Positions 1 through 64,000 of a stretch of DNA of 64,000 nucleotides are shown here, in pieces. The translations under genes and the position numbers were made by a program. The stretch is taken from the IMG/VR virus record IMGVR_UViG_3300032562_000004, positions 1 through 64,000 of that record. One strand, written 5' to 3'. The notes below the pieces were generated by a model. That model saw only the letters and a list, made by a program, of their open reading frames with translations. It was not told where the DNA came from and ran no database searches. Position 1 is the stretch's first letter; every line of letters begins with the position of its first letter.

Positions 1-207
1 GCCTCCTTAGCCCACCTAATATGGTCATCGCACTGCCACTTAATCTTGTCATGGCTAAGCTCAACGTGCTCGTTGGCAATAGACTGTAGTACCTGTTTCA
101 ATGCTTCTATTTTAGCTTGTTGCTGGCGTAGCATTTCAATAGCTTGTTTAACTGCTGGTAAATACCCAACAGAAAGCATCTTTTCAAACTCCTTTAAATC
201 AGCTAGT

Positions 208-414
208 TCATTTGCGTTCATTTATGTCCCCACGTTCTAAAAAAATATTTATAGCGTTATTTGTTATTATTGATTCCTTTTCGTTACCGTCTAAGTCTAC
301 ATAAATAATATTTTTACCGTCAAACTTTATATGCCCTTCGTGGAGGATTAAATCGTATTGGTCTTGGGCTAAAAAGCTAAGCATAATTGGTTTCACTACG
401 TCATAAGTTGTCAT
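208..414 (-). CDS. hypothetical protein
   Basis: 68-aa ORF in the tightly packed minus-strand run. Confidence 0.6.
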   Translation of the reverse strand: MTTYDVVKPIMLSFLAQDQYDLILHEGHIKFDGKNIIYVDLDGNEKESIITNNAINIFLERGDINERK

Positions 415-806
415 TTCTCTTGTGCCTCTTTAATTTGCTCACTATGTTTACATTTGTTCCTATATGCAAATCCAATACAATTGCAAGTATATCTACCGCT
501 CTCCAAAGTAACCGTATAGGTCTTGCCTGAATCGCTTTTGACTGACCAATGAGGCGTATTCTCAAGGTTAGGCACATCAAGCACCACCGTTGCACCATAC
601 GAGTCCAATGCTTCATGTTTGACCTTGATAAACTTACGCCTACGGGTATCTATGGCCAATGGTTTTTTAAAGATAAAAATCTCACCGTTACTCTCTTTTG
701 CATAAGCTAAGGCATTCGATTTTCCATCAAAAAGATATACATTTTGAGGTACGGTGAATTCCACATCCGACCACTCGGTTACTTCTTTATATGCACTAAT
801 ACCCAT
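411..806 (-). CDS. SWIM zinc-finger domain protein
   Basis: YTCNCIGFAYRNKCKH fits the CxC...CxH SWIM pattern. Confidence 0.7.
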   Translation of the reverse strand: MGISAYKEVTEWSDVEFTVPQNVYLFDGKSNALAYAKESNGEIFIFKKPLAIDTRRRKFIKVKHEALDSYGATVVLDVPNLENTPHWSVKSDSGKTYTVTLESGRYTCNCIGFAYRNKCKHSEQIKEAQEK

Positions 807-882
807 TGATAATATCCGCCACTATTAAAATAATTAAACCAATAACAAAAGTTACACCAAAAGCAATCCAAAATTCACTCAT
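796..882 (-). CDS. 28-aa hydrophobic peptide
   Basis: MSEFWIAFGVTFVIGLIILIVADIINGY read by hand; first ORF after the promoter at 906-933. Confidence 0.45.
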   Translation of the reverse strand: MSEFWIAFGVTFVIGLIILIVADIINGY

Positions 883-905
883 TCATATTCTCCATTAATT
901 CTACC

Positions 906-933
906 ATTATACAGGTGTTGGTACCAATGTCAA
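906..933 (-). promoter_or_regulatory. sigma70-type early promoter
   Basis: TTGACA-N16-TATAAT on the minus strand. Confidence 0.7.
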
Positions 934-939
934 TGGTGC

Positions 940-957
940 TGTTGTTTTGGTACAACA
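940..957. promoter_or_regulatory. palindromic operator-like site, copy 1
   Basis: TGTTG-ttttggta-CAACA just upstream of the -35. Confidence 0.65.
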
Positions 958-1058
958 TTTCTATTCACACTTCCGTTGACAAAACCAGTCAAAATATACA
1001 CTTTTGTTGACATTCCGAGCAATTATAGGTGGTTATTAACACTTTTGTTGACACACAC

Positions 1059-1301
1059 TCATTTTGTCCAATCTCTGGTTGTAACCAATCCAATATCCCT
1101 GGCCTTTGGTGATTGCATTTGGTCAATCATTCCCATCATGAGGCGGATTGTATTTCTCTCTGCCATTGGAATATCCACACAATAAATGGCCTCTTCAATC
1201 GCCAATTGTGCAAAGTCAATCAAATCTTCTTTGGTATACATCATGTAATCATCCATTTTGGATTTTTCAAGCAACTTCTCTAAATTTTCGTAATCATTCA
1301 T
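1059..1301 (-). CDS. hypothetical protein
   Basis: 80-aa ORF. Confidence 0.65.
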   Translation of the reverse strand: MNDYENLEKLLEKSKMDDYMMYTKEDLIDFAQLAIEEAIYCVDIPMAERNTIRLMMGMIDQMQSPKARDIGLVTTRDWTK

Positions 1302-1390
1302 TTTAATCCCTCGTCATTATCCAATAAGTAAATATTGAACCAAATATGTAACCAATGGCATATGCCAAATAACACCAATATAATATAAAA

Positions 1391-1705
1391 TCACTCATCA
1401 TTAACCTTTACATTAATATTCATCAACTGCTTAATAGTGGGTGACCATGTATCACGCCAGTCCTCTAAAAATGCCACCTGTTGTTTCAATTCTTTTATTT
1501 CGGCTTGTTGCTGGCTAATGGTTAGGTTTAGAAAATCAATATCTACATCTCTCGATACAGCTTTTTGAATATCTACCAATTCCATTAAGTTAGTTATTTC
1601 AGCTTGTTGCTGGCGTAGCGTGGTGGCGGCTTGTTGCATGGTGTCATAATGCTTTTGTTCCATCCCAACGTTTTCTAATTCATCAGCTAGTTCATTTGCG
1701 TTCAT
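1391..1705 (-). CDS. hypothetical coiled-coil protein
   Basis: 104-aa ORF with a QQQAEI motif twice; ATGA-type overlap with the neighbour. Confidence 0.65.
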   Translation of the reverse strand: MNANELADELENVGMEQKHYDTMQQAATTLRQQQAEITNLMELVDIQKAVSRDVDIDFLNLTISQQQAEIKELKQQVAFLEDWRDTWSPTIKQLMNINVKVNDE

Positions 1706-1989
1706 GTTAATCTCCCCGATTCAAATCGTTCTTGCCATTGTTTACTACGATATTGCTCTTGCTCATATGCCACTTTTAATTGTGTAATTTGTAATTCATA
1801 TTGCTTCATATAACTCAATGCAATATCTAAATCAGTTTGCACTTTATCATGCTCATCCTGTAAACCACGCAACATTACTACTGCCTTCTTAACATGGTGA
1901 TACCGAAACCCATGAGTGTCCATGGCATCTGCCAATAACCGTGGAGTCCATTCTATTGCTTTTCCTTCACATTCACCAATAATTACCAT
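1702..1989 (-). CDS. hypothetical protein
   Basis: 95-aa ORF overlapping both neighbours. Confidence 0.65.
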   Translation of the reverse strand: MVIIGECEGKAIEWTPRLLADAMDTHGFRYHHVKKAVVMLRGLQDEHDKVQTDLDIALSYMKQYELQITQLKVAYEQEQYRSKQWQERFESGRLT

Positions 1990-2171
1990 TGTTCTACCTT
2001 TTCTAATGCTCTAATCAATTCAGATACCACTCGTTTATCAATATTAATAAACATTGTTTTATTCACTTGGTTGGGATACAATTGAATTCTCACCTTATCT
2101 CCCATATCAATTATGGAAGCGTATTGAAGGCCTTGTGATTCAATCGTGGTTGTTGGATAAATTGTGTTCAT
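1983..2171 (-). CDS. hypothetical protein
   Basis: 62-aa ORF, coupled. Confidence 0.6.
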   Translation of the reverse strand: MNTIYPTTTIESQGLQYASIIDMGDKVRIQLYPNQVNKTMFINIDKRVVSELIRALEKVEQW

Positions 2172-2362
2172 TTTCTATATTCCGTAACTGATTCAGCATC
2201 TATCCAAGTTTGATTTTCTTCGTACCAATACTGTAATATAGGACCAACCTTGTCCTCTAACTTTTCTTTAACCGCTCTCCAGCCTATTTGGTGCTCACGG
2301 CCATAAAAATCTATATCCTCTTGGGTCACATGATTCTGTCGTGTTACATATCTTACTTTCAT
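2168..2362 (-). CDS. hypothetical protein
   Basis: 64-aa ORF, 4-nt overlaps. Confidence 0.6.
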   Translation of the reverse strand: MKVRYVTRQNHVTQEDIDFYGREHQIGWRAVKEKLEDKVGPILQYWYEENQTWIDAESVTEYRK

Positions 2363-2568
2363 TCTTCAACTCCAAAATGTTTAAGCAATTCATCTTCAAT
2401 ATCACCGCATCCAATATTCAACGCTACCGCACCACATTCTCGCACAATCAACTCAGCGAACTTGGTTACACCGACATCACCTAAAACCCAACTTGGCCAA
2501 TCGTTTTGATTACCAGAACTGTACTGACCACCTGCATCTAACAGTAATTGTTTAATCTTCTCATTCAT
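2359..2568 (-). CDS. hypothetical phage protein (KFAELIVREC family)
   Basis: 69-aa ORF with the MNEKIKQL...KFAELIVREC motif common in phage early regions. Confidence 0.65.
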   Translation of the reverse strand: MNEKIKQLLLDAGGQYSSGNQNDWPSWVLGDVGVTKFAELIVRECGAVALNIGCGDIEDELLKHFGVEE

Positions 2569-2761
2569 AATATACTTTCAATTCATTACCTTGATAATCT
2601 TTAACTTTAATATGGCCTTTACCCATATACTTTATAAACTGTGTAATAAACCATCGTGGTACATAATCATTAAACTCCACACTAGGTGTTTTGGTTACAA
2701 TTACAGTATCACTAGAATTAAAGAACAGGTTGTTCATATCTTTGCACTCGCATATCTTCAT
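2561..2761 (-). CDS. hypothetical protein
   Basis: 66-aa ORF. Confidence 0.55.
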   Translation of the reverse strand: MKICECKDMNNLFFNSSDTVIVTKTPSVEFNDYVPRWFITQFIKYMGKGHIKVKDYQGNELKVYYE

Positions 2762-2975
2762 TCAAAATCAAATCAATTTCTTCTAATGTTTGTGTTACCA
2801 AAATATCATCAAACGATAAAGTTACTATGCGAGTAACCGGAATATCCGGCTCACAAGGTATTTGTAATATATCTTCATGGTAATACTGAATGTGATTGGA
2901 GTTAATGCGAATTGATTGTTGGTGATAACCCCCCGACATCAATTCACGAATCTGTTTTAATTTAATAATCATCAT
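2718..2975 (-). CDS. hypothetical protein (start uncertain)
   Basis: 85-aa ORF. Confidence 0.5.
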   Translation of the reverse strand: MMIIKLKQIRELMSGGYHQQSIRINSNHIQYYHEDILQIPCEPDIPVTRIVTLSFDDILVTQTLEEIDLILNEDMRVQRYEQPVL

Positions 2976-3339
2976 ATCCTTCCGCCCAAGTTATTTTTGG
3001 ATTTTCTCTTTCATACAATTCAACAATATCTTTGAATTTCCACATTGCATCAGTTTCAAAAGTATTCAACCAATTACTAAATCTACCCCAATCTTGGTCA
3101 GTCATTGGTGGTATACCAATCTCTGCACCATATGGTCCTAAATCATTACCATTGCAATCAATACGACCACACGAATACGATTGAGTAATCTCATTATACT
3201 CAAATGATTCACCAGCTTTTCTGCCAGTTAATTTAGAATCTTCTGTTAGTGTTCGTGTTACTCTTTTAGTTAATCCACGGTCAATATACCATTGCATATT
3301 GATAACACCCATCCAATTGGTAGAATATCTTACTGGCAT
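2962..3339 (-). CDS. hypothetical protein
   Basis: 125-aa ORF abutting the upstream stop. Confidence 0.7.
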   Translation of the reverse strand: MPVRYSTNWMGVINMQWYIDRGLTKRVTRTLTEDSKLTGRKAGESFEYNEITQSYSCGRIDCNGNDLGPYGAEIGIPPMTDQDWGRFSNWLNTFETDAMWKFKDIVELYERENPKITWAEGYDDY

Positions 3340-3561
3340 TTATTTACTTTCATCAATAGGTGGATAATCAAGGTAATTACCAAACTCACTACGATACAAA
3401 ACCGCATCGTCTAAAATTTGTATTTCCAAATCATGGTGCAATATATCATAATCAAGAAAAGTATAATCTTCACGATATACACGAAACACATGGCGGTCGC
3501 CAACACGAATAAGAATGCCCTTCATACCTTTGGCTGATTCGGTGCCTCGTAATCTATTCAT
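3340..3561 (-). CDS. hypothetical protein
   Basis: 73-aa ORF. Confidence 0.65.
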   Translation of the reverse strand: MNRLRGTESAKGMKGILIRVGDRHVFRVYREDYTFLDYDILHHDLEIQILDDAVLYRSEFGNYLDYPPIDESK

Positions 3562-3752
3562 TTTCTTGCTCTCATCATTGCATCTGCCATTTTATAACAA
3601 TGTTCTGCTGTGAAATCCGTATCATCAACTGGCTTTATATGAAAATTCATTGTTGTTAATGCTTTAGCGGCAAAGTAATCACGCAAGTCCATGCCTTCAC
3701 CACTTTGTTTACCATCAGAACTTATCCATTCTAAACTAGGAAATGCTTTCAT
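3558..3752 (-). CDS. hypothetical phage protein (GMxLRDYFAAKA family)
   Basis: GMDLRDYFAAKAL...YKMADAMMRAR motif. Confidence 0.7.
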   Translation of the reverse strand: MKAFPSLEWISSDGKQSGEGMDLRDYFAAKALTTMNFHIKPVDDTDFTAEHCYKMADAMMRARK

Positions 3753-3753
3753 T

Positions 3754-3951
3754 TTAACCCCCATAATAATCAATCAATATATCCAATGCAGCAATATACT
3801 TACCATATAATACCACATCTTCAGGATGAATCCAATACTTTGGATCTTTCTTTTTCTTCTTCAATTCTTCTTTATGATACTCTCTGGCATTTTGCATAGT
3901 GGCTAATGTAATACCATCAGCAACTTCATAACTAATTTCAAGCTTCTTCAT
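3754..3951 (-). CDS. hypothetical protein
   Basis: 65-aa ORF. Confidence 0.6.
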   Translation of the reverse strand: MKKLEISYEVADGITLATMQNAREYHKEELKKKKKDPKYWIHPEDVVLYGKYIAALDILIDYYGG

Positions 3952-4130
3952 TATTCAGCCTCTGCAAAATTACAATAAACTTCTTTATAAATTGTTTTGA
4001 TAGTATCATTAGGATAATTATCTCCACAATATTCTTTAACTTCTTCAACATCAAAGAATTGCACATGAATGGTTCTGCCGGATTCAAACTCGACCATATA
4101 AACACTTTCATAATCTGAATCGTAACTCAT
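3951..4130 (-). CDS. hypothetical protein (59 aa, below track cutoff)
   Basis: MSYDSDYESVYMVEFESGRTIHVQFF... read by hand; fills the gap exactly. Confidence 0.6.
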   Translation of the reverse strand: MSYDSDYESVYMVEFESGRTIHVQFFDVEEVKEYCGDNYPNDTIKTIYKEVYCNFAEAE

Positions 4131-4594
4131 GCTACTTCCTTTTCTTTACAGAATTCAGTAAACTCTTTTAAATTACCTTTGAAGATAATATCATGCGTAT
4201 CACCACTCATGCCAAACATATTGCAACCACAATTATACACTTCAATACGGAATACTTCACCACTCAATAAACCATTCTCACTAAAGATATGATATTCATA
4301 ATCTTGGCCGCAATCGGTAATATCAACAGGATGAATATAGAAACCACCAGGCGTTTGCTTAAAATGAGCAACCATCGATGCCGCTAAACAACCCATACCA
4401 TTATAAACTGCTTCATCAACTGTTTTGGTTGCAATCAAGCCATTCACTAAACGACCACCATTCAAAAACTCTGCCAACTCTGCACCATGGCCTTCAGGAT
4501 AGCCATCGAATTGCCGATACATATTCACAACTGGTTTTTGTATTTGACCGTATTTTTCATATACAAATGTAAGGGATCTTGTTCCCATAATCAA
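4127..4594 (-). CDS. hypothetical phage protein
   Basis: MGTRSLT...YRQFDGYPEGHG motif family. Confidence 0.75.
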   Translation of the reverse strand: MIMGTRSLTFVYEKYGQIQKPVVNMYRQFDGYPEGHGAELAEFLNGGRLVNGLIATKTVDEAVYNGMGCLAASMVAHFKQTPGGFYIHPVDITDCGQDYEYHIFSENGLLSGEVFRIEVYNCGCNMFGMSGDTHDIIFKGNLKEFTEFCKEKEVA

Positions 4595-4782
4595 TACCTC
4601 GCTAAATGTGTTTCAAATTTTTCTTCATACATCTCTACAATAGATTCATCATGCAGCTCACGCATATTATCTACCATCAATACTTTGGTTAATTCTACCA
4701 ATTCGGATTTTTTCATCTTCTTTACTACAAGCATATCTTCTGCAACTAATTCACTAATCAATCTGTCGATTTGTTTACTCAT
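4591..4782 (-). CDS. hypothetical protein
   Basis: 63-aa ORF. Confidence 0.6.
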   Translation of the reverse strand: MSKQIDRLISELVAEDMLVVKKMKKSELVELTKVLMVDNMRELHDESIVEMYEEKFETHLARY

Positions 4783-4900
4783 TTAATAATTTTATAACCT
4801 TTTAATAAAATTTGTTCAACATATAATTCCACAATCGGTTGTGAATCTTCAAAACCTTGTTGTAACGATTTCAATTCTTTAATCACAAAATCCCATGTGT

Positions 4901-5206
4901 TCATGCGCCACACCACCTTATATTTTTATAATCACCAGTTAATACATTACCACGCTTAAAGTTACGAGCAGGAGCATTCCAACTTGCCGACTTTAGAATA
5001 TCACCACGCTTAAACTTTTTATCATCTTTCAACATAATCCAAGAATGTGAACTTTTTTGGTTATCACTCATAATCACATGGACATACTTACGACCAACTT
5101 CATATGAAAACTCTTTATTAACATAACCATTAGAACCATAATCTTTTCGTAGATGGCCAACATACAACGCCAAACCAAATTCTAAATCTGCATTACCTAA
5201 TTTCAT
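4901..5206 (-). CDS. conserved T4-like phage hypothetical protein
   Basis: GRKY...GDILKSASWNAPARNFKRGNV motif seen in aquatic T4-like phages. Confidence 0.7.
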   Translation of the reverse strand: MKLGNADLEFGLALYVGHLRKDYGSNGYVNKEFSYEVGRKYVHVIMSDNQKSSHSWIMLKDDKKFKRGDILKSASWNAPARNFKRGNVLTGDYKNIRWCGA

Positions 5207-5214
5207 AAAAGCTC

Positions 5215-5532
5215 CTAAACATCGTAGCGGTGATGAACCACTAAAATATATTCAAATGGTAGTTCCTCGAAAGGAGCATCCTTATCATACAATGTGTTAA
5301 TATACACAGATACAGATTTACAAAAATAACTACCTGCCTCGGCTGTCGTATCTTGCCAGAAATACTCTCTTGCTAGATTATGTAAATCATTATGATTTAA
5401 ACCATCTGTATGATTATGGACATTGTAATAACTATCCCAGCCATCAATACCAAAGTTTAATGAACCAACCTCAGTTAATATAAAATCATCAAGGTTAATT
5501 GTTCCATTTTCCTTCATTGCACACATAATCAA
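5215..5532 (-). CDS. hypothetical protein
   Basis: 105-aa ORF. Confidence 0.6.
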   Translation of the reverse strand: MIMCAMKENGTINLDDFILTEVGSLNFGIDGWDSYYNVHNHTDGLNHNDLHNLAREYFWQDTTAEAGSYFCKSVSVYINTLYDKDAPFEELPFEYILVVHHRYDV

Positions 5533-5843
5533 TGACTCCTATTATTTGCCCATTGAACGCCACGCTGAAATGCTTCACGCTCAATTCTCAACTCATTGGT
5601 GGTACGAGCATCACGCATATACACATCAAATGCTTTAGCATTACGCTTACGGGTAGAACCTTTGAAACCTGGTTGAGGACGAGGACCTCTAAACATTACA
5701 AAATACTTGGTGAAATCAATAAACGGCAATACTTCAGCATAACGACCAAACGGCACACCTTTATAACTTGAACGAAAACCAATCGGTGTAACATAATCAG
5801 TCAAGGCATTTTGCATTGCTATTTCTTTTAAACGATATTCCAT
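5529..5843 (-). CDS. hypothetical protein
   Basis: GGAG RBS before MEYRLKE. Confidence 0.6.
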   Translation of the reverse strand: MEYRLKEIAMQNALTDYVTPIGFRSSYKGVPFGRYAEVLPFIDFTKYFVMFRGPRPQPGFKGSTRKRNAKAFDVYMRDARTTNELRIEREAFQRGVQWANNRSH

Positions 5844-5896
5844 ATTAACTCCAAAAAGATGTGGTCTTATATCCGACAGAATGCCACATTCAAACA

Positions 5897-6181
5897 TTAT
5901 ACTTTACTTAAATTTACCACTCTAAAATCAAATTCCATAAAACCTGTTTCATGTGGTACATACATTAAAGCACCAACACGATTAGTTTTCTTTGCTTTTG
6001 TTTCGTATTTTTTAAACTTATCTGATGTAACTTCAATTTTAAATGCTTTGTAACCACCTTCCATATTGTTGGCATCAATTACAATACCTTCAATAAATGC
6101 ATCATCACGACCTGCCATTGGTTTAAAATCATAGGCACGGATAATATCACCAACTTTTGCAACTCCAGTAAATTTCAACAT
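5897..6181 (-). CDS. hypothetical protein
   Basis: GAGGA RBS before MLKFTG; promoter at 6236-6264. Confidence 0.7.
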   Translation of the reverse strand: MLKFTGVAKVGDIIRAYDFKPMAGRDDAFIEGIVIDANNMEGGYKAFKIEVTSDKFKKYETKAKKTNRVGALMYVPHETGFMEFDFRVVNLSKV

Positions 6182-6235
6182 AAATCCTCTTTTTTGTGTT
6201 TTACTTTGAAAACTCTTTATAATCAATAATGTACC

Positions 6236-6298
6236 ATTATAAAGGATGCCTGAAAAAACCACAAGCATTCTTTATAAAAGTGTTGTACCGAAACAACA
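6236..6298 (-). promoter_or_regulatory. promoter plus palindrome copy 2
   Basis: TTGTGG-N17-TATAAT; TGTTG-taccgaaa-CAACA at 6281-6298. Confidence 0.6.
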
Positions 6299-6311
6299 CC
6301 ATTATATTTTA

Positions 6312-6503
6312 CTACCAACTGCGTACCGTAAAACATTCAATTTCCACAGATTCAGTTTCATCCAAATCTTCTGGTTTTATTTGACTTTCAGCATTACGAG
6401 CAAAAGCTACTGCCGCATCATTATTATCAAATACTGCCAGATTTGTCCAATCCCAACCAATCAATTCTTCAAAATGACCAGATTTTACCAAATATACTTC
6501 CAT
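6312..6503 (-). CDS. hypothetical acidic protein
   Basis: MEVYLV...AVFDNNDAAVAFA; resembles 7383..7565. Confidence 0.6.
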   Translation of the reverse strand: MEVYLVKSGHFEELIGWDWTNLAVFDNNDAAVAFARNAESQIKPEDLDETESVEIECFTVRSW

Positions 6504-6700
6504 TATGCTCTCCATGAAGCGTCATCAATTAATTGCTCTTCGATTTGGTCAAAGGCATCCAATGCATCAATAATACAAGAGTCGGCGCAGCTCATCTGAC
6601 TCTCAACATCTTCCAAACCATTTTCACAAGCATAATGATAAACATCAGATAATAATGCCTGTGCTGTTTTCAGCTTTTCAACCATTTCTTGATTAATCAT
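6503..6700 (-). CDS. hypothetical protein
   Basis: 65-aa acidic ORF. Confidence 0.6.
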   Translation of the reverse strand: MINQEMVEKLKTAQALLSDVYHYACENGLEDVESQMSCADSCIIDALDAFDQIEEQLIDDASWRA

Positions 6701-6920
6701 CGTTTTCTCCAAATACTGTTGAAATATCACGCTCTACCAATTCTGTTTCCAATTCTTCATCGGTATAAGCATTATAACCTTTAAAACCACCAGTTAGTAT
6801 TTCTGATAAAAAGAATTCATCATTATATTCACCTTTGGCGGTTAAAATAGTATTAATATCATCATTTACCAATGTTTCAATGGCATTATCCCGCCATTTA
6901 GGTCTAAAACTTGTTACCAT
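6693..6920 (-). CDS. hypothetical protein
   Basis: 75-aa acidic ORF. Confidence 0.6.
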   Translation of the reverse strand: MVTSFRPKWRDNAIETLVNDDINTILTAKGEYNDEFFLSEILTGGFKGYNAYTDEELETELVERDISTVFGENDD

Positions 6921-6921
6921 A

Positions 6922-7221
6922 TTATACCTCATCTATCATATTTAAATATTGTTCTAAATGGTCACGGACTCTATTATCTTCTGCTGAATAGAATACATAA
7001 TCACCCATTTCGTGCCGATATTCAGAATCAACATATTCAAAACCACCATAATACTGTAATGTGCGGTCATTACCTTTATAAACACCAATACAATCTGGCG
7101 TTACAAACAGTTTACCGCAACGATTATCGAGACCTAACTGCTTAGCATTAGCTTTACTCATATTAACCACATAATTCTCAGTTAATTCTGTTACCTCATC
7201 AATCAATTCAAATAAATCCAT
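6922..7221 (-). CDS. hypothetical protein
   Basis: 99-aa ORF. Confidence 0.65.
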   Translation of the reverse strand: MDLFELIDEVTELTENYVVNMSKANAKQLGLDNRCGKLFVTPDCIGVYKGNDRTLQYYGGFEYVDSEYRHEMGDYVFYSAEDNRVRDHLEQYLNMIDEV

Positions 7222-7382
7222 ACTATACCTCAATTCTATCTACTTTAGACTGCAAATCAGAAAACTCAGAAGCGTCCTGCTCATCATAATAAGGAGAATC
7301 CTCATCATAGATATTGTCCTGATAATCACATAATGCCAAATGGATTAACTCCAATTGGTTCTCATTTACTTCCAATATAATC

Positions 7383-7565
7383 TTACTCATAATCTAATTC
7401 CTCAATTTCAATAGTTTCAGGTGAATTATCTGCCTTTGCCTGCTCTTTTAATACTTTGGCAAACTCCCAAGCATTTTCAAAGTTATTAAATGCTTTAATT
7501 GCTTCGGTAGACCAATTATTAGTTTCTACCTCTAAATGAGATAATACTACAAATACTTTACTCAT
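7383..7565 (-). CDS. hypothetical protein
   Basis: 60-aa ORF. Confidence 0.6.
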   Translation of the reverse strand: MSKVFVVLSHLEVETNNWSTEAIKAFNNFENAWEFAKVLKEQAKADNSPETIEIEELDYE

Positions 7566-7723
7566 ACTAAATCCTCAATGTAAGGTTGTTCGATAATCTG
7601 ATAATCATAATCGGTAATATCTTCACCATTTTCAAGATTATCAGTAATTGCATTAAATACCCATTTATCTGCTCGAGTATCATCTTCTACCAGTAAATCC
7701 ATTGTTATTCTAACTAATTTCAT
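7562..7723 (-). CDS. hypothetical protein (53 aa)
   Basis: MKLVRITMDLLVEDD... read by hand; ATGA overlaps. Confidence 0.55.
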   Translation of the reverse strand: MKLVRITMDLLVEDDTRADKWVFNAITDNLENGEDITDYDYQIIEQPYIEDLV

Positions 7724-7884
7724 TTATCATTATCTTTCATTGCTTGTTGGATTGTCATAATCTGAATGGTATCTCTTAAAGCATCCGCAATACGCATCAA
7801 TTCATCATCATTATTACCAAACTCATGTAAAGCATTAACTAATACTTCCAATTGTTTATCATTTAAATCTAATACTAATTTCAT
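7720..7884 (-). CDS. hypothetical protein (54 aa)
   Basis: MKLVLDLNDKQLEVL... read by hand. Confidence 0.55.
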   Translation of the reverse strand: MKLVLDLNDKQLEVLVNALHEFGNNDDELMRIADALRDTIQIMTIQQAMKDNDK

Positions 7885-7902
7885 ATTATCTTTCTTTTTT
7901 AA

Positions 7903-8268
7903 TCATAATTGCTTCGTATTAAAAATATTCATTAACTTTTCATAATCATTAACATTCAATTGAAATGGTTTATCTTTACGACCACTACCACCACCAATTT
8001 GTTTAAAATGATTGTAACCGTTCACTATCGAATTATATTCTTTAATAAAATAAGGTTCCATTTCATTTAAACAATGATTTTTATCTTTGGATTGATAGAT
8101 AATATCAAAATCAAAATTCTCTATGCCACAATCTTTCATTGCTTGATTAACCAAACTCCATTTAATTGTATGTTCAAACATTCTACGCTCAAATGACCGA
8201 CCTGTATAACCGATGTAAACTTTATTATTGATTTTGTTTGTGATTTTGTATATTGAATATATACTCAT
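7903..8268 (-). CDS. GIY-YIG endonuclease (Seg-like, short)
   Basis: SIYKITNKINNKVYIGYT...R...E...GYN. Confidence 0.85.
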   Translation of the reverse strand: MSIYSIYKITNKINNKVYIGYTGRSFERRMFEHTIKWSLVNQAMKDCGIENFDFDIIYQSKDKNHCLNEMEPYFIKEYNSIVNGYNHFKQIGGGSGRKDKPFQLNVNDYEKLMNIFNTKQL

Positions 8269-8289
8269 GCTGGCATCCTTCCTGATGTT

Positions 8290-8333
8290 AGAGTAGGTGG
8301 GATCCCCCGATCCGTGACCTACACCTATTTATA
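8290..8333 (-). promoter_or_regulatory. late promoter TATAAATA plus conserved stem-loop upstream of GIY-YIG gene
   Basis: TATAAATA-GGT-GTAGGT-CAC-GGATC-gggg-GATCC-C-ACCTAC-TC; homologous to 48021-48067. Confidence 0.8.
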
Positions 8334-8395
8334 CCAAACGCTCACTAACAAACACAATCTTACTAATAACCACTCATAGAATGGTTACTATAAAA

Positions 8396-9148
8396 TCACG
8401 CTGCCAATTTTAATTCAATTGTTGGATACTTAACGAAACCACTTGTATCCTTCTTTGCTTTACCTTTAGCATATAATCCAACAATAACACCTTTTGGATC
8501 TAAAAAGCGTAAATCACTTTCATCGCCATTATATACTGGCAAACCAAGGTAAGTATCGGGCATTGGTAATGTTTTCTTAATACCAAATACTACAGCAATA
8601 TTATAACCTTGCTTAATCGCTTCACGCACATCATTATCATTACCATCAGCGGCCGAGAAGGTTAAACTATAATTACTAATATGATTAACTTTACGACCTA
8701 ATACTTTTGAATAATCATAGAAGGTAACAAAACCAAACGCCGCAAAGATATTAGAGTAAGTAACATTACCCATAGTAACTGGATATTTCTCCCATGAAAT
8801 ATCGCTAGTACCATTTAAACGAATAACTGGAACTAAACCTGCTTTGGCAGATTGCTTAATCGCCAAGTTAATATCTTTCACCAATAACTCCATAAACAGG
8901 TCACGATTATCAAAGAATAGATTAGTTTTACGAATCCGTGCTTTTTGAATAGTATTAGTATTCTCGCCTTTTTTAAACATACCGCCACGACCAGCAGTAT
9001 TCAAACACGCAGAAATGCAACCTGGTGTTGCTTTAGGACAGGTATTATGACCTGATAATGATGCTGGTGCTAAATGAAGAATATAGGTATTATAACCTTG
9101 CTTCATTCCCTTTAAAGTCTTGGGATTACCGACTGATAATAAATTCAT
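8396..9148 (-). CDS. GP88-like phage protein (Cys-rich, putative Fe-S)
   Basis: HLAPA...NTCPKATPGCISACLNTAGRG, IRLNGTSD, FYDYSK, GDESDLRFLD. Confidence 0.7.
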   Translation of the reverse strand: MNLLSVGNPKTLKGMKQGYNTYILHLAPASLSGHNTCPKATPGCISACLNTAGRGGMFKKGENTNTIQKARIRKTNLFFDNRDLFMELLVKDINLAIKQSAKAGLVPVIRLNGTSDISWEKYPVTMGNVTYSNIFAAFGFVTFYDYSKVLGRKVNHISNYSLTFSAADGNDNDVREAIKQGYNIAVVFGIKKTLPMPDTYLGLPVYNGDESDLRFLDPKGVIVGLYAKGKAKKDTSGFVKYPTIELKLAA

Positions 9149-9203
9149 AATATAAACTTTCTCAAAAATTACAATCGAGCGCAACTCTCTCACTTAAAAA
9201 ACC

Positions 9204-9297
9204 ATTATACAGGCATTAGAATGAACCACAATCAAATTGGCACATTCCAATACGGTTTCTCTGTCGAAAAACCAGTATGTGTTGTATCGGAACAACG
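9204..9297 (-). promoter_or_regulatory. promoter plus palindrome copy 3
   Basis: TTGTGG-N16-TATAAT; TGTTG-tatcggaa-CAACG at 9280-9297. Confidence 0.55.
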
Positions 9298-9545
9298 ACT
9301 TAATCTTTAATACATTCAACCAAGTAACCATTACCTTCCATTTTGGATAATAATGCTTTAATCGTTTTATCCATCATATTAGATAATGGATAATACTCCG
9401 TTCTAAATCCAACCTTACTGCAAACAAATGTATAACCTTTCATAATACCCTTTCTACTTTAATATTACCAGACATTACCTTAAACTGATTATCAATATCA
9501 CTAAAATGATAAGATAATAGTATAATCAAACAAACGATAATAACT

Positions 9546-9728
9546 TTATCCATTATCTAATGCCATTTCAATATCTAACCAGTTATTAAACTCCTCATTA
9601 TAGGCAATGGGATCCATTTCCTTCAATATATCAGAAGGAGAAAATGATATACCAGCAATAACTACATCACCATGCTGATTATCAAAATAATAGTTAAAAT
9701 CTTCAACCAAACGCTTCATACTGCTCAT
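9546..9728 (-). CDS. hypothetical phage protein
   Basis: PSDILKEMDPIAY motif. Confidence 0.65.
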   Translation of the reverse strand: MSSMKRLVEDFNYYFDNQHGDVVIAGISFSPSDILKEMDPIAYNEEFNNWLDIEMALDNG

Positions 9729-9828
9729 AATACTCCTTTAATCAATTTAGATAATGACCTCTTAACCTTATAAGAGAATCCAATAATGAAATACTTAACT
9801 AACTGAAAATTGCTCATATAATACCTTT

Positions 9829-10269
9829 TTATAATAAACCACTAATAATACTGCCTGCTGAATTATTCATAATGCTACGATATAATTCACCTTTAATTCT
9901 TTTTACCAATTCCGAACGATTATTCCATGACCTCATAAAGGATAATGGTGATGCATCATGATTATTACCATAATAAATCCATTCTCTACCATGATTATAG
10001 TTTACTTTATATTCTTTACCTTTTAAGTTAATTATAGTGGGATTAAATAAACTCTTAATATCTGCCTCCACTTTAGTAACCATTGGAATATATTCAGAAT
10101 GGATTATAGTATAATCTAATGGTGTAGATTGACTTAATCCCGCCATTCTATTATTCGGTGTCTTTTTAGTAATACCGATTTTAATCCAACCTGGCATACT
10201 CTTATTAAAAGCAATATAAAAATAACCATTATTCCTTTTAGATAATAGATTATGCTTTGAATTTCTCAT
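9829..10269 (-). CDS. T5orf172-type GIY-YIG domain protein
   Basis: GYFYIAFNKSMPGWIKIGITKKTPNNRM...E...GREW. Confidence 0.75.
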   Translation of the reverse strand: MRNSKHNLLSKRNNGYFYIAFNKSMPGWIKIGITKKTPNNRMAGLSQSTPLDYTIIHSEYIPMVTKVEADIKSLFNPTIINLKGKEYKVNYNHGREWIYYGNNHDASPLSFMRSWNNRSELVKRIKGELYRSIMNNSAGSIISGLL

Positions 10270-10414
10270 AATCAATGACCACAAGCAGATAGAAAACGGT
10301 TAATATCAAATAACCGATTATCATTTTTAAACTGAACCGCCATATCAGAACATAATTGAAATGGTGCTTTATTCTCAAATAATACTCTTGCCAACATAAT
10401 ATAATGCTTTTTAC

Positions 10415-10717
10415 TCATAATCTCTCCGTATCAAATAATTTACTTTTAATAACTCTATAATACTGACCATTCATCCATACCATTTTCTCATATGATAATG
10501 CACGGATAATAGTCCTTATTGACCTATTGTATATCTGAATAATACGAGAACCAGATATACCATAATCTTTACCTAAATCTTTATTAGTACCATTATCAAG
10601 AATATAGTGCAATACAATACTATAATCTCTCTCAGATAATACTTCCTGAGCTATATCTAATACCTCATGGCATAATACGATATTATCCAAATCGTTATCT
10701 TCCACTATATTGCTCAT
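10415..10717 (-). CDS. sigma70 region-4-like HTH protein
   Basis: LSERDYSIVL...TNKDLGKDYGISGSRIIQIYNRSIRTI resembles region 4.2. Confidence 0.7.
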   Translation of the reverse strand: MSNIVEDNDLDNIVLCHEVLDIAQEVLSERDYSIVLHYILDNGTNKDLGKDYGISGSRIIQIYNRSIRTIIRALSYEKMVWMNGQYYRVIKSKLFDTERL

Positions 10718-10991
10718 AATGATGCTCCGTATATTACTTTAAAATCTATTCTATATTACTTTTGGTTATATGTCGCTATAATGGTCGGGATATAGGTGCT
10801 CTTGAATGGTCTTAATTTCTATTTCTGATTATCCTAGAGAATCCTAGTTAATCCACAAAGATTTTCCGAGCATATTCACAATATCATAATACCATAATAA
10901 CTAATATAATCAATAACTTAATACTAATAACCACTATGCGTATCAGAATACCACAATGGTTATTATATTACTACTGATTATCTCTATACTA

Positions 10992-11219
10992 TTATGAAGC
11001 TAATCTAGCATTCAATTTAGCCAGTTTATCTTGAGCAGCTTTAATCTGCGCTTCGATTTTTGCCTTCTTTTCTGCTTCTTTATTAGCCTTAATGATTAAC
11101 TTGGTGGATTTACTCATTACTACATCCTGCTTAATGGATTCTCTTAACTCTTTTAATAGAGCACGCTTATCCTTAATAGAAACCATGGAGAGGTCGGTAG
11201 CACAAAATGATTTAAACAT
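10992..11219 (-). CDS. hypothetical basic protein
   Basis: 75-aa ORF with a Lys/Ala-rich tail. Confidence 0.7.
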   Translation of the reverse strand: MFKSFCATDLSMVSIKDKRALLKELRESIKQDVVMSKSTKLIIKANKEAEKKAKIEAQIKAAQDKLAKLNARLAS

Positions 11220-11268
11220 ATAATATTCCTTTTAATAATTGGTAAATGTAAATGGTACAGCTTGATAA

Positions 11269-11613
11269 TTAAGCAAATCTGCGATATAATCTAATACCAG
11301 CTTTTGCGCCTCTTACTGCTTTACTGGTTAATCGGTCGCTTTTAGTGGTAATAATACGACCACCATTATTGAGATAATCCAGAATATCGTGCTGGATGGC
11401 AATATCTTGGATAATACGCTTATTGGTTACTGGTTTATCATATTGCTTACCAGTAAAGGCCTTAGCGATATTATTAGCCACGATATACTCATTATCCATA
11501 ATGGCAGCTTTTTTGGCAGCAGCTTTTTCCTTACGCTTAATAGAGGATATATCCTGATTAACTCGGGATAATAACTGCTTTAATTCAATAATCGATAAAT
11601 TTTTAATATCCAT
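11269..11613 (-). CDS. hypothetical basic protein
   Basis: 114-aa ORF, first after the promoter at 11676-11703. Confidence 0.7.
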   Translation of the reverse strand: MDIKNLSIIELKQLLSRVNQDISSIKRKEKAAAKKAAIMDNEYIVANNIAKAFTGKQYDKPVTNKRIIQDIAIQHDILDYLNNGGRIITTKSDRLTSKAVRGAKAGIRLYRRFA

Positions 11614-11675
11614 ATAATCCTAATAATAATATAATCGATAAAAACACCAAAGCGGTGCGCAGAACCGATTTTATA

Positions 11676-11703
11676 AGTATACAGGAACCATGGAAAAGGT
11701 CAA
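11676..11703 (-). promoter_or_regulatory. sigma70-type promoter
   Basis: TTGACC-N16-TATACT. Confidence 0.6.
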
Positions 11704-11760
11704 GCGGTATTTTTGCGGATGGCAGGTAGGATGATGGTTTTTTGGTGCGTTGCCGGATGA

Positions 11761-11870
11761 GTGTTGTTTTGGAGCAACGACTGTGGCAGATTGGAGAGCA
11801 GCTTTGAGGCGCTCAGAGGTAAAAGTGTTGTTTTGGAGCAACGCCGGAGAGCAGTATGGAAAAAAGCTCA
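11761..11870. repeat. imperfect ~64-bp tandem repeat containing palindrome copies 4 and 5
   Basis: GTGTTGTTTTGGAGCAACG at 11761 and 11825, each followed by GGAGAGCAG and GCTCAG. Confidence 0.8.
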
Positions 11871-11918
11871 GGATAGGTCAAATCAATGATTCAGTAACTC
11901 CTTTTCCAGGAAATTTTT

Positions 11919-12122
11919 TCAGGATCCGACTTTTTTGGATTCTAAATTTTTTTCCTGTTCCCGGTTCTTAATCCAGACTAATGCATCATCCAGATTCATC
12001 CACGGAGAATACTCTTTGGTCTTTTCGTCAGTCCATTGGTATTCGTGTGATTCTCCGATCCACCAGTTATTCGCTGAGTGGTCCCATCGAGCAGAAGGGT
12101 TACTTTGTTTCTTTAATATCAC
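11919..12122 (-). CDS. hypothetical Trp-rich protein
   Basis: 67-aa ORF. Confidence 0.55.
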   Translation of the reverse strand: MILKKQSNPSARWDHSANNWWIGESHEYQWTDEKTKEYSPWMNLDDALVWIKNREQEKNLESKKVGS

Positions 12123-12297
12123 AGTTACACTCTAAGCGGCCTTGATTACAGTCACCATTACATCCTTTAGATGGTTTAGGAAACTGGCAAGGAGCATCAT
12201 AGTTACCAGTAAGGCATCGTTGGTCACAGGTAACTCTAATAGAAAACCACTTATCGATTAATCGTACCCACCAGGAATTAGGTCTACAGTTCTTCAT
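12100..12297 (-). CDS. hypothetical Cys-rich protein
   Basis: CNGDCNQGRLECNC motif. Confidence 0.6.
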   Translation of the reverse strand: MKNCRPNSWWVRLIDKWFSIRVTCDQRCLTGNYDAPCQFPKPSKGCNGDCNQGRLECNCDIKETK

Positions 12298-12722
12298 TAT
12301 TTTTTCCAGTTAAATCCTAATAGTTTGTATAATAGCTTACTGTACCATTTCGGTTCGTTCTCTAGTACTACGGAGATTCCACCAATGTTGAGTTGGCCAA
12401 CTGAATTTTGAGGATGAACAGAAAGTGTAGGAGAAATGTTTGTGGACCAGGTACCTAGAACTACTTTAAATTCGTGTATAGAACCTTGAATCGGCATAGA
12501 ATGTACTCCAGCGATTCCTTGAGCTCTATAGTGAAGGTGTGTCGGACCATAATCTAAATCTAATTCGGTTTGCTCAGTTAGTGGCCAGAACCAAACGATA
12601 TCGGCCTGATTGTTCCAATCTTTTCGTATTGCGTCTACCCATTTTTTACCCCAGCGTTCTTCCCAAGTCGGCTCAGAGGGTTTTTCGAATTGTATTCTAT
12701 CTTCTGTGGTGAACGTGGTCAT
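12297..12722 (-). CDS. hypothetical protein
   Basis: MTTFTTEDR start, 141 aa. Confidence 0.7.
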   Translation of the reverse strand: MTTFTTEDRIQFEKPSEPTWEERWGKKWVDAIRKDWNNQADIVWFWPLTEQTELDLDYGPTHLHYRAQGIAGVHSMPIQGSIHEFKVVLGTWSTNISPTLSVHPQNSVGQLNIGGISVVLENEPKWYSKLLYKLLGFNWKK

Positions 12723-12811
12723 TGTAATATTCCTGAAATATATTTCTTAACTATATAAGTATAAACACTAATACCATTAGTGCAACTCTAAAACTTCTCA
12801 AAAGGAAAATC

Positions 12812-12967
12812 ATGAACTTCTTAAAACAAATTTCGGACGCTTTGAAGTCCTTCTTTAATACTTATGGTCCTATGACTTTAGACGAGTATATCTCTCTAAA
12901 GCGTCCTCAGAATAATGCCGACTTGGATCGCATTGTTCGTGAGTTTAACGAACTTCGTTACTGGTAA
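12812..12967 (+). CDS. small plus-strand protein (51 aa)
   Basis: AAGGA RBS; MNFLKQISDALKSFFNTYGPMTLDEYISLKRPQNNADLDRIVREFNELRYW; late-like TATAAGTA at 12754-12761. Confidence 0.7.
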   Translation: MNFLKQISDALKSFFNTYGPMTLDEYISLKRPQNNADLDRIVREFNELRYW

Positions 12968-13023
12968 GCCCCGGAAGCGAAGCCCCGGAAGCGCTTGAAA
13001 AACTTCTTGTTCTTTGAGCGCTT
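12966..13023. terminator. 14-bp tandem repeat and hairpin between convergent genes
   Basis: AAGCCCCGGAAGCG twice, then AAGCGCTTGAAAAAC...GTTCTTTGAGCGCTT stem. Confidence 0.55.
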
Positions 13024-13243
13024 ATAATGATTGTTGTTCGGTTAGGCCACGCCACTCGATAATTTTAAGTTTCGTTCCGCCAATATCATCCTCTGGCCCA
13101 AAATATTCCCGCCATTCGGTGCCGTTCCAATATGCTTTATGTGGAAACGGCCACGACCTTACTTTGACCTCGTAGATACCTTCGTAAACTGGTTTGATTT
13201 CTTTACTGAACCAGTCGGTCGTTTCGTATTGAACTTCTGACAT
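13022..13243 (-). CDS. hypothetical protein
   Basis: MSEVQYETTDWF...PVYEGIYEV...WRGL. Confidence 0.7.
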   Translation of the reverse strand: MSEVQYETTDWFSKEIKPVYEGIYEVKVRSWPFPHKAYWNGTEWREYFGPEDDIGGTKLKIIEWRGLTEQQSL

Positions 13244-13244
13244 A

Positions 13245-13547
13245 TTACTCGCCTTCGAACACCAGAACCAAATCTTCTTCGTCAACAATCCAATATTCAA
13301 TATTCTCATATTTTACTTTCTTTGCTTTTTGCCAGTTAGGTAGAATCACCTGACCAACTTCAACAATCGTAACATCAGGACCAATTGCAACGATTTTACC
13401 ACGGGAAGCTTCTTCTCTATCAGCAGAAGCTAAAACAATACCACCTTTAGATACTGTATCTTTTTTAACTGCTTCAAGGATAATATTTGCTCTGATTGGT
13501 TTGATACCGATACCAGCTGGTGTTGCTTTAGATTTTTTGGTTGCCAT
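13245..13547 (-). CDS. groES: GroES-like co-chaperonin
   Basis: IKPIRANIIL...SKGGIVL...GKIVAIGP...VGQVIL. Confidence 0.85.
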   Translation of the reverse strand: MATKKSKATPAGIGIKPIRANIILEAVKKDTVSKGGIVLASADREEASRGKIVAIGPDVTIVEVGQVILPNWQKAKKVKYENIEYWIVDEEDLVLVFEGE

Positions 13548-13758
13548 AAATTTTCTTTCTACATTCTTCAATTACTTTGGTGGGAACATCGGGGTGCCAA
13601 CCACCGATTAACATATCACAATTATACTTGATAGGCGTTATCTTGGCAACGATTTTATGGTAATCATCATCAGAAACGAAACCATAGACCACAAAGAATG
13701 CCAGTATTGTGGCAAACATTTTGATTGTGGTTATAGTATCATACCTATCTTTAAACAT
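13528..13758 (-). CDS. hypothetical membrane-anchored protein
   Basis: N-terminal TM; YNCDMLIGGWHPDVP. Confidence 0.65.
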   Translation of the reverse strand: MFKDRYDTITTIKMFATILAFFVVYGFVSDDDYHKIVAKITPIKYNCDMLIGGWHPDVPTKVIEECRKKIYGNQKI

Positions 13759-14557
13759 TTATTTTAAGCATTTCTTCATAAGAATAATTTTGTATCATAT
13801 ACTTGGACGGTTTCTCTAGATAACAAGCTTCTAGGTCACCAGGTCGTCTTGGTAGAACATTCACTTTAAATTTCTTATTGTTTACTTTCTTGTAAATCTC
13901 AATAATTTCTTTGACTGTTCTGGTATCACCATAAGCAAGGTTTTCAATATCTCTGGAAGGTTCATCGATTGCTTTAATAATGGCAGAACAAATATCATTC
14001 ACATGGACATATTCACGAACACATGTTCCATCTTTGGTGTTGTAATCATCTCCATACAGATTAAATCCATCTTTACTGGCCTTCACTAGATTCAATAAAA
14101 TGCCTTCTGGATTGGTTGGAGGAAATCCGTCTGTACCAATTACATTATAGAATCGGAAGATAGTATAATCGTAAGCCTTCTCTTTTACAATATCTTCGGC
14201 AACACGTTTAGAGAATCCATAAGGAGAATCTGGATTAGATGCGGCGCCCGTAGAGGCAAAGATGAAATTGTGGTGTCTTACTTTTTCTAAAAGATTGATT
14301 GTACCACCAACATTCGTTTCATAATAATCGGTAGGATTTTTAACAGATTCACCAACACGAACCAAAGCAGCCAAATGAATTACGGTATGAAATTCCATAT
14401 CACAAGTAAACATATTACGGATATCTAAATTTTCCATACCTGTGCCGGCAATATCAAAACCGTACAAATCAATATCAGGTCTAGTTTCAAAAATCATTTG
14501 CCATAGATGGCGACCAATGTAACCTTTATGACCTGTAATCAATACTCTTTTTTTCAT
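13751..14557 (-). CDS. galE: NAD-dependent epimerase (UDP-glucose 4-epimerase-like)
   Basis: TGHKGYIG, HLAA, YGFSK, FRFYNV, GTCVREYVHV, RRPGD. Confidence 0.85.
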   Translation of the reverse strand: MKKRVLITGHKGYIGRHLWQMIFETRPDIDLYGFDIAGTGMENLDIRNMFTCDMEFHTVIHLAALVRVGESVKNPTDYYETNVGGTINLLEKVRHHNFIFASTGAASNPDSPYGFSKRVAEDIVKEKAYDYTIFRFYNVIGTDGFPPTNPEGILLNLVKASKDGFNLYGDDYNTKDGTCVREYVHVNDICSAIIKAIDEPSRDIENLAYGDTRTVKEIIEIYKKVNNKKFKVNVLPRRPGDLEACYLEKPSKYMIQNYSYEEMLKINV

Positions 14558-14724
14558 TTTGTTTTCTTTTTCTTACATTCACACCAAGATTCTTTTTTAC
14601 CACAAACATTGCAGTAACCTTTTAGAATTGGTCTATCACCAAAAATTGTATTCCACTTCTCTGCAAATTCTTCCTTTGGAATCACAAAAGGTCTTGGAGA
14701 ACTTCCTTTTCCACCGTCACTCAT
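14554..14724 (-). CDS. hypothetical protein (56 aa)
   Basis: MSDGGKGSSPRPF...CNVCGKKESWCEC read by hand; ATGA overlap. Confidence 0.65.
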   Translation of the reverse strand: MSDGGKGSSPRPFVIPKEEFAEKWNTIFGDRPILKGYCNVCGKKESWCECKKKKTK

Positions 14725-14835
14725 TATCTTCCTAACTGTTGTTTTAATTGGTCCATGATTTGTTTCACTTCATTTCTCATATAATTATTTTTTGGCAACC
14801 AAACATATATTCGATTTAATAATTGTAGTAATTGC

Positions 14836-15102
14836 TCAGGGTTCATTATTATCTTTTAAGAATTTAATTACTGGTAATTTGTTTGCTACCAACACATAAG
14901 CTTCTTTTAATGTTGGTGTAATAACTTTGCAATGAAATATACCATCTTTAATCATGATATCGAAAGGTGCTAATCCGACAAAGCTTTCATCAACAATACA
15001 ACGAATATGCCAAGATTTGGCAGTCTTGCATCTTTTAATTAAATCATCATAGATTTTTTTAGGATCAAAGGGATCAAATAAAGCAACTTCAGACATTTTC
15101 AT
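14836..15102 (-). CDS. hypothetical protein
   Basis: 88-aa ORF. Confidence 0.65.
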   Translation of the reverse strand: MKMSEVALFDPFDPKKIYDDLIKRCKTAKSWHIRCIVDESFVGLAPFDIMIKDGIFHCKVITPTLKEAYVLVANKLPVIKFLKDNNEP

Positions 15103-15292
15103 TCAATAAACTAGGACCATTATTACTTTCACTCAAGGTAAAACTTTCAGCAAGTTGTTCCGCTTTACTAAAGTCAGATACAACTTCTTTATTAATGATT
15201 CTACCTTTTAGGTAATAATTAACGGTATATGAAAAATCTTTTCTTTCGACAATAGCTTTTTTATCACCATTGGTAAACTTAGACAGTTCCAT
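15089..15292 (-). CDS. hypothetical protein
   Basis: MELSKF start; similar to the upstream neighbour. Confidence 0.65.
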   Translation of the reverse strand: MELSKFTNGDKKAIVERKDFSYTVNYYLKGRIINKEVVSDFSKAEQLAESFTLSESNNGPSLLNENV

Positions 15293-15494
15293 GAATTTCT
15301 CCCCATACAAATTGTTCAGCATAAGATTGTGCTTCGGATTCTTCTTTAAAGAATTTGGTTTCCATTAATACTAGACCATCATCGTCAGCACAATCAACTT
15401 CAAACATATCAAATATATTTCTCCAAATAATAGTGGCAGTTTTTCTACCACTATTACCTACAAAAGTAACGATTCGTTTTTCGCCATCCATCAT
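15279..15494 (-). CDS. hypothetical protein
   Basis: 71-aa ORF; ends AQSYAEQFV like its neighbour. Confidence 0.65.
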   Translation of the reverse strand: MMDGEKRIVTFVGNSGRKTATIIWRNIFDMFEVDCADDDGLVLMETKFFKEESEAQSYAEQFVWGEIHGTV

Positions 15495-17620
15495 GATATC
15501 ATTCCTACAAAACGATTTAATACAACACGGTTATTCAAACGATTACCTGCATATTTACTGAAAGCAGAAACCAAACCACGAGTAGTTGCATTTTCTTTAA
15601 CAGTAAATTCTACATCATCATCAGTATCTAGGCCTTCTGCACGGAGAAGATAATACTCATCGTAACCAGCAGATGTAACAACCATAGATTTGTTTTTACG
15701 AAATTCATATTTAATTTTATCGTGTAGGTTGTAAGAAAGATTAGGATAGAACCAATGTAATTCACGACCAAGTTCACGACCACTTAAAACATAAAAACCA
15801 ACAATGTTACATTCTGTACGAGCCTTCAACATTTTAATATATTGAGCAGTTAATTCACGACCATGTGGATTATCTACTTTAACTTCAGATTTAGTTTTAG
15901 GATCACGAATCACCATTTTCTTATGTTTACCATAAACATATTCACTACTTGTACCTGAAGTTTTATAACCATCAGCATTAGTATAATATACATCACGCAA
16001 AGTATGGCCATCACCATCGGTTAAGAATACAGTATTTACAATCTGTAATTTATATTGTTTCTGAAATTCAGGAACAATTTTCATGGCAGAAATAACTGTT
16101 TCATTTAATGGTGTACCACCCATTTGGAACCAATATGGTTTGAATGAACGATGGTGTGATAAGCTTACCAAAGCAGCACCAGCATAAGAAAATTCAGAAG
16201 CAGACATTTTGCTCGATAATAAATTCAACAATTTAAAATTGCGCAAAACAATATCGCCTTCTTTAAATTCACCAGAATAACAATCGTTATGTTCAGATGT
16301 AAAAGCATAAACATCATAAGGAATGTTTACCTTCTTACAGAACATTACTAAGTTAATTAACTGCTTGATTGTATTCTCTAAATGGTTGTGCATACTACCT
16401 GACCAGTCTAAGAACATTACAAGACCGTGAGATTTACCATTAGGCAATACGGTAATTTTCTTAAACAAATCTTCAGCAAACTGGTATGAATAGATTTTGC
16501 TCATATTCAATTCACCAGTTTTAGCAATAGATGCACGTTTCAATTGGTCGGCATTTTTACGCAACTCAAATTCTTTGGCCAAATAACCAACAACTTTCTT
16601 GGCATCATTACGGAGTTTTTGAAATCCTTCTTTATCCTGACCTGTAGGACGATAATATCTATCGTTTTCAAATTTAATTAATTCTGCACGATAATCATTC
16701 CACAATTTTTTATGTGTAACAATGGCTTTATTTAAATCAATATCAGGAATATTTCCATAATATAGAATATCACTAGAGGTATCAAATAATTTACTTTCAT
16801 TCTTACGATAGTTTTCATCGGTGAAAGATTTTATTTGATCTTTCGAATCGAATTCAGGATTATTACCACCAGCACGGGTTGCCTCGGCATTTATATCTTC
16901 CGTTTCTTCACCGTCATCAGAATCTTCTGTATCGGAATTAGATTCACGGGTTTCGGTCTCATCGTCCCATTCATCAGAATCATCATATCCTTCGGAATCA
17001 AAGCTTTCATAATCACCATCTTCATCTTCTTCAAACATTTCGGGATTATTCTTCTTGCGTTCTTCGGCTTCATGCTTCATGAAGTCCATTACTAAACGAG
17101 CAACTTCAATTACATCTTCATAAGTTTCGGTATTTTCGATACGATTGACCAAGTATTGCTCAGCATCATTAAATTTAATTCCTTGTGTTGCACCACCTTT
17201 AGTGTAAAGGTTAACACGGTCAATAAAATTCAATTCATTCAAATCAACGTCTTTAGTACCAAAGAAATCTTTTTCAATCAATTCTTTGTACGCACGAATA
17301 AACGAGGAACGAATTCCTGGATATTTGTTTTTGATTTTACGCTCAATACGAGAATCTTCCAATACGTTCATAATGGACATTGGAAGTTTTTCTTCATGTG
17401 CTTGAATCAAACCATCTAGAGGAGTATAAAGTGCATGGCCGACCTCATGACCCATAAACAAGTCATAGAGATAGCCAGAGATATTTTTATCTAAAATGGG
17501 TACAGTTAATACACGTTGTTTAACATCAAAAGATGCAGTTTGCACATTTCTTTGCTCAATAGTGAGATTTTCTGTTGCCATTAACTTGGCAAGTAACGAT
17601 TTTGACTGAATGAGTTCCAT
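15491..17620 (-). CDS. metallopeptidase-VWA protein (CobT-like, T4-like phages)
   Basis: HEVGH zincin motif, acidic linker, MIDAS DWSGS, GGTPL, FLTDGD. Confidence 0.85.
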   Translation of the reverse strand: MELIQSKSLLAKLMATENLTIEQRNVQTASFDVKQRVLTVPILDKNISGYLYDLFMGHEVGHALYTPLDGLIQAHEEKLPMSIMNVLEDSRIERKIKNKYPGIRSSFIRAYKELIEKDFFGTKDVDLNELNFIDRVNLYTKGGATQGIKFNDAEQYLVNRIENTETYEDVIEVARLVMDFMKHEAEERKKNNPEMFEEDEDGDYESFDSEGYDDSDEWDDETETRESNSDTEDSDDGEETEDINAEATRAGGNNPEFDSKDQIKSFTDENYRKNESKLFDTSSDILYYGNIPDIDLNKAIVTHKKLWNDYRAELIKFENDRYYRPTGQDKEGFQKLRNDAKKVVGYLAKEFELRKNADQLKRASIAKTGELNMSKIYSYQFAEDLFKKITVLPNGKSHGLVMFLDWSGSMHNHLENTIKQLINLVMFCKKVNIPYDVYAFTSEHNDCYSGEFKEGDIVLRNFKLLNLLSSKMSASEFSYAGAALVSLSHHRSFKPYWFQMGGTPLNETVISAMKIVPEFQKQYKLQIVNTVFLTDGDGHTLRDVYYTNADGYKTSGTSSEYVYGKHKKMVIRDPKTKSEVKVDNPHGRELTAQYIKMLKARTECNIVGFYVLSGRELGRELHWFYPNLSYNLHDKIKYEFRKNKSMVVTSAGYDEYYLLRAEGLDTDDDVEFTVKENATTRGLVSAFSKYAGNRLNNRVVLNRFVGMIS

Positions 17621-17642
17621 GAATTCTCCGATTTAAAAGACC

Positions 17643-17705
17643 ATTATACTCTAATTATCGCTTACCGTCAAATGTTTTCTGAAAATGCGTTGTTTTTTAG
17701 CAACA
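17643..17705 (-). promoter_or_regulatory. promoter plus palindrome copy 6
   Basis: TTGACG-N17-TATAAT; CGTTG-ttttttag-CAACA at 17688-17705. Confidence 0.7.
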
Positions 17706-17708
17706 CCA

Positions 17709-17873
17709 TCAATCTTGATAAATTACCTTGCGTTTTTGGTAGTCGGAAAGGTCTTTTTCCATGCCGGATAACGTTGCCCATTTTCGGATTACGATATCCA
17801 ACTTTTTCCAATAAGGAATTTCTTCATCATCCGCTTTTGCATCGAGCCAAATGTAGTGTCCGTTGTTACTCAT
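17709..17873 (-). CDS. hypothetical protein
   Basis: MSNNGH start, 54 aa. Confidence 0.55.
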   Translation of the reverse strand: MSNNGHYIWLDAKADDEEIPYWKKLDIVIRKWATLSGMEKDLSDYQKRKVIYQD

Positions 17874-18054
17874 GTTTATTTCCTTCGTTTTTTTCAAAAA
17901 AATTCTGCTCAATTGCAGATGCCAAGCGATCCGCAAGCTTTGGATCGAACTTTACTAAAAAATACGCAACATCTTCTGTTGGTACATGACGCAAATTGAA
18001 CATAATTTCATCAATTCCACGCAAAATTTGCGATTCTTCTTGCTGTCTTAGCAT
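17866..18054 (-). CDS. hypothetical protein
   Basis: 62-aa ORF with GAGGA RBS. Confidence 0.65.
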   Translation of the reverse strand: MLRQQEESQILRGIDEIMFNLRHVPTEDVAYFLVKFDPKLADRLASAIEQNFFEKNEGNKHE

Positions 18055-18061
18055 AATTTCC

Positions 18062-18220
18062 TCATTGTAAAGTGTCGGTTTGCACAGAAGTCACTACACT
18101 GCCTCTTTCCTTCGCAATTCCGACTGATTTTAACCATTCAATCTCAATTTGTAACTCTTCCTCTGTCAAGGTTTCCAAATATTCTTCATATTCGGCCCAA
18201 TCTTCTGCTGAAATGCTCAT
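18062..18220 (-). CDS. hypothetical acidic protein (52 aa)
   Basis: MSISAEDWAEYEEYLETL... read by hand. Confidence 0.6.
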   Translation of the reverse strand: MSISAEDWAEYEEYLETLTEEELQIEIEWLKSVGIAKERGSVVTSVQTDTLQ

Positions 18221-18558
18221 CTTCTCATACTCGATATGTCTTTGGCTTCATTATCTGTGAATACCGGCACAGCATTTGATTTATGCATGGTACCGATGCC
18301 TTTAATTTTGTCTCCTGTGTAGGAATTTTGCAATCTTTTTGTGCAAGGAATAAATCCTGTGTCTAAAGATTTAAAGTCAGGGGTTTCCCTGTGGAAAGGT
18401 ACCATCTTTTTCAGAGGTAGTTTAGTTTTAATGACGGGAGAATGTGAATATCTTTTTGAAGATATTTTATTGATAGCCTCTAACCATTGATGCTTTTGCT
18501 CTTGTTGAGCTTTAGTTAGTTTTTTTGGCTTTGATTTGGGAATATAACCGTATATCAT
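18217..18558 (-). CDS. conserved T4-like hypothetical protein
   Basis: YTGDKIKGIGTMHKSNAVPVF...AKDISSMRR motif. Confidence 0.8.
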   Translation of the reverse strand: MIYGYIPKSKPKKLTKAQQEQKHQWLEAINKISSKRYSHSPVIKTKLPLKKMVPFHRETPDFKSLDTGFIPCTKRLQNSYTGDKIKGIGTMHKSNAVPVFTDNEAKDISSMRR

Positions 18559-18586
18559 ATAATCAATTTCTCCATGTGAAGAAACA

Positions 18587-18640
18587 ATTATATAACAGGA
18601 GGTGCTGGATGTCAAGCGCTGGTGTTGTATGGAAGCAACA
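18587..18640 (-). promoter_or_regulatory. promoter plus palindrome copy 7
   Basis: TTGACA-N17-TATAAT; TGTTG-tatggaag-CAACA at 18623-18640. Confidence 0.75.
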
Positions 18641-18684
18641 ATACCTTTATTTCAAAAGCGGACATACCTACTTATAAGAAAAAA

Positions 18685-18864
18685 TTAGAAATTTCTATTT
18701 TCTTCTGGTAAACTTGTATCTTCTAATTCACTTAATAATTCTTCAACAGTTCTATTTTTGAGTTTTTTGATTTCTGCATGCTCATTTTTGCTTCTTTTTG
18801 GTACATAAGCATAATCATCATTATACTCTTTATTCTTGCGGAATTTTGCCACAAATTTTGTCAC
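18685..18864 (-). CDS. hypothetical protein (59 aa, GTG start)
   Basis: GGAG RBS; MTKFVAKFRKNKEYNDDY... Confidence 0.6.
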   Translation of the reverse strand: MTKFVAKFRKNKEYNDDYAYVPKRSKNEHAEIKKLKNRTVEELLSELEDTSLPEENRNF

Positions 18865-18873
18865 TTATTTCTC

Positions 18874-19245
18874 CTATTTCATCGTTTCAAAAGTTATGCC
18901 TCTAATTTTAGTTTCGGGCATGTTGTGCATATCCATATTCGACACATAAGTGATGTCGGCATTTGGATAACAAATTTGTACAAGTTTGAGTAATTGGCAG
19001 ACTGTGCCATCTGAATCATTAAACGAAAATATTTCATCAACACAATTGATATTTTTTAATATTTCACGGCGAGTGTCATAATTTTGAACAAATCCACCTT
19101 GTGACCACATCATATACCAATCAGAATGAACACCGACAACTAACCAATCACCTTTTGACTTACATTTCATTAAGTATCTTAATTCTTCAATCGTAAGTGG
19201 ATCAAAAGTGCCGGATGTTATTATTATTCTATCTTTTTGTGGCAT
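18874..19245 (-). CDS. cytidylyltransferase-fold protein (HldE C-terminal/TagD-like) with degenerate HxGH
   Basis: SGTFDPLTIEE...GDWLVVGVHSD...R.EIL..INCVDE. Confidence 0.75.
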   Translation of the reverse strand: MPQKDRIIITSGTFDPLTIEELRYLMKCKSKGDWLVVGVHSDWYMMWSQGGFVQNYDTRREILKNINCVDEIFSFNDSDGTVCQLLKLVQICYPNADITYVSNMDMHNMPETKIRGITFETMK

Positions 19246-19670
19246 TACGGTAATAGATTTGGAAAAGCCTCTTTTACGAATTTATAGTTTAAACCTTTTA
19301 CACCTTGGTCTTTTTGGAAAATACCAATCAATACTTCTGCATCACGGGGTTCCAAAGATTCCAAAATTTGTAACAATAATTGATTTCTTTTCTCTGGTGT
19401 CAAACTTTCTGCTGTAGCATCACCTTTTTTGAAAAGATATAATTTACGCAATTGTGCAGCTAAAGAATTTGAAGTAATACCAGGTAAAATATCATCAGGT
19501 ATTTTGTAATTATCTGGCATTCCAGTAACTAACCATTGGCAATTTGGATGAAATGTTAATTGCAACACATCGACCAAAGTTTGAGAAAGATTCTTCTCTA
19601 TTACTGCCATTTTTTCTTTTTTATCTTTAGCTTCTTCAAATTCATCAAATACTTCAAATATATTCTTCAT
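19245..19670 (-). CDS. conserved T4-like hypothetical protein
   Basis: KRNQLLLQILESLEPRDAEVL motif; usual neighbour of rnh. Confidence 0.75.
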   Translation of the reverse strand: MKNIFEVFDEFEEAKDKKEKMAVIEKNLSQTLVDVLQLTFHPNCQWLVTGMPDNYKIPDDILPGITSNSLAAQLRKLYLFKKGDATAESLTPEKRNQLLLQILESLEPRDAEVLIGIFQKDQGVKGLNYKFVKEAFPNLLP

Positions 19671-20512
19671 TAAAATTCCTCGATTATTTCCATTAAGTTT
19701 TTCAGTTTATGTTCAATAAAATAATTCAACAACTTATTCCGTTTTGCTGGAACTGTTTCATCATAAGTATTTATAATCTTTTCTTTTATTTCTTGTGGAA
19801 TGAAAGACAAGTCAATTAACGTTTGATTTCTACCAAAATTTACAGTTTCATCGTATGAGAAATTTTTAACATCTTCATTCAGATATTTTTCTAATGTTTT
19901 TTGTGTAATTGGTTTTTGTCTTAAATCACGGACAAAACAATCTGATGGTGAAAACATATTTGGTATGCCATCACCTTTATCACCACGAATAATTTTTTCT
20001 TTAAGTTCTAATACCGGATTTTCTGATTTTACAAACTTCTTTTGTGAAGGATTATATTGCTTCACATTTGGATAGTTTTGCAACTGTAGGAAGTCACCAT
20101 CACTCGATAGGATCAAAATCTTTTCGTGTGCTGAGTGCCGTGGTACTAGTGTGCCAATGATGTCATCCGCTTCGGCGCCCTCAACGTCAATTACTTTATA
20201 TGGGAAGTTTTCTTTGAGTTCGGCTTTGAATTTTGCAAGCATGTCAAAAATTAAATGCCAATCTAAGTTAGATTTGTCACGGTTCTTTTTACGATTTGCT
20301 TTGTAAAATGGGAAATACTCTTTACGCCAGTATTTACGATTATCACAACACAATACCACTTCACCATATTCATTTTTAAAATTCTTAATATGGTTACGAA
20401 TGATATTCAAAATCATGTGACGAATTAGACTTTCATCTAATGCACCTTTATGGTTTGAAATTTGTGCCATAAGTCCGGCAAGTAATACTTGATTTAAATC
20501 AACGAGAATCAT
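19670..20512 (-). CDS. rnh: RNase H / 5'-3' exonuclease (T4 Rnh)
   Basis: ILVDLNQ, YKANRKK, EADDIIG, SSDGDFLQL, GDKGDGIPN. Confidence 0.93.
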   Translation of the reverse strand: MILVDLNQVLLAGLMAQISNHKGALDESLIRHMILNIIRNHIKNFKNEYGEVVLCCDNRKYWRKEYFPFYKANRKKNRDKSNLDWHLIFDMLAKFKAELKENFPYKVIDVEGAEADDIIGTLVPRHSAHEKILILSSDGDFLQLQNYPNVKQYNPSQKKFVKSENPVLELKEKIIRGDKGDGIPNMFSPSDCFVRDLRQKPITQKTLEKYLNEDVKNFSYDETVNFGRNQTLIDLSFIPQEIKEKIINTYDETVPAKRNKLLNYFIEHKLKNLMEIIEEF

Positions 20513-20549
20513 AATAAACTTTCAATAGTTTCCAATAGGTACTATTGTA

Positions 20550-20894
20550 TCACAGTTCTTTCAGTTTGTCAAATGTTTTTTGGATAAAAGTGGTAGAAGT
20601 GGTAGTTTTGCGAGCCATGACACCATACCAATTTTGTGGTATTAATCCAGAAATATATTCTAAAGGTTCTACAAAAACGGCATCAAAGCGGTCAACATCA
20701 TATATGCCATCATGTGTATTATCTTCTTTGAATAATATAACATGATATGTATTACCCATTGTAGAATTGTTTAGGCTTTCACCTGGATTTTTGTATAAAG
20801 CTGATTCAATATGTATTTCGTCTTTTTTATCGCCAGGTAGAAAAAAGATTGCGTCATGTGTCTCATTCTTGAGGTGTTTGAGAAATTCTAACAT
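20550..20894 (-). CDS. hypothetical protein
   Basis: 114-aa ORF. Confidence 0.7.
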   Translation of the reverse strand: MLEFLKHLKNETHDAIFFLPGDKKDEIHIESALYKNPGESLNNSTMGNTYHVILFKEDNTHDGIYDVDRFDAVFVEPLEYISGLIPQNWYGVMARKTTTSTTFIQKTFDKLKEL

Positions 20895-21303
20895 TATAGT
20901 CCTTGATATGTGATTTGCGTACTCTTACCATTATCCATGTGTTATAGTAATCTTCTGATTCCATAACTCCACGGACAAATTGCTCTTTTGCTTCGAGATA
21001 ACCACATTCGCCTTTACTTCGGCATAGATGTAATATTTCACGGGAAAAGTTTTCATGGCCTAATTGTAACACATCTCGCTTCAACATGTCACTGCTTCCA
21101 TAGTAAGTTTGCCAATCACTTGGAACTTTAATCTTTTTCTTTTTACCTTTGACTTGTTTGGTTTTGGCAGAATAAAAGAATTTCTTGCCTATGTATTTTT
21201 TACCATTCGTCAGATTAGTTATCTGATACACGAACCCGTAATTATCACCAATCAAATCTTCAGTAAAATCTTTACCATTATACTGCCAATCTATTCGTCC
21301 CAT
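20863..21303 (-). CDS. denA: GIY-YIG endonuclease II-like (DenA)
   Basis: YGFVYQITNLTNGKKYIGKK...YYGSS...REIL...YYN. Confidence 0.8.
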   Translation of the reverse strand: MGRIDWQYNGKDFTEDLIGDNYGFVYQITNLTNGKKYIGKKFFYSAKTKQVKGKKKKIKVPSDWQTYYGSSDMLKRDVLQLGHENFSREILHLCRSKGECGYLEAKEQFVRGVMESEDYYNTWIMVRVRKSHIKDYNVRISQTPQE

Positions 21304-21479
21304 TCCTCATTGTCCAAATCGTCATCATCCTCTATATAGTCCTCGGATAATTCTTCGATTTGTTCACCACAGAATGGGCAATGTTCAGGTAATTCTTGAG
21401 AAACCATTTCTTCCATAAATGCTATGCTATAAGTCGATTCACAACTTAAGCATTCTCCAGATAATTGTTTTTGAGTCAT
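21291..21479 (-). CDS. small zinc-ribbon protein
   Basis: CLSC...CPFCG with an acidic tail. Confidence 0.7.
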   Translation of the reverse strand: MTQKQLSGECLSCESTYSIAFMEEMVSQELPEHCPFCGEQIEELSEDYIEDDDDLDNEEWDE

Positions 21480-21488
21480 TAAAAATCC

Positions 21489-22475
21489 TTAATGTGCCCA
21501 AACATCACTCCAATCTCCAGACAAAGCACCTTTTGCATAGTCGGTTGCTCTATTCTCAAAGAAGTTTGTGTGAGTTGGTGCGTTAATCATTTCCTCTACC
21601 CAAGGTAAAGGATTTCTTTTCACTTTAAACAGACCTTTGAGTCCTAAAGAAATCAAACGGCGGTCGGCAATATAACGAATATACTTCTTAACATCTTCAG
21701 CAGATAAATCTTCCATGGCGCCCATCTTAAATGCCAAATCAATAAATTTATCTTCAAGTTCTACCATGCGTTCAGCAATAGTATATAACTTACCTTTCAA
21801 TTCATCGTTCCAAATTTCACGATTTTCTTCTATATATGTTCTAAACAGTTTAACCATGTTTTCTGTATGTTGAGTTTCATCAACAATAGACCAAGTTACA
21901 ATCTGTCCCATGCCTTTCATTTTGCCATGTCGTGGAAAATTAAGTAACATAATAAAAGAGCTAAACAACTGCATACCTTCGGTAAATGCCGAGAATACAG
22001 CAATGTGAGTTGCAGTGTTCTCTTTAGTAGTATTCTTTGCAGAGATGTCCATAACATAGTCGTGTTTCTCTTTCATTTCAGCATAAGCCATAAATTCGTT
22101 ATAAGTTGTATCTGGAAGACCGAGAGTTTCAATCAAATGTGAATAAGCAGCAATGTGTAAGGCTTCACGAGCAGCAAATCCTAATAACATCATGCGTATT
22201 TCGGGTTGTGGGAAATAAGGTAGATAATTATTAACATAACCACCAGCAACGTCAATATCTCCTTGGGTGAAGAATCTAAAAATGTGGGTGAGAAATTGCT
22301 TTTCTTCTTTGGTGAGTTTTTTCTTCCAATCTTTAACATCTTCCAACATTGGAACTTCGGTATGTAACCAATGAGATTGCTCATGCTTAAGCCATGCATC
22401 ATAAGCCCAAGCATAATTAAAAGGTTTAAAATATGTACGCTCATCGGTGAGCCTCGTTTCTGTTTTTTTAATCAT
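21489..22475 (-). CDS. nrdB: ribonucleotide reductase class Ia beta subunit
   Basis: FFTQGD, REALH, EGMQLFSSF, DETQH iron ligands; NFFE tail. Confidence 0.96.
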   Translation of the reverse strand: MIKKTETRLTDERTYFKPFNYAWAYDAWLKHEQSHWLHTEVPMLEDVKDWKKKLTKEEKQFLTHIFRFFTQGDIDVAGGYVNNYLPYFPQPEIRMMLLGFAAREALHIAAYSHLIETLGLPDTTYNEFMAYAEMKEKHDYVMDISAKNTTKENTATHIAVFSAFTEGMQLFSSFIMLLNFPRHGKMKGMGQIVTWSIVDETQHTENMVKLFRTYIEENREIWNDELKGKLYTIAERMVELEDKFIDLAFKMGAMEDLSAEDVKKYIRYIADRRLISLGLKGLFKVKRNPLPWVEEMINAPTHTNFFENRATDYAKGALSGDWSDVWAH

Positions 22476-22483
22476 TATTCTCT

Positions 22484-22807
22484 CTATACATTAAATGAGG
22501 AACCACAACCGCAGGTACCTTTGACTTCAGGATTTGTTATAACAAATTGTGAATTAAATTTTTCTTCTTTATAATCTAAAGTAGCTTCCATTAAGTATTG
22601 TGCCGACATTGAATCGACAAACACTTTAACATCATCCTTCATAATCACAAAATCATCTTCTTCTTGATTTTCATCGAAACTAAATTCATATTGGAATCCC
22701 GAACATCCGCCACCCTTTACGGACATCCTCAATGCCATATTAGGATTCTTTTCTTCCACAATCAAATCTTTTATTTTATTAAATGCATTATCGGTTACTT
22801 TAACCAT
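22484..22807 (-). CDS. erpA: A-type Fe-S carrier protein (ErpA/IscA)
   Basis: GGGCSGFQY and CGCGSSF motifs. Confidence 0.92.
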   Translation of the reverse strand: MVKVTDNAFNKIKDLIVEEKNPNMALRMSVKGGGCSGFQYEFSFDENQEEDDFVIMKDDVKVFVDSMSAQYLMEATLDYKEEKFNSQFVITNPEVKGTCGCGSSFNV

Positions 22808-22808
22808 T

Positions 22809-23195
22809 TTATACCTTACATGAACATTTAAGTTCGTAATCTTTTATTGCAGCTTTAATAGCATCTTCCGCAAGGATCGAACAATGAATCTTAACCGGCG
22901 GGAGTGCGAGTTCCTCTGCAATTTCAGCATTCTTAATTGATCCAGCTTGTTCCAGCGTTTTACCCTTGACCCACTCCGTGACGAGTGAACTTGAAGCAAT
23001 CGCCGACCCACAACCATATGTTTTAAATTTAGCATCTACAATTATTCCGTCTTCCACTTTAATTTGTAGTTTCATTACATCACCACACGCTGGTGCACCA
23101 ACCATTCCCGTTCCAACAGAATCGTCATTTGAATCCATTTTGCCTACGTTTCTAGGATTCTCATAGTGGTCAATTACTTTATCTGAATATGCCAT
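22809..23195 (-). CDS. iscU: Fe-S cluster scaffold protein IscU
   Basis: MAYSDKVIDHYENPRNVG, GAPACGD, KTYGCGSAIASSS, LPPVKIHCS. Confidence 0.96.
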   Translation of the reverse strand: MAYSDKVIDHYENPRNVGKMDSNDDSVGTGMVGAPACGDVMKLQIKVEDGIIVDAKFKTYGCGSAIASSSLVTEWVKGKTLEQAGSIKNAEIAEELALPPVKIHCSILAEDAIKAAIKDYELKCSCKV

Positions 23196-24986
23196 TTAAC
23201 CCTCACAAGCAATACAATCGTTACCTTGAGCAATCTGAGTCATATCTAGCTCTTTGATAACTTCTCTTTCTATCTTTTTGGCAACCTTATCAGCTTTACC
23301 AATTTTTTCTGAACGGCAATAATATAAAGTTTTCAATCCTTTTTTCCATGCCATAAAATGAATAGCGTGAATATATTTAATATGCGCATCGGGTCTAAAG
23401 AATAGATTTAATGATTGCGCTTGGTCAATATACGCTTGACGATCTGCAGCAAGGTCGATAACCCACCTTTGGTCAATTTCCATTGAGGTTTTGAAAATAT
23501 CACGTTCTGCTTCAGAGAGTATATCAAGATGCTGGCAGGAACCATCATTAGCAATAATAGAACTCCAAGCATCAGCGTAAGCTTGTTCATCTGTTATTTT
23601 CTCCTTTAAAATTTTATCTAACCATTTATTTTTATTTAAGTGAGAACCCGAAAGAGTATCCTGCCGATAAGCGTTGGCACGATAAGGTTCAATAGAAGGA
23701 GAAGTATTCCCCATGATAATGGAAGAAGAAGCATTGGGAGCAATAGCCATAAGGTGACTAAACCTACGACCAGTACCAGTTGCATCAGGAGCTTCACCTC
23801 TTTCGGAACCAAGTTGAATATTTGCTTCATCTAGTCCTCGTCTGATTGATTTAAAAATTCTGTTATTTGCAACTTTCGCCATAACACCCTCAAAAGCAAT
23901 TCCGTTGCGTTGTAAGTAAGCATGAAAACCAAGAGCACCAATACCAATGCTTCGTTCACGCTGAGCGGAGTACTTTGCTCTTGCAATAGCGTCAGGAGCA
24001 TTTTCAATAAAGTATTGGAGTACATTATCAAGCATTTCTGCTACATCTTTAAGAAACTGTTTATTATTTTTCCACTCATCATAAGTTTCTAGATTTAAAC
24101 TTGATAAACAACATACTGCTGTTCTTTCTTCGTTTGTAGGTAAAATAATTTCAGAACACAAATTTGATTGATGTACTTTTAGACCTTTATCTTTTAACCA
24201 TTTTGGTAATTGGCGATTGCTCGTATCAATATAATGAATGTATGGTTCACCTGTATGCATACGCAATTCTAAAATTTGTTGCCATAGGTGTCTTGCTGAT
24301 ACCATTTCACGAATTTCGCCTGAATGTGGGTCTTTTAGTTCCCAATCATCTTTAGCTTCAGGATCCAACATGCAATTTTCAATGAGTTGCATGAAGTCAT
24401 CCGTAATATTGATACCATGGTGTAGATTCAGGCAACGCACATTTGGATCGCCTGTTGGTTTTCTCATCTCAAGGAAGGGAATAATATCAGGATGAGATAT
24501 ATCAAGATAAGCAGCGTAACTGCCCCTACGGGTACGACCTTGACGATAAGCCAAGCTAGAGGCATCATAGATTTTGAGATGCGGCATAACGCCAGTCGAT
24601 TTATCGTCTGCCGAACGAATACCAAAGCCAATGCCAACACCGCCACCAAGCATACTAAGCCAATTAGTTTCTGAAAGATTATCAACTAGACCCTCCGCAG
24701 TATCTTCAATATAATTAAGGAAACATGATATAGGCATGCCACGCTTAGAACGGCCAAAACTGAGAATGGGAGTAGAATAAGATAACCAATGTTTACTGCT
24801 GTACTCATATAGTCTTTGTGCATGTTCTAAATTACTTCCAAATGATTTTGATACAAAGGCAAATCTGTGTTGTGGCGATGTTTCATCTTCTTTCATGTAC
24901 GATTCTTGTAATCGTTTTATTCCTAGTTCGTCAAAAAGTTTATCTCGTTGTAAATCAATAGTTAATCCTAGATATTGCATATTCAC
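23196..24986 (-). CDS. nrdA: ribonucleotide reductase class Ia alpha subunit (no ATP cone)
   Basis: PISC, SNLCSE, VCCLSS, APNASSS, DQAQS, LYY, C-terminal CIAC. Confidence 0.95.
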   Translation of the reverse strand: MNMQYLGLTIDLQRDKLFDELGIKRLQESYMKEDETSPQHRFAFVSKSFGSNLEHAQRLYEYSSKHWLSYSTPILSFGRSKRGMPISCFLNYIEDTAEGLVDNLSETNWLSMLGGGVGIGFGIRSADDKSTGVMPHLKIYDASSLAYRQGRTRRGSYAAYLDISHPDIIPFLEMRKPTGDPNVRCLNLHHGINITDDFMQLIENCMLDPEAKDDWELKDPHSGEIREMVSARHLWQQILELRMHTGEPYIHYIDTSNRQLPKWLKDKGLKVHQSNLCSEIILPTNEERTAVCCLSSLNLETYDEWKNNKQFLKDVAEMLDNVLQYFIENAPDAIARAKYSAQRERSIGIGALGFHAYLQRNGIAFEGVMAKVANNRIFKSIRRGLDEANIQLGSERGEAPDATGTGRRFSHLMAIAPNASSSIIMGNTSPSIEPYRANAYRQDTLSGSHLNKNKWLDKILKEKITDEQAYADAWSSIIANDGSCQHLDILSEAERDIFKTSMEIDQRWVIDLAADRQAYIDQAQSLNLFFRPDAHIKYIHAIHFMAWKKGLKTLYYCRSEKIGKADKVAKKIEREVIKELDMTQIAQGNDCIACEG

Positions 24987-25028
24987 CTTGTTATTGTTAT
25001 TGTTATTTAAAAAATATAATATTAAATG

Positions 25029-26039
25029 CTAAACTTTTTTCCAGTTCACAAACTCCATTTTTGCTCTTAAATTTACAGCTGTATGTTTATCTATAATGTC
25101 TTGAATTTCGTCAGGTGAGAACCCATTCAATATCATATCATTAACATCTTTTTCTTCAATAAATTCTGGCCAAATAACCACATTAAAATGATTGTCTATC
25201 GCATGTTCCATCTTCTTAACAATTTCTTTGTTACGAGGCTCATTGTCGAACACCAACACCACCTTGGACTTGTCCAATACATCGGTGATTGATTCCAAAT
25301 TAGAGTCTGCTGTTGCTACTGCATTCTCAATGAACATGGAATCAATTGGACCTTCAAACACATATACTAATTTATCCTCGTCTATCCGGTCAAGCCCAAA
25401 AACTTTTTTATTATCTTCGTGTGTTTTTATCGTAATGTAACGGAGCGAGGATTCACCCAAAGCCCGTGCTTGAACGGCAACAAGGTTCTTTTGTTTATCA
25501 TAGAATGGTATAACGAGCCGTTTATCGTCCTTATGAAGTCCTTCTTTTTCAATCCCCAAATCTTCAACGAACTTCCTGAAATCTTCCGCATAGTATAATT
25601 GCGATGAAAAGGCCTCAGGAATCCGTCTCTGCTGAACATAGACCTTAGCAAAATGCGCTTCTGGTAAAGAGTCGATTGTTGGAAGTTCAAGGGATTTCTT
25701 GAAGGTCGGCTTCTCCGTTTTAAATTCTTCAAACTCCGGTTTCGGGTAGTTGCCATTGTCAGTTCCATTCTTATATCGTTCAAGTTGGTATTCCTGTACG
25801 AGATTGGGATCAACTTGTTTTAGGAAATTATAGAAAGTTGTGGATATGCCACAATTATGGCACATATAAAAGTAGTCATTCTTTTTACGAAAGATATAAC
25901 CACGAGATTTTACTTTATTCTTTTGGGAATCACCACAGATTGGACACCTGAAGTTATAGAGATCATCCTTCTTCTTGGCAAATCTCTGTAACTTTGGTGC
26001 CACTTGTAACAGGAAAGACCTGTCGATAAAAACGCTCAT
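25029..26039 (-). CDS. gp61: DNA primase (T4 gp61)
   Basis: RCPICGDS...CHNCG zinc finger; FEGPIDSMF; DNEPRN TOPRIM. Confidence 0.95.
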   Translation of the reverse strand: MSVFIDRSFLLQVAPKLQRFAKKKDDLYNFRCPICGDSQKNKVKSRGYIFRKKNDYFYMCHNCGISTTFYNFLKQVDPNLVQEYQLERYKNGTDNGNYPKPEFEEFKTEKPTFKKSLELPTIDSLPEAHFAKVYVQQRRIPEAFSSQLYYAEDFRKFVEDLGIEKEGLHKDDKRLVIPFYDKQKNLVAVQARALGESSLRYITIKTHEDNKKVFGLDRIDEDKLVYVFEGPIDSMFIENAVATADSNLESITDVLDKSKVVLVFDNEPRNKEIVKKMEHAIDNHFNVVIWPEFIEEKDVNDMILNGFSPDEIQDIIDKHTAVNLRAKMEFVNWKKV

Positions 26040-26066
26040 AATATATTATTTCAAAAATGGTACTAA

Positions 26067-26483
26067 TTAATGTAATGTGTGTAGTATTGTATCAACATTT
26101 GCGTGTGAAATCAACCACGAAAGAACAAGAATACCACCGGCAATCATCCACTTCCATTGAAGTAATTTGTCTAGTTGGTCTTTTTCTTCTTTATTGTGTT
26201 TCAACATACATTCACGGAGACCTCTAATCTCATTCATAATACGTAATTCGGTATCTGAAACTTTTTCTAAAACAGTATCGATTCGTTCATGTATTTCGGA
26301 GATATCCTTATCCGTATCTTTTCTTCTTTGTTCCATATCGGTATACACTTTGGCTATGTGACGGTCGTGTTGGTCGACCAACTTTTCAATCACAATATCC
26401 ATTTTATTACATAACGCAGATAAAGTCAATACTTGTGTCTTTAAAACACCAATGTCGACCTTGATTTCTGTTTCGTCTGACAT
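26067..26483 (-). CDS. coiled-coil protein with C-terminal TM
   Basis: heptads then WKWMIAGGILVLSWLI. Confidence 0.75.
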   Translation of the reverse strand: MSDETEIKVDIGVLKTQVLTLSALCNKMDIVIEKLVDQHDRHIAKVYTDMEQRRKDTDKDISEIHERIDTVLEKVSDTELRIMNEIRGLRECMLKHNKEEKDQLDKLLQWKWMIAGGILVLSWLISHANVDTILHTLH

Positions 26484-26484
26484 T

Positions 26485-26658
26485 TTACTTCTTCTTTACT
26501 GGAATGGCAACAGCATCAGCGATTGCTTGATGAATCTTAACATTCTTACATACAGAAACAGTTTTACCTTTTACCACTTTATCGTGGCAAATCTTTTTAG
26601 TTTCAGCATGAGCAACTAATGATAAAGTGGCTAATATAATGAATAGTGATTTTTTCAT
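26485..26658 (-). CDS. small secreted protein (57 aa)
   Basis: MKKSLFIILATLSLVAHAETKKICH...VCKNV read by hand. Confidence 0.65.
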   Translation of the reverse strand: MKKSLFIILATLSLVAHAETKKICHDKVVKGKTVSVCKNVKIHQAIADAVAIPVKKK

Positions 26659-26660
26659 TT

Positions 26661-27149
26661 TTATCTTTCTGGCATTGACATAGAAGGACCTAGTGGTTTT
26701 AACGTAGGTGATGGGGTTGTGGTAACAGTTTCAGATACAGTTGTTGTAGTTGATTGTGGCATTGGTGCTCTAGACATTGTATTTCCACCCAATGGCATAT
26801 TATTCATTGGCATTGGAGAACCACCCATCATAGGTGTATGTAATCCACCGGCCTCAGCACCATTTAATTTCTCTTGTGTTCTACCATAAGCAGCAATACC
26901 AAGAACAGCACCCATGGCAAGGTGAAATAATCCGGCACCTTGAAGTGTTAAAGGTTGCCATTGACTAGTTACTTGGCCATGGTTAAGTGCCTGAAGTAAA
27001 CTCCAAAGGACAGGTGCTAATAAGAAGTCGAACATACAAATACTCATGTACATCCAACCCATCATTGGACGCCACTTGGAGTTCATCCAATCTTCTTTTT
27101 TCTTCTCGCTGTCTGAGAGTTGTTTGTATTCTTTTTGTGTATCTGGCAT
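26661..27149 (-). CDS. holin (GTA-type 3TM family)
   Basis: WMNSKWRPMMGWMY...FDF...GAVLGIAAYGRTQEK; adjacent to endolysin. Confidence 0.75.
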   Translation of the reverse strand: MPDTQKEYKQLSDSEKKKEDWMNSKWRPMMGWMYMSICMFDFLLAPVLWSLLQALNHGQVTSQWQPLTLQGAGLFHLAMGAVLGIAAYGRTQEKLNGAEAGGLHTPMMGGSPMPMNNMPLGGNTMSRAPMPQSTTTTVSETVTTTPSPTLKPLGPSMSMPER

Positions 27150-27757
27150 TAGGCACCTAAAACTTGGCAAGCATGTTGATAATGTGCTCTGCGTTCTGGC
27201 TCACCTAAAGAACCTCCATTGATAATGTGTGAAATTTGGTCAATATCACCATTGTCAGCGTGGGCATTTAAATTGGCATTTTCCCAAAAATAACAAGCAG
27301 ATTGTACGGCACCATCAAAAGTTGCCATATAAGCAGGAACATCTTCAACGTTCATCTGTAAAGAATCAGCAAACGCTTGATAATTATCTTTACCGGTCAA
27401 TTGAATTAATCCACGACCACAATATCTCCAACCATCACCACTTTCCTCATCACCGTTACCCATACGTCCAGCATAAGCACGATTGGCGATTGCTTCTGGA
27501 TTATGTTGATATTGTTCGGCAATTTCCATTGTTTGGAAGTGTGATGGCCAAGTTCTATGTAGAGATTCTGCTTTGTAATTTAGATTCTCTTGAATTGCAG
27601 TGAAATTAGCAGACTCAACGCAACATTCACCCATGAAGGCAGCAACACGTAAAGGTGTGGTGATGTCATATTGTGGCAATATTTTATTTAATGCCTCAAC
27701 CCATTGTTCAGCATATGGGTTATTAGGTACAATTGCGTGAAATTCTTCTAAAGTCAT
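27149..27757 (-). CDS. endolysin, glycoside hydrolase family 19
   Basis: ES..F..IQENLNY; YCGRGLIQLTGKDNY; SACYFW; INGG. Confidence 0.92.
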   Translation of the reverse strand: MTLEEFHAIVPNNPYAEQWVEALNKILPQYDITTPLRVAAFMGECCVESANFTAIQENLNYKAESLHRTWPSHFQTMEIAEQYQHNPEAIANRAYAGRMGNGDEESGDGWRYCGRGLIQLTGKDNYQAFADSLQMNVEDVPAYMATFDGAVQSACYFWENANLNAHADNGDIDQISHIINGGSLGEPERRAHYQHACQVLGA

Positions 27758-27766
27758 TTTAAATCC

Positions 27767-28111
27767 TTACGATGGTTTGGCCAAAGATACTGGCGTTGCT
27801 TCTGGTGTTACTACAATCTGACTAGACTGTGTAACTGCTAAATCTGCATGTTTCTTTGCTTCGTCTGTTAAATCGGCAACATCTTTTGCTGCTTTTGCGG
27901 CCGCAGCGATTGCTGCATCACTTGCTTTTTGTGATAATTCTGCTGCTTGATGAATTGCTAAGGCTAATTCTGCTTTTAGTGTATCAACTTTTGCATTTGC
28001 TTTGGCTGCTTCGGCTTTTGCTGCAGTAAACACTTGATGTAAATCACCTTCAATAATACCTTCAATTTTTTCAACGGTTTCTTCTACCGTAAACAATTTC
28101 AAAATACTCAT
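27767..28111 (-). CDS. Ala-rich hypothetical protein
   Basis: 114-aa ORF with GGAG RBS. Confidence 0.7.
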   Translation of the reverse strand: MSILKLFTVEETVEKIEGIIEGDLHQVFTAAKAEAAKANAKVDTLKAELALAIHQAAELSQKASDAAIAAAAKAAKDVADLTDEAKKHADLAVTQSSQIVVTPEATPVSLAKPS

Positions 28112-28121
28112 TTCAATCTCC

Positions 28122-28331
28122 TTAATATATTGCACTCACAATTTGAATAACACCCATTAATACTTCTCTTGCTTCTTGATCCATCTGGTATTCATCGGCA
28201 TTAGCATCGATTTGACCAGCAATATTTAAATCTTCGACCAATTCTTTAAAGTCAGCAGCCGAAAGGTTACCAGCATTATATTGGTTTTGATACTCTTGTG
28301 CCTGCATGGCAAGGTCTCTAATTATACTCAT
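28122..28331 (-). CDS. hypothetical acidic protein
   Basis: 69-aa ORF, coupled. Confidence 0.7.
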   Translation of the reverse strand: MSIIRDLAMQAQEYQNQYNAGNLSAADFKELVEDLNIAGQIDANADEYQMDQEAREVLMGVIQIVSAIY

Positions 28332-28699
28332 CTTGGTTTACTCCCAGTCACTTGTTGAATTCGTTCTGCCGACTTCGCTATTATATTTAGTTTTGCGGTA
28401 CAATAGAAAGCCGCAGGATTCTCTTTTTTGTGCAATTCATCTACCAATGTAAACAGTTCACCAGTTAATTTAATCTCAGCATCATTATTTGGTAAATATT
28501 GACTGTAATTCTTCAACTGATAAGCACTCCAATACATTCTTTCAATATTTTCAGCACTATTTAAAGGATTACTACAATTTGTAGTTAAAGCAATGGTTCT
28601 AACCTGAGTTACCAAATAGTATTCGTTGGCATCGTAAGGTCCAATCATTAAAGAACAACCAGATAATAAAATCATACAACTTAATATTAATTTTTTCAT
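28328..28699 (-). CDS. lipoprotein
   Basis: MKKLILSCMILLSGC lipobox. Confidence 0.75.
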   Translation of the reverse strand: MKKLILSCMILLSGCSLMIGPYDANEYYLVTQVRTIALTTNCSNPLNSAENIERMYWSAYQLKNYSQYLPNNDAEIKLTGELFTLVDELHKKENPAAFYCTAKLNIIAKSAERIQQVTGSKPR

Positions 28700-29001
28700 G
28701 GATTCAAGTCTTTCTGTTGTTTAACCCAATTCTGTAATGCTTTCAATTGGTCTGCTGTCAAATGATATGTGCCGTAATTCTCTGCAATTACTTTTTCCGC
28801 ATCAGATAATTGTACGTTATCTTCCGGTAGTACTTGTAACTCCGGTGGTGGTTCCATTAACTGGTCCGGTGGAGTTGGGAACGGTATTCGTAGCGGCGTA
28901 GTTGTGCAAGCGGATAAAAGAAAGAGGAAGCTTACACAAGCTATCGTCTTTAGTTGTAATATATTTAATAATCGTTTCATTCTTGGCTTTCGTTGCCTCA
29001 T
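28696..29001 (-). CDS. o-spanin (Rz1-like lipoprotein), overlapping the i-spanin
   Basis: FLLSAC lipobox then Pro-rich PFPTPPDQLMEPPP; start uncertain. Confidence 0.75.
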   Translation of the reverse strand: MRQRKPRMKRLLNILQLKTIACVSFLFLLSACTTTPLRIPFPTPPDQLMEPPPELQVLPEDNVQLSDAEKVIAENYGTYHLTADQLKALQNWVKQQKDLNP

Positions 29002-29296
29002 GGCTTTTTATATAATCATCGAGCACTTGCTTTGTAATATTCTTTTGATCGGTTACTACTTGGTTGATCTTCGTTTCTTCATTAACCAAAACATCTCGTC
29101 TTCCATCTATATAGAATCCCGAAGCAAACAAGAAAACACCAATTAGTTCAACAACAATCACCACAAAATATCGGTATACTATGGGTATTAATCCTTGAAC
29201 AAATTGAACCAGAATAAAAAGGGCAACACCGAAACCGATAATTGCCCAAGGTACCCAACTAGGAATCAAACCTAATAACCAATTTATTGAGAACAT
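28817..29296 (-). CDS. i-spanin (Rz-like)
   Basis: N-terminal TMs, coiled coil, C(x)LP(x)SFIRLHN motif. Confidence 0.75.
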   Translation of the reverse strand: MFSINWLLGLIPSWVPWAIIGFGVALFILVQFVQGLIPIVYRYFVVIVVELIGVFLFASGFYIDGRRDVLVNEETKINQVVTDQKNITKQVLDDYIKSHEATKAKNETIIKYITTKDDSLCKLPLSFIRLHNYAATNTVPNSTGPVNGTTTGVTSTTGR

Positions 29297-29297
29297 T

Positions 29298-29597
29298 TTA
29301 AATATTTGGAGGCTTTCTATGACTCATACCCATCATCACAGGATTGTGTGCCTTCTTCCTCTTTCTTAAATCAACACCAGGTTCACCACCTTTGCCACCA
29401 GAACCAGCGATTGCACCACCGCCAACCACATTAGTTGGACCCGCAGACATTGCGCCACCACCCATACCATCTTCTTTTACACAAGAATCTTTTGAATATT
29501 CTTTTGTGCCAACGGCAGTATATCCAGTCCTGCAGGCTTTCTTTAAATCGCCTGTGGGTTTCTTAACTGCTTCTGAAAATTGTTTAAATGTTTTCAT
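29298..29597 (-). CDS. small internal head protein
   Basis: MKTFKQFSEA resembles the T4 capsid-targeting sequence; Gly-rich. Confidence 0.65.
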   Translation of the reverse strand: MKTFKQFSEAVKKPTGDLKKACRTGYTAVGTKEYSKDSCVKEDGMGGGAMSAGPTNVVGGGAIAGSGGKGGEPGVDLRKRKKAHNPVMMGMSHRKPPNI

Positions 29598-29980
29598 ATT
29601 TGTCTCAATATCTCTGCGATATTCATATCTACGGGAATATCATCCGTAATTAGTGTTTTACCTCTGATACCTTTAACTATTTTTGGTAGTATATTTAAAT
29701 ACAACAAAAATGTTTTTAATATATCATAATCTCTCTCGTCAATTCTATAGAATAAAATTCTTGCCGTTACTTCGGGACCAAAAACATTATTCAATAGAAT
29801 GATATGATTTAATATCAATCGTTCTTTTACTACTTTAGTAACCTTGTATCTGCGAAATAGACGCTTCAGATATTTGGTTCTTTTAATATCGCCTTCAAAT
29901 TCCGACATTACGCAATGTGGTGAAGTGTATGACTTCATTGCATATATCATAAAATTATCTTCATTCAACTCATCAAACAT
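29594..29980 (-). CDS. conserved T4-like hypothetical protein
   Basis: MFDELNEDNF...EFEGDIKR..Y...RLILNHII motif. Confidence 0.85.
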   Translation of the reverse strand: MFDELNEDNFMIYAMKSYTSPHCVMSEFEGDIKRTKYLKRLFRRYKVTKVVKERLILNHIILLNNVFGPEVTARILFYRIDERDYDILKTFLLYLNILPKIVKGIRGKTLITDDIPVDMNIAEILRQI

Positions 29981-30004
29981 TATTATTATTCTTTTTACAT
30001 GATG

Positions 30005-30036
30005 AAAAAACGGAGACAGCCTAGGCCATCTCCGTT
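30005..30036 (-). terminator. rho-independent terminator
   Basis: AACGGAGA/TCTCCGTT stem followed by a T-tract on the minus strand. Confidence 0.75.
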
Positions 30037-30045
30037 AATTAAGCA

Positions 30046-30675
30046 TTAAATACCAGCGAAATATGTGCCAGAGTTACTTGTGTTACCGGACAATGTGTTA
30101 GCTGCAGTTGGATTAGCAAGAGCAACCAAAACTTCATTTTGAACACGACCAGCACGACCGCCAGTAAATGTTCTTGTACGAACCCAACCGGCATGTGGAA
30201 CAGAACCTATATTAAACTGGTTTGTACCATTGGCTACACCAGCATATACTGCATTGGCCAAACGAGTTGGAGTCACCAATACTGTATCATTGTTATATGT
30301 GGTATCATAAGTTTTGTTTGTATTGTAGGTGATAGCGGTATCGAATGTAGCAACTGCACCAGCGGGTGTAGTATTAAAGGAACCATTTGTCAATACAACG
30401 TTGTTACCACTAACAGAAGCAACTTGTGTGTTAGAAGCAAAGAATCCTGGATATCCGTTACCTGCTGTTCCAGTAACAAAATACACATATTGTCCTGCTG
30501 TAATACCTACGTTGGCAGCACTATTTGGTCCACCATCATAAACTGTTAAAGTAATAACGGTATTACCAATAGCAGTGGTATTGGCAGTAGTTGCGGTTAC
30601 GGTTTGTCTTACTTCACGCTCACGATCCCATTTAGGTTTCTGATTGTGATTATCTGTATTTCCCCATGTTGGCAT
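30046..30675 (-). CDS. virion structural protein
   Basis: MPTWGNTD...HAGWV...GGRAGRVQNEVLVAL; T/N/G-rich; late promoter GATAAATA at 30710-30717. Confidence 0.75.
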   Translation of the reverse strand: MPTWGNTDNHNQKPKWDREREVRQTVTATTANTTAIGNTVITLTVYDGGPNSAANVGITAGQYVYFVTGTAGNGYPGFFASNTQVASVSGNNVVLTNGSFNTTPAGAVATFDTAITYNTNKTYDTTYNNDTVLVTPTRLANAVYAGVANGTNQFNIGSVPHAGWVRTRTFTGGRAGRVQNEVLVALANPTAANTLSGNTSNSGTYFAGI

Positions 30676-30717
30676 TATTTTCTCCTTGATGAGCCTTTGG
30701 TTATAGTACTATTTATC

Positions 30718-32145
30718 TTATTTGTTTTCTACTTTTTTGTTGACCGTACCATCATCTTTTTTGTTGCCATTCAAATCTGGTCTTGATTTCATTTGTGGAT
30801 CAATCTCCACGGTATCACGCTTCTCACCAGTCATAGTAGTTCCACCAGACATTACTGCTCTGGCTTTTGGTTCACCATCAGGTAAAGCATTTGGATCTTC
30901 TTTACTTAGTTTTGGATTTTTTCCATTAGGTTTACCAGGAGATGTTTGATTCTTATCATCCTTTTCGTGGTCATACATTTCTTCTTTGACTGGTTTACAT
31001 ACAGATTTTATTGTCTTTAATGTTTTTGACATACCACGTTTTCTTGGTAGAATATCATGGGTATCATCTGTATTATTGGCACCATCAAAACAAGACTGTG
31101 TGGCTGCCTGTGGGTCACCAAAGTTATCTTCGGATACCGGTTTCATACCGACTTTACGTTGCAAGTAACCTTTGAGTCCTTTAACACGCTTCTTAGCAAT
31201 TTCATCAGATTTCTTATGTAGGTCGGCAAAACCCTTGGACATATGTTTACCATGTTCAGCAGCATCACGGTTTGCCTGAGCATTTTTAAGACTGGCTGTA
31301 GATTTATCTTTATAAGAAGCTAGTGTAGATTTTGAGATTTCATCAATCTGTTCAACTTCTTCTTTGGCTAATTGTTTCTTTTTTAACTCAATTTGACCCA
31401 TATGTTGAATTGGTTTTTTCTGTTTTGGCATACGTTTAGACCAATCGTATTTTGCAGCTTTCTTGGCCAATTCATTTTCTTCTTTGTTCAAATGTTTCTG
31501 TAAACGGTCAATAGCGGAAGTCATGCCTTCACCAGTCTTAGATTGTTTCTTTTGAATCTCATCATGTTTCTTGGCACGTTCTGCTGCATCTTGACGGAAC
31601 TTATCTAAAGCAATAGGTTTCTTAACCTCTTCAGGAAAGATTTCTCGGTTTTTGGCTTTGTCGTGAGCAATTTTACTCTGTCTAACATGAGTTGGTGTAG
31701 TACCAGGCATTGGAGTTTTACTCAATGTTTTACTAACAGTTTGTTCTGGTTTTGCATCTTCTTGTATATGATGCTGTTTCCAAATCAAAAATTGCTTAGA
31801 TTTGGAATGAGAAATCTTAACATCTTTAGTAGCAAACTTAGGATTGATGCCATGTGCTGACAGATAACGATCCAAAAGAGCATCTTCACTTACATATTCA
31901 ACTTCCTCAAACTTGTGATCCATGCGCCATTTCTTGAATGTGTTGGATTTAGCATGAGAAATTTTTGTAGCTTTAGATACAAAGTTAGGATTGATACCTT
32001 TGGCTTTTAAATATTGAGATAAAGAACCATCTTCAGCAACTTGATTTGTGGCTGAATACTGACCTAACTGGCCAGGGTTTACATAATTTGTGCCTCTGGC
32101 CGGTTCAGGATTCTGTTTAACTACATCCTTTAATTTCTTTGCCAT
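30718..32145 (-). CDS. internal head polyprotein-like protein
   Basis: Lys-rich; repeated (I/V)xE sites; internal 49-aa duplication. Confidence 0.7.
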   Translation of the reverse strand: MAKKLKDVVKQNPEPARGTNYVNPGQLGQYSATNQVAEDGSLSQYLKAKGINPNFVSKATKISHAKSNTFKKWRMDHKFEEVEYVSEDALLDRYLSAHGINPKFATKDVKISHSKSKQFLIWKQHHIQEDAKPEQTVSKTLSKTPMPGTTPTHVRQSKIAHDKAKNREIFPEEVKKPIALDKFRQDAAERAKKHDEIQKKQSKTGEGMTSAIDRLQKHLNKEENELAKKAAKYDWSKRMPKQKKPIQHMGQIELKKKQLAKEEVEQIDEISKSTLASYKDKSTASLKNAQANRDAAEHGKHMSKGFADLHKKSDEIAKKRVKGLKGYLQRKVGMKPVSEDNFGDPQAATQSCFDGANNTDDTHDILPRKRGMSKTLKTIKSVCKPVKEEMYDHEKDDKNQTSPGKPNGKNPKLSKEDPNALPDGEPKARAVMSGGTTMTGEKRDTVEIDPQMKSRPDLNGNKKDDGTVNKKVENK

Positions 32146-32154
32146 ATTATTCTC

Positions 32155-33537
32155 TTAGTTAGAAATTTTGCCCATCATGGTTTCATTCTTCAACTTTTTG
32201 AAAGCGGAACGAGCCAAATCTTTAGCACGGGACATTGGTGTATGTTTAGCACCAGATTTGTCTGTTACAGTAGCAGGAGATTTCTTCCATGGTGTTTCTT
32301 TATGCCATGAACGCTCGTCAGCTTCTTCATTCTTTTTACCATAATAAGCACCTAAAGCCATTTTCTTACGTTCAGCTTTAGATTTACCAGCAAACTTAGG
32401 ATTTTTAGAATGTATGAAATCATGAATCCAATCACCAGCATCAGCATCTTTAGAAAGAACTTCGTTAATCATTGCATCAAGTTCAACATCAGTTGCTGAT
32501 TCCATTTTAAGATTTGGAAGATTAACATGGGGTTCTTTTGCTTTGATAGACTTACGAGCAGTAGTTTCTTCAGCATCTTTTACGGCAGGAGCTTTCATCT
32601 CACCATCAGTTTTCAACTGTAATTTATAAGATTTAAATTCATTTGCATTTCCACCTTTTACACGACCACGAATCATATCTGTGGTAACTTCATTTGGTTG
32701 TGCTGCTGGTGTAGTAACTTCTGATTCAGATAATTCAACTCCTTCTTTTAATGTGGACAAATGTTTATCCAAACTAGAAAAATTACTTGTGCTATCACCA
32801 TGAGCCTTAGATGATTTTGAACCTGCAGGATAGTGGTGCCATTCACCATAACGGTTAATAGAAACTTCACCTTTGGTTGGATGTTTCATTCCTGCACCAT
32901 AAGTGGTTCTTTTAAATTCCATACCATGATTTTTAGCAATAGTATCAAGGTTATCTTCATTCAATTCGACTTCTTCATTGCGTGCTTTAGCAAGATTCTC
33001 TGGATGTGAAATTGTATCTTTCTTAGGACCTTTAACATCAGTCATGGTCAAAGGTTTTTCACCTTTTGCTTTACGGAGAAAAGCAGGAACATCGGACTTA
33101 CGAACTTCTTCACCCATGTTATTGTCGGTGAAAGTCTCTTGTGGACCACTACCCTTGTTTTCTTTAATCTTTGCTTTTGCTTTTTCTTTCCACTTATGTG
33201 CCAAAGTCATTTCTTCTGCATGGTGCATACTTTTCTCATGACCTTTTACTTCTTTTTTAGCAATATTCTTTGCTTCAGGTTCAGTAACACATGAACCATC
33301 TTCTTCCTTCATTTCTTTAGCTTTAGGACCTTTGAGTTTATCCACATCATGTGATGTTTGGTCTTTATGTGCCTTAGCAGAATTACCATAACGGTGACCA
33401 AGTACCTTTGTACCTGTAGGAGTAGCAATCTTGGTAGATTTCTTTTCAGGTTCTAACAATAATTTTTTATCTTCTTCAGCAATAACACTATTAACAGCAT
33501 CAATCATGGATTGGGTAATTTTACTTTTTGTGAACAT
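32155..33537 (-). CDS. internal head polyprotein-like protein
   Basis: K/E-rich; EEVELNE, EGVELSE; FIHSKNPKFAGKSK motif. Confidence 0.7.
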   Translation of the reverse strand: MFTKSKITQSMIDAVNSVIAEEDKKLLLEPEKKSTKIATPTGTKVLGHRYGNSAKAHKDQTSHDVDKLKGPKAKEMKEEDGSCVTEPEAKNIAKKEVKGHEKSMHHAEEMTLAHKWKEKAKAKIKENKGSGPQETFTDNNMGEEVRKSDVPAFLRKAKGEKPLTMTDVKGPKKDTISHPENLAKARNEEVELNEDNLDTIAKNHGMEFKRTTYGAGMKHPTKGEVSINRYGEWHHYPAGSKSSKAHGDSTSNFSSLDKHLSTLKEGVELSESEVTTPAAQPNEVTTDMIRGRVKGGNANEFKSYKLQLKTDGEMKAPAVKDAEETTARKSIKAKEPHVNLPNLKMESATDVELDAMINEVLSKDADAGDWIHDFIHSKNPKFAGKSKAERKKMALGAYYGKKNEEADERSWHKETPWKKSPATVTDKSGAKHTPMSRAKDLARSAFKKLKNETMMGKISN

Positions 33538-33549
33538 TTTTAGTCTCCG

Positions 33550-35442
33550 TTATTTGTTCTTTTTCTTCTTTTTAACTATTTCAATACCAATATTTCTGTT
33601 GGGGTCTTTATAGGTATCCATGCCCTCTTTGTTGTCGGCACCACCTAGTGTACCACCTAGACCGGATTCAACATCATTTTGAAAGCCGTTATATTCTTTA
33701 ATGGTCTTTCTAAATTTCTTAAATTCTTTCTTTGGAGCAGTATAAGCACTATCTCCTAATGGATTTGGTGTGATACCTGCCGGCATTGCTGTGCTAGCAG
33801 GATTTGCGTTACTATATTCTTCACCTTCACTATATGTCTGATTGCCTAATCCAGCACCGCCAGTTAAACCACTACCGTTTGTTCTTGTATTCCAAGTATT
33901 GCCTAGGCCGTCAGGACGACCAAGAGCTGATTCTTTACCAGACTTGTCGATACCACGTTTCTTTAGTTTGATTTTGTCTTTGTCTTGCTGGAAGTTGCTT
34001 TCTTTGGCTTTGTTGTAGACTTTCGTGATTGGCTGGCTTTCTTCGTAGGCTGCGTGCCACGCACCGCCGGAGTGGCCTTTGTTGAAGTTGTCTTTTCTGG
34101 CGCCCGTGTTGCCTTTAACTTGGTCTTGTCCAGGGGGAACAATGGATCCTTGGTTGTCGGGTTTGATGTCGGCTGGACCTTTTGCTCTTGGACTGGAGTA
34201 ATTGGTTTTAACTTTAAGAAATCGATTATTCGTTTTAACATTATTTTCTTCCTCAATTTTAAATTTACGATTCAGCCAATCTTCAGCCGTTTCGTTTACG
34301 GTATTTGAATCAAGAAAAACTTTAGTGTTTTCATATACTTCATGAATATCATATTCTTTAGTACGGATATCACCCGTATTATCGAAAACAATAAAATTTT
34401 TAAATGATTCGGTGAAATATTTAGTATTTCTCTGTGATTTAGACCATTTGTCCTGTCTGACGGATTCTACCATCATTCTGGACAACAGAGAATTACGCTC
34501 TTTACTTACTTCATCGGTGGTATTCACAAAAATCATCATAGTATCATATCCAAGACTTTCCAATTCTTCTTTGATATGTGAAATTCTATCTTTATCATCA
34601 GCTGGACCATTAATAATCAATGGACCACGGTTACGAATAGCTTCTCTACGGAAATCATTGGTTTTTTCAGATAGTTTTTGTTTATCACCCAAATACTCTT
34701 GTGCTTGAATAAAGTTTAATTCTACAATCTTGGATTCAGCAATAGCTTCACGAATAATAATATCTTTACCTGAACCTGGACCACCAGTTACAAAGATTGC
34801 TTTGAATTGCCCGTGGTTATATGATTCGTGTAATCCCATACCTTTGCGAGTATCATTCATCAACTCTTTAGCGTGTGTATCGGATACATGAGCAGGAACA
34901 CCTTTACGAAACTCATCAAAGTTTTTATTCTTTGCGTGTTCTCTCATCTTGGTGCCAGATACACCTTCGGATCCCTCAGCATCAGGATCACGGTGGCCAG
35001 CGGAATGTACTGTTATCTTTTTAAAATGATAAGGTACTTTACCTTCTTTATTGGGTTTACCGTTATATTTGTTTAATGAATCTTTAAATTCTTTGACACG
35101 GTCCAAACCAACAACAACATGAAGGTGAGTTACACCTTGTTTATGTAACTTTTCAGCGTGACTAAAAATGGAAGGATGTTCTTTTGAAGATTTCTCGATA
35201 TTAGTATCCGGAGAATACCGCTTCAGAGCTTTAACCTTCTGTGCGCCGGATAAAGGATTCTTCTTAGCATCTTGTGTATGAGATACAATAACATGATGTG
35301 AACCACCAACATCCTTAGCAATTTCTTTAACCTTATCGATTACTTTTAAATGTCCTGTGGTTGGAGGATTCATCCGACCATAAGTCATCACGGCATGTTT
35401 ACCTGTATCTTTTTCTTCAGATAATTCTAAGAATGATTTCAT
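33550..35442 (-). CDS. HxGH nucleotidyltransferase fused to P-loop kinase domain
   Basis: TYGRMNPPTTGH; VVGLDRV; SGTKMR; AIFVTGGPGSGKD; MKSFLELSEE N-terminus. Confidence 0.8.
   Translation of the reverse strand: MKSFLELSEEKDTGKHAVMTYGRMNPPTTGHLKVIDKVKEIAKDVGGSHHVIVSHTQDAKKNPLSGAQKVKALKRYSPDTNIEKSSKEHPSIFSHAEKLHKQGVTHLHVVVGLDRVKEFKDSLNKYNGKPNKEGKVPYHFKKITVHSAGHRDPDAEGSEGVSGTKMREHAKNKNFDEFRKGVPAHVSDTHAKELMNDTRKGMGLHESYNHGQFKAIFVTGGPGSGKDIIIREAIAESKIVELNFIQAQEYLGDKQKLSEKTNDFRREAIRNRGPLIINGPADDKDRISHIKEELESLGYDTMMIFVNTTDEVSKERNSLLSRMMVESVRQDKWSKSQRNTKYFTESFKNFIVFDNTGDIRTKEYDIHEVYENTKVFLDSNTVNETAEDWLNRKFKIEEENNVKTNNRFLKVKTNYSSPRAKGPADIKPDNQGSIVPPGQDQVKGNTGARKDNFNKGHSGGAWHAAYEESQPITKVYNKAKESNFQQDKDKIKLKKRGIDKSGKESALGRPDGLGNTWNTRTNGSGLTGGAGLGNQTYSEGEEYSNANPASTAMPAGITPNPLGDSAYTAPKKEFKKFRKTIKEYNGFQNDVESGLGGTLGGADNKEGMDTYKDPNRNIGIEIVKKKKKNK
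33963..34241 (-). CDS. putative overprinted basic protein in an alternative frame
   Basis: GAGGA RBS 8 nt before ATG; MLKRIIDFLKLKP...TKKASQSRKSTTKPKK; locally GC-rich. Confidence 0.45.
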   Translation of the reverse strand: MLKRIIDFLKLKPITPVQEQKVQPTSNPTTKDPLFPLDKTKLKATRAPEKTTSTKATPAVRGTQPTKKASQSRKSTTKPKKATSSKTKTKSN

Positions 35443-36563
35443 GCAGGTTTATGTTCCATATGTTCTGATTTATCGGTATAATGTATATCTTTATGATCTT
35501 CACTTGGAAGTGTTACCGTTCCTTTGGGAGATTTATTTGCCGGACGGCCACCAGCAGAAATTGATATTCTAGCAACCGCCATTTTCTTTTTTGTTACTTT
35601 ATGGTGTCCATGTATAGTAACAGAATTTCCTTTAGCTGTAGGATCCACATGTAAATTTTCAAAATGATGTAAATATTCAGCAACATGGCCATGAGCATCA
35701 TATGTGTGATGGCCACGTTCCTGGCCTGCTTTAGAATGACTTTTTGGATAAGTTATTTGTCTAGAAACGATATGTTTCAAATGTGTTTCTGGAGATACAG
35801 CATCCGATACGGTTTTGTGTAATTCATTATGTGATTTTTGTGAAAGACCATGTCTTATATCATGAGCAATACTAGTATTCATTTCAAAAGAAGATTTTTT
35901 AATATTGGATGCTTTTTCTTGATCTTCTTTATTTGAAGAATCTCTTAATGCTTTATATTTGTCATGTGAATCTTCATGCAAATTTGTCTTTATTGTTTCT
36001 CCGTGTTTTTCTGTGTGGTGACTCAAACTTTTACCACTCATTTTACTTAACGAATCTAAACCCAAGTTTGAATAATTTACACTACCACTACCCGTTTTAA
36101 CAGAAATTGCTACTTTATTTTCATTTCTATTTTTTCTTTTATGTGATTTGCTTGTTGTAACAATTAAATCAGCTTTTGAATTTTTATCAGCTACACCGGT
36201 CTCACTTTGATGGTCTGATGGTTGTGAGGTCCATACAGTTTTTTTAACTTTACCGTGGCCATGTTTCTCTAAATGAGATTCTATATTTTTAGCGGCTCTG
36301 GCAGCATTTTTTTGAGAAGTTTTGTGTCCTTCAGCCTTCTCATAATTTTCTCCATGAGCTTTCTTTGAAAGCTTATCATGTGTTTGTTCTGGAGTTTTAC
36401 CTTCAGCACGATAACTCTCCATATGTTTTCCACCATTAAGATGTTGGCCAACTTGTAATTCTCTTAATTTTCCTACTGTGTCGGCACCTTCACCCGTGGA
36501 AGCTTCTAATAATAATTCTTCTTCTAGATATTCTTCATTTAGCCAAGTTTTAAATCTTTTCAT
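35439..36563 (-). CDS. His-rich PD-(D/E)xK-like protein
   Basis: KADLIV...AISVK motif; MKRFKTWLNEE N-terminus. Confidence 0.65.
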   Translation of the reverse strand: MKRFKTWLNEEYLEEELLLEASTGEGADTVGKLRELQVGQHLNGGKHMESYRAEGKTPEQTHDKLSKKAHGENYEKAEGHKTSQKNAARAAKNIESHLEKHGHGKVKKTVWTSQPSDHQSETGVADKNSKADLIVTTSKSHKRKNRNENKVAISVKTGSGSVNYSNLGLDSLSKMSGKSLSHHTEKHGETIKTNLHEDSHDKYKALRDSSNKEDQEKASNIKKSSFEMNTSIAHDIRHGLSQKSHNELHKTVSDAVSPETHLKHIVSRQITYPKSHSKAGQERGHHTYDAHGHVAEYLHHFENLHVDPTAKGNSVTIHGHHKVTKKKMAVARISISAGGRPANKSPKGTVTLPSEDHKDIHYTDKSEHMEHKPA

Positions 36564-37765
36564 TTTCTTACCTTTAACAAATTTTGTTTAGCAAATTCAG
36601 CACGATTAACCAATTTAGTAGGTTCTTCTTTACCACCTTCTGGTTTATGGTTTACCACAAAACCTTCAGGTTTGGATTTCTTACCATCAATGTGATGTTG
36701 ATAGTGTCCTTCGTGTGTTTCTAAAGACTTCACCAAAGTATTTTTGGCTTGGTGTAAATGATGGTGCATTGAGAATAGGTTACCATAGTGTTCTTTGTGT
36801 TTTTCAACATGAGCAATTTGGTGTTTACCTTCGTTACGTTTTTCTTCTTTACTTTTATCTGTTTTGACCTTGGCAGCCATCTTTTCATGTTCACCGTGTA
36901 AATGTTCTTTAAAACCTTTAACACTTGGAACTTCATCGTGTCTTACTGTCTTGTTTATGTATGTGGCAAGGTGGCCATGTTCTCCACTATGTTTTGGATG
37001 AACGGCATTATACATCTTATGACCATGAGTATCATGAATATCTTTAGCGGCATTCATGTGTTTATGGAACTCTTTTTCACGTTCAGCAGTATGTTTTACC
37101 TTGCTGGTATCGTGTTCAGCGCCATGAATATGGACATCTGGATGTTCTTTGAATTTACTTACATCAACATGGGGTGAAGCGTGTTTCATTTCATGGTCGT
37201 ATTCGTGGTGTACTACCACACCAACTTTAGACTTTTTAATCTTTTCTGCTTCTTTACCTTTGGCAGTATAGGTAATAGTGTTTGGAGTAAAAGAAACATC
37301 ACCTTTAGCCTCAACGATATAACTTTCGTGTAGGTGTTTGGTATCAGCATGGTGCATTAAGTCACCTTGAAATACGCCATGTTTAGGTGTTACTTTAGGT
37401 AGATGTTTGAGTGCGTGTTTAAGTGTGTGTGCTAGACCTGGAGCGTGGCCATGATTTCTATCGATGTCCGCTTCAGTATGATTGATTTTTGGATTCTTAT
37501 TGAAGGCAGATTTGGTTGCCACAAAGAATTTACCATTCTTAGGATGATGACCAAAAACAATCGATGGTGAACCGTCATATTTCATGGTCAGATTTGTATT
37601 TTTATGACCACCAGTCATATGTGCATGAGCTTTCATCAAAGCTGCATGAGCATGTTCAAAACCTTCGTGACCATGCATCAACGGTCTATCTTCAGCATGA
37701 TGAATATGTTTCAACTCCGAACTCTGTTCGGCCTCTTCTTTTAAGAATGATTTAAATGATAACAT
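36560..37765 (-). CDS. His-rich ligase-like nucleotidyltransferase (KxDG)
   Basis: TMKYDGSPSIVFG, FFVATKSAFNK, QGDLM, PEGFV, KLVNRAEF; MLSFKSFLKEE N-terminus. Confidence 0.75.
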   Translation of the reverse strand: MLSFKSFLKEEAEQSSELKHIHHAEDRPLMHGHEGFEHAHAALMKAHAHMTGGHKNTNLTMKYDGSPSIVFGHHPKNGKFFVATKSAFNKNPKINHTEADIDRNHGHAPGLAHTLKHALKHLPKVTPKHGVFQGDLMHHADTKHLHESYIVEAKGDVSFTPNTITYTAKGKEAEKIKKSKVGVVVHHEYDHEMKHASPHVDVSKFKEHPDVHIHGAEHDTSKVKHTAEREKEFHKHMNAAKDIHDTHGHKMYNAVHPKHSGEHGHLATYINKTVRHDEVPSVKGFKEHLHGEHEKMAAKVKTDKSKEEKRNEGKHQIAHVEKHKEHYGNLFSMHHHLHQAKNTLVKSLETHEGHYQHHIDGKKSKPEGFVVNHKPEGGKEEPTKLVNRAEFAKQNLLKVRK

Positions 37766-37810
37766 GAATTTCTTTCTAGACTTGCAACACACTTTGGTTG
37801 CCGGACACCT

Positions 37811-37818
37811 TATTTATA
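37811..37818 (-). promoter_or_regulatory. T4-type late promoter
   Basis: exact TATAAATA 46 nt upstream of the ATG; GCAAC-N8-GTTGC hairpin in the leader. Confidence 0.8.
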
Positions 37819-37888
37819 CAACTTTTAAGTTAATATGGTGAAACTGTGGAAAGATTGGCTTAGATACATAGTGCCAAAATTGTTGGAT

Positions 37889-38608
37889 TTAAAACTTGGT
37901 TCCTTCAAAATCCATCCAATAAGTGGCCATTTTACCTTTACCTTCAAGTAAGTAAAAAGGTAGAGTATGGATTAAACCCCGACTGGAGTTATAGTATATC
38001 AGGTCTTTAGGTCCACGGTCAAGCGAAAATGCAAAATGTGTTGTTCCTGTATCACCCCCGATAAAGATTTCGGCAGTCTGGATATGGTTGATATTTTCCA
38101 TGAAGCCAAAACTATATTTGAAATGTATTGGAATCAATTCTTCATGGCCAAATGGATATTTACCAACACAGATAAGTTTTTCGTAATCATCATATTCTGG
38201 CGCACTATACTTATTACAAATGGTTTCAAGTAATTTTGGTGGCCAATTTCTGTAGGTATTATAAGGCGCATCAAACAATGGAAAAATAACAATCTTCTTT
38301 TCCATTTCTAATTTGTTTGGAACTGTTACTAAATCTCCAGAGATATCTCTAAAGTCCCAAACATTCACTCTACGCCATGGCAGAGTTTCTTGTCCTTCGA
38401 AATCAGAAAAGTAATTAGTTACCAATAAAAGAAATGTATAAAATTCCTGTACATATTTCTCAGAACTTATTGCTTCCGGCTTTAAATGAAATCGAATCTG
38501 TGGATTATTATTAGTTTTTCTAATATGTTCCAATACATTACAGACACCAAGTAAATCACCATTGCGTAATGGTCCACCAAAAGTACCAGGTTCAATATTA
38601 ATAATCAA
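37889..38608 (-). CDS. glycosyltransferase, GT9-like
   Basis: IFIGGDTGTTHFA resembles the GT9 xxIGxDSGxxHLA motif. Confidence 0.6.
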   Translation of the reverse strand: MIINIEPGTFGGPLRNGDLLGVCNVLEHIRKTNNNPQIRFHLKPEAISSEKYVQEFYTFLLLVTNYFSDFEGQETLPWRRVNVWDFRDISGDLVTVPNKLEMEKKIVIFPLFDAPYNTYRNWPPKLLETICNKYSAPEYDDYEKLICVGKYPFGHEELIPIHFKYSFGFMENINHIQTAEIFIGGDTGTTHFAFSLDRGPKDLIYYNSSRGLIHTLPFYLLEGKGKMATYWMDFEGTKF

Positions 38609-39348
38609 AGTAGTGCCTCCAAATCTTTAGCGTGAACTAGTTTTGCTTTACGGTTCAAATAGAAATGTTTTTCAAATACTTTATTGATATCCTTACCATC
38701 GTCCCAAGATACATTATCACCTACACGGAACTCAGGTTTCCAATCTTCTGCTTTCCATACACAATAAAGTGGAACATTACAGAGGTCTGCCAACATACCG
38801 ACACCAGTAAAATTGGTGATAAATGGTTTCTTTAGATTCTTAATGATGTAAGCATTGGTCAACATATCATTATCAAAATTAATAAACTCACAATCTTTTA
38901 AATAAGATAATACATGAGTTTCTCTACGATTATCAATCTCACCAACCGCCCATCTATCACCAACATAATAGGCATCTTTAATTTCAATATCCATCTCTGG
39001 TGTTAATACAACAAATTTATCATTTACTTCAAACATCAAATCATATTTGTCCCTTAACCAATTCTCATATCGACAGGTTTCAATCGGTCTATCAGGATCA
39101 CCTTTAGTTTCACGGCTTGGCCACGAACTTAATTGAATCATATCGCCATAAGGAATGATATCATCATCAAATTCAACATCAGAAAACAAATCTTGGTACA
39201 TTAAGAATTCTTTAATGCCTTTAAATTTCTTCGTTGAACCTTTGAGTATCAAAGAATATTTACCATATGATTTAGTAAGACCTGACAACACAGGCATTGT
39301 GTTTAAAAAATCACCAAGGTTAGCAGTTCCAGTTACATAAATTTTCAT
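38605..39348 (-). CDS. glycosyltransferase-like (GT9-type N-terminus)
   Basis: NLGDFLNTMPVL motif. Confidence 0.5.
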   Translation of the reverse strand: MKIYVTGTANLGDFLNTMPVLSGLTKSYGKYSLILKGSTKKFKGIKEFLMYQDLFSDVEFDDDIIPYGDMIQLSSWPSRETKGDPDRPIETCRYENWLRDKYDLMFEVNDKFVVLTPEMDIEIKDAYYVGDRWAVGEIDNRRETHVLSYLKDCEFINFDNDMLTNAYIIKNLKKPFITNFTGVGMLADLCNVPLYCVWKAEDWKPEFRVGDNVSWDDGKDINKVFEKHFYLNRKAKLVHAKDLEALL

Positions 39349-40139
39349 TTACTAAATTCCTTAAAAGCAACAAACCAGTCCTGTTCGGAAACTGGATGTA
39401 ATTCAAACAATTCGGGTTTCAACAAATAGGACATTAACAATAAAGTTTGGTCATCATCAACCAATCCATTCTTGACCAATTCATCCATACTATGAGCAAC
39501 CAACTTCTGTAATGTTGGCCAATTCTCTTTGCTAGCAACAATCATTGGTCCTGTAATATGTACATCGTTGTTGGCAATAACATCTTGAATGATAGTGCCT
39601 TCTTGCCAATCTTTAATATTGAATAAATGAATTTTATCTTTATCAAATGGATAACTCCAAACTTGAACATCATTTAAGGTTACTTCATCACGACAATAAC
39701 CAAAATCGAGCCACGCAATTAAATCATTATTAATTGTGTTTCGTCTAATAGCCTCAACAACAAAACTAGATTTTAGTGCGTTTACGATAACATAATCAGC
39801 ATTCCAATATTCTGGATTGCGTACTTGCATGGGATTTATTTTTGCTTGATATTCTGGATCCTGTTGAACTTTGGAAACCATTTCACGGAAAACACTAAAA
39901 GATTCTTTAAAGTCCATCGTGATAATATCTGTTGGTCTATCTTCTCTTAACTCTTTAATTTTATCGACCATATCGGCTGATGTAAATATGGTCATTTCAT
40001 TTTCGAGTTTGGCCATGTGACCAAATCTTTGCAAATAAGTTTCTGTTGTTCGTTGTAGATAGTGTGGAAGATTTTTATCTGGTGTCCATTCACCACGACC
40101 AATATCAAAGAAGGCCGTTACGATGCTAATTTCACTCAT
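39345..40139 (-). CDS. HtrL/YibB (WlaTC)-family glycosyltransferase-like protein
   Basis: SIVTAFFDIGRGEW, K..FV..AI, AWLDFG, VDDDQ. Confidence 0.75.
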   Translation of the reverse strand: MSEISIVTAFFDIGRGEWTPDKNLPHYLQRTTETYLQRFGHMAKLENEMTIFTSADMVDKIKELREDRPTDIITMDFKESFSVFREMVSKVQQDPEYQAKINPMQVRNPEYWNADYVIVNALKSSFVVEAIRRNTINNDLIAWLDFGYCRDEVTLNDVQVWSYPFDKDKIHLFNIKDWQEGTIIQDVIANNDVHITGPMIVASKENWPTLQKLVAHSMDELVKNGLVDDDQTLLLMSYLLKPELFELHPVSEQDWFVAFKEFSK

Positions 40140-40864
40140 ACCCAATAATACCTTTTATAATTATTAACAATTTCAATGTGGATTGGCTGACTCATAACAA
40201 AATCATCATAATCATATCCATCATTCTTATGGTGGTGTGTATCCGTCAAATAAGGATTAACACTATAATCTTTTCCACACAACATATAATAAACTACCAT
40301 ATAACAATCCATGAATCCTAATGGCTGATAGTGAATCTGAAACCAATCATGATTCTTTTTAAACCATTCGGTTACTTTATCATAGTTCTCTAAGAATGTT
40401 GATACTTTAAATATTGAACCTCCACCACAACCATATTGATTTGTGATTGGTTTCTTTCCAGAGAAATCTGTTATACTACCTATGATATCATCAGGAATTA
40501 TATTACCAATTTTGATATCATGTCCTGCCATTTCCCAAGTAGAATCAACTGTGATTGGTTTTTTAATCCAAACATCGTCTTCCATCATCATTATATGTGA
40601 TGTTGGTGCTTGTTGGCAAGCAGCTCTAAATCTATCCAACCATTGTAATGTTTTGTCGGCATCATAACTTGGATAACCTAATTTAGAAACTGAACGAATG
40701 TAATCACAGTTATATTTTTCAGCAATATCAGATAAATCATCTGCTGCATCCGACAATAACATATAATAGGAATCAGGATGGTGTTTACGGACTTGTTCTA
40801 CAACTTTTTCAGTAGAAACTTTTTTGCCTGCTGAGGCAAGATGGCAAAAAGAAATATCAGGCAT
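40136..40864 (-). CDS. putative glycosyltransferase (GT-A)
   Basis: IMMMEDDVW DxD-like motif; GCGGGSIF. Confidence 0.6.
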   Translation of the reverse strand: MPDISFCHLASAGKKVSTEKVVEQVRKHHPDSYYMLLSDAADDLSDIAEKYNCDYIRSVSKLGYPSYDADKTLQWLDRFRAACQQAPTSHIMMMEDDVWIKKPITVDSTWEMAGHDIKIGNIIPDDIIGSITDFSGKKPITNQYGCGGGSIFKVSTFLENYDKVTEWFKKNHDWFQIHYQPLGFMDCYMVVYYMLCGKDYSVNPYLTDTHHHKNDGYDYDDFVMSQPIHIEIVNNYKRYYWV

Positions 40865-41423
40865 ATTTTACCCAAAAGATAATACTATCGGTCATATTTG
40901 AAGGTTCTCTGAGGTCAACAACACCACAAACCATATTAGGTGGAACTAAAGTTCTATAATCTTCTGTCCATTCCATTTGACCAATATCTTCAATAATAAA
41001 CATACCACCACGGTTTAACTTTGGTAAATATAAACTAAGTGATTGTAAATGACTTTTTTTGGTGTGAGGACCATCATCAATGATAATATCAAAATTAGGC
41101 AAAGAATCGGCAAACTCTTTTTTATATCCGTCAGCGTAAATTATTTTAACTCGTGGATAAGGTTCACAATTTGTTTTTGCACCAAAATCATATGGGTCTA
41201 CACCATAGAGGTCAGCATTAGGAAAGTAATGATGCCAAAGTGCCATACTTCCGCCACGATGAATTCCTAATTCTAATAAACGAATATTTTTATCTTGATA
41301 TGGCAAAAGAGCTTCATCATAGAAACCACTACAATATTTGTGGTTAAATTCTTTATCTGTACCAAATTCATAATGTGTATCATTACGAATATTATACTTA
41401 ATCATAATATCAACTAAACTCAT
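40857..41423 (-). CDS. class I SAM-dependent methyltransferase
   Basis: LLELGIHRGGS; YGVD; DIIIDDGPH; GGMFIIED. Confidence 0.85.
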   Translation of the reverse strand: MSLVDIMIKYNIRNDTHYEFGTDKEFNHKYCSGFYDEALLPYQDKNIRLLELGIHRGGSMALWHHYFPNADLYGVDPYDFGAKTNCEPYPRVKIIYADGYKKEFADSLPNFDIIIDDGPHTKKSHLQSLSLYLPKLNRGGMFIIEDIGQMEWTEDYRTLVPPNMVCGVVDLREPSNMTDSIIFWVKYA

Positions 41424-42436
41424 TACATTAACCTATCTTTCCATGTTTTAGGTGTTTTATCTGATACAATTTCCAATGGATATGTATAGTCGAAAGGTTT
41501 AGGTCCTTTCTTCTTAACATACGCCACGGTTTCTTGAATGGCTTTTCTTAAATCTGTTTTAGTTTCATAATTTAATAATTTACGAGCTTTATCTGCTGAA
41601 CAAGAAGCGTGTTTAACTTCTCTTGGTCGGTCTGGCATATGAATTGGTGGCCATGTGTTATCTTTTCTCATATCACACTCTTTATTCACCAAAGCAGCCA
41701 ACTCAGCAATAGTAATTGTACCTTCATCAGGTCCAATGTTAATAATCTCACTCTTAATTTTTGGATCTAATGCCATTTTTTCTAAACAATTAATACAGTC
41801 ACTAACATAAGAAAAACAACGAGTTTGTTTACCATCGCCATAAATGATTGCAGGTTTACTTTGCAAATTACGATTAATCATAATACTCATAACATTACGG
41901 AACGGATCATCATAACGCTGACGAGGACCAACAATATTATGTGGCACAGCAATATTCCATTCCATACCATGAGTTTCACAAAGAGCTTTTAATACTTCTT
42001 CACCAGCAACTTTAGCTATGCCATACGGATCTACAGGTCTAGGAGTCATTTTTTCATGGAATGGTGCCTTTTGGTCACCATATCGTGCCATAGATGTGCA
42101 ATAAACAAATCTTTTTACTTTATTTTGGATTGCTGCAGAAATAGTAGATACACTTGCTTCAAAAATATTTCGTGTAATGAAACTAGGAGAGAATACAGAC
42201 AGTCCTTCATGTGCCGTTGCGGCAGTATGAATAACGATATCACAACCTTCCATAGCATAGGTCATCTTTTCATTATCACAACAATCAATGATAAAAAGTT
42301 TTGCTTTTTTTGGAACATTATCACGATAACCACCAATCAAGTTATCATTACCAATAACTTCATGTCCAAGTTCAATCATTCTATCAGCAAGATGGCTACC
42401 TAGAAATCCTGCTAGTCCAGTAATAAAAATTTTCAT
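41423..42436 (-). CDS. NAD-dependent epimerase/dehydratase
   Basis: TGLAGFLG; TSMARYG; YGIAK; HNIVGP. Confidence 0.9.
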   Translation of the reverse strand: MKIFITGLAGFLGSHLADRMIELGHEVIGNDNLIGGYRDNVPKKAKLFIIDCCDNEKMTYAMEGCDIVIHTAATAHEGLSVFSPSFITRNIFEASVSTISAAIQNKVKRFVYCTSMARYGDQKAPFHEKMTPRPVDPYGIAKVAGEEVLKALCETHGMEWNIAVPHNIVGPRQRYDDPFRNVMSIMINRNLQSKPAIIYGDGKQTRCFSYVSDCINCLEKMALDPKIKSEIINIGPDEGTITIAELAALVNKECDMRKDNTWPPIHMPDRPREVKHASCSADKARKLLNYETKTDLRKAIQETVAYVKKKGPKPFDYTYPLEIVSDKTPKTWKDRLM

Positions 42437-42963
42437 TATACTCTCTTAATCAAAGTCATTCCATTGCAATTTGTTCTTCGTTCAACTAATTGCCATTGTG
42501 GATTAGTATCCAAGAATTCTTGAATCGCTTTCCATACACCTCCTTCACCACCTTGGCCACGTGCACCAAATAATTCTGTATCATGGAATAATATATATTT
42601 GCTCACCTTATCAGCATGTAAATCTAATTCACCTTTTACTTGTTCATATGAATGATAACTATCCACAAGCATAATATCTGTTGGTGCAATTTCAGTTTCT
42701 AATGTAGAACAAACATGAAGTGTAACATTTCTACCAGCGGCTCTCGCTTCGTTAAAGAATTGAGTAGTAACCTCATAAGGTGAAATTTCGTAACTATGAA
42801 GTTCTACATCTTGCCTTAAAAATCCTCTGGTACTTTGTGCATATCCAACACCAAGTTCAGTCGCATGTTTACACTCAGAAGTTAGTTCTGAAATCCATGG
42901 TAAATGCTCGTGCATATCGGTTGGTCTGGCACAAGCATCTAAGTATTCTTGTTCAAAGTTCAT
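42436..42963 (-). CDS. SAM-dependent methyltransferase
   Basis: TELGV; DIMLVDSYH; YILFHDT. Confidence 0.75.
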   Translation of the reverse strand: MNFEQEYLDACARPTDMHEHLPWISELTSECKHATELGVGYAQSTRGFLRQDVELHSYEISPYEVTTQFFNEARAAGRNVTLHVCSTLETEIAPTDIMLVDSYHSYEQVKGELDLHADKVSKYILFHDTELFGARGQGGEGGVWKAIQEFLDTNPQWQLVERRTNCNGMTLIKRV

Positions 42964-42964
42964 T

Positions 42965-43801
42965 TTATGTACTGTATATAAATAATTGTGATTCATCTTC
43001 TTGTCCATATTTTTCTTGGACAAACTTCTTTAAAACTGGTACCCTATCGTATTGGTGTACAATTGGAAAAACTTTATCGGTATAATCTTTTAAAATACCA
43101 TCTTCAAAAAATGGTTCAACGATAAGTAGATTTGGCCTAAACTGTTCAATCTTGGATGGATCCATGATTGTTCCTAACTCAGCAGCCCATTGTGTTGTTT
43201 TAGTTACAACATCTTTAAACGGTTGTGTGTTGATTAGAACATTGAATACTGCTTGGTCTACGATAGGAATTGGTCGGTTGATTCCGTTTGTGAAAATATG
43301 AAACACCATATCTTTTACATATTCTGATTTACCACCAAAGGTTCCTACATTAAAGATTTCATTGTTTTTAAATTTATCATACACATATGGACCATAAGCT
43401 TGATATAAATTCTCATTACCCCAAGGTTCGTCTTTATATTTCAAACCTTCAGATGCAATAACCAATTTACGGTCAACTAAGAATTTAAATGGATCTGTTT
43501 GAAAATAAACATCTTTAACATCAGTAGTAACAACATATTGATAATCAAACCAATGATTTTCTAGATATTCATAGATTGATAAAAATCGTAACACATGGAT
43601 CGGTATGTTTTGTACTTGTAACATGGGAACAACAACTACTCCTTGTTCTACCAACCAATCTAGTGTTTCATCTGAAGCGTTACCATAAACCAAAACAACA
43701 TCATTATCACCAGCAACTTCTTTTGCTGAGATAACCCAAGGTTTTAATTGGTTAATGTTATAGTTTGTGAACCCGCCGATGATGAGATTTTTTTGCGCCA
43801 T
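42965..43801 (-). CDS. putative glycosyltransferase
   Basis: VVTTDVKDVYFQTDPF; FNVGT; DQAVFN; IVHQYDR. Confidence 0.7.
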   Translation of the reverse strand: MAQKNLIIGGFTNYNINQLKPWVISAKEVAGDNDVVLVYGNASDETLDWLVEQGVVVVPMLQVQNIPIHVLRFLSIYEYLENHWFDYQYVVTTDVKDVYFQTDPFKFLVDRKLVIASEGLKYKDEPWGNENLYQAYGPYVYDKFKNNEIFNVGTFGGKSEYVKDMVFHIFTNGINRPIPIVDQAVFNVLINTQPFKDVVTKTTQWAAELGTIMDPSKIEQFRPNLLIVEPFFEDGILKDYTDKVFPIVHQYDRVPVLKKFVQEKYGQEDESQLFIYST

Positions 43802-44505
43802 GGGAATTCTCCATTATATTTTTGATTCATTACATTATTTCCATTGATAAAGAAATCGGCAGTAACCGAACCTTTACCGCCATCAACACGATAGTTTACG
43901 GTATACTCACCTGTACAATCGAATTTCTTAAAGTGCTGAGCAACGACACTCAGGAACACTCTATCTTGTCCCCAACCACCATGCCAACAACTTGCTATTT
44001 TAACAGCAATCTCTGTCTTGAGGCAATATGAATTGGTATCCACATGGTTCACTCCATGGTAAGTTTGCCATTTACCTAAAGATTCACAATCATCATGGCA
44101 AACAAATGTACCATCCTTATTGTATACGTCACGCAAAGAATAACACCAATCAAGATTCTTTTCTTTGATTGTGTTGATACAAGTTTCAACGTGATTTGGT
44201 TTTAACCAATTATCTTGGTCGAGATATAATACATATTCTGTATTAATTAAATGAGTGAAAGCGGCATAGACACGGTGTCCGTAGAATCCATTGGCGCCCA
44301 CATTGGTTGGTAAACTACATAGAGTAATGTTCTTGTATTTCGGATGCTTTTCAAATTGTTTAATATGGTTCTTGATAGCGTAAACAAATTCAGGACCATC
44401 ACAAACAATATAACATTTAGTTTCGTATGTTTGGTCTAATACCGATTTAATAGCTTCATGTACTGGTGCAGCGACAGTAGTTGGTATAATCACAGTTGCG
44501 GACAT
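43744..44505 (-). CDS. glycosyltransferase family 2
   Basis: TVIIPT; IVCDG; LYLDQDNW; VDTNSY; DRVF. Confidence 0.85.
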   Translation of the reverse strand: MSATVIIPTTVAAPVHEAIKSVLDQTYETKCYIVCDGPEFVYAIKNHIKQFEKHPKYKNITLCSLPTNVGANGFYGHRVYAAFTHLINTEYVLYLDQDNWLKPNHVETCINTIKEKNLDWCYSLRDVYNKDGTFVCHDDCESLGKWQTYHGVNHVDTNSYCLKTEIAVKIASCWHGGWGQDRVFLSVVAQHFKKFDCTGEYTVNYRVDGGKGSVTADFFINGNNVMNQKYNGEFPWRKKISSSAGSQTITLTN

Positions 44506-44507
44506 AA

Positions 44508-44786
44508 TTAATCTCTAGTCAGTTTTAAAATCTTTTCTATTTGTGCTTCGATGGCAGGTTTACGGTTAGGCCAATATATGTATTCTTTATCTCCAGTTGA
44601 ATGGAGTTTAGTTAAGAATGGAACAATCATCTTTTCTAATTCTTGTAATCGTGTCTTATAATCATCCGCTGTTGCAGCAGTTTTATTAATTACTGAATTA
44701 TATTCTTCTTCAGAAACAGCAGAGAAACCAAAATCATTATCAGTTTCATATTGCTTAGCTAGTTTATCAAAATCAATTAATGCCAT
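44508..44786 (-). CDS. conserved hypothetical protein
   Basis: DFGFSAVSEEE...YIYWPNR motif. Confidence 0.75.
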   Translation of the reverse strand: MALIDFDKLAKQYETDNDFGFSAVSEEEYNSVINKTAATADDYKTRLQELEKMIVPFLTKLHSTGDKEYIYWPNRKPAIEAQIEKILKLTRD

Positions 44787-44794
44787 ATTCTATC

Positions 44795-45499
44795 CTATTT
44801 TGAATTTGCTCTTGATGAAAGAGCTTTTAAATAATCCTTATCATCCAAATCACTATCAGACTTTTTTAACGAATTTGGAATTGCTTGTATAGCGGTTGTA
44901 AATCTATAATTATAAATTGGAATACTTCCACCTCGTTTGATTCGAATTCTCAATTTCAATTTTAAATTGAATTCTGGTAATCCTAATTTTGCAGGATCTT
45001 TACCCATGTAATAAAATCCACTTTTACCAATTTGAATATAATAAGTATCTTTACTATTGTAATACTTAGATACCGCATTACTTGGTATATCTATAAACTC
45101 ATCTTTAAAAGTTTCATAATCATATTCAACATCTTGTTTTTTGTATAGTTTATATGGTACTGTATATTTTCTTGGTGCACCTTTTGGGCCCCATTTCTTA
45201 TTTACTATTTTCACAACACCAATAGATTCTAAAAATTGCCTCATCTGTTCCGCAGCAACTGTTTTTGCTCCACCTAAACTCCATAAACCACTATCAACAT
45301 TATAATCTAAACTGCCTTGGCCAAAATCAACTTTAGTATCTAATTTAATTTCTATCTTATAATCTCGGCCTTGATATCGAATTTTGGCATCAGGTGCATT
45401 AGAATCTGCACCAGCAGCAACAAATCCTGGAGTTAAAAGTTTTGCCTTTTTTAGATTGGCGTTTACTTTAGATTCGTAAACAAAGCCTTTGTTAGACAT
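44795..45499 (-). CDS. PD-(D/E)xK-like nuclease-fold protein
   Basis: APDAKIRYQGRDYKIEIK; late promoter GATAAATA at 45522-45529. Confidence 0.6.
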   Translation of the reverse strand: MSNKGFVYESKVNANLKKAKLLTPGFVAAGADSNAPDAKIRYQGRDYKIEIKLDTKVDFGQGSLDYNVDSGLWSLGGAKTVAAEQMRQFLESIGVVKIVNKKWGPKGAPRKYTVPYKLYKKQDVEYDYETFKDEFIDIPSNAVSKYYNSKDTYYIQIGKSGFYYMGKDPAKLGLPEFNLKLKLRIRIKRGGSIPIYNYRFTTAIQAIPNSLKKSDSDLDDKDYLKALSSRANSK

Positions 45500-45524
45500 A
45501 ATATATCCATTTAAAAGGAACTAT

Positions 45525-46634
45525 TTATCTGATGATTTGAATGTCTTTGCCTGAAGTCCAGATTTCTAATTCATTTCTCAATCGACCATCCAACTTGAGT
45601 GATTCATAACGATTGGTTGCTTTTTGCTTCCACCATGAAATGATGTTACTCAATTCATGTTTCTCATAGTTTTCACCAGGTAAAAGTTCATCAGTCTTAC
45701 AGTTCATGTAATCCACAGCATTCTTAAATCCATAATCTGAAGTATAATATCTTTTCTTTTCGGTCAACTTTTTAGCGTTCTCAATCGTTAAAGAGAATGC
45801 CTCTCCTTCCGCAGTACCTTTTAAAGCAGCTTTAGTAAGAGCAATAATCTTTGTAAAAGTTCTTAGTTTTCTACTGGTGGTCGATGTATCACCTGCCAAT
45901 AAATCTCCAGTAATATTTTCCACATAGTTTTTCAAATCGTGATATCGTTGACCGTGCATCATTGGTACAATATCAGATTCGGTCAGACCACGAAAACGAA
46001 TGTAAGGTTTCATACCATCATATTGTGATACTGTCTTGGTACTACCATACAAACTGGTAGTTTCAAATAGGCATAAATTCATACCATATTTTTTATTACA
46101 GATTTCTCTTACTTCATGACTGGTACAGATGGCAGATAGAAGTTTACCACCTAGATAATTATAACCAAAAGGTTGAGCTGGTACAATTACGAATCCCATT
46201 ACAGTAGAAGCATTGAATCTTTTTGCAGTATCTTCCTGTTGAATCCAGACCTGTCCTAAGAGTTCATTACGAGGTTTCATATAGATGACTGGTGAACCTA
46301 ACCGAATGAAACCTAGAACCTTTCCTGACTTCTTTTCCATAACCGCCAACTGAATATTTTTACCAACTGGTGATTTATTAATATGAGAACTGGTAATGGC
46401 AAGTAATGTTTCCCAAGTGGTACCATCAATCTCACAAACATCAATTTCCATATCATTTGGGTGCATAGAGAAATCAGAGAACAAATCGTCCTCTGGTGGA
46501 AACAATGAAGAAGGTAAATTTTCAAGGTTCTTTAATTTCTCATCACGCATGTATTCTTCGGTACTTCCAATATTACTGAAATAATCATCGAATACTTTAG
46601 AGCAATGTAAGGCTTGTTCTCTAGTTAGAATCAT
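45525..46634 (-). CDS. DUF4338 / DruA-like protein
   Basis: GFIRLGSP..PRN; GFVIVPAQPFGYNYLGGKLL; FETTSLYG..SQYD. Confidence 0.65.
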   Translation of the reverse strand: MILTREQALHCSKVFDDYFSNIGSTEEYMRDEKLKNLENLPSSLFPPEDDLFSDFSMHPNDMEIDVCEIDGTTWETLLAITSSHINKSPVGKNIQLAVMEKKSGKVLGFIRLGSPVIYMKPRNELLGQVWIQQEDTAKRFNASTVMGFVIVPAQPFGYNYLGGKLLSAICTSHEVREICNKKYGMNLCLFETTSLYGSTKTVSQYDGMKPYIRFRGLTESDIVPMMHGQRYHDLKNYVENITGDLLAGDTSTTSRKLRTFTKIIALTKAALKGTAEGEAFSLTIENAKKLTEKKRYYTSDYGFKNAVDYMNCKTDELLPGENYEKHELSNIISWWKQKATNRYESLKLDGRLRNELEIWTSGKDIQIIR

Positions 46635-48010
46635 ACTTTAAAGCCTTCAAATTTCTTATGTTGAATTTTGTTTTGTGAACCAATCGCTGGTTGTCCTGAA
46701 TCAGCCAAGCCGACTTGTGCTGATTGTTCAATATCATATAATCTCATTTTGGATCGGTCAACACCAATTGTAAATCGTTTGTAATATGTTGGGTCATTAT
46801 ATCGATTCTTTAATTGTTTTACCATAATTTGACCAAGTTCTTCTAAATCTTCACTTGTGATTAAAGCAAACATCAAGTCTGCTGTGGCGGGAAGTCCGAA
46901 CGATTCACTCGTATCTTCAAGTCCTGGATCACTCGATGTAAATCCGGATCTTGTAGTCTGTGTCGCAGATACAATAGGAACATTATACTCAACAGCCAGA
47001 CCCCTAAGCTCCTCTGCAATAGACTTAACGTATGTGTAGGAATTAATATTCGCACCAGCCTTAATACGAGAGCTACAACAGATGTTAAGATAATCAACAA
47101 AGATAATATCAGGTACAAAAGACCTTTTGAGATTAAGTTCATTTAATAATGTCCTAAAGTGAGTAGTAGACGCTGAAGCAGTTGGATATTCTTTGATGAT
47201 GAGTTTACCAGTTACTTTTTCTTTAACTTTGGCAACCTTCTTATCATACATATCTTTTGGTAAGTCCATCAAATCATCAAGTGTAACATTCAATAAGTTT
47301 GCATCTATTCTTTCTGCAATTTTTTCTTCAGCCATTTCCATAGTGATGTACAAAGCATTTTTGCCTTGGACCATAGCTGCCGCTGCAACATGGCACATGA
47401 ACAAAGATTTGCCAACACCTGTACCAGCAAGAGCAATATTGAGAGTTTTAGTTGGAAGACCACCTTTTGTAATCTTGTTGAAGTATTCGAGGTCAAAAGG
47501 AATTCGCTCCTCTTTTCTATGATAGAAATCATAGCGAGCATCAGAGTTTTCAAGATAATCATGTCCTACGGTTGTATCGAATGAAACGGCCAAGGCGGCC
47601 GATAATATAGAGGGAATCGCACCTTTGTCGTGACCTTTGTCCTTACCATCGAGAATTGAAATAGCCCGTAATACGCCATTGTAAATCGCTTTCTCCTGGC
47701 AAAACTTTTCGGTCTTATCAACAAGCCATTGAATCTCGGTTTCTGATGTACGATTAGATTTAATTTCTTCGAGATATGATTCGCATCCCTTAACTTCATC
47801 ATCTGTAATAGTGGTCTTTTCTTTGACGGCAATACTAAGTGCTTCAACCGTTGGTGGAGTATTGTAAGTCTCCGTGAATGATGTAATTTCATCGAATAAT
47901 GTCCTCTCCGTTCTGTCGGAGAAATAGTCAGATTTTAAAAATGGTAATACTTTTCTTAAATAGTCCTCGTTATAGACTAGGTTTTTTAATATGGCTTGCT
48001 CTAATTTCAT
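46631..48010 (-). CDS. gp41: replicative helicase (T4 gp41)
   Basis: LAGTGVGKS; ITMEMAE; VDYLNI; SATQTTR; SESFGLPATAD; KNRY. Confidence 0.96.
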   Translation of the reverse strand: MKLEQAILKNLVYNEDYLRKVLPFLKSDYFSDRTERTLFDEITSFTETYNTPPTVEALSIAVKEKTTITDDEVKGCESYLEEIKSNRTSETEIQWLVDKTEKFCQEKAIYNGVLRAISILDGKDKGHDKGAIPSILSAALAVSFDTTVGHDYLENSDARYDFYHRKEERIPFDLEYFNKITKGGLPTKTLNIALAGTGVGKSLFMCHVAAAAMVQGKNALYITMEMAEEKIAERIDANLLNVTLDDLMDLPKDMYDKKVAKVKEKVTGKLIIKEYPTASASTTHFRTLLNELNLKRSFVPDIIFVDYLNICCSSRIKAGANINSYTYVKSIAEELRGLAVEYNVPIVSATQTTRSGFTSSDPGLEDTSESFGLPATADLMFALITSEDLEELGQIMVKQLKNRYNDPTYYKRFTIGVDRSKMRLYDIEQSAQVGLADSGQPAIGSQNKIQHKKFEGFKV

Positions 48011-48020
48011 ATCTTTCCAT

Positions 48021-48067
48021 TATAAATAAAGGTGTAGGTCACGGTACTGGAATACCCACCTACTCTA
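48021..48067 (+). promoter_or_regulatory. late promoter plus conserved stem-loop upstream of GIY-YIG gene
   Basis: TATAAATA-AAGGT-GTAGGT-CAC-GGTA-ctggaa-TACC-C-ACCTAC-TCT. Confidence 0.8.
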
Positions 48068-48099
48068 TGTCATAACAGTTTAACATAAGGACACAGCTC

Positions 48100-48747
48100 A
48101 TGTCAAGTATATATTCAATCTATAAAGCCACAAATACCATTAATGGTAAAGTTTATATTGGCTTTGATTCCAAATGGCCAAAAAGGCAAATAGTCCATAA
48201 ATCCAACCATAAAAAGGTTAATTATAAATTCTATAATGCCATTCGCAAATATGGTTGGGATAATTTTGAATGGACACTAATATATCAGTCAAAAGACCGA
48301 GAACATACCTTAAAAATAATGGAACCACATTTTATTCAAGAATATGATACTTTTGTTAATGGATACAATTCAACTCTTGGAGGTGAAGGTGTTTTTGGTT
48401 TGACCAGAAAACAGTCTGATGAAGAAAAGAAACAACGAAGCATTATAATGAAAGGTAATCAATTAGGTAAAGCACTTAAAGGTAAATTGCTTAGTGAAGA
48501 AAGAAAACAATTGTTAAGAAAACCTAGAATTAATCCTGTTTCACCTTTAACTGAAGAACACAAACAAAATATATCAAAATCTAAAATTGGAAAACCAAAA
48601 CAAAAAATTAAATGTCCTCATTGTAGTAAAATGGGTGGCTTACCACAAATGAAACAATGGCACTTTGATAATTGTAAACTTATCCTTCAATCTTGTAGGA
48701 CACATCATGACATTCCGGACAAACTACTGTTCGTTTTGGGGGAATAG
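48100..48747 (+). mobile_element. free-standing GIY-YIG homing endonuclease, antisense to the replication operon
   Basis: SIYKATNTINGKVYIG; GYNSTLGGEG; NUMOD3-like repeats; C-terminal CPHC...WHFDNCK. Confidence 0.88.
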
Positions 48748-48892
48748 AAGCGAGAACCATGTTAGGATTTTGATAATAAAGTTCTACTTTACATTTATTA
48801 CATAAAACTCCAGCCATTACTTTGCCTGTTCCGAAACCATAAGTGTCAGGCCGAAAAATGGATTCATTATATTCAGTTAATGTTTTCATCAA
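48680..48892 (-). CDS. small zinc-finger protein
   Basis: CNKC...CPEC. Confidence 0.65.
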   Translation of the reverse strand: MMKTLTEYNESIFRPDTYGFGTGKVMAGVLCNKCKVELYYQNPNMVLASIPPKRTVVCPECHDVSYKIEG

Positions 48893-49169
48893 TTATTTCC
48901 TGCTCAATGTTAGATGACATAAGCTCAACGAGCAAGTCACCAATGTAATTTTTAAATTTATCATCTTTTTCCATCTTCTTTGGCTTCATGACTGGTGATT
49001 CTATCACATCATAAGCAAAAAGTAAATACATCAAACCATCTTTTTCTTCAAACTTAACTTTACCATATTTGAAGATAGTGTCCTTATAAGGACCATCTAA
49101 TAGTTTGATATGTACCGCAGTGCCATCATCTTTTGGATAAATGAAACAGTAATCAATACCTTCAATCAT
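48873..49169 (-). CDS. conserved T4-like protein (positional gp40 equivalent)
   Basis: between uvsX and gp41; YKYGKV motif; FKNYIGDLLV. Confidence 0.7.
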   Translation of the reverse strand: MIEGIDYCFIYPKDDGTAVHIKLLDGPYKDTIFKYGKVKFEEKDGLMYLLFAYDVIESPVMKPKKMEKDDKFKNYIGDLLVELMSSNIEQEIIDENIN

Positions 49170-50238
49170 CTTCTACTCCGTTAGTAGTCTCCACTTCAAA
49201 CACTTCTTCAAAATCTTCTTGCATAATACTACCTGAAGCAATTTGATAAGTATTTTGTACATATTCTTGAAAAGACTTTTGTTTTAGAATTGGTAACCAG
49301 AAATCGGAAGTATCGGTTTCTTTAATGCGATATTTCTTATCTTCTATAACGCCGTCTGAATCCACCTTAGAGTACCAACCGTTGGATGGTTTAACAACAT
49401 GGCCTGAATCAATCGCAATATCAAGTAAGCCAGACCACTTGCTAATGCCACCATCGTGACGAACTGTAACAGGAATTTTAGACTTTTCTCTAACATATCT
49501 ACTCTTTTCTACATTGATAATGAAGTTGTAACCGACAACCTCAGTACCTTCTTTTTCTTGTTGGCGGCCAATAACAAAAATGTTATCAGCTGAATAATAT
49601 GAACCTGTACCACCACCAACGATTGCTTTAGGGAACATTCCAATTTCCATGTAAGTGTGATTAACTACAATCATTGGAATATCTTTGATTGAAAGATGAG
49701 GTGTAACCATTCTGAATAATGATTTAACAGATTTAGCTCTGGTCATATCAGCAACAGTTTTACCATCTAAGGCATCATTGACTTCTTTGATAGAGGCCAA
49801 GTTACCAATTGAATCAACAACAATAATTAACCTATCACCACGTTCAACAACACTTAATTGTTGCATAATATCGGATTTTAATTGCTCAATATCAGTAAGA
49901 GGGGTGTGAAGAACACGATTAGTATCAATACCAAAGGAATCAAAATAGGATTGCGGCGTTCCAAACTCCGAATCATAGAATAGTAAGGCTGCATCAGGAT
50001 ATTTGTCCAAGTAAGATTTTGCCATCAACAAAGAGAAGGCAGTTTTAAAATGTTTAGAAGGACCTGCCCACATAGTAAGACCGGGAGTTAAACCACCATC
50101 CAAACGACCAGAAAGTGCCACATTGATAATTGGCACCGATGTTGGAATCATATCTTTATCTGTAAAGAATTTTGATTTGGATAGAATAGCTGAATCTTTA
50201 ATACTACTGTTCTTTTTAATTTTATCAAGAATACTCAT
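49162..50238 (-). CDS. uvsX: RecA-like recombinase UvsX
   Basis: AGPSKHFKT; FYDSEFG; VDSIGNL; MTRAK; NHTY; GGTGSYYSAD. Confidence 0.96.
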   Translation of the reverse strand: MSILDKIKKNSSIKDSAILSKSKFFTDKDMIPTSVPIINVALSGRLDGGLTPGLTMWAGPSKHFKTAFSLLMAKSYLDKYPDAALLFYDSEFGTPQSYFDSFGIDTNRVLHTPLTDIEQLKSDIMQQLSVVERGDRLIIVVDSIGNLASIKEVNDALDGKTVADMTRAKSVKSLFRMVTPHLSIKDIPMIVVNHTYMEIGMFPKAIVGGGTGSYYSADNIFVIGRQQEKEGTEVVGYNFIINVEKSRYVREKSKIPVTVRHDGGISKWSGLLDIAIDSGHVVKPSNGWYSKVDSDGVIEDKKYRIKETDTSDFWLPILKQKSFQEYVQNTYQIASGSIMQEDFEEVFEVETTNGVEDD

Positions 50239-51156
50239 TTATTTTCCTTTTTCACGAAACGAATATGGTGCCTCATAATCATACTTAGGCTCTAATGTTT
50301 TAGTTTTAATTCCTGCTGAAATAGGTGGCATAGTTTCACCCGAAACAGGGTCAATAATAATAGAATCTGCTGTTTTAAACTCGGTGATGTTTTCTTTTTC
50401 AACTTCAACCTTATCAGTAAATACTGGAATATCACTAGATTTTACTCCAACAATTTCATCTTTTTTAATAATCAAATCACCTGGCTGTCCAGTTTCAGGT
50501 TTTAAATTCATGGATATATTTGCTGATATCAATAATAACACAGCTAAAGGGTCAAATACAACCATAATTATCATTATTACCAATCTAACCGCTTTATCAA
50601 TACCATCTTCTGTATTACCATAAATCAATTGTGCCACATATTTTATCGGTCCAACATCGGCAGATAATTTAATATCTTCTTTCATTAATGGTAATTTTTT
50701 CTTGCTAATTTCGGTAAGGTCTTTTTGCGTATCTTGAATTTGCTTATCTAACTTACCACTTGCTGTAGATGGATCTTTGGCACGAGCCAACAAATAATCT
50801 AATCGTTCTTTGGTAATCTTTTCTTGCTGATTTATTGTTTTTAATTCAACAGTATTGGCACCAGAGTTAAGTGTGGAATCGATATGTGCTTTAGATAGAA
50901 AACCAAAAATGCCCATCGAGGTGATGAGCATGAGTAATACCACAGCAGCGGTCAAATATGATTTTATTAAAATTGGTGCTATCTTCCAATTACGATATAA
51001 CCAAGATGCTGTTACCAGTTTACTAACTTCTAATACTGAACCCATAAACACAACTGGCCAAAAAGCACCAACGAAAATGGCAGCTAATCCAATAATTGAA
51101 TAATAGGCTGCAATACCGGACAATGATATTGCGGTTAGAAATGTAATGTAAATCAT
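50239..51156 (-). CDS. conserved membrane protein
   Basis: several N-terminal TMs, coiled coil, VFDPLAV TM. Confidence 0.8.
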   Translation of the reverse strand: MIYITFLTAISLSGIAAYYSIIGLAAIFVGAFWPVVFMGSVLEVSKLVTASWLYRNWKIAPILIKSYLTAAVVLLMLITSMGIFGFLSKAHIDSTLNSGANTVELKTINQQEKITKERLDYLLARAKDPSTASGKLDKQIQDTQKDLTEISKKKLPLMKEDIKLSADVGPIKYVAQLIYGNTEDGIDKAVRLVIMIIMVVFDPLAVLLLISANISMNLKPETGQPGDLIIKKDEIVGVKSSDIPVFTDKVEVEKENITEFKTADSIIIDPVSGETMPPISAGIKTKTLEPKYDYEAPYSFREKGK

Positions 51157-51159
51157 GAG

Positions 51160-51299
51160 AAGAAGTCCTAAATTTTATAAATAGTATATATAATGTTCAT
51201 AAAAAGGTAAAAGTAATGTATTGTGGAATATTAGCTATGAAAACCAACATTACACGATGGCACAATACCAATTGTAAATTAGCTAAAGAAGTCCTCTAG
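51160..51299 (+). pseudogene. miniature remnant of a homing-endonuclease cassette at the gp43 3' end
   Basis: TATAAATA at 51176; frame encodes KVKVMYCG...RWHNTNCK; flanked by direct repeat AAGAAGTCCT (51160, 51286). Confidence 0.7.
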
Positions 51300-53816
51300 T
51301 GTGCTAGTTTTTTCGGTTGTCCATTTCATACATTCCAGAATTACTTTGATTGGTTCCAAGAATGCCTTTTCAAATTGTACATCATAATCAATAAATTTTT
51401 CAAGTCCAAACTCTTTTGGCAATCTACCTGGGAAAGAGATAACAGTATCTTTAAATGGATTTGGCATTTTTAGATAACTATATTTCAACTTTTCACCTTC
51501 TTGAATCAATGGATACTTCTTAGTAAGGTTCATCTGTTTTAAATAATGATTATATAGAATGGCACCTTTAACGTGCATTGGTGTTCCTAATTTATATAAT
51601 TGTAATGAATCTGCATACTTACTTAGTCCATTACATCCACGAGGTGAGGAGATTTCTTCCACAGGCAAATTCATAAAATCTTCTTTAGCTTTCTTGATAA
51701 AATTATGAATATCATTTTCAGTACCATTCATCATGATAGTGATTGCTTCTTTCATCTTCTCACGAATTGCAGCAGGTGTGGAAGATTTAATCATCTCTAG
51801 ACCCATCACTTTCATCTGTGGTTCATTATACTGAACGCCTTCATTATTATATACATTTAGAATATAACGCTTCTTGGCAGTCCAGATACCTTTATCAGAA
51901 AGACCTTCACGTTTCATTTGCATCTTTTGGTCGTATGCGTGAACATAATCGGCCAACTCTTTATAAGAAGCATCAATGTAAGGTTCAATCTTATCTTTAC
52001 AGATTTTATCCATCAAAGAGATTACTTTTTGTTTGTCTGAAGTATCTTTAATAAATTTATTAACCAATTCTCCCATTCGCAGGTAAATTGAATCAGTATC
52101 AGAAGCAATAACATAATCAACATCTTTGGTCTCCAGTATTTTGTTCATCCATTGGTTAATCTTGCCTTCAATCCAACGAATACTTAATTGCCCAGCAGTA
52201 GTGACCCCAAGTGCCATCCTAAGGTCATAGAACCTAAAATACTGAGAACCCAAAGCACCATAAGCACTATTGAGAGATACTTTTTTGGCGAGTTGTATGT
52301 TGTTGTATTTGGCAATTCGTTTTTCGATTTCATATTTTTTTGATTCTTCTTGTTCATGTTCATATTCCTGTTTTGCTTTCAACATCAACTTCTTAAACTT
52401 ACTTCTATCAGTATACATTTCTTCCATCACCTTAGGTAAGAAACCTTGATGGTCGGTACGAAAGAATTGACCGTTGGGAGTTATTGTTGCACCTTTGAGT
52501 TTAGATGTGTCTACCGATTTGCTCAATAGTTTATCAACAGAAACACCATTAGAAAGAATCTCACGCATTTCATCTGTATAGTTTTCTGGTTCAATCAATG
52601 TTTCAGGACTTATATTGAATTGCATCATAAGGTGAGGGTAAAGTGAATTTAGGTCAAAGCTGGCGACATAATGGTGCATACCCACTTGAACCTCTTTAAC
52701 ATATGCACCTTCAAACATACCATCTTTTTCTTTGATGATACGAGGCGGAACAATGATACCTTTTTCAAATAAATAAGAATTGGTCAAAGAATCCCACATA
52801 CGAGTTTGAGCAAAAATATCTTCAAAGTTTGTTTTGGTATCATATGCCAAGGTTACTCCTAATTCAAGTAACTTTAACTTATCTTCCAGTTTAATAATCA
52901 ACTCAACGTCTTTGATGTTATACTCAATAAACTTCTGATAGTTCAAACGATACAATGAGTGTAGATTATCATATTCATCATACGAAATCTTGCCTTCACC
53001 GAGTTCAACTTGAGCAATGGCATCCAAACGATAGGACTCTTGTGACTTACCGCCAGGAGCATACCATTTGTATAGTTCGATATAATCAAGTGATTCGACA
53101 CCCATAATATTATAGGCAATCATAGGTCGACCATTGATAACAGTCTTACGTTCACCAATATAATTCCATGGTGATAACTTCTTGGTCAAATCTTCACCAA
53201 GAATTTTACGGAAACGATTGATAATATAAGGTTCATCAAAGAACTTGGTGTTCCAACCAGTTAGAATGTCTGGTGTCTTTTCTGTCCACAAAGACAAAAA
53301 CTGTTTACATAAAGAATATTCATCTTTACATTTTACATATATTTCAGAACCTTGCTTTTCATAATCACCACAACCAAACACATAGATTGGTCCATTTAGA
53401 TATTTGATAGCAATGGCAGTAATTGGTTCATTTGCTTGATATGGATCAGGGAATCCATTCTCGGAACCAACCTCGATATCGACTACACCGATTAGGACTT
53501 TATCAAAATCATAATCAACCATACCTTTGTGTTGGTCGGCAATAAAAGCATATTCAAAACGAGTTTGACCATAGATTTTAGGTCCACCAGATACATCTTC
53601 AAACTGTTTGATGTATTCTTTGGCGGACCTCATATCTGTAAAGATTTTCTGGTCTAGATAATTACCTTCGAGTGAGGTAAAGTTGGTGACTCTCTTTGAT
53701 GGTATAAAAAGTGAAGGAGAGTATTCCACTCTCTGTTTCACTCTCTTACCATTTAGAATACCTCGGTAAAGTATGTTATTACCAAAAGACTGAACATTTG
53801 TATAAAAATTACTCAA
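51279..53816 (-). CDS. gp43: DNA polymerase family B (T4 gp43)
   Basis: DIE exonuclease motif; SFDLNSLYPH; KVSLNSAYG; SDTDS; KKRY; probable TTG start. Confidence 0.97.
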   Translation of the reverse strand: MSNFYTNVQSFGNNILYRGILNGKRVKQRVEYSPSLFIPSKRVTNFTSLEGNYLDQKIFTDMRSAKEYIKQFEDVSGGPKIYGQTRFEYAFIADQHKGMVDYDFDKVLIGVVDIEVGSENGFPDPYQANEPITAIAIKYLNGPIYVFGCGDYEKQGSEIYVKCKDEYSLCKQFLSLWTEKTPDILTGWNTKFFDEPYIINRFRKILGEDLTKKLSPWNYIGERKTVINGRPMIAYNIMGVESLDYIELYKWYAPGGKSQESYRLDAIAQVELGEGKISYDEYDNLHSLYRLNYQKFIEYNIKDVELIIKLEDKLKLLELGVTLAYDTKTNFEDIFAQTRMWDSLTNSYLFEKGIIVPPRIIKEKDGMFEGAYVKEVQVGMHHYVASFDLNSLYPHLMMQFNISPETLIEPENYTDEMREILSNGVSVDKLLSKSVDTSKLKGATITPNGQFFRTDHQGFLPKVMEEMYTDRSKFKKLMLKAKQEYEHEQEESKKYEIEKRIAKYNNIQLAKKVSLNSAYGALGSQYFRFYDLRMALGVTTAGQLSIRWIEGKINQWMNKILETKDVDYVIASDTDSIYLRMGELVNKFIKDTSDKQKVISLMDKICKDKIEPYIDASYKELADYVHAYDQKMQMKREGLSDKGIWTAKKRYILNVYNNEGVQYNEPQMKVMGLEMIKSSTPAAIREKMKEAITIMMNGTENDIHNFIKKAKEDFMNLPVEEISSPRGCNGLSKYADSLQLYKLGTPMHVKGAILYNHYLKQMNLTKKYPLIQEGEKLKYSYLKMPNPFKDTVISFPGRLPKEFGLEKFIDYDVQFEKAFLEPIKVILECMKWTTEKTSTLEDFFS

Positions 53817-53817
53817 T

Positions 53818-54129
53818 TTAACCTGTAATGATTTTTGGGGTTGGAGGAACAATCAAACCAGCACCAAAGAGTTGCTCATAGTGTTTGGTGAACTCTTCCG
53901 CTGGTGTATAGGAGTATACTACATTCCGCTTAGAAATTACAAGCGTGGCACCAGAAACTTGTTCGGCATGAATAGGAAATGGTGAAAAACCAACGTTTGG
54001 TTGACCATCTTTACCACGAATTACTGTGATACCTACTGTATTTAGGAGTACAAATTCAGTTTCCGATTCAGATTCGATTTCGGCAACTACATCTTCTCCA
54101 GTAATTAATTTAAGACCTTTGATATTCAT
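53818..54129 (-). CDS. conserved T4-like hypothetical protein (Sm-like)
   Basis: LKLITGEDVVAEI motif; GGAG RBS. Confidence 0.75.
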   Translation of the reverse strand: MNIKGLKLITGEDVVAEIESESETEFVLLNTVGITVIRGKDGQPNVGFSPFPIHAEQVSGATLVISKRNVVYSYTPAEEFTKHYEQLFGAGLIVPPTPKIITG

Positions 54130-54141
54130 ATTCTCTCCTTG

Positions 54142-54212
54142 GATAAATAACTTAGTATTGATACTTATACTAATGATTAATTGATTATATAACAATAACC
54201 AATTAAAGTCAA
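54142..54212. promoter_or_regulatory. overlapping opposed promoters: plus-strand late-like GATAAATA and minus-strand sigma70
   Basis: GATAAATA at 54142-54149 (+); TTGACT-N17-TATAAT at 54184-54212 (-). Confidence 0.55.
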
Positions 54213-54219
54213 TAGTAAA

Positions 54220-54498
54220 ATGGATTTTTTTAAGATAGTTGCCGAATTAGGATTCCCTATGGCTGCCGCTTTTGCAGCTGGGTATTTCGTATTCCTAACT
54301 CTTAAATTCATTCTGGCTGGTGTTACTGGCCAAGTCAAAAGTCTGAGCGGTATTATTACCGCCTTGGACAATCGTGTTAAAACAATGAACCATGATGTTA
54401 TCAGAATTGATACCCTAATGTCGAGCGCTATGGGTGTTAAACCTGATGTTGACCGTATTGCTCGTGCTGATGGTAAAAACGATGCTCGGAGAGATTAA
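54220..54498 (+). CDS. small single-TM protein (paralog A)
   Basis: ELGFPMAAAFAAGYFV...LDNRVKTMNHDVIRID. Confidence 0.8.
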   Translation: MDFFKIVAELGFPMAAAFAAGYFVFLTLKFILAGVTGQVKSLSGIITALDNRVKTMNHDVIRIDTLMSSAMGVKPDVDRIARADGKNDARRD

Positions 54499-54782
54499 TG
54501 GATTTAGTTGAATTAGTAAACAAATATGGTTTTCCAATTGTTGCAGCTGGCGGCATGGGTTATTTTATATATTATGTTTGGACTTGGGTAACCAAAGAAA
54601 TTAAGCCAGTTTTGAGTGAAGCAAGTACAGTATTAATTGCTTTGATTGACCGTGTTAGAATGTTAGATAATGATTTGATTAGATTGAATCAGAAAATTAA
54701 CATTGTATTAATGATGCGAGAAATTAAAGAAGATGAAAAGACTAAAAAGACTAATACTGATACTGCTAACACTTACCGTTAA
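54498..54782 (+). CDS. small single-TM protein (paralog B)
   Basis: KYGFPIVAAGGMGYFI...LIDRVRMLDNDLIRLN. Confidence 0.8.
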   Translation: MDLVELVNKYGFPIVAAGGMGYFIYYVWTWVTKEIKPVLSEASTVLIALIDRVRMLDNDLIRLNQKINIVLMMREIKEDEKTKKTNTDTANTYR

Positions 54783-55197
54783 TTCAGCATATTCTGCACC
54801 ACTTAACGATTTTACATTCAAATCTCCATCATTCAATGGTAATGGTTATGGCACTTATGTTCTAACCATTCAAAATGAGGAGTATACACGAGCTCAAGCA
54901 ATTCAGCAAGCCCTATTGGCGGCACAACAACAGGCAAAGACTGATGCAGCCAACACACCACTTAATCAATTTCTGGTTAATTTAGAATCTCGTATTTACG
55001 CACAAATTTCACAAAATCTTGCTACAGCAATGTTTGGTTCAGGTTCTTCCACACAAGGTACAATGAACTTCCAAGGCAACACAATCAGTTATGTTAATCA
55101 AGGAAGTAACATTCAATTAACTGTTACCGATAATCTTGGTAACCAAACAGTCATTAATGTACCAATTGGGCAATTTAATATTACAGGACAACCATGA
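54733..55197 (+). CDS. csgF: curli assembly protein CsgF-like
   Basis: signal peptide then FTFKSPSFNG; NQFLVNLESRIYAQISQNL. Confidence 0.75.
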   Translation: MKRLKRLILILLTLTVNSAYSAPLNDFTFKSPSFNGNGYGTYVLTIQNEEYTRAQAIQQALLAAQQQAKTDAANTPLNQFLVNLESRIYAQISQNLATAMFGSGSSTQGTMNFQGNTISYVNQGSNIQLTVTDNLGNQTVINVPIGQFNITGQP

Positions 55198-56063
55198 AAA
55201 AAGTATTGTTAATTGTTTTGGTTGCAATGTTGTCTGGTTGTGCTATGTTACAAAAAAGTGGACAATTAACGGGAATTGAACATGAACCAAAAGTAGCGGA
55301 AAACAAACTTCAAAAAGAGTTTGATAGAGTTCCACCACCTAAAGGTGCTCATATTACTGTTGCCGTGTATTCATTTCAAGATAAAACCGGCCAACGTAAA
55401 GCAGTATCAACATATGCTAGTTTTAGTACCGCAGTTACGCAAGGCGCTGAACCATTTTTAATTAAAGCATTACAAGATGTTGGTAGTGGTACATGGTTTG
55501 ATGTTGTTGAACGTGTTAATGTGGAAAATTTAATTAAAGAAAGAACCATCATTAAGCAAATGCGTGATGCTTATGAAGGTCCTAAAGCACAACAATTAGC
55601 ACCATTACAGTTCGCTGGTATCATCATGGAAGGTGGTATCATTGGTTATGATTCTAGTACTGAATCTGGTGGACTTGCATATCGTTGGTTAGGCATTGGA
55701 CCACAGACACAATATAGTAAAGATATAGTTACAATCAGTTTACGAGCAGTTAGTGTGAGCTCAGGTAAGGTATTGGCAACGGTAACTGTTACAAAAACAG
55801 TTTACTCAACTGCCGATAGTTTTGCTATGTTAAAGTTCTTTAATGACGGAACTCAGGCCTTTGAGGCTGAATCAGGTTTAACAATCAATGAACCTGGAAC
55901 ATTAGCGGTGAAAGCAACCGTGGAAGCCGCAGTAGTTGAATTAATTAAAGAGGGACAAAGACGAGGTATTTGGGAATTTAGATATCCAATGCCTGAGGAC
56001 AAACCTTGGTGGAAATTTGGAAATGTTCAAACAACACAAAAGGAAGAAAAAAATGAAAAGTAA
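55194..56063 (+). CDS. csgG: curli secretion channel CsgG-like lipoprotein
   Basis: LSGC lipobox; VAVYSFQDKTGQRK; TAVTQGA; VVER...LIKERTII; EGGIIGYD. Confidence 0.92.
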   Translation: MKKVLLIVLVAMLSGCAMLQKSGQLTGIEHEPKVAENKLQKEFDRVPPPKGAHITVAVYSFQDKTGQRKAVSTYASFSTAVTQGAEPFLIKALQDVGSGTWFDVVERVNVENLIKERTIIKQMRDAYEGPKAQQLAPLQFAGIIMEGGIIGYDSSTESGGLAYRWLGIGPQTQYSKDIVTISLRAVSVSSGKVLATVTVTKTVYSTADSFAMLKFFNDGTQAFEAESGLTINEPGTLAVKATVEAAVVELIKEGQRRGIWEFRYPMPEDKPWWKFGNVQTTQKEEKNEK

Positions 56064-56883
56064 ATTAACAAGCTTTGTTATGGGTTTGTTGGTTGCGTTC
56101 AACGTAGCAGCTGCAGACAATAGTATCTATATTGACCAATCCGGAAATAGTTCTACGGTTAGCATTACACAAGATGGTGCAGGTAATATAGTTCAAGGTA
56201 TTCAAGGCACCGGAACAAGTAGCACAACACCAGCAACAATCTATGGTGATAGTAATCAAGTTACTATCAACCAAGTGGGCACAGGAGATACTGTTAGTTT
56301 TGGTATCAAAACATCTGTGGCTAATGGTGTGAGTGGTGGAAACAATTTTAGTTATTCGATTAATGGTAACAACTCTAACGCTGTTATCGATTCAAATAAC
56401 GATGGTCAAGGAGTATCAGCAAGTAATACTGTTACAGTCAATCAAACCGGCAACAATTCCAATGCTAATATTAATGTGTTGGGTTCACAAAATACTGTTA
56501 CCGCTACAACAACAGGTGGTGCTAGCAATAGTGTGGTTTCAACCATAGATGGAAATAGCAACTCACAAACTATTAATGTGTCTGGTGGTGGTTCTAACTC
56601 TATTACTGTTGAACAAGGTATTGGGGGTTCAGCTCTAACCGGTAATGCAACAACGCAAAATAATAGTAATGGTTCTGTAAATTTAACTGTTGTTGGTGCA
56701 AGTAATACTGTGGCAATTGGTCAAACCAGTTCAGGTTCTTATCAAAATACCACAGTTGTTTCTTTAACTGGTTCTAGTGATAATGTAAACATATTACAAA
56801 ATGCATCTGCAGGTAACACTACTGTAAACTTGCAATCTGTTGGTAGTAGTAATACATTTACCATACACAGCAACGCACACTAA
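56053..56883 (+). CDS. curlin-like repeat protein
   Basis: signal peptide; N/S/T/G/Q-rich; repeated I-x-Q-x-G-x-x-N units. Confidence 0.75.
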   Translation: MKSKLTSFVMGLLVAFNVAAADNSIYIDQSGNSSTVSITQDGAGNIVQGIQGTGTSSTTPATIYGDSNQVTINQVGTGDTVSFGIKTSVANGVSGGNNFSYSINGNNSNAVIDSNNDGQGVSASNTVTVNQTGNNSNANINVLGSQNTVTATTTGGASNSVVSTIDGNSNSQTINVSGGGSNSITVEQGIGGSALTGNATTQNNSNGSVNLTVVGASNTVAIGQTSSGSYQNTTVVSLTGSSDNVNILQNASAGNTTVNLQSVGSSNTFTIHSNAH

Positions 56884-58001
56884 TGAAACATGTTTTATTA
56901 TGTGTTCTATTGATATCGTTTAATTGTTATGCTGGAATTGGGACAGTCACCGAACAGGTGAATGCTCCCGGTTCTATTGTTCGTTCTAACAAATCAATGC
57001 CAGCTGCCAAAGGTACTGGTGTTGAAATGAACGATACCGTCAATACAACCAAAGGTAAAGTTGAAATAACTTTTGCCGATGATACTAAAGTTGAGGTTAA
57101 CGAAAACTCAAAATTGGTTATTGACGATTTCGTTTATGATGCTAAATCTTCTAAGAATAGTAAATTGGCCATGAAGTTTGCTTCAGGTACAGTTCGTTAT
57201 GCCTCTGGTGCAATCGCACATAACAATCCCAATGCAGTAGCACTCAATACACCATCAACAACTATTGCTGTTCGTGGTACCGATTTCACAGCAACCGTGG
57301 ATGAAGGAGGTGCTTCTACTGTTATTCTTTTACCTTCTTGTCCAAAAGTATGGGTTGATATTGAAAGAGATTGTAAAACAGGAGTAATTGATGTTATTAA
57401 TGATGCTGGTATGGTAACACTCAACAAACCATTTCAAGGCACTAAAGTTGAAAGTCGTAATGTGGCACCAATGAAACCTGTTGTTCTTTCTTTGACTGCT
57501 GATACAATTAACAATCTTCTTATTGTTGCTCCACCAAAAGAATTAAATAAAGATAAACTTGAAAATAAAAGTACTATAGTTATTAATTCTGCCAACATGT
57601 TAGCAGTTAATTTTTTAAAACAAGATTTTTTAAAGAATGAATTGGCAGACCAAACTCCTTATGGTGATAATCCATTAACCAAACCATTACTTGAACAATA
57701 CTTCTTGGCCAACATTTTTGATATTTTAGCGCAGCAGTTACAAGAGGAACAAATGGGTTTATTGGCCAATTTATTAACCCCACAAAATACGTTGTTACCG
57801 GATTATAAAAAAGAAACTGGTGTAGTAACTTCTATTGGCGTATCTACTGTTGGTTTATGTCGTAATGACGGAAGTAATATGCAATGTGTTACTGTACCAA
57901 AGTCAGAAAATGCCACTATATATCAACAACAAGGTTCGGTTGATATTCGTAACAGAGTAAATAGTGGCGGTAACACAATCATAACATTAAAGCAAAATTA
58001 A
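56883..58001 (+). CDS. FecR-domain secreted/periplasmic protein
   Basis: signal peptide; DTVNT...ITFADDTKVEVNENSKLVIDDF; TPSTTIAVRGTDF. Confidence 0.85.
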   Translation: MKHVLLCVLLISFNCYAGIGTVTEQVNAPGSIVRSNKSMPAAKGTGVEMNDTVNTTKGKVEITFADDTKVEVNENSKLVIDDFVYDAKSSKNSKLAMKFASGTVRYASGAIAHNNPNAVALNTPSTTIAVRGTDFTATVDEGGASTVILLPSCPKVWVDIERDCKTGVIDVINDAGMVTLNKPFQGTKVESRNVAPMKPVVLSLTADTINNLLIVAPPKELNKDKLENKSTIVINSANMLAVNFLKQDFLKNELADQTPYGDNPLTKPLLEQYFLANIFDILAQQLQEEQMGLLANLLTPQNTLLPDYKKETGVVTSIGVSTVGLCRNDGSNMQCVTVPKSENATIYQQQGSVDIRNRVNSGGNTIITLKQN

Positions 58002-58588
58002 TGAAATTTTTAATTATCCTTTTTTTAATATCAGGCCTTGGACAATGTTCATACATCAAAGCCGCAGATAATACCATTGCAATAGACCAAGTTGGTAGTA
58101 ATAATCAATACACAATTTCACAAGATTATACAGGAAATTCTGTTGATATTTCGATTGGAAAATCATCAGCAAGCGATAATAATGTTATCGGAATTACACA
58201 AGGTGGATTTGGTCAACAAACATCAAGTATTAAAATACCTGGTGGCATTAATAATACCGTTTCAATTACTCAAAACGGAGTAGGTAATATGGTTGCAACA
58301 GTAGATAATATGAATGGTTCTGCAAACAATATTACTATTAATCAGGGTGGGGCAAGTAACAATACAATGAACATTATTGGTGGTACAGGAACAACAAACA
58401 ATGCAAATACGATTAATACAACTCAATTCGGAAATGCAGGTGCAGATAAATCCTTCACACTAAATATGAATGGTACAAATGGTGCCAATGTTACAGTACA
58501 ACAAACGAATCCAACTCAATCAAATACCGGTTCAATGAGTATTCAATGTTACACCAATTGTGGTAGTTATAGTTACATAAGAAACTAA
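58001..58588 (+). CDS. second curlin-like repeat protein
   Basis: IDQVGSNN, ITQGGFG, ITQNGVGN, INQGGASNN repeats. Confidence 0.7.
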   Translation: MKFLIILFLISGLGQCSYIKAADNTIAIDQVGSNNQYTISQDYTGNSVDISIGKSSASDNNVIGITQGGFGQQTSSIKIPGGINNTVSITQNGVGNMVATVDNMNGSANNITINQGGASNNTMNIIGGTGTTNNANTINTTQFGNAGADKSFTLNMNGTNGANVTVQQTNPTQSNTGSMSIQCYTNCGSYSYIRN

Positions 58589-58589
58589 T

Positions 58590-60602
58590 ATGAAAATACT
58601 GAAGAAATTATTACTCTCTCCATGGACAGCAATATTAACACTCATATTATTGGTATGTATTCGTGTATCAGATCCTTCATTTGTTGAGTCGGTAAGACTT
58701 CGTTATTTTGATACTGTTATATCTTCAAAATCTATTACCACATCACAAATAAGTGTTGTGAATATTGATGATTTTACAATAGAAAAAAAAGGTCAATTTC
58801 CTTTTCCTAGAGGACAATATGCAAAAATTATTCAAGATTTGTATCAACGTAATGCTGGTCTTGTTGTGTTTAATGTTTTCATGCCTGATAGCGATAGGTT
58901 TTTTCAGGATAGTATATTGGCTAACACACTCAGGAAATATCCAGTAGTTTTACCACAAATTGGTTCTACCGATAAACCCAATAAAATAATTCCTTTTAGA
59001 CCAGGTGTTTCAGTAATCGGAGAAGGCAGTGCAGGCGTTATATATAATTCTATCCAACCTAATGTGAAAGAATTAAATGAGACGGCTGCTGGCATTGGCA
59101 TTGTTAATACTCTCCCCGAAATTGATGGCGTCACCAGACGAGTGCCTATGGTGGTACAATCCGGTAACGGCTTGCTTTACCCTGCAATCTCTCTTGAATC
59201 CCTTCGAGTTGCCTCTGGAGACCCAAGTTTTCAAATCAAACTCGGAGAAACAGGAATACAAGCCCTCAGAATTCCTAAATTTGGAAAAATCACAACCGAC
59301 CCAATTGGAAGGATATGGGTCGATTGGTCCAGTAAACCCACAGAATATTCCTTCTCCAACTTACCAAAGGATTTTGGAGGTTCCATCGTCATCGTTGGAC
59401 TCACAGCAAAAGGCCTCAACAATCCGGTTGCAACTTCAGTCGGTGCCGTCTATCCTCATTACCTACAAGCAGCAGTTCTAGACACCTTAATCTCAGGTAC
59501 AAACATCTCCAGACCAGACTGGTCAGACGGAGCAGAGTTATTATACACAATTGCACTTTGTATAATAGCAATTTTCTTTACAAGGTATACACATGGTTAC
59601 ATCGCAATCATCATTATGGGAATTGCATCCTATGTACTTGGCCATGAATCATTCAATCGATATAATTACTTACTTGATGTTACTTTCCCACTTCTCACCA
59701 TTACTCTTGTTTTCGCACATGGCTACGTTATCAAATTCCTGTCGGAATTAAAACAAAAACTCCAAATTAAAAAACAATTTGGAACATATTTAAGTCCCGC
59801 TTTAGTAGAAAAACTCCAAAAAAATCCAGAATTGTTGGTTCTTGGTGGAGAATCCAGAGAACTTTCTATTATGTTTACTGATGTTCGTGGTTTCACAACA
59901 ATTTCAGAACATTATGGTAAAGATGTGCAAGGTTTAACTAAGATTATGAATCGTTATATGACTGCAATGACCGCAAAGATTATTGAAAATAACGGCACTC
60001 TGGATAAGTACATTGGAGATGCTCAGATGGCATTTTGGAACGCACCTCTAGATGAACCTAATCATGCTAAGATGGCTGTGAAAACTGCAATACAAATGAT
60101 GGAGAATTTAGATGAATTCAATAATGAAATTACTAAAGAGGGCATCCCAGCTTTTGGCATGGGTCTTGGCATTAATACTGGTACCGTTGTTGTTGGCAAT
60201 ATGGGTAGTAGCCAGCGTTTCGATTATACTTGTCTTGGAGATTCTGTTAATCTTGCATCCCGGCTTGAAGGTCAAAGTAAACCGTATGGTGTCAGAATGG
60301 TCCTCGGACCTGATACAGCTCTTCAAGTAAAAGATGAATATCCTGTTATTGAGTTAGATTGTATTGCTGTTAAAGGTAAAAAAGAAGGTGTGAAAATATT
60401 TACACTAGGCAAATCTAACTGGAAACATGAAGATTACCTTGATGCTTATTACACAGGTGATTGGGATAAAGCGATAGGTCATTGTAAGACCTTGATTGAA
60501 GAAGGTGGAGAGTTAAAACAATACTACGAAAATATGTTGGAAAGACTACAAGAAGGAGTTCCATCCGATTGGGATGGAACCTATAGAGCAACTTCTAAGT
60601 AA
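58590..60602 (+). CDS. CHASE2-domain class III adenylate cyclase
   Basis: IDD..I...GQFPFPR; DGVTRRVP; GAVYPH; TMs; MFTDVRGFT; DKYIGD; GDSVNLASRLEG. Confidence 0.93.
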   Translation: MKILKKLLLSPWTAILTLILLVCIRVSDPSFVESVRLRYFDTVISSKSITTSQISVVNIDDFTIEKKGQFPFPRGQYAKIIQDLYQRNAGLVVFNVFMPDSDRFFQDSILANTLRKYPVVLPQIGSTDKPNKIIPFRPGVSVIGEGSAGVIYNSIQPNVKELNETAAGIGIVNTLPEIDGVTRRVPMVVQSGNGLLYPAISLESLRVASGDPSFQIKLGETGIQALRIPKFGKITTDPIGRIWVDWSSKPTEYSFSNLPKDFGGSIVIVGLTAKGLNNPVATSVGAVYPHYLQAAVLDTLISGTNISRPDWSDGAELLYTIALCIIAIFFTRYTHGYIAIIIMGIASYVLGHESFNRYNYLLDVTFPLLTITLVFAHGYVIKFLSELKQKLQIKKQFGTYLSPALVEKLQKNPELLVLGGESRELSIMFTDVRGFTTISEHYGKDVQGLTKIMNRYMTAMTAKIIENNGTLDKYIGDAQMAFWNAPLDEPNHAKMAVKTAIQMMENLDEFNNEITKEGIPAFGMGLGINTGTVVVGNMGSSQRFDYTCLGDSVNLASRLEGQSKPYGVRMVLGPDTALQVKDEYPVIELDCIAVKGKKEGVKIFTLGKSNWKHEDYLDAYYTGDWDKAIGHCKTLIEEGGELKQYYENMLERLQEGVPSDWDGTYRATSK

Positions 60603-60803
60603 TTAAGCGTAAGTATCAGCTTCTACGGCACCAGCAGAATGAATTATTTCACCATCAAGGTCATAAACCTTAACAGTATGTGAATTTAAACTGTTGGCAA
60701 AACCAATAGCATCTAATGAAGATGTAAAGATATTTTCTAGTGTTAATAGTTCGCCATTATACCAATGTTGGCTAACTACTTTGTGGTGGTGATGCTTGCT
60801 CAT
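60603..60803 (-). CDS. hypothetical protein
   Basis: 66-aa ORF with GGAG RBS. Confidence 0.65.
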   Translation of the reverse strand: MSKHHHHKVVSQHWYNGELLTLENIFTSSLDAIGFANSLNSHTVKVYDLDGEIIHSAGAVEADTYA

Positions 60804-60811
60804 TTTTTCTC

Positions 60812-61831
60812 CTAAAGAAAGTATTTTGTCCAGATTTTTCTGGTATTATTTGTATATTTTTTCAAATTTCGTTGATTCAAAAAAACACTTAATCTAGGGT
60901 ATTTATAAGCCCTCAAAAGTGCCTCACAAATATCTTCACTATCTGTACAATCCGCATTGATAAATGAGGTTGACCATGGAATTTCAGTACTTCCAATCAA
61001 AGGAACACCTTGAGAAGTTAGGTCAGCACCCACAATGTTAAAAGTTTCTGAGAAATTACATTGCATACCAATGTCCATTTGAGAACACAACTGTAAAAAT
61101 TCTTCTCTAGGAGTCCATTGATGATTGATTAATGTATGGCCTCTTCCATAGATTTGCTGAAATAATCCTTTGAGATTATTGATATTGGCATTACCATTCA
61201 TTTCAATACGACCAGCATTTACATGGAATCGTAATTTCTTTCCAACTCTTTCAGCAAATTCAATAGCAGCAAATGCTTGCACTAAATGATTTTTTAATGG
61301 ACGAATTGCACCAAAACAAGATACATCAACCCATTCTTTATCTTTGTTGAATTGTTTTGTTTTGTATTCTTGTGGATAAAAATTAGGTAAATAAATTACT
61401 TTATCTGTACCCAAATAGAGTTGAATTTCTCTCAACATTCTAGGTGCATTACAAGCAATCTTAACATTCTTAAATGTTCTATAATCGCCTAGCCAATCCA
61501 TGGCCATTCCTTCTCCTGCCATAAAAGGCATTTCAGAATGTAAACGAACAATCCATTGAACACTTGGATGTAACTTTTGAAGAATGGAGAATTTAGTAGG
61601 AACAACCCATAGTGCCTCAATGATTACATGAGTGGGTTTGTGTTTAGATACAAGTCTATCGATACAATTGTTATCAACAGCAACTTCAAGAACAGAATTA
61701 AATCCTGCTTCAACCAACATATCATTCATAAATTTGGCAGAGTTATATAAACCTGTACTCAAACCAATGTGTGAATGTACTTTAGCGTTGTAATCTTCTC
61801 TGCGTTTTAGTATGAATAATATTTTGGACAT
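60812..61831 (-). CDS. GT-B (GT4-like) glycosyltransferase
   Basis: FGAIRPLKN; SETFNIVGAD; GVPLI; late-like CATAAATA upstream (~61866-61873). Confidence 0.65.
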   Translation of the reverse strand: MSKILFILKRREDYNAKVHSHIGLSTGLYNSAKFMNDMLVEAGFNSVLEVAVDNNCIDRLVSKHKPTHVIIEALWVVPTKFSILQKLHPSVQWIVRLHSEMPFMAGEGMAMDWLGDYRTFKNVKIACNAPRMLREIQLYLGTDKVIYLPNFYPQEYKTKQFNKDKEWVDVSCFGAIRPLKNHLVQAFAAIEFAERVGKKLRFHVNAGRIEMNGNANINNLKGLFQQIYGRGHTLINHQWTPREEFLQLCSQMDIGMQCNFSETFNIVGADLTSQGVPLIGSTEIPWSTSFINADCTDSEDICEALLRAYKYPRLSVFLNQRNLKKYTNNTRKIWTKYFL

Positions 61832-61895
61832 AACGAACCATTATAAGTTTTTTGGATTAAAATTTTATTTATGCCATCATATTATTTCGGTTTTG

Positions 61896-62018
61896 TTACC
61901 GACCACGACCTGCTTTACGCATTACAGTATTTTTGGGAACAAATTTTTGAGTTTGTTTTGGTGCTGGCTTTTGTGTTTGTGGCTTAATTGGTGTTGCAGG
62001 CTTTTTAGTTTCACTCAT
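61896..62018 (-). CDS. small basic protein (40 aa)
   Basis: GGAG RBS; MSETKKPATPIKPQTQKPAPK...RKAGRGR. Confidence 0.55.
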   Translation of the reverse strand: MSETKKPATPIKPQTQKPAPKQTQKFVPKNTVMRKAGRGR

Positions 62019-62031
62019 AATATCTCCTTGT

Positions 62032-62105
62032 TGGTTGCGGATCCTGGAGTTGCACCAAGAACTAAAGATTATGAGTCTTTTGTGATTCTATTTCACCAAT
62101 CCGCT
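62032..62105 (-). tRNA. tRNA with CAT anticodon, initiator-like acceptor stem
   Basis: cloverleaf; AAAGA-CTCATAA-TCTTT; 1:72 mismatch; ends CCGCAACCA. Confidence 0.8.
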
Positions 62106-62161
62106 GTTATATTTTACTAAATGGATTATGAAGTTAATCATAATACTATAAAGGACTTTAA

Positions 62162-62524
62162 ATGTTAAATTGTGTCATATGTTCAAATAAACTTAAAGGT
62201 AAACAAACAAAATTTTGTAGTTTGCCTTGTAAAAATACTTCTACAAACTTGAAAAATCAATCCTATACAAACCAAAGAGAAAGAGGATTAGATGTTAAAA
62301 CCAAATTAATTAAATTAAAAGGATCTTGTTGTTCAGTATGTGGTTACAATAAAAATTATGCTGGTCTTTGTTTCCATCACCTAAAAGATAAAAATTTTCA
62401 AATAGATATGAGAAGATGTTCCAATACAAAATGGGAAATTTTGGTCGAAGAAGTTGAAAAGTGTATGCTACTTTGTCACAACTGCCACATGGAAATTCAC
62501 TATCCTGTATATTCCATTATATAG
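62162..62524 (+). mobile_element. HNH homing endonuclease, antisense within the tRNA cluster
   Basis: CSVCGY...LCFHHL...CMLLCHNCHMEIH; N-terminal CxxC zinc finger. Confidence 0.85.
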
Positions 62525-62527
62525 ACA

Positions 62528-62722
62528 TTATTGAGAATACTGTTTCGTGTTTAAGATAATTCAACCGACCCTTTACAGGATTATTTCGGTATTATAGGTC
62601 TCTCCTGTGTTCGTCTTGCTGCGTCAGCATACAGCGTTCTCAGATACCTGAGGATTACTACCAGGATGATGTCCTTCCCTAACAGTTGGGATTGCTTACT
62701 CTTTTGCCCACATTCTCAATAA
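62528..62722 (-). ncRNA. ~195-nt structured ncRNA of unassigned family
   Basis: 11-bp closing stem TTATTGAGAAT/ATTCTCAATAA, five internal hairpins and a possible pseudoknot; starts immediately after the tRNA-Gly CCA. Confidence 0.7.
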
Positions 62723-62796
62723 TGGAGCGGGATATTGGAATTGAACCAATGACGAAAGGTTGGAAACCTTTAGTTTTACCACTAAACTAATCCCGC
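62723..62796 (-). tRNA. tRNA-Gly (TCC)
   Basis: canonical cloverleaf; AAAGG-TTTCCAA-CCTTT; encoded CCA. Confidence 0.92.
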
Positions 62797-62802
62797 AAAA
62801 AC

Positions 62803-62869
62803 TGGAGCGGTGGTCTGCTTTGCTCAGATAATCTAAGAGGGTATCTCAAATCGTGCTATCACACACCGC
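62803..62869 (-). ncRNA. tRNA-like RNA with Gly-type acceptor and non-canonical loops
   Basis: GCGGTG/CACCGC-T-CCA; T-loop AGCAAAG; short D arm; 67 nt. Confidence 0.6.
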
Positions 62870-62926
62870 ATATTCAATACTATAACATTACTTATACACA
62901 AAGTCAATAACTTTATGTGGTAAATT

Positions 62927-63011
62927 TGGTGCATCAGGAAAGATTCGAACTTTCGTAGCCAGAGGCGATTGATTTACAGTCAATTGGTTTTAACCACTCA
63001 CCCACCGATGC
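62927..63011 (-). tRNA. tRNA-Tyr (GTA)
   Basis: ATTGA-CTGTAAA-TCAAT; long variable arm; CCA. Confidence 0.92.
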
Positions 63012-63016
63012 ATTTT

Positions 63017-63092
63017 TGGCTCCCCGAGCTGGGCTCGAACCAGCGACCTACGGATTAACAGTCCGGCGCTCTACCAACTGAGCTATCAGGGA
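63017..63092 (-). tRNA. tRNA-Asn (GTT)
   Basis: canonical 76-nt cloverleaf; CCA. Confidence 0.95.
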
Positions 63093-63150
63093 ATAAAACA
63101 TTTATTATACTACACAAAAGAATTCCTGTCTAGTAACTTTTTGGTATACT

Positions 63151-63225
63151 TGGCATCCCGGTACGGATTCGAACCGCATCTTTTGGTTTTGGAGACCAAT
63201 GTGCTACCGTTAACACTACCGAGAA
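63151..63225 (-). tRNA. tRNA-Trp (CCA)
   Basis: TTGGT-CTCCAAA-ACCAA; G73; apparent U1:U72 mismatch; CCA end. Confidence 0.88.
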
Positions 63226-63228
63226 CTC

Positions 63229-63260
63229 GAAAAAAAACCCTAGAGATTAGTCTAGGGTTT
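63229..63260 (-). terminator. rho-independent terminator after hss
   Basis: AAACCCTAGA/TCTAGGGTTT stem with a T-tract. Confidence 0.7.
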
Positions 63261-63286
63261 TATTATAACAGACTTAATTTATTTTA

Positions 63287-64000
63287 TCAAGTCCAAACCC
63301 TAAAGTTTTCAAATTTACATGGATTATTTTTACTTAATTCACGGTAAAATAATGAATTGGTATCTTGTGATGGTGTCCAATTAGACATTACCGACACCAA
63401 AGGTTCCCAATACATATCACCAATTGCCAAAATTTCTTCAAATGGTAACATTTCAGGTTCAATATATCCTTCTCTTGGGTGATTAATCATCCAAACAATA
63501 GCACCTAACATGGAGCCTGCAACTTGTATTGATGTAGCATTTTCACCTTCAACAAGTTTACGAGCACCATGAATATCTAATTGTGATCCGTGCCAAAAGC
63601 AGAATCCATCACCAATCAATAGCACACCTAACTCATCCATACCCGAAACAATTTCATCTTTTAAAATACGATGGTCTCTTTGTAAGTCTAATTCGTTACC
63701 ACGCATCTCATGTAAAGAAGCAAGAGCTGCATCACATGGTTGATAAACATAATAAACGGATGGTCTAAATGATTTGTCTTTTGTTTCAAAATATTGGCTT
63801 AGTGTAACAGACTCAGAGTGCTGAATACAATAACCATTATATTGTCCACCATCAGGTACCCATGAACGCATTAGTGTTGTACAACCAGGTTGCATTAAGT
63901 ATGCTACATTACCCTGTGAACGACCACCTTCTGGATGTTTATCTTCGTGTGTACCCCAACCCATCTCTGTAGGTGCACGACCTTCTGCCCAAAAACCTTC
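63287..64000 (-). CDS. hss: homospermidine synthase, 3' part (5' end outside window)
   Basis: YCIQHSESVTL; RPSVYYVYQPCD; DELGVLL; NATSIQVAG; GYIEPE. Confidence 0.85.
   Translation of the reverse strand, partial: EGFWAEGRAPTEMGWGTHEDKHPEGGRSQGNVAYLMQPGCTTLMRSWVPDGGQYNGYCIQHSESVTLSQYFETKDKSFRPSVYYVYQPCDAALASLHEMRGNELDLQRDHRILKDEIVSGMDELGVLLIGDGFCFWHGSQLDIHGARKLVEGENATSIQVAGSMLGAIVWMINHPREGYIEPEMLPFEEILAIGDMYWEPLVSVMSNWTPSQDTNSLFYRELSKNNPCKFENFRVWT

What the first reader, a model, noticed from the sequence alone, without database searches (positions are those of the whole stretch)
940..18640. Seven copies of a (T/C)GTTG-N8-CAAC(A/G) palindrome upstream of early sigma70-type promoters
Seen at 940, 6281, 9280, 11762, 11826, 17688 and 18623. 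Each lies ~6-60 bp upstream of a -35/-10 pair (the second tandem copy ~120 bp), and all spacers start with T and have A at position 7. None was noticed near late promoters or past 19 kb. It is not the CTGT-N8-ACAG LexA box. Inference: operator or activator site of a dimeric regulator defining an early regulon.
Basis: partly seen in the sequence, partly recalled or inferred. Interest (0 to 1): 0.6.

Follow-up and report, generated by a model that had tools for sequence, protein, structure and literature searches.

The report
Phased palindromic operator at phage early promoters
An 18-bp palindrome (TGTTGY-N6-RCAACA) sits on one face of the DNA helix upstream of a conserved subset of strong early promoters in an uncultured freshwater T4-like phage lineage, and most likely binds a still unidentified dimeric regulator.

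Summary
The genes lie on the minus strand, and each copy is upstream of a sigma70-type promoter there.

The window is the first 64 kb of a 235.8-kb uncultured T4-like phage without AsiA or MotA. Two more genuine copies lie outside it, at 156440 and 160143.

Related metagenomic phages keep the palindrome at the same promoters. Its arms are as conserved as the -35, the -10 and the ribosome-binding site, while the spacer drifts. Cultured outgroup phages show no enrichment.

Distances to the -10 follow a 10.5-bp period (p about 2e-5). Orthologous promoters have a gap to the -35 of 4-7 or 15-17 bp, never 8-14. The hairpins are weak, and the sixth arm position is often a C·A mismatch.

This fits a dimeric protein operator that works through contact with RNA polymerase. 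It does not fit a terminator hairpin. Whether it activates or represses is open, and so is the binder. A clade-specific winged-helix protein (157372-157713) fits best among the predicted DNA-binding ORFs I tested. The closest described analogues are PeSL cassettes and the P2 Ogr element.

The parts
940..957 (-). Palindrome copy 1. The gap to the -35 is 6 nt. It lies upstream of a small membrane ORF and the SWIM-finger ORF 411-806.
906..933 (-). Sigma70-type promoter TTGACA-16-TATAAT (12 of 12 matches), driven from below copy 1.
6281..6298 (-). Palindrome copy 2. The gap to the -35 (TTGTGG) is 16 nt. It lies upstream of the 94-aa ORF 5897-6181.
6236..6264 (-). Promoter TTGTGG-17-TATAATGGT.
   Evidence: read by eye
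9280..9297 (-). Palindrome copy 3, 70 nt from the -10. It lies upstream of the GP88-family ORF 8396-9148. The same 70-nt distance is seen in relative G002.
9204..9231 (-). Promoter TTGTGG-16-TATAATGGT.
11762..11779 (-). Palindrome copy 4, the proximal one of the tandem pair, 80 nt from the -10. It lies upstream of the 114-aa ORF 11269-11613.
11826..11843 (-). Palindrome copy 5, the distal one of the tandem pair, 64 bp centre to centre from copy 4. The same pair is 75 bp apart in G001.
11676..11703 (-). Promoter TTGACC-16-TATACT of the 114-aa gene.
17688..17705 (-). Palindrome copy 6. The gap to the -35 is 16 nt. It lies upstream of the 709-aa peptidase/vWA-like ORF 15491-17620 (phrog_459).
17643..17671 (-). 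Promoter TTGACG-17-TATAATGGT.
18623..18640 (-). Palindrome copy 7. The gap to the -35 is 7 nt. It lies upstream of the 113-aa ORF 18217-18558 (phrog_27048).
18587..18615 (-). Promoter TTGACA-17-TATAAT (12 of 12 matches).
10415..10717 (-). It is listed here only because I tested it and found it a poor fit by distribution.

Best explanation
The palindrome TGTTGY-N6-RCAACA is a two-fold symmetric operator for a dimeric sequence-specific DNA-binding protein. In each half the protein reads TGTTG, followed by a pyrimidine and A/T-rich inner flanks.

The site sits on one fixed face of the helix upstream of a conserved subset of consensus sigma70-type early promoters. With the -10 hexamer taken as -12 to -7, its centre is near -50 or -60, and at three sites near -92, -102 and -166. 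From there the bound protein most likely touches RNA polymerase, probably the alpha C-terminal domain (inferred).

Two outcomes are possible. It could boost these promoters, as in class I activation. Because the core promoters are already near consensus, it could instead clamp the polymerase and shut them off after the early phase, as phi29 p4 does at a strong promoter.

The binder is more likely phage-encoded than host-encoded. The best phage-encoded candidate is the clade-specific 113-aa winged-helix protein at genome 157372-157713, outside the window.

Shown: the element, its selection pattern, its phasing and the conserved set of genes behind it. Inferred: protein binding, contact with the polymerase, the sign of regulation and the identity of the binder.
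For: Enrichment:
- 7 matches against 0.04 expected in the window, and 9 promoter-linked copies in the whole genome.

Conservation:
- Homologous loci from 80 related IMG/VR contigs, whose 709-aa protein is 56-100% identical to ours, almost all carry the palindrome about 85 nt upstream of that gene and at the next promoter upstream.
- In an alignment made without reference to the motif (62 unique upstream regions), the GTTG and CAAC columns are as conserved as TTGAC, ATAAT and GGAG. The spacer and flanks vary.

Not a hairpin:
- The sixth arm positions pair as T-A 51, C·A 38, T·G 16 and C-G 0.
- RNA hairpin energies are -4.8 to -8.5 kcal/mol, with z-scores no stronger than -1.8 for seven of the eight sites folded.
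- No terminator-like call falls on the transcribed strand at any copy.

Phasing:
- The nine distances to the -10 give a Rayleigh R of 0.915, peaking at a period of 10.5 bp, with Monte Carlo p = 2e-5.
- Across relatives the gap to the -35 is 4-7 nt (51 sites) or 15-17 nt (54 sites), and never 8-14.
- The tandem pair is 64 bp apart here and 75 bp apart in G001, a difference of one turn.

Regulon and distribution:
- The same genes sit behind the motif in G000 to G003.
- The core pattern is enriched 16, 15 and 12 against 4, 5 and 4 for the control in relatives. It is not enriched in Melnitz, S-CREM1 or S-CAM3.

Candidate binder:
- The winged-helix ORF is present in G001, G002, G003 and G005 and absent from 50,697 cultured phage records.
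- It folds as a winged helix with pLDDT 77.
- Its putative recognition helix is invariant over 30 homologues.
- It has its own sigma70-type promoter without the palindrome.
- The genome has no AsiA or MotA.
Against: - No binding or expression data exist. No RNA run was listed.
- The promoters are near consensus and need no activator. The sites do not overlap the core promoter, as classical repressor sites do, so the sign of regulation is unknown.
- The winged-helix assignment rests on phyletic pattern and fold only. Many clade-specific ORFs of unknown function share that pattern, and I screened only about 30 of the genome's ORFs for DNA-binding domains, so another candidate could have been missed.
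- The dimer prediction could not be run.
- In G001 and G002 one extra copy lies in the 5' leader right before the ribosome-binding site of the 114-aa gene. That position does not fit pure upstream activation.
- Sequences from relatives are not independent samples, so the counts overstate the number of independent events.
Confidence: 0.6

Rival explanations
1. The element and mechanism are the same, but the binder is a host transcription factor. The phage lineage would use it to fire or gate a subset of early promoters before any phage protein exists.
For: These are early-type sigma70 promoters that must work on naked injected DNA. The motif is restricted to one phage clade, which could simply reflect one host group. 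No phage protein has been tied to the site.
Against: The host is unknown. The record is an uncultured IMG/VR virus, so relatives and host could not be drawn and host genomes could not be scanned. No paper in the library mentions this motif. From my own knowledge, the geometry matches no common global regulator: CRP, FNR and NtcA sites are 2-4 bp shorter, and the LexA half-site differs. The arms are invariant across phages whose 709-aa protein has diverged to about 56% identity. That would require an equally invariant factor in all their hosts.
Confidence: 0.22
2. It is the stem-loop part of a PeSL-type composite cassette, a terminator/attenuator plus early promoter. Such cassettes are described in T4-like phages. 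The palindrome would act as a hairpin in RNA or DNA and as a recombination hotspot, not as a protein site.
For: PeSLs place a stem-loop just upstream of sigma70-like early promoters in T4-type phages, and some have short conserved stems such as AGNA-loop-TCNT in PST/T4 (PMC4122927; PMC2839356). Five of the nine copies begin between -10 and +44 nt from the stop codon of the upstream gene. The distance between the two conserved promoters varies from 928 to 1769 bp among relatives. That variation fits gain and loss of cassettes between the elements. The 6281 copy folds well, at -12.6 kcal/mol.
Against: The hairpins are otherwise weak and no better than shuffled sequence. There is no consistent U-tract and no terminator-like call on the transcribed strand. 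The arm sequence itself is invariant, with no compensatory changes. C·A mismatches are frequent and C-G is absent at the sixth pair. Strict helical phasing to the -10, including copies 70-144 nt away, has no explanation under a terminator model. If recombination kept the copies alike, the spacers would be homogenised too, and they are not.
Confidence: 0.12
3. It is a chance or compositional repeat, or a by-product of duplicated promoter cassettes, with no function of its own.
For: Copies 940 and 160143 share an identical 18-mer and similar promoter flanks, so some copies may descend from duplication.
Against: Zero of 100 shuffles reach the observed count. The control pattern is 3-4 times rarer in relatives. 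Arm columns are conserved and spacers free at orthologous sites over deep divergence. The site is phased to the promoter.
Confidence: 0.03

Closest known systems
PeSL (promoter-early stem-loop) cassettes of T4-like phages RB49/phi1, PST/T4 and nt-1/KVP40 (PMC2839356, PMC4122927)
   Same: Both occur in T4-type phages. Both have a short inverted repeat just upstream of strong sigma70-like early promoters, in gene-dense regions of small ORFs, often directly after the previous gene. The repeat sequence is lineage-specific in both.
   Different: PeSL stems are described as structures. In RB49 they are G/C-rich and terminate transcription, and their position varies. Here the stem is weak, the arm sequence rather than the pairing is conserved, the sixth pair is often mismatched, and the site is phased to the promoter. 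I did not test for a recombination role.
Ogr/Delta/B-dependent late promoter element of P2, P4 and 186 (TGT-N12-ACA centred near -55; PMC3931495) and TGTTGT-N13-ACAACA of Ralstonia phage phiRSY1 (PMC5694545)
   Same: The pattern here is formally a TGT-N12-ACA dyad with the same TGTTGT/ACAACA half-site. It is centred near -50 or -60 and upstream of the polymerase. From my own knowledge, Ogr acts through the alpha subunit.
   Different: P2's annotated activator sites read GTTG-N14-CAAC-like, not N8. P2 late promoters lack a -35, whereas these have a consensus -35. No Ogr_Delta zinc-finger gene is present. The phage type (lytic T4-like) and the timing (early) both differ.
Class I CRP-type activation and phi29 p4
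   Same: Both involve an upstream dimer site that works only on one helix face, at steps of about 10.5 bp. p4 activates a weak promoter and represses a strong one through the same contact with alpha-CTD.
   Different: The half-site and spacing differ: CRP is TGTGA-N6-TCACA, 16 bp. No CRP-like or p4-like protein was identified. This is a functional analogy only.
LexA SOS box CTGT-N8-ACAG
   Same: It has the same N8 geometry and a similar length.
   Different: The half-site is GTTG, not CTGT. The sites lie upstream of the -35 rather than over the core promoter.
T4 MotA box / AsiA middle-promoter system
   Same: It is a phage device that marks a subclass of sigma70-dependent promoters.
   Different: The MotA box is an asymmetric element at -30 that replaces the -35. 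This genome has no AsiA or MotA and keeps a consensus -35.

Membership tests
PeSL (promoter-early stem-loop) | Strong sigma70-like early promoter inside the cassette | tested here: met
   The promoters read TTGACA/TATAAT at 12/12, 12/12 and 11/12 downstream of copies 18623, 940 and 17688. The -35 and -10 columns are conserved in relatives.
PeSL (promoter-early stem-loop) | Stable stem-loop able to terminate or attenuate upstream transcription | tested here: not met
   Seven of the eight sites folded give -4.8 to -8.5 kcal/mol with z-scores between -0.1 and -1.8. No terminator-like call falls on the transcribed strand. C·A mismatches are frequent at the sixth pair. Termination itself was not assayed.
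PeSL (promoter-early stem-loop) | Lies at insertion, deletion or exchange points between close relatives (modular shuffling) | tested here: inconclusive
   The spacing between the two conserved motif-promoters varies from 928 to 1769 bp among relatives. Breakpoints were not mapped to the element.
Ogr/Delta-dependent promoter element | TGT-N12-ACA dyad centred near -55 | tested here: inconclusive
   The pattern fits the loose consensus, with centres near -50 and -60. P2's own annotated sites have GTTG and CAAC 14 nt apart rather than 8.
Ogr/Delta-dependent promoter element | Promoter lacks a -35 and depends on the activator | tested here: not met
   A consensus TTGAC -35 is present and conserved.
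Ogr/Delta-dependent promoter element | Cognate Ogr_Delta C4 zinc-finger activator encoded by the phage | tested here: not met
   PF04606 has no match in the six-frame search of the whole 235.8-kb genome at E up to 10.
LexA SOS box | CTGT-N8-ACAG half-sites overlapping the core promoter | tested here: not met
   All copies read GTTG and CAAC and lie upstream of the -35.
Class I activator site (CRP-like) | Function restricted to one helix face at steps of about 10.5 bp upstream of the -35 | tested here: met
   This was met for position only. R is 0.915 at 10.5 bp with p = 2e-5. Gaps are bimodal at 4-7 and 15-17 nt with none at 8-14. The effect on transcription was not tested.
Class I activator site (CRP-like) | CRP/FNR-family half-sites and spacing, and a CRP-family protein | tested here: not met
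   The site is an 18-bp TGTTG-N8-CAACA rather than a 16-bp TGTGA-N6-TCACA. None of the roughly 30 ORFs I scanned matched a CRP-family domain. The whole genome was not searched for that family.

The most novel reading that the evidence does not exclude
An abundant lineage of uncultured freshwater T4-like phages lacks AsiA and MotA. In this reading it runs its early programme with its own small winged-helix factor (the family of ORF 157372-157713, with more than 1000 protein clusters in metagenomes and no Pfam family). The factor binds helically phased TGTTGY-N6-RCAACA operators upstream of consensus sigma70 promoters. It switches that promoter subset on or off through contact with host RNA polymerase. 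This would be a previously undescribed early-to-middle switch for T4-type phages.
Probability: 0.2. Interest if true: 0.7.

Novelty: new variant of a known kind. Interest (0 to 1): 0.5.

Why it matters
T4-like phages outside the enterobacterial group, such as cyanophages, pelagiphages and this freshwater lineage, lack the AsiA/MotA switch. How they order early and middle transcription is poorly understood. Here a well-defined cis-element with strong comparative support marks a conserved set of early genes. That set includes a 709-aa peptidase/vWA-like protein and an AAA ATPase.

The phasing gives a clear, cheap experiment: shift the site by 5 bp and by 10 bp. There is a short list of candidate binders. 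If the binder is a phage protein, this is a new regulatory module for an abundant environmental phage group. If it is a host factor, the motif could help identify the unknown host.

As it stands, this is a solid but unsurprising kind of finding. It is an operator motif without a known partner.

Tried and rejected
Binder candidates:
It is found only in G000, G001 and near-identical contigs and has no match in cultured phages. I reject it as a general binder.
- 114-aa ORF 11269-11613. I considered it as an autoregulated binder because its promoter carries 2-3 copies, including one in the 5' leader in G001 and G002. It has no Pfam or PHROG family. Its model is all-helical with pTM 0.33. It is not found in G003, and the Atlas search gave nothing. 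It remains possible but weaker.
- HTH_39 ORF 73018-73344. It has homologues in Melnitz, HTVC008M and DLP6, and Melnitz shows no motif enrichment, so it is less specific.
- Ten more small conserved early ORFs gave no DNA-binding family.

Known systems:
- No Ogr_Delta, AsiA or MotA was found in the genome.

Tools that gave nothing or could not run:
- Foldseek gave only generic winged-helix matches, none with E of 0.001 or better.
- No RNA sequencing run was listed.
- Megablast of 10 kb against cultured phages found no match.
- Relatives could not be drawn for a virus record.
- A literature search for the motif string returned 0 papers.

Host:
- The genome has no psbA, so it shows no sign of being a cyanophage.
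- I did not scan bacterial genomes for the motif, because the host is unknown and an unspecific scan would return thousands of chance hits.
Full report
**Observation**

The pattern YGTTG-N8-CAACR occurs 9 times in the window, against 0.25 expected from dinucleotide shuffles. The refined pattern YGTTGY-N6-RCAACR finds exactly those seven, against 0.04 expected.

The other two core matches lie inside coding sequence and lack that feature. Site 21868 is in the RNR small-subunit gene and site 56087 is in a signal-peptide ORF. I treat both as chance.

A at spacer position 7 holds for six of the seven sites, not all.

Genes in 1-23 kb run on the minus strand. Read on that strand, every palindrome lies upstream of a sigma70-type promoter. 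The three best promoter-like matches in 1-20 kb are the ones below palindromes 18623, 940 and 17688.

**Genome context**

The window is the first 64 kb of a single 235,812-bp virus record with 36% G+C. It is a distant T4-like phage, with a T4-type RNase H and ribonucleotide reductase. Its closest named relatives, at 35-50% protein identity, are Methylophilales phage Melnitz and cyanomyoviruses of the Kyanoviridae.

It has no AsiA, MotA or psbA. The whole genome holds two more genuine copies, at 156440 and 160143. Both lie upstream of TTGAC-16-TATAATGGT promoters on the minus strand. That makes nine promoter-linked copies in all.

Other perfect sigma70-type promoters, for example in the tRNA region at 162-173 kb, lack the motif. 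The motif therefore marks a subset of promoters.

**Comparative evidence**

I fetched homologous loci from 80 related IMG/VR contigs. Their 709-aa protein is 56-100% identical to ORF 15491-17620. Nearly all carry the palindrome about 85 nt before that gene, and another at the next promoter upstream. The arms are fixed and the spacers differ widely.

I then aligned the 62 unique upstream regions without reference to the motif. The GTTG and CAAC columns are as conserved as TTGAC (-35), ATAAT (-10) and GGAG (ribosome-binding site). The spacer and flanks vary.

In three large relatives the core pattern occurs more often than a reversed control:

| Relative | Size | Core pattern | Reversed control |
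|---|---|---|---|
| G001 | 161.8 kb, complete | 16 | 4 |
| G002 | 121.9 kb | 15 | 5 |
| G003 | 107.3 kb | 12 | 4 |

Melnitz, S-CREM1 and S-CAM3 show no excess.

The genes behind the motif are largely the same in G000 to G003:
- a 113-aa protein (phrog_27048)
- the 709-aa peptidase/vWA-like protein (phrog_459)
- a 287-aa AAA ATPase (phrog_1250)
- a 114-aa protein
- a 94-aa protein
- a GP88-family protein
- a SWIM-finger protein
- a 46-aa protein

**Hairpin or protein site**

The evidence points to sequence recognition by a two-fold symmetric protein, not to selection for pairing:
- The RNA hairpins are weak, at -4.8 to -8.5 kcal/mol, and no better than shuffles for seven of the eight sites folded.
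- None is called terminator-like on the transcribed strand.
- The arms never show compensatory change.
- The sixth pair is T-A in 51 sites, C·A in 38, T·G in 16 and C-G in none.
- The inner spacer positions are symmetric and A/T-rich.

**Phasing**

The number of bases between the palindrome and the -10 hexamer at the nine sites is 28, 28, 30, 38, 39, 39, 70, 80 and 144. A Rayleigh test peaks at a period of 10.5 bp, with R = 0.915 and Monte Carlo p = 2e-5. Using only the five distinct distance classes gives p = 5e-4.

Across relatives the gap to the -35 is 4-7 nt in 51 sites and 15-17 nt in 54 sites, with none at 8-14. Orthologous promoters switch between the two classes.

The tandem pair upstream of the 114-aa gene is 64 bp apart here and 75 bp apart in G001. 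The proximal copy keeps 80 nt to the -10 in both. Indels of one helical turn are therefore tolerated, and half turns are not seen.

This is the signature of a bound protein that must face RNA polymerase. With the -10 at -12 to -7, the site centres fall near -49.5, -59.5, -91.5, -101.5 and -165.5.

**Mechanism**

I conclude that this is an operator for a dimeric DNA-binding protein acting through contact with polymerase. Whether it activates or represses cannot be told from sequence.

The promoters are near consensus, so they hardly need help. From my own knowledge, phi29 p4 represses a strong promoter and activates a weak one through the same alpha-CTD contact. That makes early shut-off as plausible as activation.

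In G001 and G002 an extra copy sits in the 5' leader, right before the ribosome-binding site of the 114-aa gene. This hints at repression, at least there.

**Who binds**

| Candidate | Evidence for | Evidence against |
|---|---|---|
| 114-aa ORF 11269-11613 | Most complex site arrangement, with 2-3 copies at its promoter | No family hit; loose all-helical model (pTM 0.33); absent from G003 |
| HTH_39 ORF 73018-73344 | Predicted winged helix-turn-helix | Also occurs in outgroup phages, and Melnitz, the one tested, shows no motif enrichment |
| 113-aa ORF at genome 157372-157713 | Best fit (see below) | Evidence is circumstantial |

The 113-aa ORF is present in G001, G002, G003 and G005. It is absent from cultured phage records. 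It folds as a winged helix with pLDDT 77 and has generic winged-helix structural neighbours.

Its helix 3 and wing are invariant over 30 diverse homologues, from a family of more than 1000 metagenomic clusters with no Pfam family. It is expressed from its own sigma70-type promoter, which has no palindrome.

This evidence is circumstantial, and a host factor remains a serious alternative. The dimer prediction could not be run.

**Comparison with known systems**

The closest described kind is the PeSL cassette of T4-like phages. It has a stem-loop just upstream of sigma70-like early promoters and a lineage-specific stem sequence (PMC2839356, PMC4122927). The promoter part matches. The stable-terminator part does not.

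The pattern also fits the loose TGT-N12-ACA dyad of Ogr-dependent P2 late promoters (PMC3931495). It shares the TGTTGT/ACAACA half-site reported for phiRSY1 (PMC5694545). However, P2's own annotated sites have the half-sites 14 nt apart rather than 8. Those promoters lack a -35, and no Ogr_Delta gene is present here.

It is not a LexA box. The motif string appears in no paper in the library.

**Verdict**

The element is real and under selection, and it is very probably an operator phased to the promoter. I rate it a new variant of a known kind, of moderate interest.

Noticed in passing
window 967-1052 (minus strand): Three direct repeats of GTCAACRRAAGTGT start at 1052, 1011 and 980, just upstream of palindrome 940. 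They are spaced 41 and 31 nt apart. The repeat is found nowhere else in this genome or in G001-G003. Each copy contains a CAAC half-site.
   Followed up: partly
window 11644-11658 (minus strand): A terminator-like hairpin followed by a T-run lies in the 5' leader of the 114-aa gene, between its promoter and start codon. Relatives G001 and G002 have a copy of the palindrome at the matching place, right before the ribosome-binding site.
   Followed up: partly
window 10718-10991: An unusually long (about 275 nt) A/T-rich non-coding stretch lies upstream of the sigma-region-4-like ORF. It contains a TATAATGGT promoter-like site on the opposite (+) strand at 10777.
   Followed up: no
window 9230-9297 and relatives G001:138460, G002:101754: The spacer of palindrome 9280 (TTCCGATAC) recurs as an inverted copy (GTATYGGAA) about 26 nt downstream, between the palindrome and the -35. 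It is conserved in G001, and G002 has a related but rearranged version.
   Followed up: no
genome 162.9-173.7 kb (L113, L114), outside the window; window 62032-63224: A large tRNA block lies outside the window, with 26 tRNA genes plus a tmRNA-like gene at genome 172714-173131 that encodes a long, atypical tag peptide. Five more tRNA genes lie inside the window.
   Followed up: no
G003:87963-87996 (L106): Two palindrome copies overlap by 2 nt, at a 16-bp offset, upstream of the AAA ATPase gene in relative G003.
   Followed up: no
window 9829-10284 and 20863-21303: Two ORFs look like homing-endonuclease relatives within the early region. ORF 9829-10284 matches the T5orf172 domain. I judged ORF 20863-21303 GIY-YIG-like by eye.
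   Followed up: no

Follow-up and report, generated by a model that had tools for sequence, protein, structure and literature searches.

Why should two GIY-YIG-type nuclease genes lying 40 kb apart in the same phage genome be preceded by almost the same short hairpin next to a late-promoter motif? To answer this, both sites in the window (the 64,000-nt stretch analyzed here, part of a 236-kb phage genome) were re-read, folded, and compared with other viral sequences. The features of the two sites are collected in Table 1. Both sites read exactly as the initial annotation described them, and its observation is therefore confirmed, although it was understated. The pattern gives two matches in the window and none in 100 dinucleotide shuffles, and both hairpins fold as originally drawn. 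The two ORFs, which start MSIYSIYK and MSSIYSIYK, are 49% identical to each other over 89 amino acids. The flanks of the hairpin are 100% identical although the proteins are only ~49% identical, indicating that the resemblance is neither chance nor simple paralogy.

Table 1. Coordinates of the features at the two sites, in window positions.
Position	Strand	Feature	Basis
8241..8338	.	Module copy 1, whole (sense promoter to codon ~9 of the nuclease)	Covariance model hit, 85.4 bits, E 2.9e-18
8326..8333	-	TATAAATA, T4-type late-promoter motif facing the nuclease gene; on the + strand, the U-rich tail after stem-loop 2	Sequence; NATAAATA also precedes head and tail-sheath genes in this genome
8290..8325	-	Hairpin as initially annotated, GGTGTAGGTCACGG-ATCGGGGGATC-CCACCTACTCT	Pattern match; fold at -16.8 kcal/mol
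8293..8322	+	Stem-loop 2 of the predicted antisense RNA (the same hairpin on the opposite strand): 6-bp outer stem, one R:Y pair between two single-base bulges, 5-bp inner stem, 4-nt loop	Folding, covariation, strand assignment
8270..8291	+	Stem-loop 1 of the predicted antisense RNA: CUGGCAUC / GAUGUUAG, 8 bp with two G·U pairs; loop CUUCCU complementary to the nuclease's Shine-Dalgarno sequence	Alignment with RNAalifold, pair counts; coordinates derived from the sequence
8257..8263	+	ATATATA inside nuclease codons 2-4, a one-mismatch variant of the antisense ATAAATA promoter core; overlaps a weak sigma-70-like -10 (TATACT, 8260-8265)	Variant class; TTGTGA-16-TATACT, 9/12, a weak match
7903..8268	-	121-aa GIY-YIG-only ORF, co-oriented with its neighbours	Pfam GIY-YIG (PF01541), E 1.7e-9
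48018..48130	.	Module copy 2, whole	Covariance model hit, 68.3 bits, E 8e-14
48021..48028	+	TATAAATA, late-promoter motif facing the nuclease gene	Sequence
48031..48066	+	Hairpin as initially annotated, GGTGTAGGTCACGG-TACTGGAATAC-CCACCTACTCT	Pattern match; fold at -12.3 kcal/mol
48034..48063	-	Stem-loop 2 (the same hairpin on the opposite strand)	Folding, RNAalifold, pair counts
48065..48096	-	Stem-loop 1, subfamily form: CUGUGUC / GACAUAG, 7 bp, with an enlarged 18-nt loop	Alignment with RNAalifold; coordinates derived from the sequence
48077..48106	-	Sigma-70-type promoter on the antisense strand (TTGACA-18-TAAACT with TG); the -35 overlaps the nuclease start codon (ATGTCAA); points through stem-loop 2 toward the helicase gene	10/12 match; conserved as TTGACA-17/18-TAnnnT in all 5 subfamily members examined
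48100..48747	+	215-aa GIY-YIG-type ORF, antisense to the surrounding operon; last 68 nt overlap a convergent 70-aa ORF	Pfam GIY-YIG weak and sub-threshold, E 0.007; 49% identity to the ORF of copy 1
46631..48010	-	DnaB-like (gp41-type) helicase gene; start codon 23 nt beyond stem-loop 2 in the antisense direction	Pfam DnaB_C, E 9e-19

A module shared by unrelated nuclease genes

A covariance model search of the genome found 7 strong copies of a ~100-bp module, the two in the window and five more at 136.5, 152.0, 177.4, 202.8, and 208.8 kb. Each of two independent patterns hit at least 120 viral contigs, other viral genomes hold up to 13 copies, and more than 200 distinct copies were retrieved from viral metagenome contigs. 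Nearly all of these precede free-standing homing-type nucleases, which belong to the unrelated GIY-YIG, HNH, HNH_3, and endonuclease-VII-like families. Seven cultured T4-like phages lack the module. In cultured relatives uvsX and the helicase gene are adjacent, or separated by one small ORF, with no nuclease between them, whereas copy 2 and its nuclease gene lie next to the helicase gene. A search of Rfam 15 on both strands returned only 5 tRNAs in the whole window at the gathering threshold, and at E ≤ 1 the two loci gave only a chance snoRNA hit at E 0.61. Both a match to a described Rfam family and the absence of further covarying homologs had been named beforehand as grounds for rejecting the initial annotation, and neither was found.

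The interpretation given in the initial annotation is only partly supported by these and the following results. It proposed a conserved structured RNA or DNA element fused to a late promoter and travelling with this nuclease family, such as an autoregulatory operator, a cis-acting ncRNA, or a mobility end. A conserved and genuinely covarying element that travels with nuclease genes, sits next to a T4-type late promoter, and is absent from Rfam is supported. The restriction to one nuclease family is not, as the same module precedes four unrelated families, which argues against an autoregulatory operator recognized by the nuclease itself. Of the options offered, the cis-acting ncRNA is closest, but on the other strand, whereas a mobility end is neither supported nor excluded.

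Covariation and the strand of the fold

Both hairpins covary strongly. On the sense-strand model 15 of 15 pairs show double changes, with a covariation score of 0.52–0.53 compared with 0.16 for shuffled alignments and 0.11 or less when the model was slid. When hairpin 1 was left free, 47 of 106 copies were found to have other outer stems, and these are nearly all compensatory. The non-Watson-Crick cells on the sense strand, however, comprise 176 A·C, 8 G·U, and 20 others, the reverse of the pattern expected for a sense fold, and the R:Y pair occurs as G-C, A-U, or A·C, with no G·U counted at it. The antisense fold is more stable in 178 of 196 copies (-17.2 versus -13.0 kcal/mol, p 1.5e-31), and RNAalifold on the same 44 sequences gives -21.3 kcal/mol (19 bp) for the antisense strand and -12.3 kcal/mol (15 bp) for the sense strand. 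The antisense model pairs in 98.6% of 2070 cells, and the conserved TCTAA and CAGC pair only on this strand, where a G·U is kept in 107 of 109 copies. As the sequences are related, these cell counts overstate the number of independent events. Taken together, the results place the selected fold on the strand opposite to the nuclease gene.

A fold in the nuclease mRNA leader, as the initial annotation had it, is therefore unlikely, although some observations fit it. In this view hairpin 1 would sit at the very 5' end of the late transcript and stabilize it, or serve as a protein operator, whereas hairpin 2 would present or occlude the Shine-Dalgarno (SD) sequence. The sense TAAATA lies 5 nt before the stem in about 70% of copies, such that a late transcript would start at the first stem base, and 5'-terminal hairpins protect mRNA from RNase E. 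Hairpin 1 still pairs in 95–97% of cells on the sense strand, and in cis-antisense pairs both RNAs usually fold. The SD lies in the loop and 3' arm of hairpin 2, with a predicted unpaired probability of 0.58–0.59 in both transcript types, and the extended stem has A·C mismatches on the sense strand. Against this view, predicted accessibility of the SD and AUG is the same with or without upstream sequence.

The strand asymmetry alone does not prove an RNA, because G·T wobbles are also tolerated in hairpins of single-stranded DNA. The hairpins could thus form in one DNA strand during replication or recombination and mark a boundary of the mobile cassette, as a recombination or co-conversion end or as a target for a structure-specific enzyme. 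The module is always at the 5' edge of the cassette, the copy at 202.8 kb is a module fused to a 16-aa C-terminal stump, which shows deletions ending inside it, and the PeSL motifs of T4-like phages are proposed recombination points. This reading is nevertheless improbable, as the flanking motifs are transcription signals with transcription-like spacing, the loop of stem-loop 1 is complementary to the SD, and no matching element was seen at the 3' end of the cassettes.

Promoter-like motifs at both ends and a predicted antisense RNA

The sense TAAATA lies within 8 nt of hairpin 1 in 104 of 109 copies, so a T4-type late-promoter motif is found immediately upstream of the nuclease ORF. The M-x-I-Y start shared by the nucleases, which the initial annotation had listed for the two ORFs, is a nucleotide signal and not a protein feature. 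TATTTA, the reverse complement of the promoter core TAAATA, is present in 95 of 109 copies and is kept in three reading frames. Codon 2 encodes 12 amino acids but ends in T in 132 of 132 ORFs (p 3e-64), and Ile is ATT in 125 of 132, against 41% elsewhere in the same ORFs. An antisense TAAATA is present in 93 of 109 copies, and it lies 6 nt before the first paired base in 67 of these 93. The sense and antisense TAAATA sites share A at -1 (75 and 79%), a 5-nt spacer ending in T (89 and 88%), and then G (77 and 85%). These data support, at the motif level only, a promoter on the opposite strand that is convergent with that of the nuclease. About 15% of all copies, including both copies in the window, lack an exact antisense TAAATA. 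Copy 1 has ATATATA, whereas in copy 2, which has a sigma-70-type promoter instead, the spacing to stem-loop 1 is also wrong for a late promoter.

The complementarity of TAAATA and TATTTA also suggests the classical T4 scheme, in which the transcribed promoter (UAAAUA) of read-through transcripts pairs with UAUUUA at codons 2–4 and closes a three-way junction that hides the start region, whereas late transcripts lack the 5' arm and are translated. I-TevI, segB, and Aeh1 mobE are controlled in this way, and Dassa et al. (PMC2677866) read their metagenomic hairpins likewise. In our sequences the mean pairing probability of this helix is 0.24, with no change in SD/AUG accessibility, the four variable positions flanking the hexamers pair no more often than shuffled controls, and C-TAAATA is never matched by TATTTA-G. 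As a 6-bp all-A/U helix closing a multiloop is also weak, this scheme is very unlikely here.

The most likely explanation, to which we assign a probability of roughly 0.55, is that the module sits at the 5' end of free-standing homing-type nuclease genes in a large group of uncultured T4-like phages and directs a ~70-nt cis-antisense RNA. Two inward-facing late-promoter cores (NATAAATA), one facing the nuclease gene and one on the opposite strand inside nuclease codons 2–4, would bracket ~58 bp that fold on the antisense strand into two adjacent stem-loops followed by a U-rich tail. The RNA would start at the G just before stem-loop 1, end in the U-tract after stem-loop 2, and be fully complementary to the 5' UTR of the nuclease mRNA, including its SD. 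Pairing of the two RNAs, together with convergent transcription, would hold down expression of the nuclease. The analysis demonstrates the family, the covariation, the strand of the fold, nucleotide-level selection on TATTTA, the promoter-like geometry at both ends, and independence from the orientation of host genes; that the antisense promoter fires, that the RNA exists and ends at the U-tract, and that it represses the nuclease are inferred from sequence alone. The tail contains 5–7 U in 9 nt in 184 of 196 copies, but as it is the reverse complement of the sense promoter it is not independent evidence for a terminator, and stem-loop 2, which has bulges and an A/U-rich base, was not called by a simple terminator scan. 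Both promoters would be late promoters, and it is not obvious why a gene and its repressor would fire at the same time.

Flanking genes run opposite to the nuclease in about two-thirds of 201 cassettes, and 4 of 7 cassettes in this genome lie on the minority strand, so host transcripts would carry the antisense strand anyway. The hairpins may instead act within these transcripts, as a terminator or insulator ahead of the next host promoter or as a 5'-UTR hairpin of the next host gene, without a dedicated antisense RNA. In the host direction stem-loop 2 and the U-tract are often followed by TTGACA-17-TATAAT, SD, and ATG of the neighbour, as in the PeSL layout, and the conserved sigma-70-type promoter of the copy 2 subfamily would fire through stem-loop 2 toward the neighbour. 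However, cassettes co-oriented with both neighbours (n = 32) keep the antisense features at least as well as opposed ones (88 versus 79% with TAAATA; -4.8 versus -4.2 kcal/mol), indicating that the fold does not depend on host read-through. Such an element does not explain stem-loop 1, its anti-SD loop, the frame-independent TATTTA, or its fixed 5–6-nt distance to stem-loop 1. The distance to the neighbour's ATG varies from 20 to 190 nt, a sigma-70 promoter is often absent, and in copy 2 an efficient terminator 23 nt before the helicase ATG would cut off an essential gene. This alternative remains possible but is considerably less likely than the antisense RNA.

If the antisense reading is correct, the module could represent a new, abundant family of phage antisense small RNAs whose promoter is dual-coded inside codons 2–4 of the gene it controls and which is shared as a portable module by unrelated selfish nuclease genes. 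Because up to 13 cassettes per genome carry near-identical stem and SD segments, the RNAs could act in trans as a copy-number-sensing brake on the whole nuclease population of a phage genome (multicopy inhibition), or between co-infecting phages. This extension is tentative.

Comparison with known systems

The predicted arrangement resembles control of the IS10/Tn10 transposase by RNA-OUT and RNA-IN, and that of phage P22 ant by sar RNA. In these systems a mobile element's own nuclease-type gene has a convergent promoter inside or next to its 5' end, which makes a short, stable stem-loop RNA complementary to the 5' end and ribosome-binding site of the mRNA, and several copies share the regulator. 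The module differs in having T4-type late promoters (or a sigma-70-type promoter in a subfamily), in a predicted RNA that would cover the entire 5' UTR with two stem-loops, in an antisense promoter motif dual-coded with codons 2–4, and in its cargo, a homing nuclease in a lytic phage. A precedent in a T4-like phage is the antisense RNA CfrI of cyanophage S-PM2 (Millard et al. 2010, as described in PMC2984593), which overlaps a free-standing homing endonuclease gene and is co-expressed with it. CfrI is ~225 nt, links the nuclease gene to psbA, and has no known function, and no shared two-hairpin module is described for it. The cultured cyanophages S-SRM01, B23, ACG-2014f, and MA01 do not match our model.

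[quoted passage not shown] In those systems the promoter sits within the hairpin, such that late transcripts escape it, and the hairpin hides the SD on the sense strand, whereas here both arms of both hairpins lie downstream of the promoter and the selected fold is antisense. Dassa et al. (2009, PMC2677866) described 5'-UTR hairpins with two complementary conserved motifs and TATAAATA upstream of metagenomic free-standing endonucleases in "fractured genes", including GIY-YIG and other nucleases in T4-like DNA and gp41 loci, with the hairpin retained after loss of the nuclease. Judged from this verbal description, theirs is possibly the same element; it was interpreted as a sense-strand translational hairpin from about 16 loci, with no covariation or strand analysis. 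The PeSL composite terminator-promoter motifs of T4-like phages (PMC4122927) also consist of a stem-loop followed by an AT-rich stretch and, in many loci, a sigma-70 promoter, SD, and ATG of the next gene, are repeated many times per genome, and are associated with variable genes. PeSLs are built on early promoters, are simple stem-loops, and are not tied to nucleases, whereas the conserved unit described here includes late-promoter cores and a second hairpin, and the sigma-70 promoter is not part of it.

Distribution of the module and its downstream genes

To determine whether the two sites described in the initial annotation are real, both were read again and compared. The observation holds, as both sites share GGTGTAGGTCACGG...CCACCTACTCT, each directly after TATAAATA, with inner stems that differ but still pair. 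The pattern matches twice in the window and never in 100 shuffles. The two ORFs are GIY-YIG-type and only 49% identical to each other, while the hairpin flanks are identical. The window is part of a 235,812-bp IMG/VR virus record with 36% G+C, a distant T4-like phage whose UvsX is about 60% identical to that of Stenotrophomonas phages. A covariance model finds 7 strong copies of the module in this genome, at 8.3 (copy 1), 48.0 (copy 2), 136.5, 152.0, 177.4, 202.8 and 208.8 kb, plus a weak relic at 173.4 kb. The downstream ORFs, which like all gene calls in the loci are crude ORF calls, include a clear HNH_3 protein (E 3e-14), and one module is fused to a 16-aa C-terminal stump that resembles the WHFDNC motif of the 215-aa nuclease, indicating a nuclease cassette gutted by an internal deletion. 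Two other GIY-YIG paralogs (tblastn E 1e-11 to 1e-25) lack the module, so the module is not obligatory for these genes. The coordinates of these and neighboring features are collected in the table.

Coordinates of the module copies and of other features of the window and of the complete virus genome; L-numbers are our designations for individual loci
Feature	Position	Strand	Remarks
Copy 1, shared hairpin	window 8290-8325	-	
Copy 1, antisense core	window 8257-8263	+	ATATATA
Gene upstream of copy 1	window 8396-9193	-	Pfam GP88-family protein (E 2.7e-37)
100-aa ORF	window 10415-10717	-	contains LGKDYGISGSRIIQIYNRSIRTI; judged by eye to resemble a sigma-70 region-4 / helix-turn-helix domain
Copy 2, shared hairpin	window 48031-48066	+	
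215-aa nuclease ORF	window 48100-48747	+	3' end overlaps the 70-aa ORF convergently by 68 nt; its C-terminal ~23 aa may be read-through into the neighbor
70-aa ORF	window 48680-48892	-	CxxC...CxxC spacing; no Pfam hit
Cluster of five tRNA genes	window 62035-63225	-	called by Rfam (50-69 bits)
GIY-YIG paralog without module	genome ~77066	-	
GIY-YIG paralog without module	genome ~117843	-	
Weak model hit	genome 173372-173468 (locus L130:1500-1600)	+	E 0.01; looks like a decayed module (GATATAAAC...GTAGCG...CCACTCT...TATATTTAG) with no obvious nuclease ORF after it
Module-linked ORF without Pfam or PHROG hit	genome 177410-178150 (locus L125:1575-2312)	+	
Complete stem-loop 2 and promoter fused directly to a 16-aa ORF	genome 202770-202889 (locus L129)	-	16-aa ORF MNRWHFENCTSVNTYM; an identical copy occurs in another viral contig (L022)

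Outside this genome, two independent pattern scans of viral contigs each returned at least 120 hits, and five large viral genomes hold 13, 13, 8, 1 and 1 copies. The 174 distinct downstream ORFs have a median length of 203 aa and include GIY-YIG, HNH, HNH_3, NUMOD3-bearing and endonuclease-VII-like proteins. They also include an abundant class with no Pfam or PHROG hit, represented by the ORF at 177.4 kb and by 37 ORFs in other loci (e.g. L012:12880-13560:+), with an N-terminus like M-T-I-Y-Y-L-Y-x-K-T-H-N-x-T-G-L-K-Y-L-G, which is possibly a very diverged GIY-YIG-like nuclease family. An autoregulatory operator was considered and set aside because four unrelated nuclease families share the module, and tRNA-like or ribozyme readings were dropped since the element is just two plain hairpins. 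Rfam gave no match on either strand, at gathering or at E<=1, and blastn of both loci and of a 110-nt consensus-like leader against GenBank phages found no match. The covariance model gave no credible hit in seven cultured T4-like phages (C48C1, DLP6, Moby, S-SRM01, B23, ACG-2014f and MA01). A scan of bacterial genomes returned at least 120 hits; of 120 hits, only 2 (L243 and L317) carry the full signature and most of the rest are expected to be chance matches. L243 is a 2.2-kb contig binned to an uncultured Bacteroidetes MAG and may be mis-binned phage DNA, making it at most a weak hint of the host. A search of the literature with a literal sequence string returned only unrelated primers.

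Covariation and the strand of the predicted fold

In the first set of copies the one free outer-stem position is T-A in 77 copies, G-C in 34 and mismatched in none, and the inner stem pairs in 111 of 111 copies, using 38 different arm pairs. When hairpin 1, the hairpin of the initial annotation, was left free by anchoring the search only on the downstream part, 47 of 106 copies had other outer stems, nearly all compensatory. On model-based alignments all 15 sense-model pairs show double-sided changes, with a covariation score of 0.52-0.53 compared with 0.16 in shuffles and 0.11 or less in slid controls, although the sequences are related and cell counts therefore overstate the number of independent events. 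A second hairpin around the Shine-Dalgarno (SD) sequence covaries as well.

The mispairs indicate which strand folds. On the sense strand of the nuclease the non-Watson-Crick cells are A·C/C·A in 176 cases, G·U/U·G in 8 and other in 20, and an A·C mismatch on one strand is a G·U wobble on the other. The R:Y pair inside hairpin 1 occurs as G-C, A-U or A·C, with no G·U counted at it, which is the signature of pairing on the opposite strand. From the stem base to CAGC, the antisense fold is more stable in 178 of 196 copies (-17.2 vs -13.0 kcal/mol, p 1.5e-31), and RNAalifold on the same 44 sequences gives -12.3 kcal/mol (15 bp) for the sense strand and -21.3 kcal/mol (19 bp) for the antisense strand. 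An antisense model aligns 112 hits with 98.6% of 2070 cells paired. On this strand the previously unexplained conserved strings pair with each other, as GCUG (reverse complement of CAGC) pairs with UUAG (reverse complement of the CTAA in TCTAA), which extends stem-loop 1 to 8 bp and includes a G·U kept in 107 of 109 copies. The interpretation in the initial annotation is thus only partly supported: a conserved, covarying element does accompany the nuclease genes, but a sense-strand leader, as proposed there, appears unlikely. A single-stranded-DNA or recombination element is regarded as less likely still.

Promoter-like motifs and genomic context

Read 5' to 3' on the antisense strand, the module consists of ATAAATA; a 5-nt spacer that contains the complement of the start codon; G; stem-loop 1 (8 bp, with a loop complementary to the SD); a single A; stem-loop 2, which corresponds to hairpin 1; and then AC-UUUUAUUUAU, the complement of the sense promoter and its A-rich spacer. 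The tail and the sense promoter are the same bases and do not constitute independent evidence. A simple terminator scan called nothing at either window copy, but it probably cannot handle bulged stems and is uninformative here. The antisense ATAAATA is the complement of TATTTAT in codons 2-4 of the nuclease. TATTTA is present in 95 of 109 copies, at offsets +3, +4 and +5 from the ATG, so it occurs in all three frames. Among 132 M-x-I-Y ORFs, codon 2 encodes 12 different amino acids yet ends in T in 132 of 132 (p 3e-64), and Ile is ATT in 125 of 132, compared with 41% elsewhere in the same ORFs (p 2e-39). Homologous nucleases without the module, in phage S-SRM01, do not start M-x-I-Y.

The sense and antisense TAAATA sites share the same flanks and the same 5-nt spacing to a G, and the antisense site lies 6 nt before the first paired base in 67 of 93 copies. 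At T4-type late promoters transcription starts about 6 nt after TATAAATA. NATAAATA precedes the head and tail-sheath genes of this genome. A closing helix between the promoter and TATTTA was rejected, as the predicted pairing probability between the two hexamers is low and the variable positions flanking them do not covary. The hexamers therefore behave as two separate promoter-like elements and not as a helix, and the classical promoter-in-hairpin scheme is considered the least likely of the alternatives.

By crude ORF calls the genome has an extreme strand bias, unlike T4, with 308 genes on the - strand and 28 on the + strand, yet 4 of 7 cassettes are on the + strand, so that nuclease cassettes are over-represented on the minority strand. 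Across 201 cassettes the neighbors run opposite to the nuclease in about two thirds of cases, and in that direction stem-loop 2 and its tail are often followed by a sigma-70 promoter and the start of the neighbor. A terminator or 5'-UTR element acting in the host direction is therefore possible, and is the strongest of the alternatives, but remains doubtful. Cassettes co-oriented with both neighbors keep the antisense TAAATA (88% vs 79%) and the antisense energy advantage (-4.8 vs -4.2 kcal/mol) at least as well as opposed ones, indicating that the fold is not merely a feature of host transcripts.

The two copies in the window are atypical, as both carry TATATAT in place of TATTTAT. In copy 1 the antisense core overlaps a weak sigma-70-like TATACT. 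Copy 2 belongs to a subfamily with an enlarged stem-loop 1 loop and a conserved antisense sigma-70-type promoter, in which TTGACA overlapping ATGTCAA is followed by a 17-18 nt spacer and TAnnnT in 5 of 5 members. In copy 2 this promoter points through stem-loop 2 toward the DnaB-like helicase gene, whose ATG lies 23 nt beyond the hairpin. In cultured relatives uvsX and the helicase gene have no nuclease between them, so the cassette may also supply a promoter for the gene it displaced, as described for T4 nucleases.

Proposed antisense RNA and relation to known systems

The best-supported reading is a cis-antisense RNA of about 70 nt, which would be made from a late promoter embedded in the first codons of the nuclease, would be complementary to the whole 5' UTR of the late nuclease mRNA and would end in the U-rich tail. 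Repression would come from occlusion of the ribosome-binding site, from duplex cleavage, or from convergent transcription. The structure, its strand, the motifs and their geometry are shown by the present analysis, whereas transcription, termination and repression are inferred from sequence alone.

Homing endonucleases are the main selfish elements of large phages, and how they are kept harmless is known only for a few T-even cases, all through sense-strand hairpins. A conserved, portable antisense-RNA module shared by unrelated nuclease families would be a second, widespread solution. It would also be a new phage small-RNA family of several hundred members, and would explain why unrelated nucleases begin with the same M-x-I-Y peptide. 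The module is also a practical marker for finding free-standing nuclease cassettes, and novel nuclease families, in viral metagenomes. The case is a reminder that the asymmetry of G·U versus A·C should be checked before a covarying hairpin is assigned to an mRNA leader.

Going by their verbal description, Dassa et al. 2009 probably saw this or a sister element in about 16 metagenomic loci, and read it as a sense-strand translational hairpin. The module differs from the T-even RBS-sequestering hairpins and from PeSLs. The nearest phage precedent is CfrI of S-PM2, an antisense RNA overlapping a homing endonuclease gene. In its proposed mode of action, the module would work most like IS10 RNA-OUT/RNA-IN or P22 sar.

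What the first reader, a model, noticed from the sequence alone, without database searches (positions are those of the whole stretch)
21489..24986. IscU and ErpA inserted between nrdA and nrdB
Seen: nrdA, iscU, erpA and nrdB are separated by 0-8 nt, and both Fe-S proteins keep all conserved Cys. Known: class Ia NrdB needs a diferric-tyrosyl cofactor, and E. coli maintains it with the 2Fe-2S ferredoxin YfaE; IscU needs the host desulfurase IscS. Inference: the phage redirects host Fe/Fe-S flux to RNR metallation under iron limitation. A scaffold-plus-carrier pair inside the RNR operon is unusual.
Basis: partly seen in the sequence, partly recalled or inferred. Interest (0 to 1): 0.6.

Follow-up and report, generated by a model that had tools for sequence, protein, structure and literature searches.

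The report
Phage Fe-S genes within RNR operon
A large T4-like environmental phage carries a two-gene iron-sulfur-cluster helper cassette (scaffold IscU plus carrier ErpA) wedged exactly between the two subunit genes of its ribonucleotide reductase. Such helper genes are already known in aquatic phages, the spot is a swap-in/swap-out cargo slot, and a dedicated role in arming the reductase is possible but unproven.

Summary
On the minus strand lie nrdA (23196-24986), iscU (22809-23195), erpA (22484-22807) and nrdB (21489-22475), with gaps of 0, 1 and 8 nt. All cluster ligands are intact.

The window is the start of a 236-kb T4-like IMG/VR phage. It has no IscS, HscBA, ferredoxin, NrdI, Trx or Grx.

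Phage IscU plus A-type-carrier genes are published auxiliary metabolic genes (PMC5332604, PMC9038755) and occur in at least 600 viral contigs.

The nrdA-nrdB junction is a hypervariable cargo slot. Of 67 related loci, 14 have no insert, including the closest relative. Nine hold iscU and/or erpA. The others hold thioredoxin, a GATase-like gene, a nuclease, a glycosyltransferase and more.

Linkage to class I RNR still recurs. The same genes, often with a SOD-like gene, lie in or beside the nrdA-nrdB junction of an unrelated E. coli-type class Ia RNR in ~350-kb phages. Bacterial iscU is never near nrd (0/80).

Best reading: a mobile Fe-S supply cassette that plugs into the host ISC machinery and is co-expressed with DNA-precursor genes. 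Its clients are unresolved; the phage's own radical-SAM enzymes are candidates. RNR-specific metallation remains a live minority hypothesis.

The RNR is ATP-cone-less, not E. coli-type class Ia, though NrdB has the Tyr/Asp signature.

The parts
23196..24986 (-). nrdA: class I ribonucleotide reductase alpha subunit, 596 aa, no ATP cone, C-terminal CIAC (CxxC) redox tail
   Evidence: Pfam Ribonuc_red_lgC/lgN only. NF006577 at 762.6 bits, above its cut-off. Best PDB matches are the class Id alpha subunits 6DQW and 6DQX. C-terminal tail read.
22809..23195 (-). iscU: Fe-S cluster assembly scaffold, 128 aa, with an extra C-terminal Cys-x-Cys (C124, C126)
   Evidence: TIGR01999 at 219 bits, above its cut-off. 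About 80% identical to E. coli and H. influenzae IscU, with C37, D39, C62, H104, C105 and LPPVK kept. dN/dS 0.04-0.11. CxC tail described.
22484..22807 (-). erpA: A-type Fe-S carrier of the ErpA type, 107 aa
   Evidence: NF010147 at 149.8 bits, above its cut-off of 117. Best PDB match is H. influenzae HI1723. C35, C99 and C101 kept. dN/dS 0.03-0.12.
21489..22475 (-). nrdB: class I RNR radical-generating beta subunit, 328 aa. Ligands D73, E104, H107, E166, E200, H203; Tyr111 at the radical site; Y313 in the C-terminal tail; no cysteine
   Evidence: PF00268, and NF007186 at 438 bits. Alignment to the Chlamydia R2 structures places Asp at the first-ligand position and Tyr at the radical position. 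Residue numbers.
22476..23195 (-). 720-bp iscU-erpA cassette: an exact insertion between the nrdA stop codon and the nrdB start codon, compared with cassette-free relatives
   Evidence: Junction comparison with L087, L093 and L094, where the nrdA stop is followed within 2-3 nt by the nrdB ATG. L092 has the same 720-bp insert.
25029..26039 (-). DNA primase gene immediately upstream of nrdA; marks the replication module
   Evidence: phrog_47 DNA primase, 1.3e-82. Weak Toprim match.
20863..21303 (-). SegE-like GIY-YIG homing endonuclease just downstream of nrdB; a possible driver of local gene conversion and mobility
   Evidence: PF19835 SegE_GIY-YIG, 4.8e-41.
19670..20512 (-). T4-type RNase H / 5'-3' exonuclease; a module marker
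   Evidence: PF02739 plus PF09293 (T4 RNase H C-terminal domain).

Best explanation
The region holds a compact, mobile two-gene auxiliary cassette: an IscU scaffold and an ErpA-type carrier. It sits in a hypervariable cargo slot between nrdA and nrdB of a T4-like phage.

The tight spacing (0-8 nt), the Shine-Dalgarno-like sequences and the absence of a convincing internal terminator suggest it is transcribed and translated with the RNR genes, as part of the replication and nucleotide module. Co-transcription is inferred, not shown.

The phage supplies only the two small components that are consumed stoichiometrically. Sulfur (IscS), the chaperones (HscA/HscB, which bind the retained LPPVK motif) and electrons (Fdx) must come from the host ISC system.

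The net effect is more Fe-S assembly and delivery capacity in the infected cell at the time DNA precursors are made. The clients are not fixed by the data. The best candidates are the phage's own [4Fe-4S] enzymes (a radical-SAM/SPASM protein and a QueE-like protein) and host Fe-S enzymes. Help for the RNR is one possible benefit, not a demonstrated purpose.

Shown here: gene identity, intact ligands, purifying selection, dependence on host partners, and slot variability. Inferred: co-transcription, capacity boosting, and the client set.
For: Identity and intactness. Purifying selection. Phage-like GC.

No IscS, Hsc or Fdx in the phage, nor in any of 80 viral iscU loci. By contrast, 80/80 closest bacterial iscU sit in iscRSUA-hscBA-fdx operons.

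An A-type carrier lies in 72 of 80 viral iscU loci, usually directly downstream.

Viral and bacterial IscU are separated on the tree: 7 label changes against about 53 in shuffles.

Slot variability: 14 of 67 loci have no insert. The rest carry thioredoxin (28), a GATase-like gene (20), SNase, GT2, a metallophosphatase, a desaturase, a SET-domain gene or a 2OG-Fe(II) oxygenase.

The closest relative L087 lacks the cassette, and cassette presence is incongruent with nrdA/nrdB divergence.

The phage encodes Fe-S clients: a 489-aa rSAM/SPASM protein and a 284-aa QueE-like protein.

Radical-SAM genes are found in 7 of 9 iscU-bearing records against 1 of 5 iscU-free relatives (one-sided Fisher p=0.063). 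In L041 two radical-SAM genes lie directly after iscU.

Published work makes the same proposal for T4-like environmental genomes (PMC5332604).
Against: Linkage to class I RNR is far more frequent than a random position would give. iscU lies within 7 kb of nrdA in 11 of 16 records that hold both and in 6 of 7 further records. At least a dozen different local gene orders keep the linkage.

Only IscU, the A-type carrier and one unknown 214-aa family are cargo shared by the nrdA-nrdB slots of the two unrelated RNR lineages.

Some iscU-erpA phages have no radical-SAM gene at all: G009 (96% complete) and G011. Radical SAM therefore cannot be the universal client.

The phage's radical-SAM genes lie more than 120 kb from the cassette.
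Confidence: 0.55

Rival explanations
1. RNR cofactor support module. IscU and ErpA, joined in other phages by IscA and a SOD-like protein, provision the phage NrdB with iron and/or the reducing electron needed to build or regenerate its di-metal-tyrosyl cofactor. They could act directly as Fe or [2Fe-2S] donors, or by maturing a host YfaE-type ferredoxin. In effect they replace the yfaE gene that follows nrdB in E. coli.
For: Recurrent and apparently convergent linkage.
- In the T4-like lineage the cassette is found between nrdA and nrdB, after nrdB, or before nrdA.
- In an unrelated E. coli-type class Ia RNR lineage of ~350-kb phages (NF006578 above its cut-off), the orders seen are erpA-iscU-iscA-SOD, SOD-iscU-iscA, erpA-iscU-iscA, or iscU alone between nrdA and nrdB. 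Others lie 1.5-6 kb downstream. In total 22 of 80 loci carry them.
- Bacterial iscU is never near nrd (0/80).

IscU and the carrier are among only three cargo families shared by both slots.

None of 23 phage records, nor the window genome, encodes a Fer2/YfaE-like ferredoxin.

NrdB has the Tyr/Asp signature of radical-storing Ia/Ib enzymes, and there is no NrdI.

In near-complete genomes, 4 of 7 have iscU within 7 kb of nrdA. The naive binomial p is 7e-4, not corrected for relatedness.

From my own knowledge, not tested here: YfaE maintains E. coli NrdB; SOD was part of the classical NrdB radical-reactivating system; yeast RNR cofactor assembly needs the Fe-S protein Dre2 and Grx3/4.
Against: The slot also carries many genes with no RNR connection.

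The closest relative works without the cassette, and a complete relative (G024, 160.7 kb) has no iscU at all.

In five records iscU is 20-36 kb from nrdA, and in G044 it is 82 kb away.

NrdB has no cysteine, so it is not itself an Fe-S client.

No known case exists of IscU or ErpA metallating a di-iron carboxylate protein.

The metal used by this RNR clade is unknown. The complex prediction could not be run.
Confidence: 0.28
2. Regulatory or takeover decoy. Over-produced apo-IscU and apo-ErpA soak up nascent clusters. The host sensor IscR then stays in its apo form and the host isc operon is derepressed, or host Fe-S and iron pools are re-routed. The cassette would act through host regulation rather than by delivering clusters to particular clients.
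For: Only the scaffold and the carrier are ever taken up by phages, never the catalytic partners. The closest bacterial loci all carry iscR directly upstream of iscSUA. The IscR feedback mechanism is established knowledge, not tested here.
Against: T4-like phages usually shut down host transcription, which would blunt such a circuit. Strict conservation of the ligands and of LPPVK, together with the low dN/dS, points to real scaffold and carrier chemistry rather than mere sequestration. There is no direct evidence.
Confidence: 0.07
3. Artefact: a bacterial iscU-erpA fragment mis-assembled into a phage contig, or a mis-binned cellular contig.
For: Some 'phage' database records with iscU are indeed bacterial. 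'Acinetobacter phage MD-2021a' contigs carry a whole iscRSUA-hscBA-fdx operon.
Against: The same insertion, with the same tight junctions, occurs in many independent contigs. GC and GC3 match the phage, not the bacteria. The flanks are T4-like primase, RNR, SegE and RNase H genes. No bacterial isc neighbours are present. The record is rated 100% complete as a virus.
Confidence: 0.01

Closest known systems
Phage-encoded Fe-S assembly AMGs (IscU and A-type carriers) in marine and freshwater viral genomes: Nishimura et al. 2017 (PMC5332604), HMO-2011-type phages (PMC9038755), OM43 phages (PMC10580990), lake viromes (PMC13760526)
   Same: The same two gene families, found in uncultured aquatic phages including T4-like genomes. 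IscU is of the gamma/beta-proteobacterial type. The genes co-occur with phage radical-SAM and Cas4-like genes, and relatives without them exist.
   Different: None of the papers I could search describes placement inside the RNR operon, recurrent linkage to class I RNR, the accompanying SOD-like gene, or the C-terminal Cys-x-Cys tail of the T4-like-lineage IscU.
Bacterial iscRSUA-hscBA-fdx operon (ISC system)
   Same: IscU is 81-85% identical to the IscU of Burkholderiales and Gammaproteobacteria. All ligands and the HscA-binding LPPVK motif are kept. ErpA scores above the ErpA equivalog cut-off.
   Different: The phage has only the scaffold and the carrier. No IscR, IscS, HscB, HscA or Fdx is present. 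In bacteria erpA is unlinked to iscU, and iscU is never beside nrd (0/80).
E. coli nrdAB-yfaE operon, in which a [2Fe-2S] ferredoxin maintains the diferric-tyrosyl cofactor (Wu et al. 2007, cited within PMC8463856)
   Same: A small Fe-S-related gene is embedded in a class I RNR operon. NrdB has a Tyr/Asp site and there is no NrdI.
   Different: No Fer2-type ferredoxin is found here or in 23 related phage records. IscU and ErpA are assembly and carrier proteins, not known electron donors to NrdB. The RNR is ATP-cone-less and fails the E. coli-type equivalogs.
Insertions between nrdA and nrdB in T4-type phages (mobE homing endonuclease in T4) and the 'plastic periphery' of T4-like genomes. From my own knowledge, not retrieved here.
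   Same: The nrdA-nrdB junction acts as an insertion hot spot. HNH endonucleases occur in the equivalent slot of the class Ia phage lineage, and a SegE-like GIY-YIG gene lies just downstream of nrdB in the window.
   Different: Here the cargo is metabolic genes under purifying selection, not a selfish endonuclease.
Class Id RNR (NrdAi/NrdBi; Mn2(IV/III), superoxide-activated)
   Same: A minimal alpha subunit without an ATP cone. The best solved matches to NrdA are the class Id alpha subunits.
   Different: NrdB has Asp, not Glu, at the first-ligand position next to the conserved Tyr. By the published rule this is the Ia/Ib signature. The best NrdB structure match, 9DWS, could not be traced in the papers searched.

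Membership tests
IscU Fe-S scaffold (TIGR01999 / PF01592) | Whole-protein score above the curated cut-off | tested here: met
   TIGR01999 at 219.4 bits against 192.4. PF01592 at 180 bits.
IscU Fe-S scaffold (TIGR01999 / PF01592) | Three cluster-ligand Cys plus Asp39 and His105 (E. coli numbering), and the LPPVK HscA-binding motif | tested here: met
   C37, D39, C62, H104, C105 and LPPVK98-102 are present. Shown in the alignment to 1Q48 and 2L4X.
IscU Fe-S scaffold (TIGR01999 / PF01592) | Actually assembles [2Fe-2S] or [4Fe-4S] clusters with a cysteine desulfurase | not testable with these tools
   Needs biochemistry. The phage encodes no desulfurase.
ErpA / A-type Fe-S carrier (NF010147, PF01521) | Score above the ErpA equivalog cut-off, and the three invariant Cys (C-x(n)-C-G-C) | tested here: met
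   NF010147 at 149.8 against 117. The IscA and SufA equivalogs score below their cut-offs. C35, C99 and C101 are present.
Complete ISC system (iscRSUA-hscBA-fdx) | Presence of IscS desulfurase, HscA/HscB chaperones and Fdx | tested here: not met
   tblastn with isc operon proteins found nothing in the 236-kb genome. PF00266 and PF00111 gave no match, while the control genomes were positive.
E. coli-type class Ia RNR (NF006578 / NF006576) | N-terminal ATP cone in NrdA, and equivalog-level similarity | tested here: not met
   No ATP-cone Pfam hit. NF006578 at 103 bits against 813, and NF006576 at 66 against 346.
Class Ia/Ib-type radical site in NrdB | Tyr at the radical position paired with Asp as the first metal ligand, plus the full E/H/E/E/H ligand set | tested here: met
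   D73, E104, H107, Y111, E166, E200 and H203, read from the alignment to 1SYY and 2ANI. Rule taken from PMC8463856.
Class Ia/Ib-type radical site in NrdB | Identity of the metal (Fe2 or Mn2) and formation of a tyrosyl radical | not testable with these tools
   Requires metal analysis and EPR of the protein.
Class Ib RNR (NrdEF + NrdI) | NrdI flavodoxin encoded, and NrdE/NrdF equivalogs matched | tested here: not met
   PF07972 is absent from the genome. TIGR04170 and TIGR04171 score far below their cut-offs.
Class Id RNR (NrdAi/NrdBi) | Tyr/Glu pairing at the metal site | tested here: not met
   The first ligand is Asp73, not Glu. Rule.
Class Id RNR (NrdAi/NrdBi) | Minimal alpha subunit without an ATP cone | tested here: met
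   596 aa with no ATP cone. The best PDB matches are 6DQW and 6DQX.
nrdAB-yfaE-type cofactor maintenance operon | A [2Fe-2S] ferredoxin (Fer2) gene in or near the RNR operon | tested here: not met
   No Fer2 match in the window genome or in 23 related phage records.
Published phage Fe-S AMG set (IscU plus A-type carrier in T4-like environmental genomes) | A viral genome encoding IscU and/or an A-type carrier without the rest of the pathway, usually alongside virus-encoded Fe-S enzymes | tested here: met
   Description in PMC5332604.

The most novel reading that the evidence does not exclude
Aquatic phages have repeatedly and independently recruited Fe-S assembly proteins into class I RNR operons of two unrelated RNR lineages. 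The recruited genes are IscU, ErpA and/or IscA, often with a SOD-like protein. Together they would form a phage-encoded system that builds and maintains the NrdB cofactor by supplying iron or an electron, standing in for the YfaE ferredoxin that none of these phages carries. The lineage-specific C-terminal Cys-x-Cys tail on IscU would be part of that adaptation.
Probability: 0.25. Interest if true: 0.75.

Novelty: new member of a known kind. Interest (0 to 1): 0.45.

Why it matters
How class I ribonucleotide reductases obtain and keep their metal-radical cofactor in vivo is only partly understood, and is known for only a few organisms. Phage genomes are compact, so they tend to keep together the genes that matter together.

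If the recurrent iscU/carrier/SOD linkage to nrdAB is functional, it points to an unrecognised route by which Fe-S machinery feeds a di-metal enzyme. It would also offer a small, testable four-gene system.

If the linkage is not functional, the locus is still a clean example of a hypervariable cargo slot in which T4-like phages swap auxiliary genes. It would also show that phages boost host Fe-S capacity by adding only the stoichiometric scaffold and carrier. That matters for reading AMG catalogues from iron-poor waters.

Tried and rejected
1. PD-(D/E)XK (Cas4-like) nuclease as the Fe-S client. It follows the carrier in 34 viral loci, and a homologue exists in the window genome. The family lacks the conserved four-Cys cluster motif, so I rejected it.

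2. Thioredoxin and the iscU/erpA cassette as mutually exclusive alternatives in the slot. Two loci carry both (Fisher p=0.29), so this is not supported.

3. Promoter and terminator scan of 19.5-27.5 kb. Counts were near the shuffle expectation and no convincing internal terminator was found. It was uninformative beyond not contradicting co-transcription.

There is no evidence either way.

I therefore obtained no expression or habitat data, and read laying was not used.

6. Host assignment. The closest bacterial IscU are Burkholderiales and Gammaproteobacteria at only 81-85% identity, and the RNR resembles that of Pelagibacter podophages at about 65% nucleotide identity. The host remains unresolved.

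7. Grouping iscU loci into independent genomic contexts by shared neighbours. Single linkage merged unrelated loci, so the count of independent events is by eye from the gene orders only.

8. PDB entry 9DWS, the best NrdB match at 342 bits, was not found in any searchable paper. It gives no metal information.

9. In the INPHARED phage records, real phage hits to IscU or ErpA are very few: C48C1 and two uncultured huge phages. Several hits are mislabelled bacterial contigs.

10. The large protein searches (search for homologous proteins, the search of protein representatives) and the structure predictions were not run. Family assignment was unambiguous without them.

Full report
**What is there**

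The window is the first 64 kb of a 235,812-bp IMG/VR virus record rated 100% complete, with 36% GC. Almost all of its genes are on the minus strand.

At the coordinates given lie four abutting minus-strand ORFs: 23196-24986, 22809-23195, 22484-22807 and 21489-22475. Pfam and NCBIfam identify them as follows:
- a class I RNR alpha subunit (NF006577, 763 bits, cut-off 620);
- IscU (TIGR01999, 219 against 192);
- ErpA (NF010147, 150 against 117);
- an RNR beta subunit (NF007186, 438 against 237).

The gaps between them are 0, 1 and 8 nt. The nrdA stop codon TAA is followed directly by the iscU ATG.

IscU is about 80% identical to the solved E. coli and H. influenzae proteins. It keeps C37, D39, C62, H104, C105 and the HscA-binding LPPVK motif. 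ErpA keeps its three cysteines.

The neighbours are a DNA primase upstream. Downstream lie a small zinc-ribbon ORF, a SegE-like GIY-YIG endonuclease and a T4-type RNase H. This is the replication and nucleotide module of a T4-like phage.

**It is a real phage feature, not a chimera**

The GC and GC3 of iscU and erpA match the phage. The closest bacterial iscU genes have a median GC of 0.59. Against phage relatives, dN/dS is 0.03-0.12 with dS of 0.6-1.6. The same insertion with the same junctions is seen in independent contigs.

**What kind of RNR it is**

NrdA has no ATP cone. Its best solved relatives are the minimal class Id alpha subunits 6DQW and 6DQX. The E. coli-type class Ia equivalogs fail badly.

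NrdB aligns best to the untraceable entry 9DWS, and next to the Chlamydia class Ic R2 structures. In that alignment the first metal ligand is Asp73 and the radical position is Tyr111.

The review PMC8463856 gives Tyr/Asp as the signature of Ia/Ib, Phe/Glu of Ic and Tyr/Glu of Id. The genome has no NrdI. A di-iron-tyrosyl cofactor is thus a reasonable inference, but the metal of this clade is not established.

NrdB contains no cysteine, so it cannot itself be a Cys-ligated Fe-S client. NrdA ends in a CIAC redox tail, yet the phage has no thioredoxin or glutaredoxin.

**What the phage does not have**

There is no cysteine desulfurase, HscA, HscB, ISC ferredoxin or any Fer2 protein. The pair must therefore plug into the host ISC machinery.

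**How common the pair is in phages**

I examined the best 80 loci.
- None has IscS, IscR, HscA/B or Fdx.
- 72 have an A-type carrier, usually immediately downstream.

As a control, the 80 closest bacterial iscU (81-85% identity, Burkholderiales and Gammaproteobacteria) all sit in classical iscRSUA-hscBA-fdx operons, and none is within 4 kb of nrd genes.

On an IscU tree that is admittedly poorly resolved, the viral and bacterial labels cluster strongly: 7 changes against about 53 in shuffles.

The literature already describes viral IscU and A-type-carrier AMGs, including T4-like genomes that also encode radical-SAM and Cas4-like proteins (PMC5332604; PMC9038755). The gene pair itself is therefore a known kind of phage AMG.

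**Is the position conserved?**

I seeded a second scan with NrdB. The best 80 loci were 85-97% identical. Sixty-seven of them contain both the nrdA 3' end and nrdB.
- In 14, the two genes abut (18 nt or less).
- In 53, there is an insert of 141-3016 nt.

The inserts are thioredoxin (28 loci), a GATase-like gene (20), an unknown 214-aa gene (14), iscU and/or erpA (9, plus 2 truncated loci), SNase, a GT2 glycosyltransferase, a metallophosphatase, a fatty-acid desaturase, a SET-domain protein and a 2OG-Fe(II) oxygenase.

The closest relative of the window's RNR genes is L087 (nrdA dS 0.24, nrdB dS 0.52). It has no cassette, and its nrdA stop is followed by nrdB after 2 nt. The cassette-bearing relatives are more distant, with dS of 0.8-1.9. 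A complete 160.7-kb relative, G024, has no iscU anywhere.

The junction is therefore a hypervariable cargo slot, and the 720-bp cassette is gained, lost or exchanged among close relatives. This weakens inference from position alone.

**But linkage to class I RNR recurs**

Within the T4-like lineage the pair also appears:
- directly after nrdB (L156, L007, L009, L012, L020);
- in reversed order (L027, L039, L165);
- as erpA alone (L103);
- 2.4 kb upstream of nrdA (L129).

One iscU locus, L067, belongs to a different RNR altogether. It is an E. coli-type class Ia enzyme (NF006578, 830 bits, above its cut-off) that is about 21% identical to the window's proteins. Its gene order is nrdA-erpA-iscU-iscA-SOD-like-nrdB.

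I seeded a third scan with that NrdB. Of the best 80 loci, 22 have iscU or a carrier in the locus. About 10 hold them between nrdA and nrdB, as erpA-iscU-iscA, SOD-iscU-iscA or iscU alone. Others hold them 1.5-6 kb downstream.

That slot is also variable. Thirty-three of 70 loci have no insert. The other cargos are a class II aldolase, a SOD-like gene, a 2OG-Fe(II) oxygenase, HNH endonucleases and an HD-domain gene. Only IscU, the carrier and one unknown family are shared between the two slots.

A third configuration, iscU-iscA-exonuclease-x-x-nrdA, is conserved in another set of very large phages.

Across whole records that hold both genes, iscU is within 7 kb of nrdA in 11 of 16 and in 6 of 7 further records. 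It is 20-82 kb away in six. These records are related to one another, so the naive binomial (p about 7e-4 for near-complete genomes) overstates the significance. Even so, at least a dozen distinct local gene orders keep the proximity.

None of 23 such phage records encodes a YfaE-type ferredoxin.

**Alternative clients**

The window genome encodes a 489-aa radical-SAM/SPASM protein and a 284-aa QueE-like radical-SAM protein.

Radical-SAM genes occur in 7 of 9 iscU-bearing records, several of which have 8-13 copies. They occur in 1 of 5 iscU-free relatives (one-sided Fisher p=0.063). In L041 two radical-SAM genes lie directly after iscU.

However, two iscU-erpA phages have none. The PD-(D/E)XK nuclease that often follows the carrier lacks the Cas4 four-Cys motif, so it is not a client.

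**Interpretation**

The best-supported reading (about 0.55) is a mobile Fe-S supply cassette that adds scaffold and carrier capacity to the host ISC pathway. It is expressed with the DNA-precursor genes, and its clients are not yet defined.

It is weakened by the slot's promiscuity, by cassette-free close relatives and by the unlinked cases.

**Verdict**

The gene pair is a new member of a known class of phage AMGs.

I did not find the following described in the papers searched: the recurrent association with class I RNR operons across two RNR lineages, and the lineage-specific Cys-x-Cys tail of IscU. They merit a focused experiment.

Noticed in passing
window 22809-22829 (3' end of iscU, minus strand); also loci L004-L007, L009, L011, L012, L015, L020, L027, L039, L056, L069, L073, L088-L092, L111, L112, L129, L156: The phage IscU ends in an extra Cys-x-Cys (…LKCSCKV). 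Similar tails (KCECI, KCACS, NCKCN, QCCQQN) occur in the T4-like-lineage IscUs. They are absent from 80/80 closest bacterial IscUs and from 18/18 IscUs next to the class Ia RNR of the ~350-kb phages. The tail co-occurs perfectly with an ErpA-only partner (14/14), whereas IscUs with an IscA-type partner lack it (0/38). This is a lineage split, not independent events. Its function is unknown.
   Followed up: partly
L067:4105-4656 (= L247); also L252, L263, L265, L286, L287, L296, L315, and 9 of the 80 iscU-centred loci: A divergent Fe/Mn superoxide-dismutase-like gene (183 aa; SOD[Fe] model at 91 bits, below its cut-off) repeatedly sits beside iscU/iscA and/or between nrdA and nrdB in phages with class Ia RNR. 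This could protect Fe-S clusters or the NrdB radical.
   Followed up: partly
window 20863-21303 and 21291-21479 (minus strand): A SegE-like GIY-YIG homing endonuclease and an overlapping 62-aa zinc-ribbon / Lar-like ORF lie immediately downstream of nrdB. HNH endonucleases occupy the equivalent nrdA-nrdB slot in other phages. They may drive the local gene shuffling.
   Followed up: no
G000:C1:148531-150000 and 181892-182746 (outside the window): The same phage encodes a 489-aa radical-SAM/SPASM-type protein (a peptide-maturase-like enzyme with a CxxxCxxC motif) and a 284-aa QueE-like radical-SAM protein. Both are likely [4Fe-4S] clients.
   Followed up: partly
record behind L024 (G003, about 62-84 kb), and records behind L041 (G006) and L305 (G044): Some iscU-bearing large phages carry 8-13 radical-SAM genes. 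In G003 they form one dense cluster of about 20 kb. In L041 two of them lie directly after iscU, where the carrier usually sits.
   Followed up: no
L002 (CAKLQF020000009.1) and CAKLQH020000011.1 in the phage collection: Records labelled 'Acinetobacter phage MD-2021a' carry a complete bacterial iscRSUA-hscBA-fdx operon with ppiD, hupB and mfd. They look like cellular contigs mislabelled as phage.
   Followed up: partly
window 62032-63224 (minus strand): A cluster of five tRNA genes: Met, Gly, Tyr, Asn and Trp.
   Followed up: no
window 26661-27757 (minus strand): A holin-like gene and an endolysin gene sit inside the replication module, about 1.7 kb (1.7-2.8 kb) upstream of nrdA, an unusual place for lysis genes in a T4-like layout.
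   Followed up: no
loci L101, L104, L107-L109, L113 and others (28 of 67): The commonest cargo in the nrdA-nrdB slot of related phages is an 81-aa thioredoxin, the natural RNR reductant. The window phage has no Trx or Grx at all, although its NrdA keeps the CxxC tail.
   Followed up: partly
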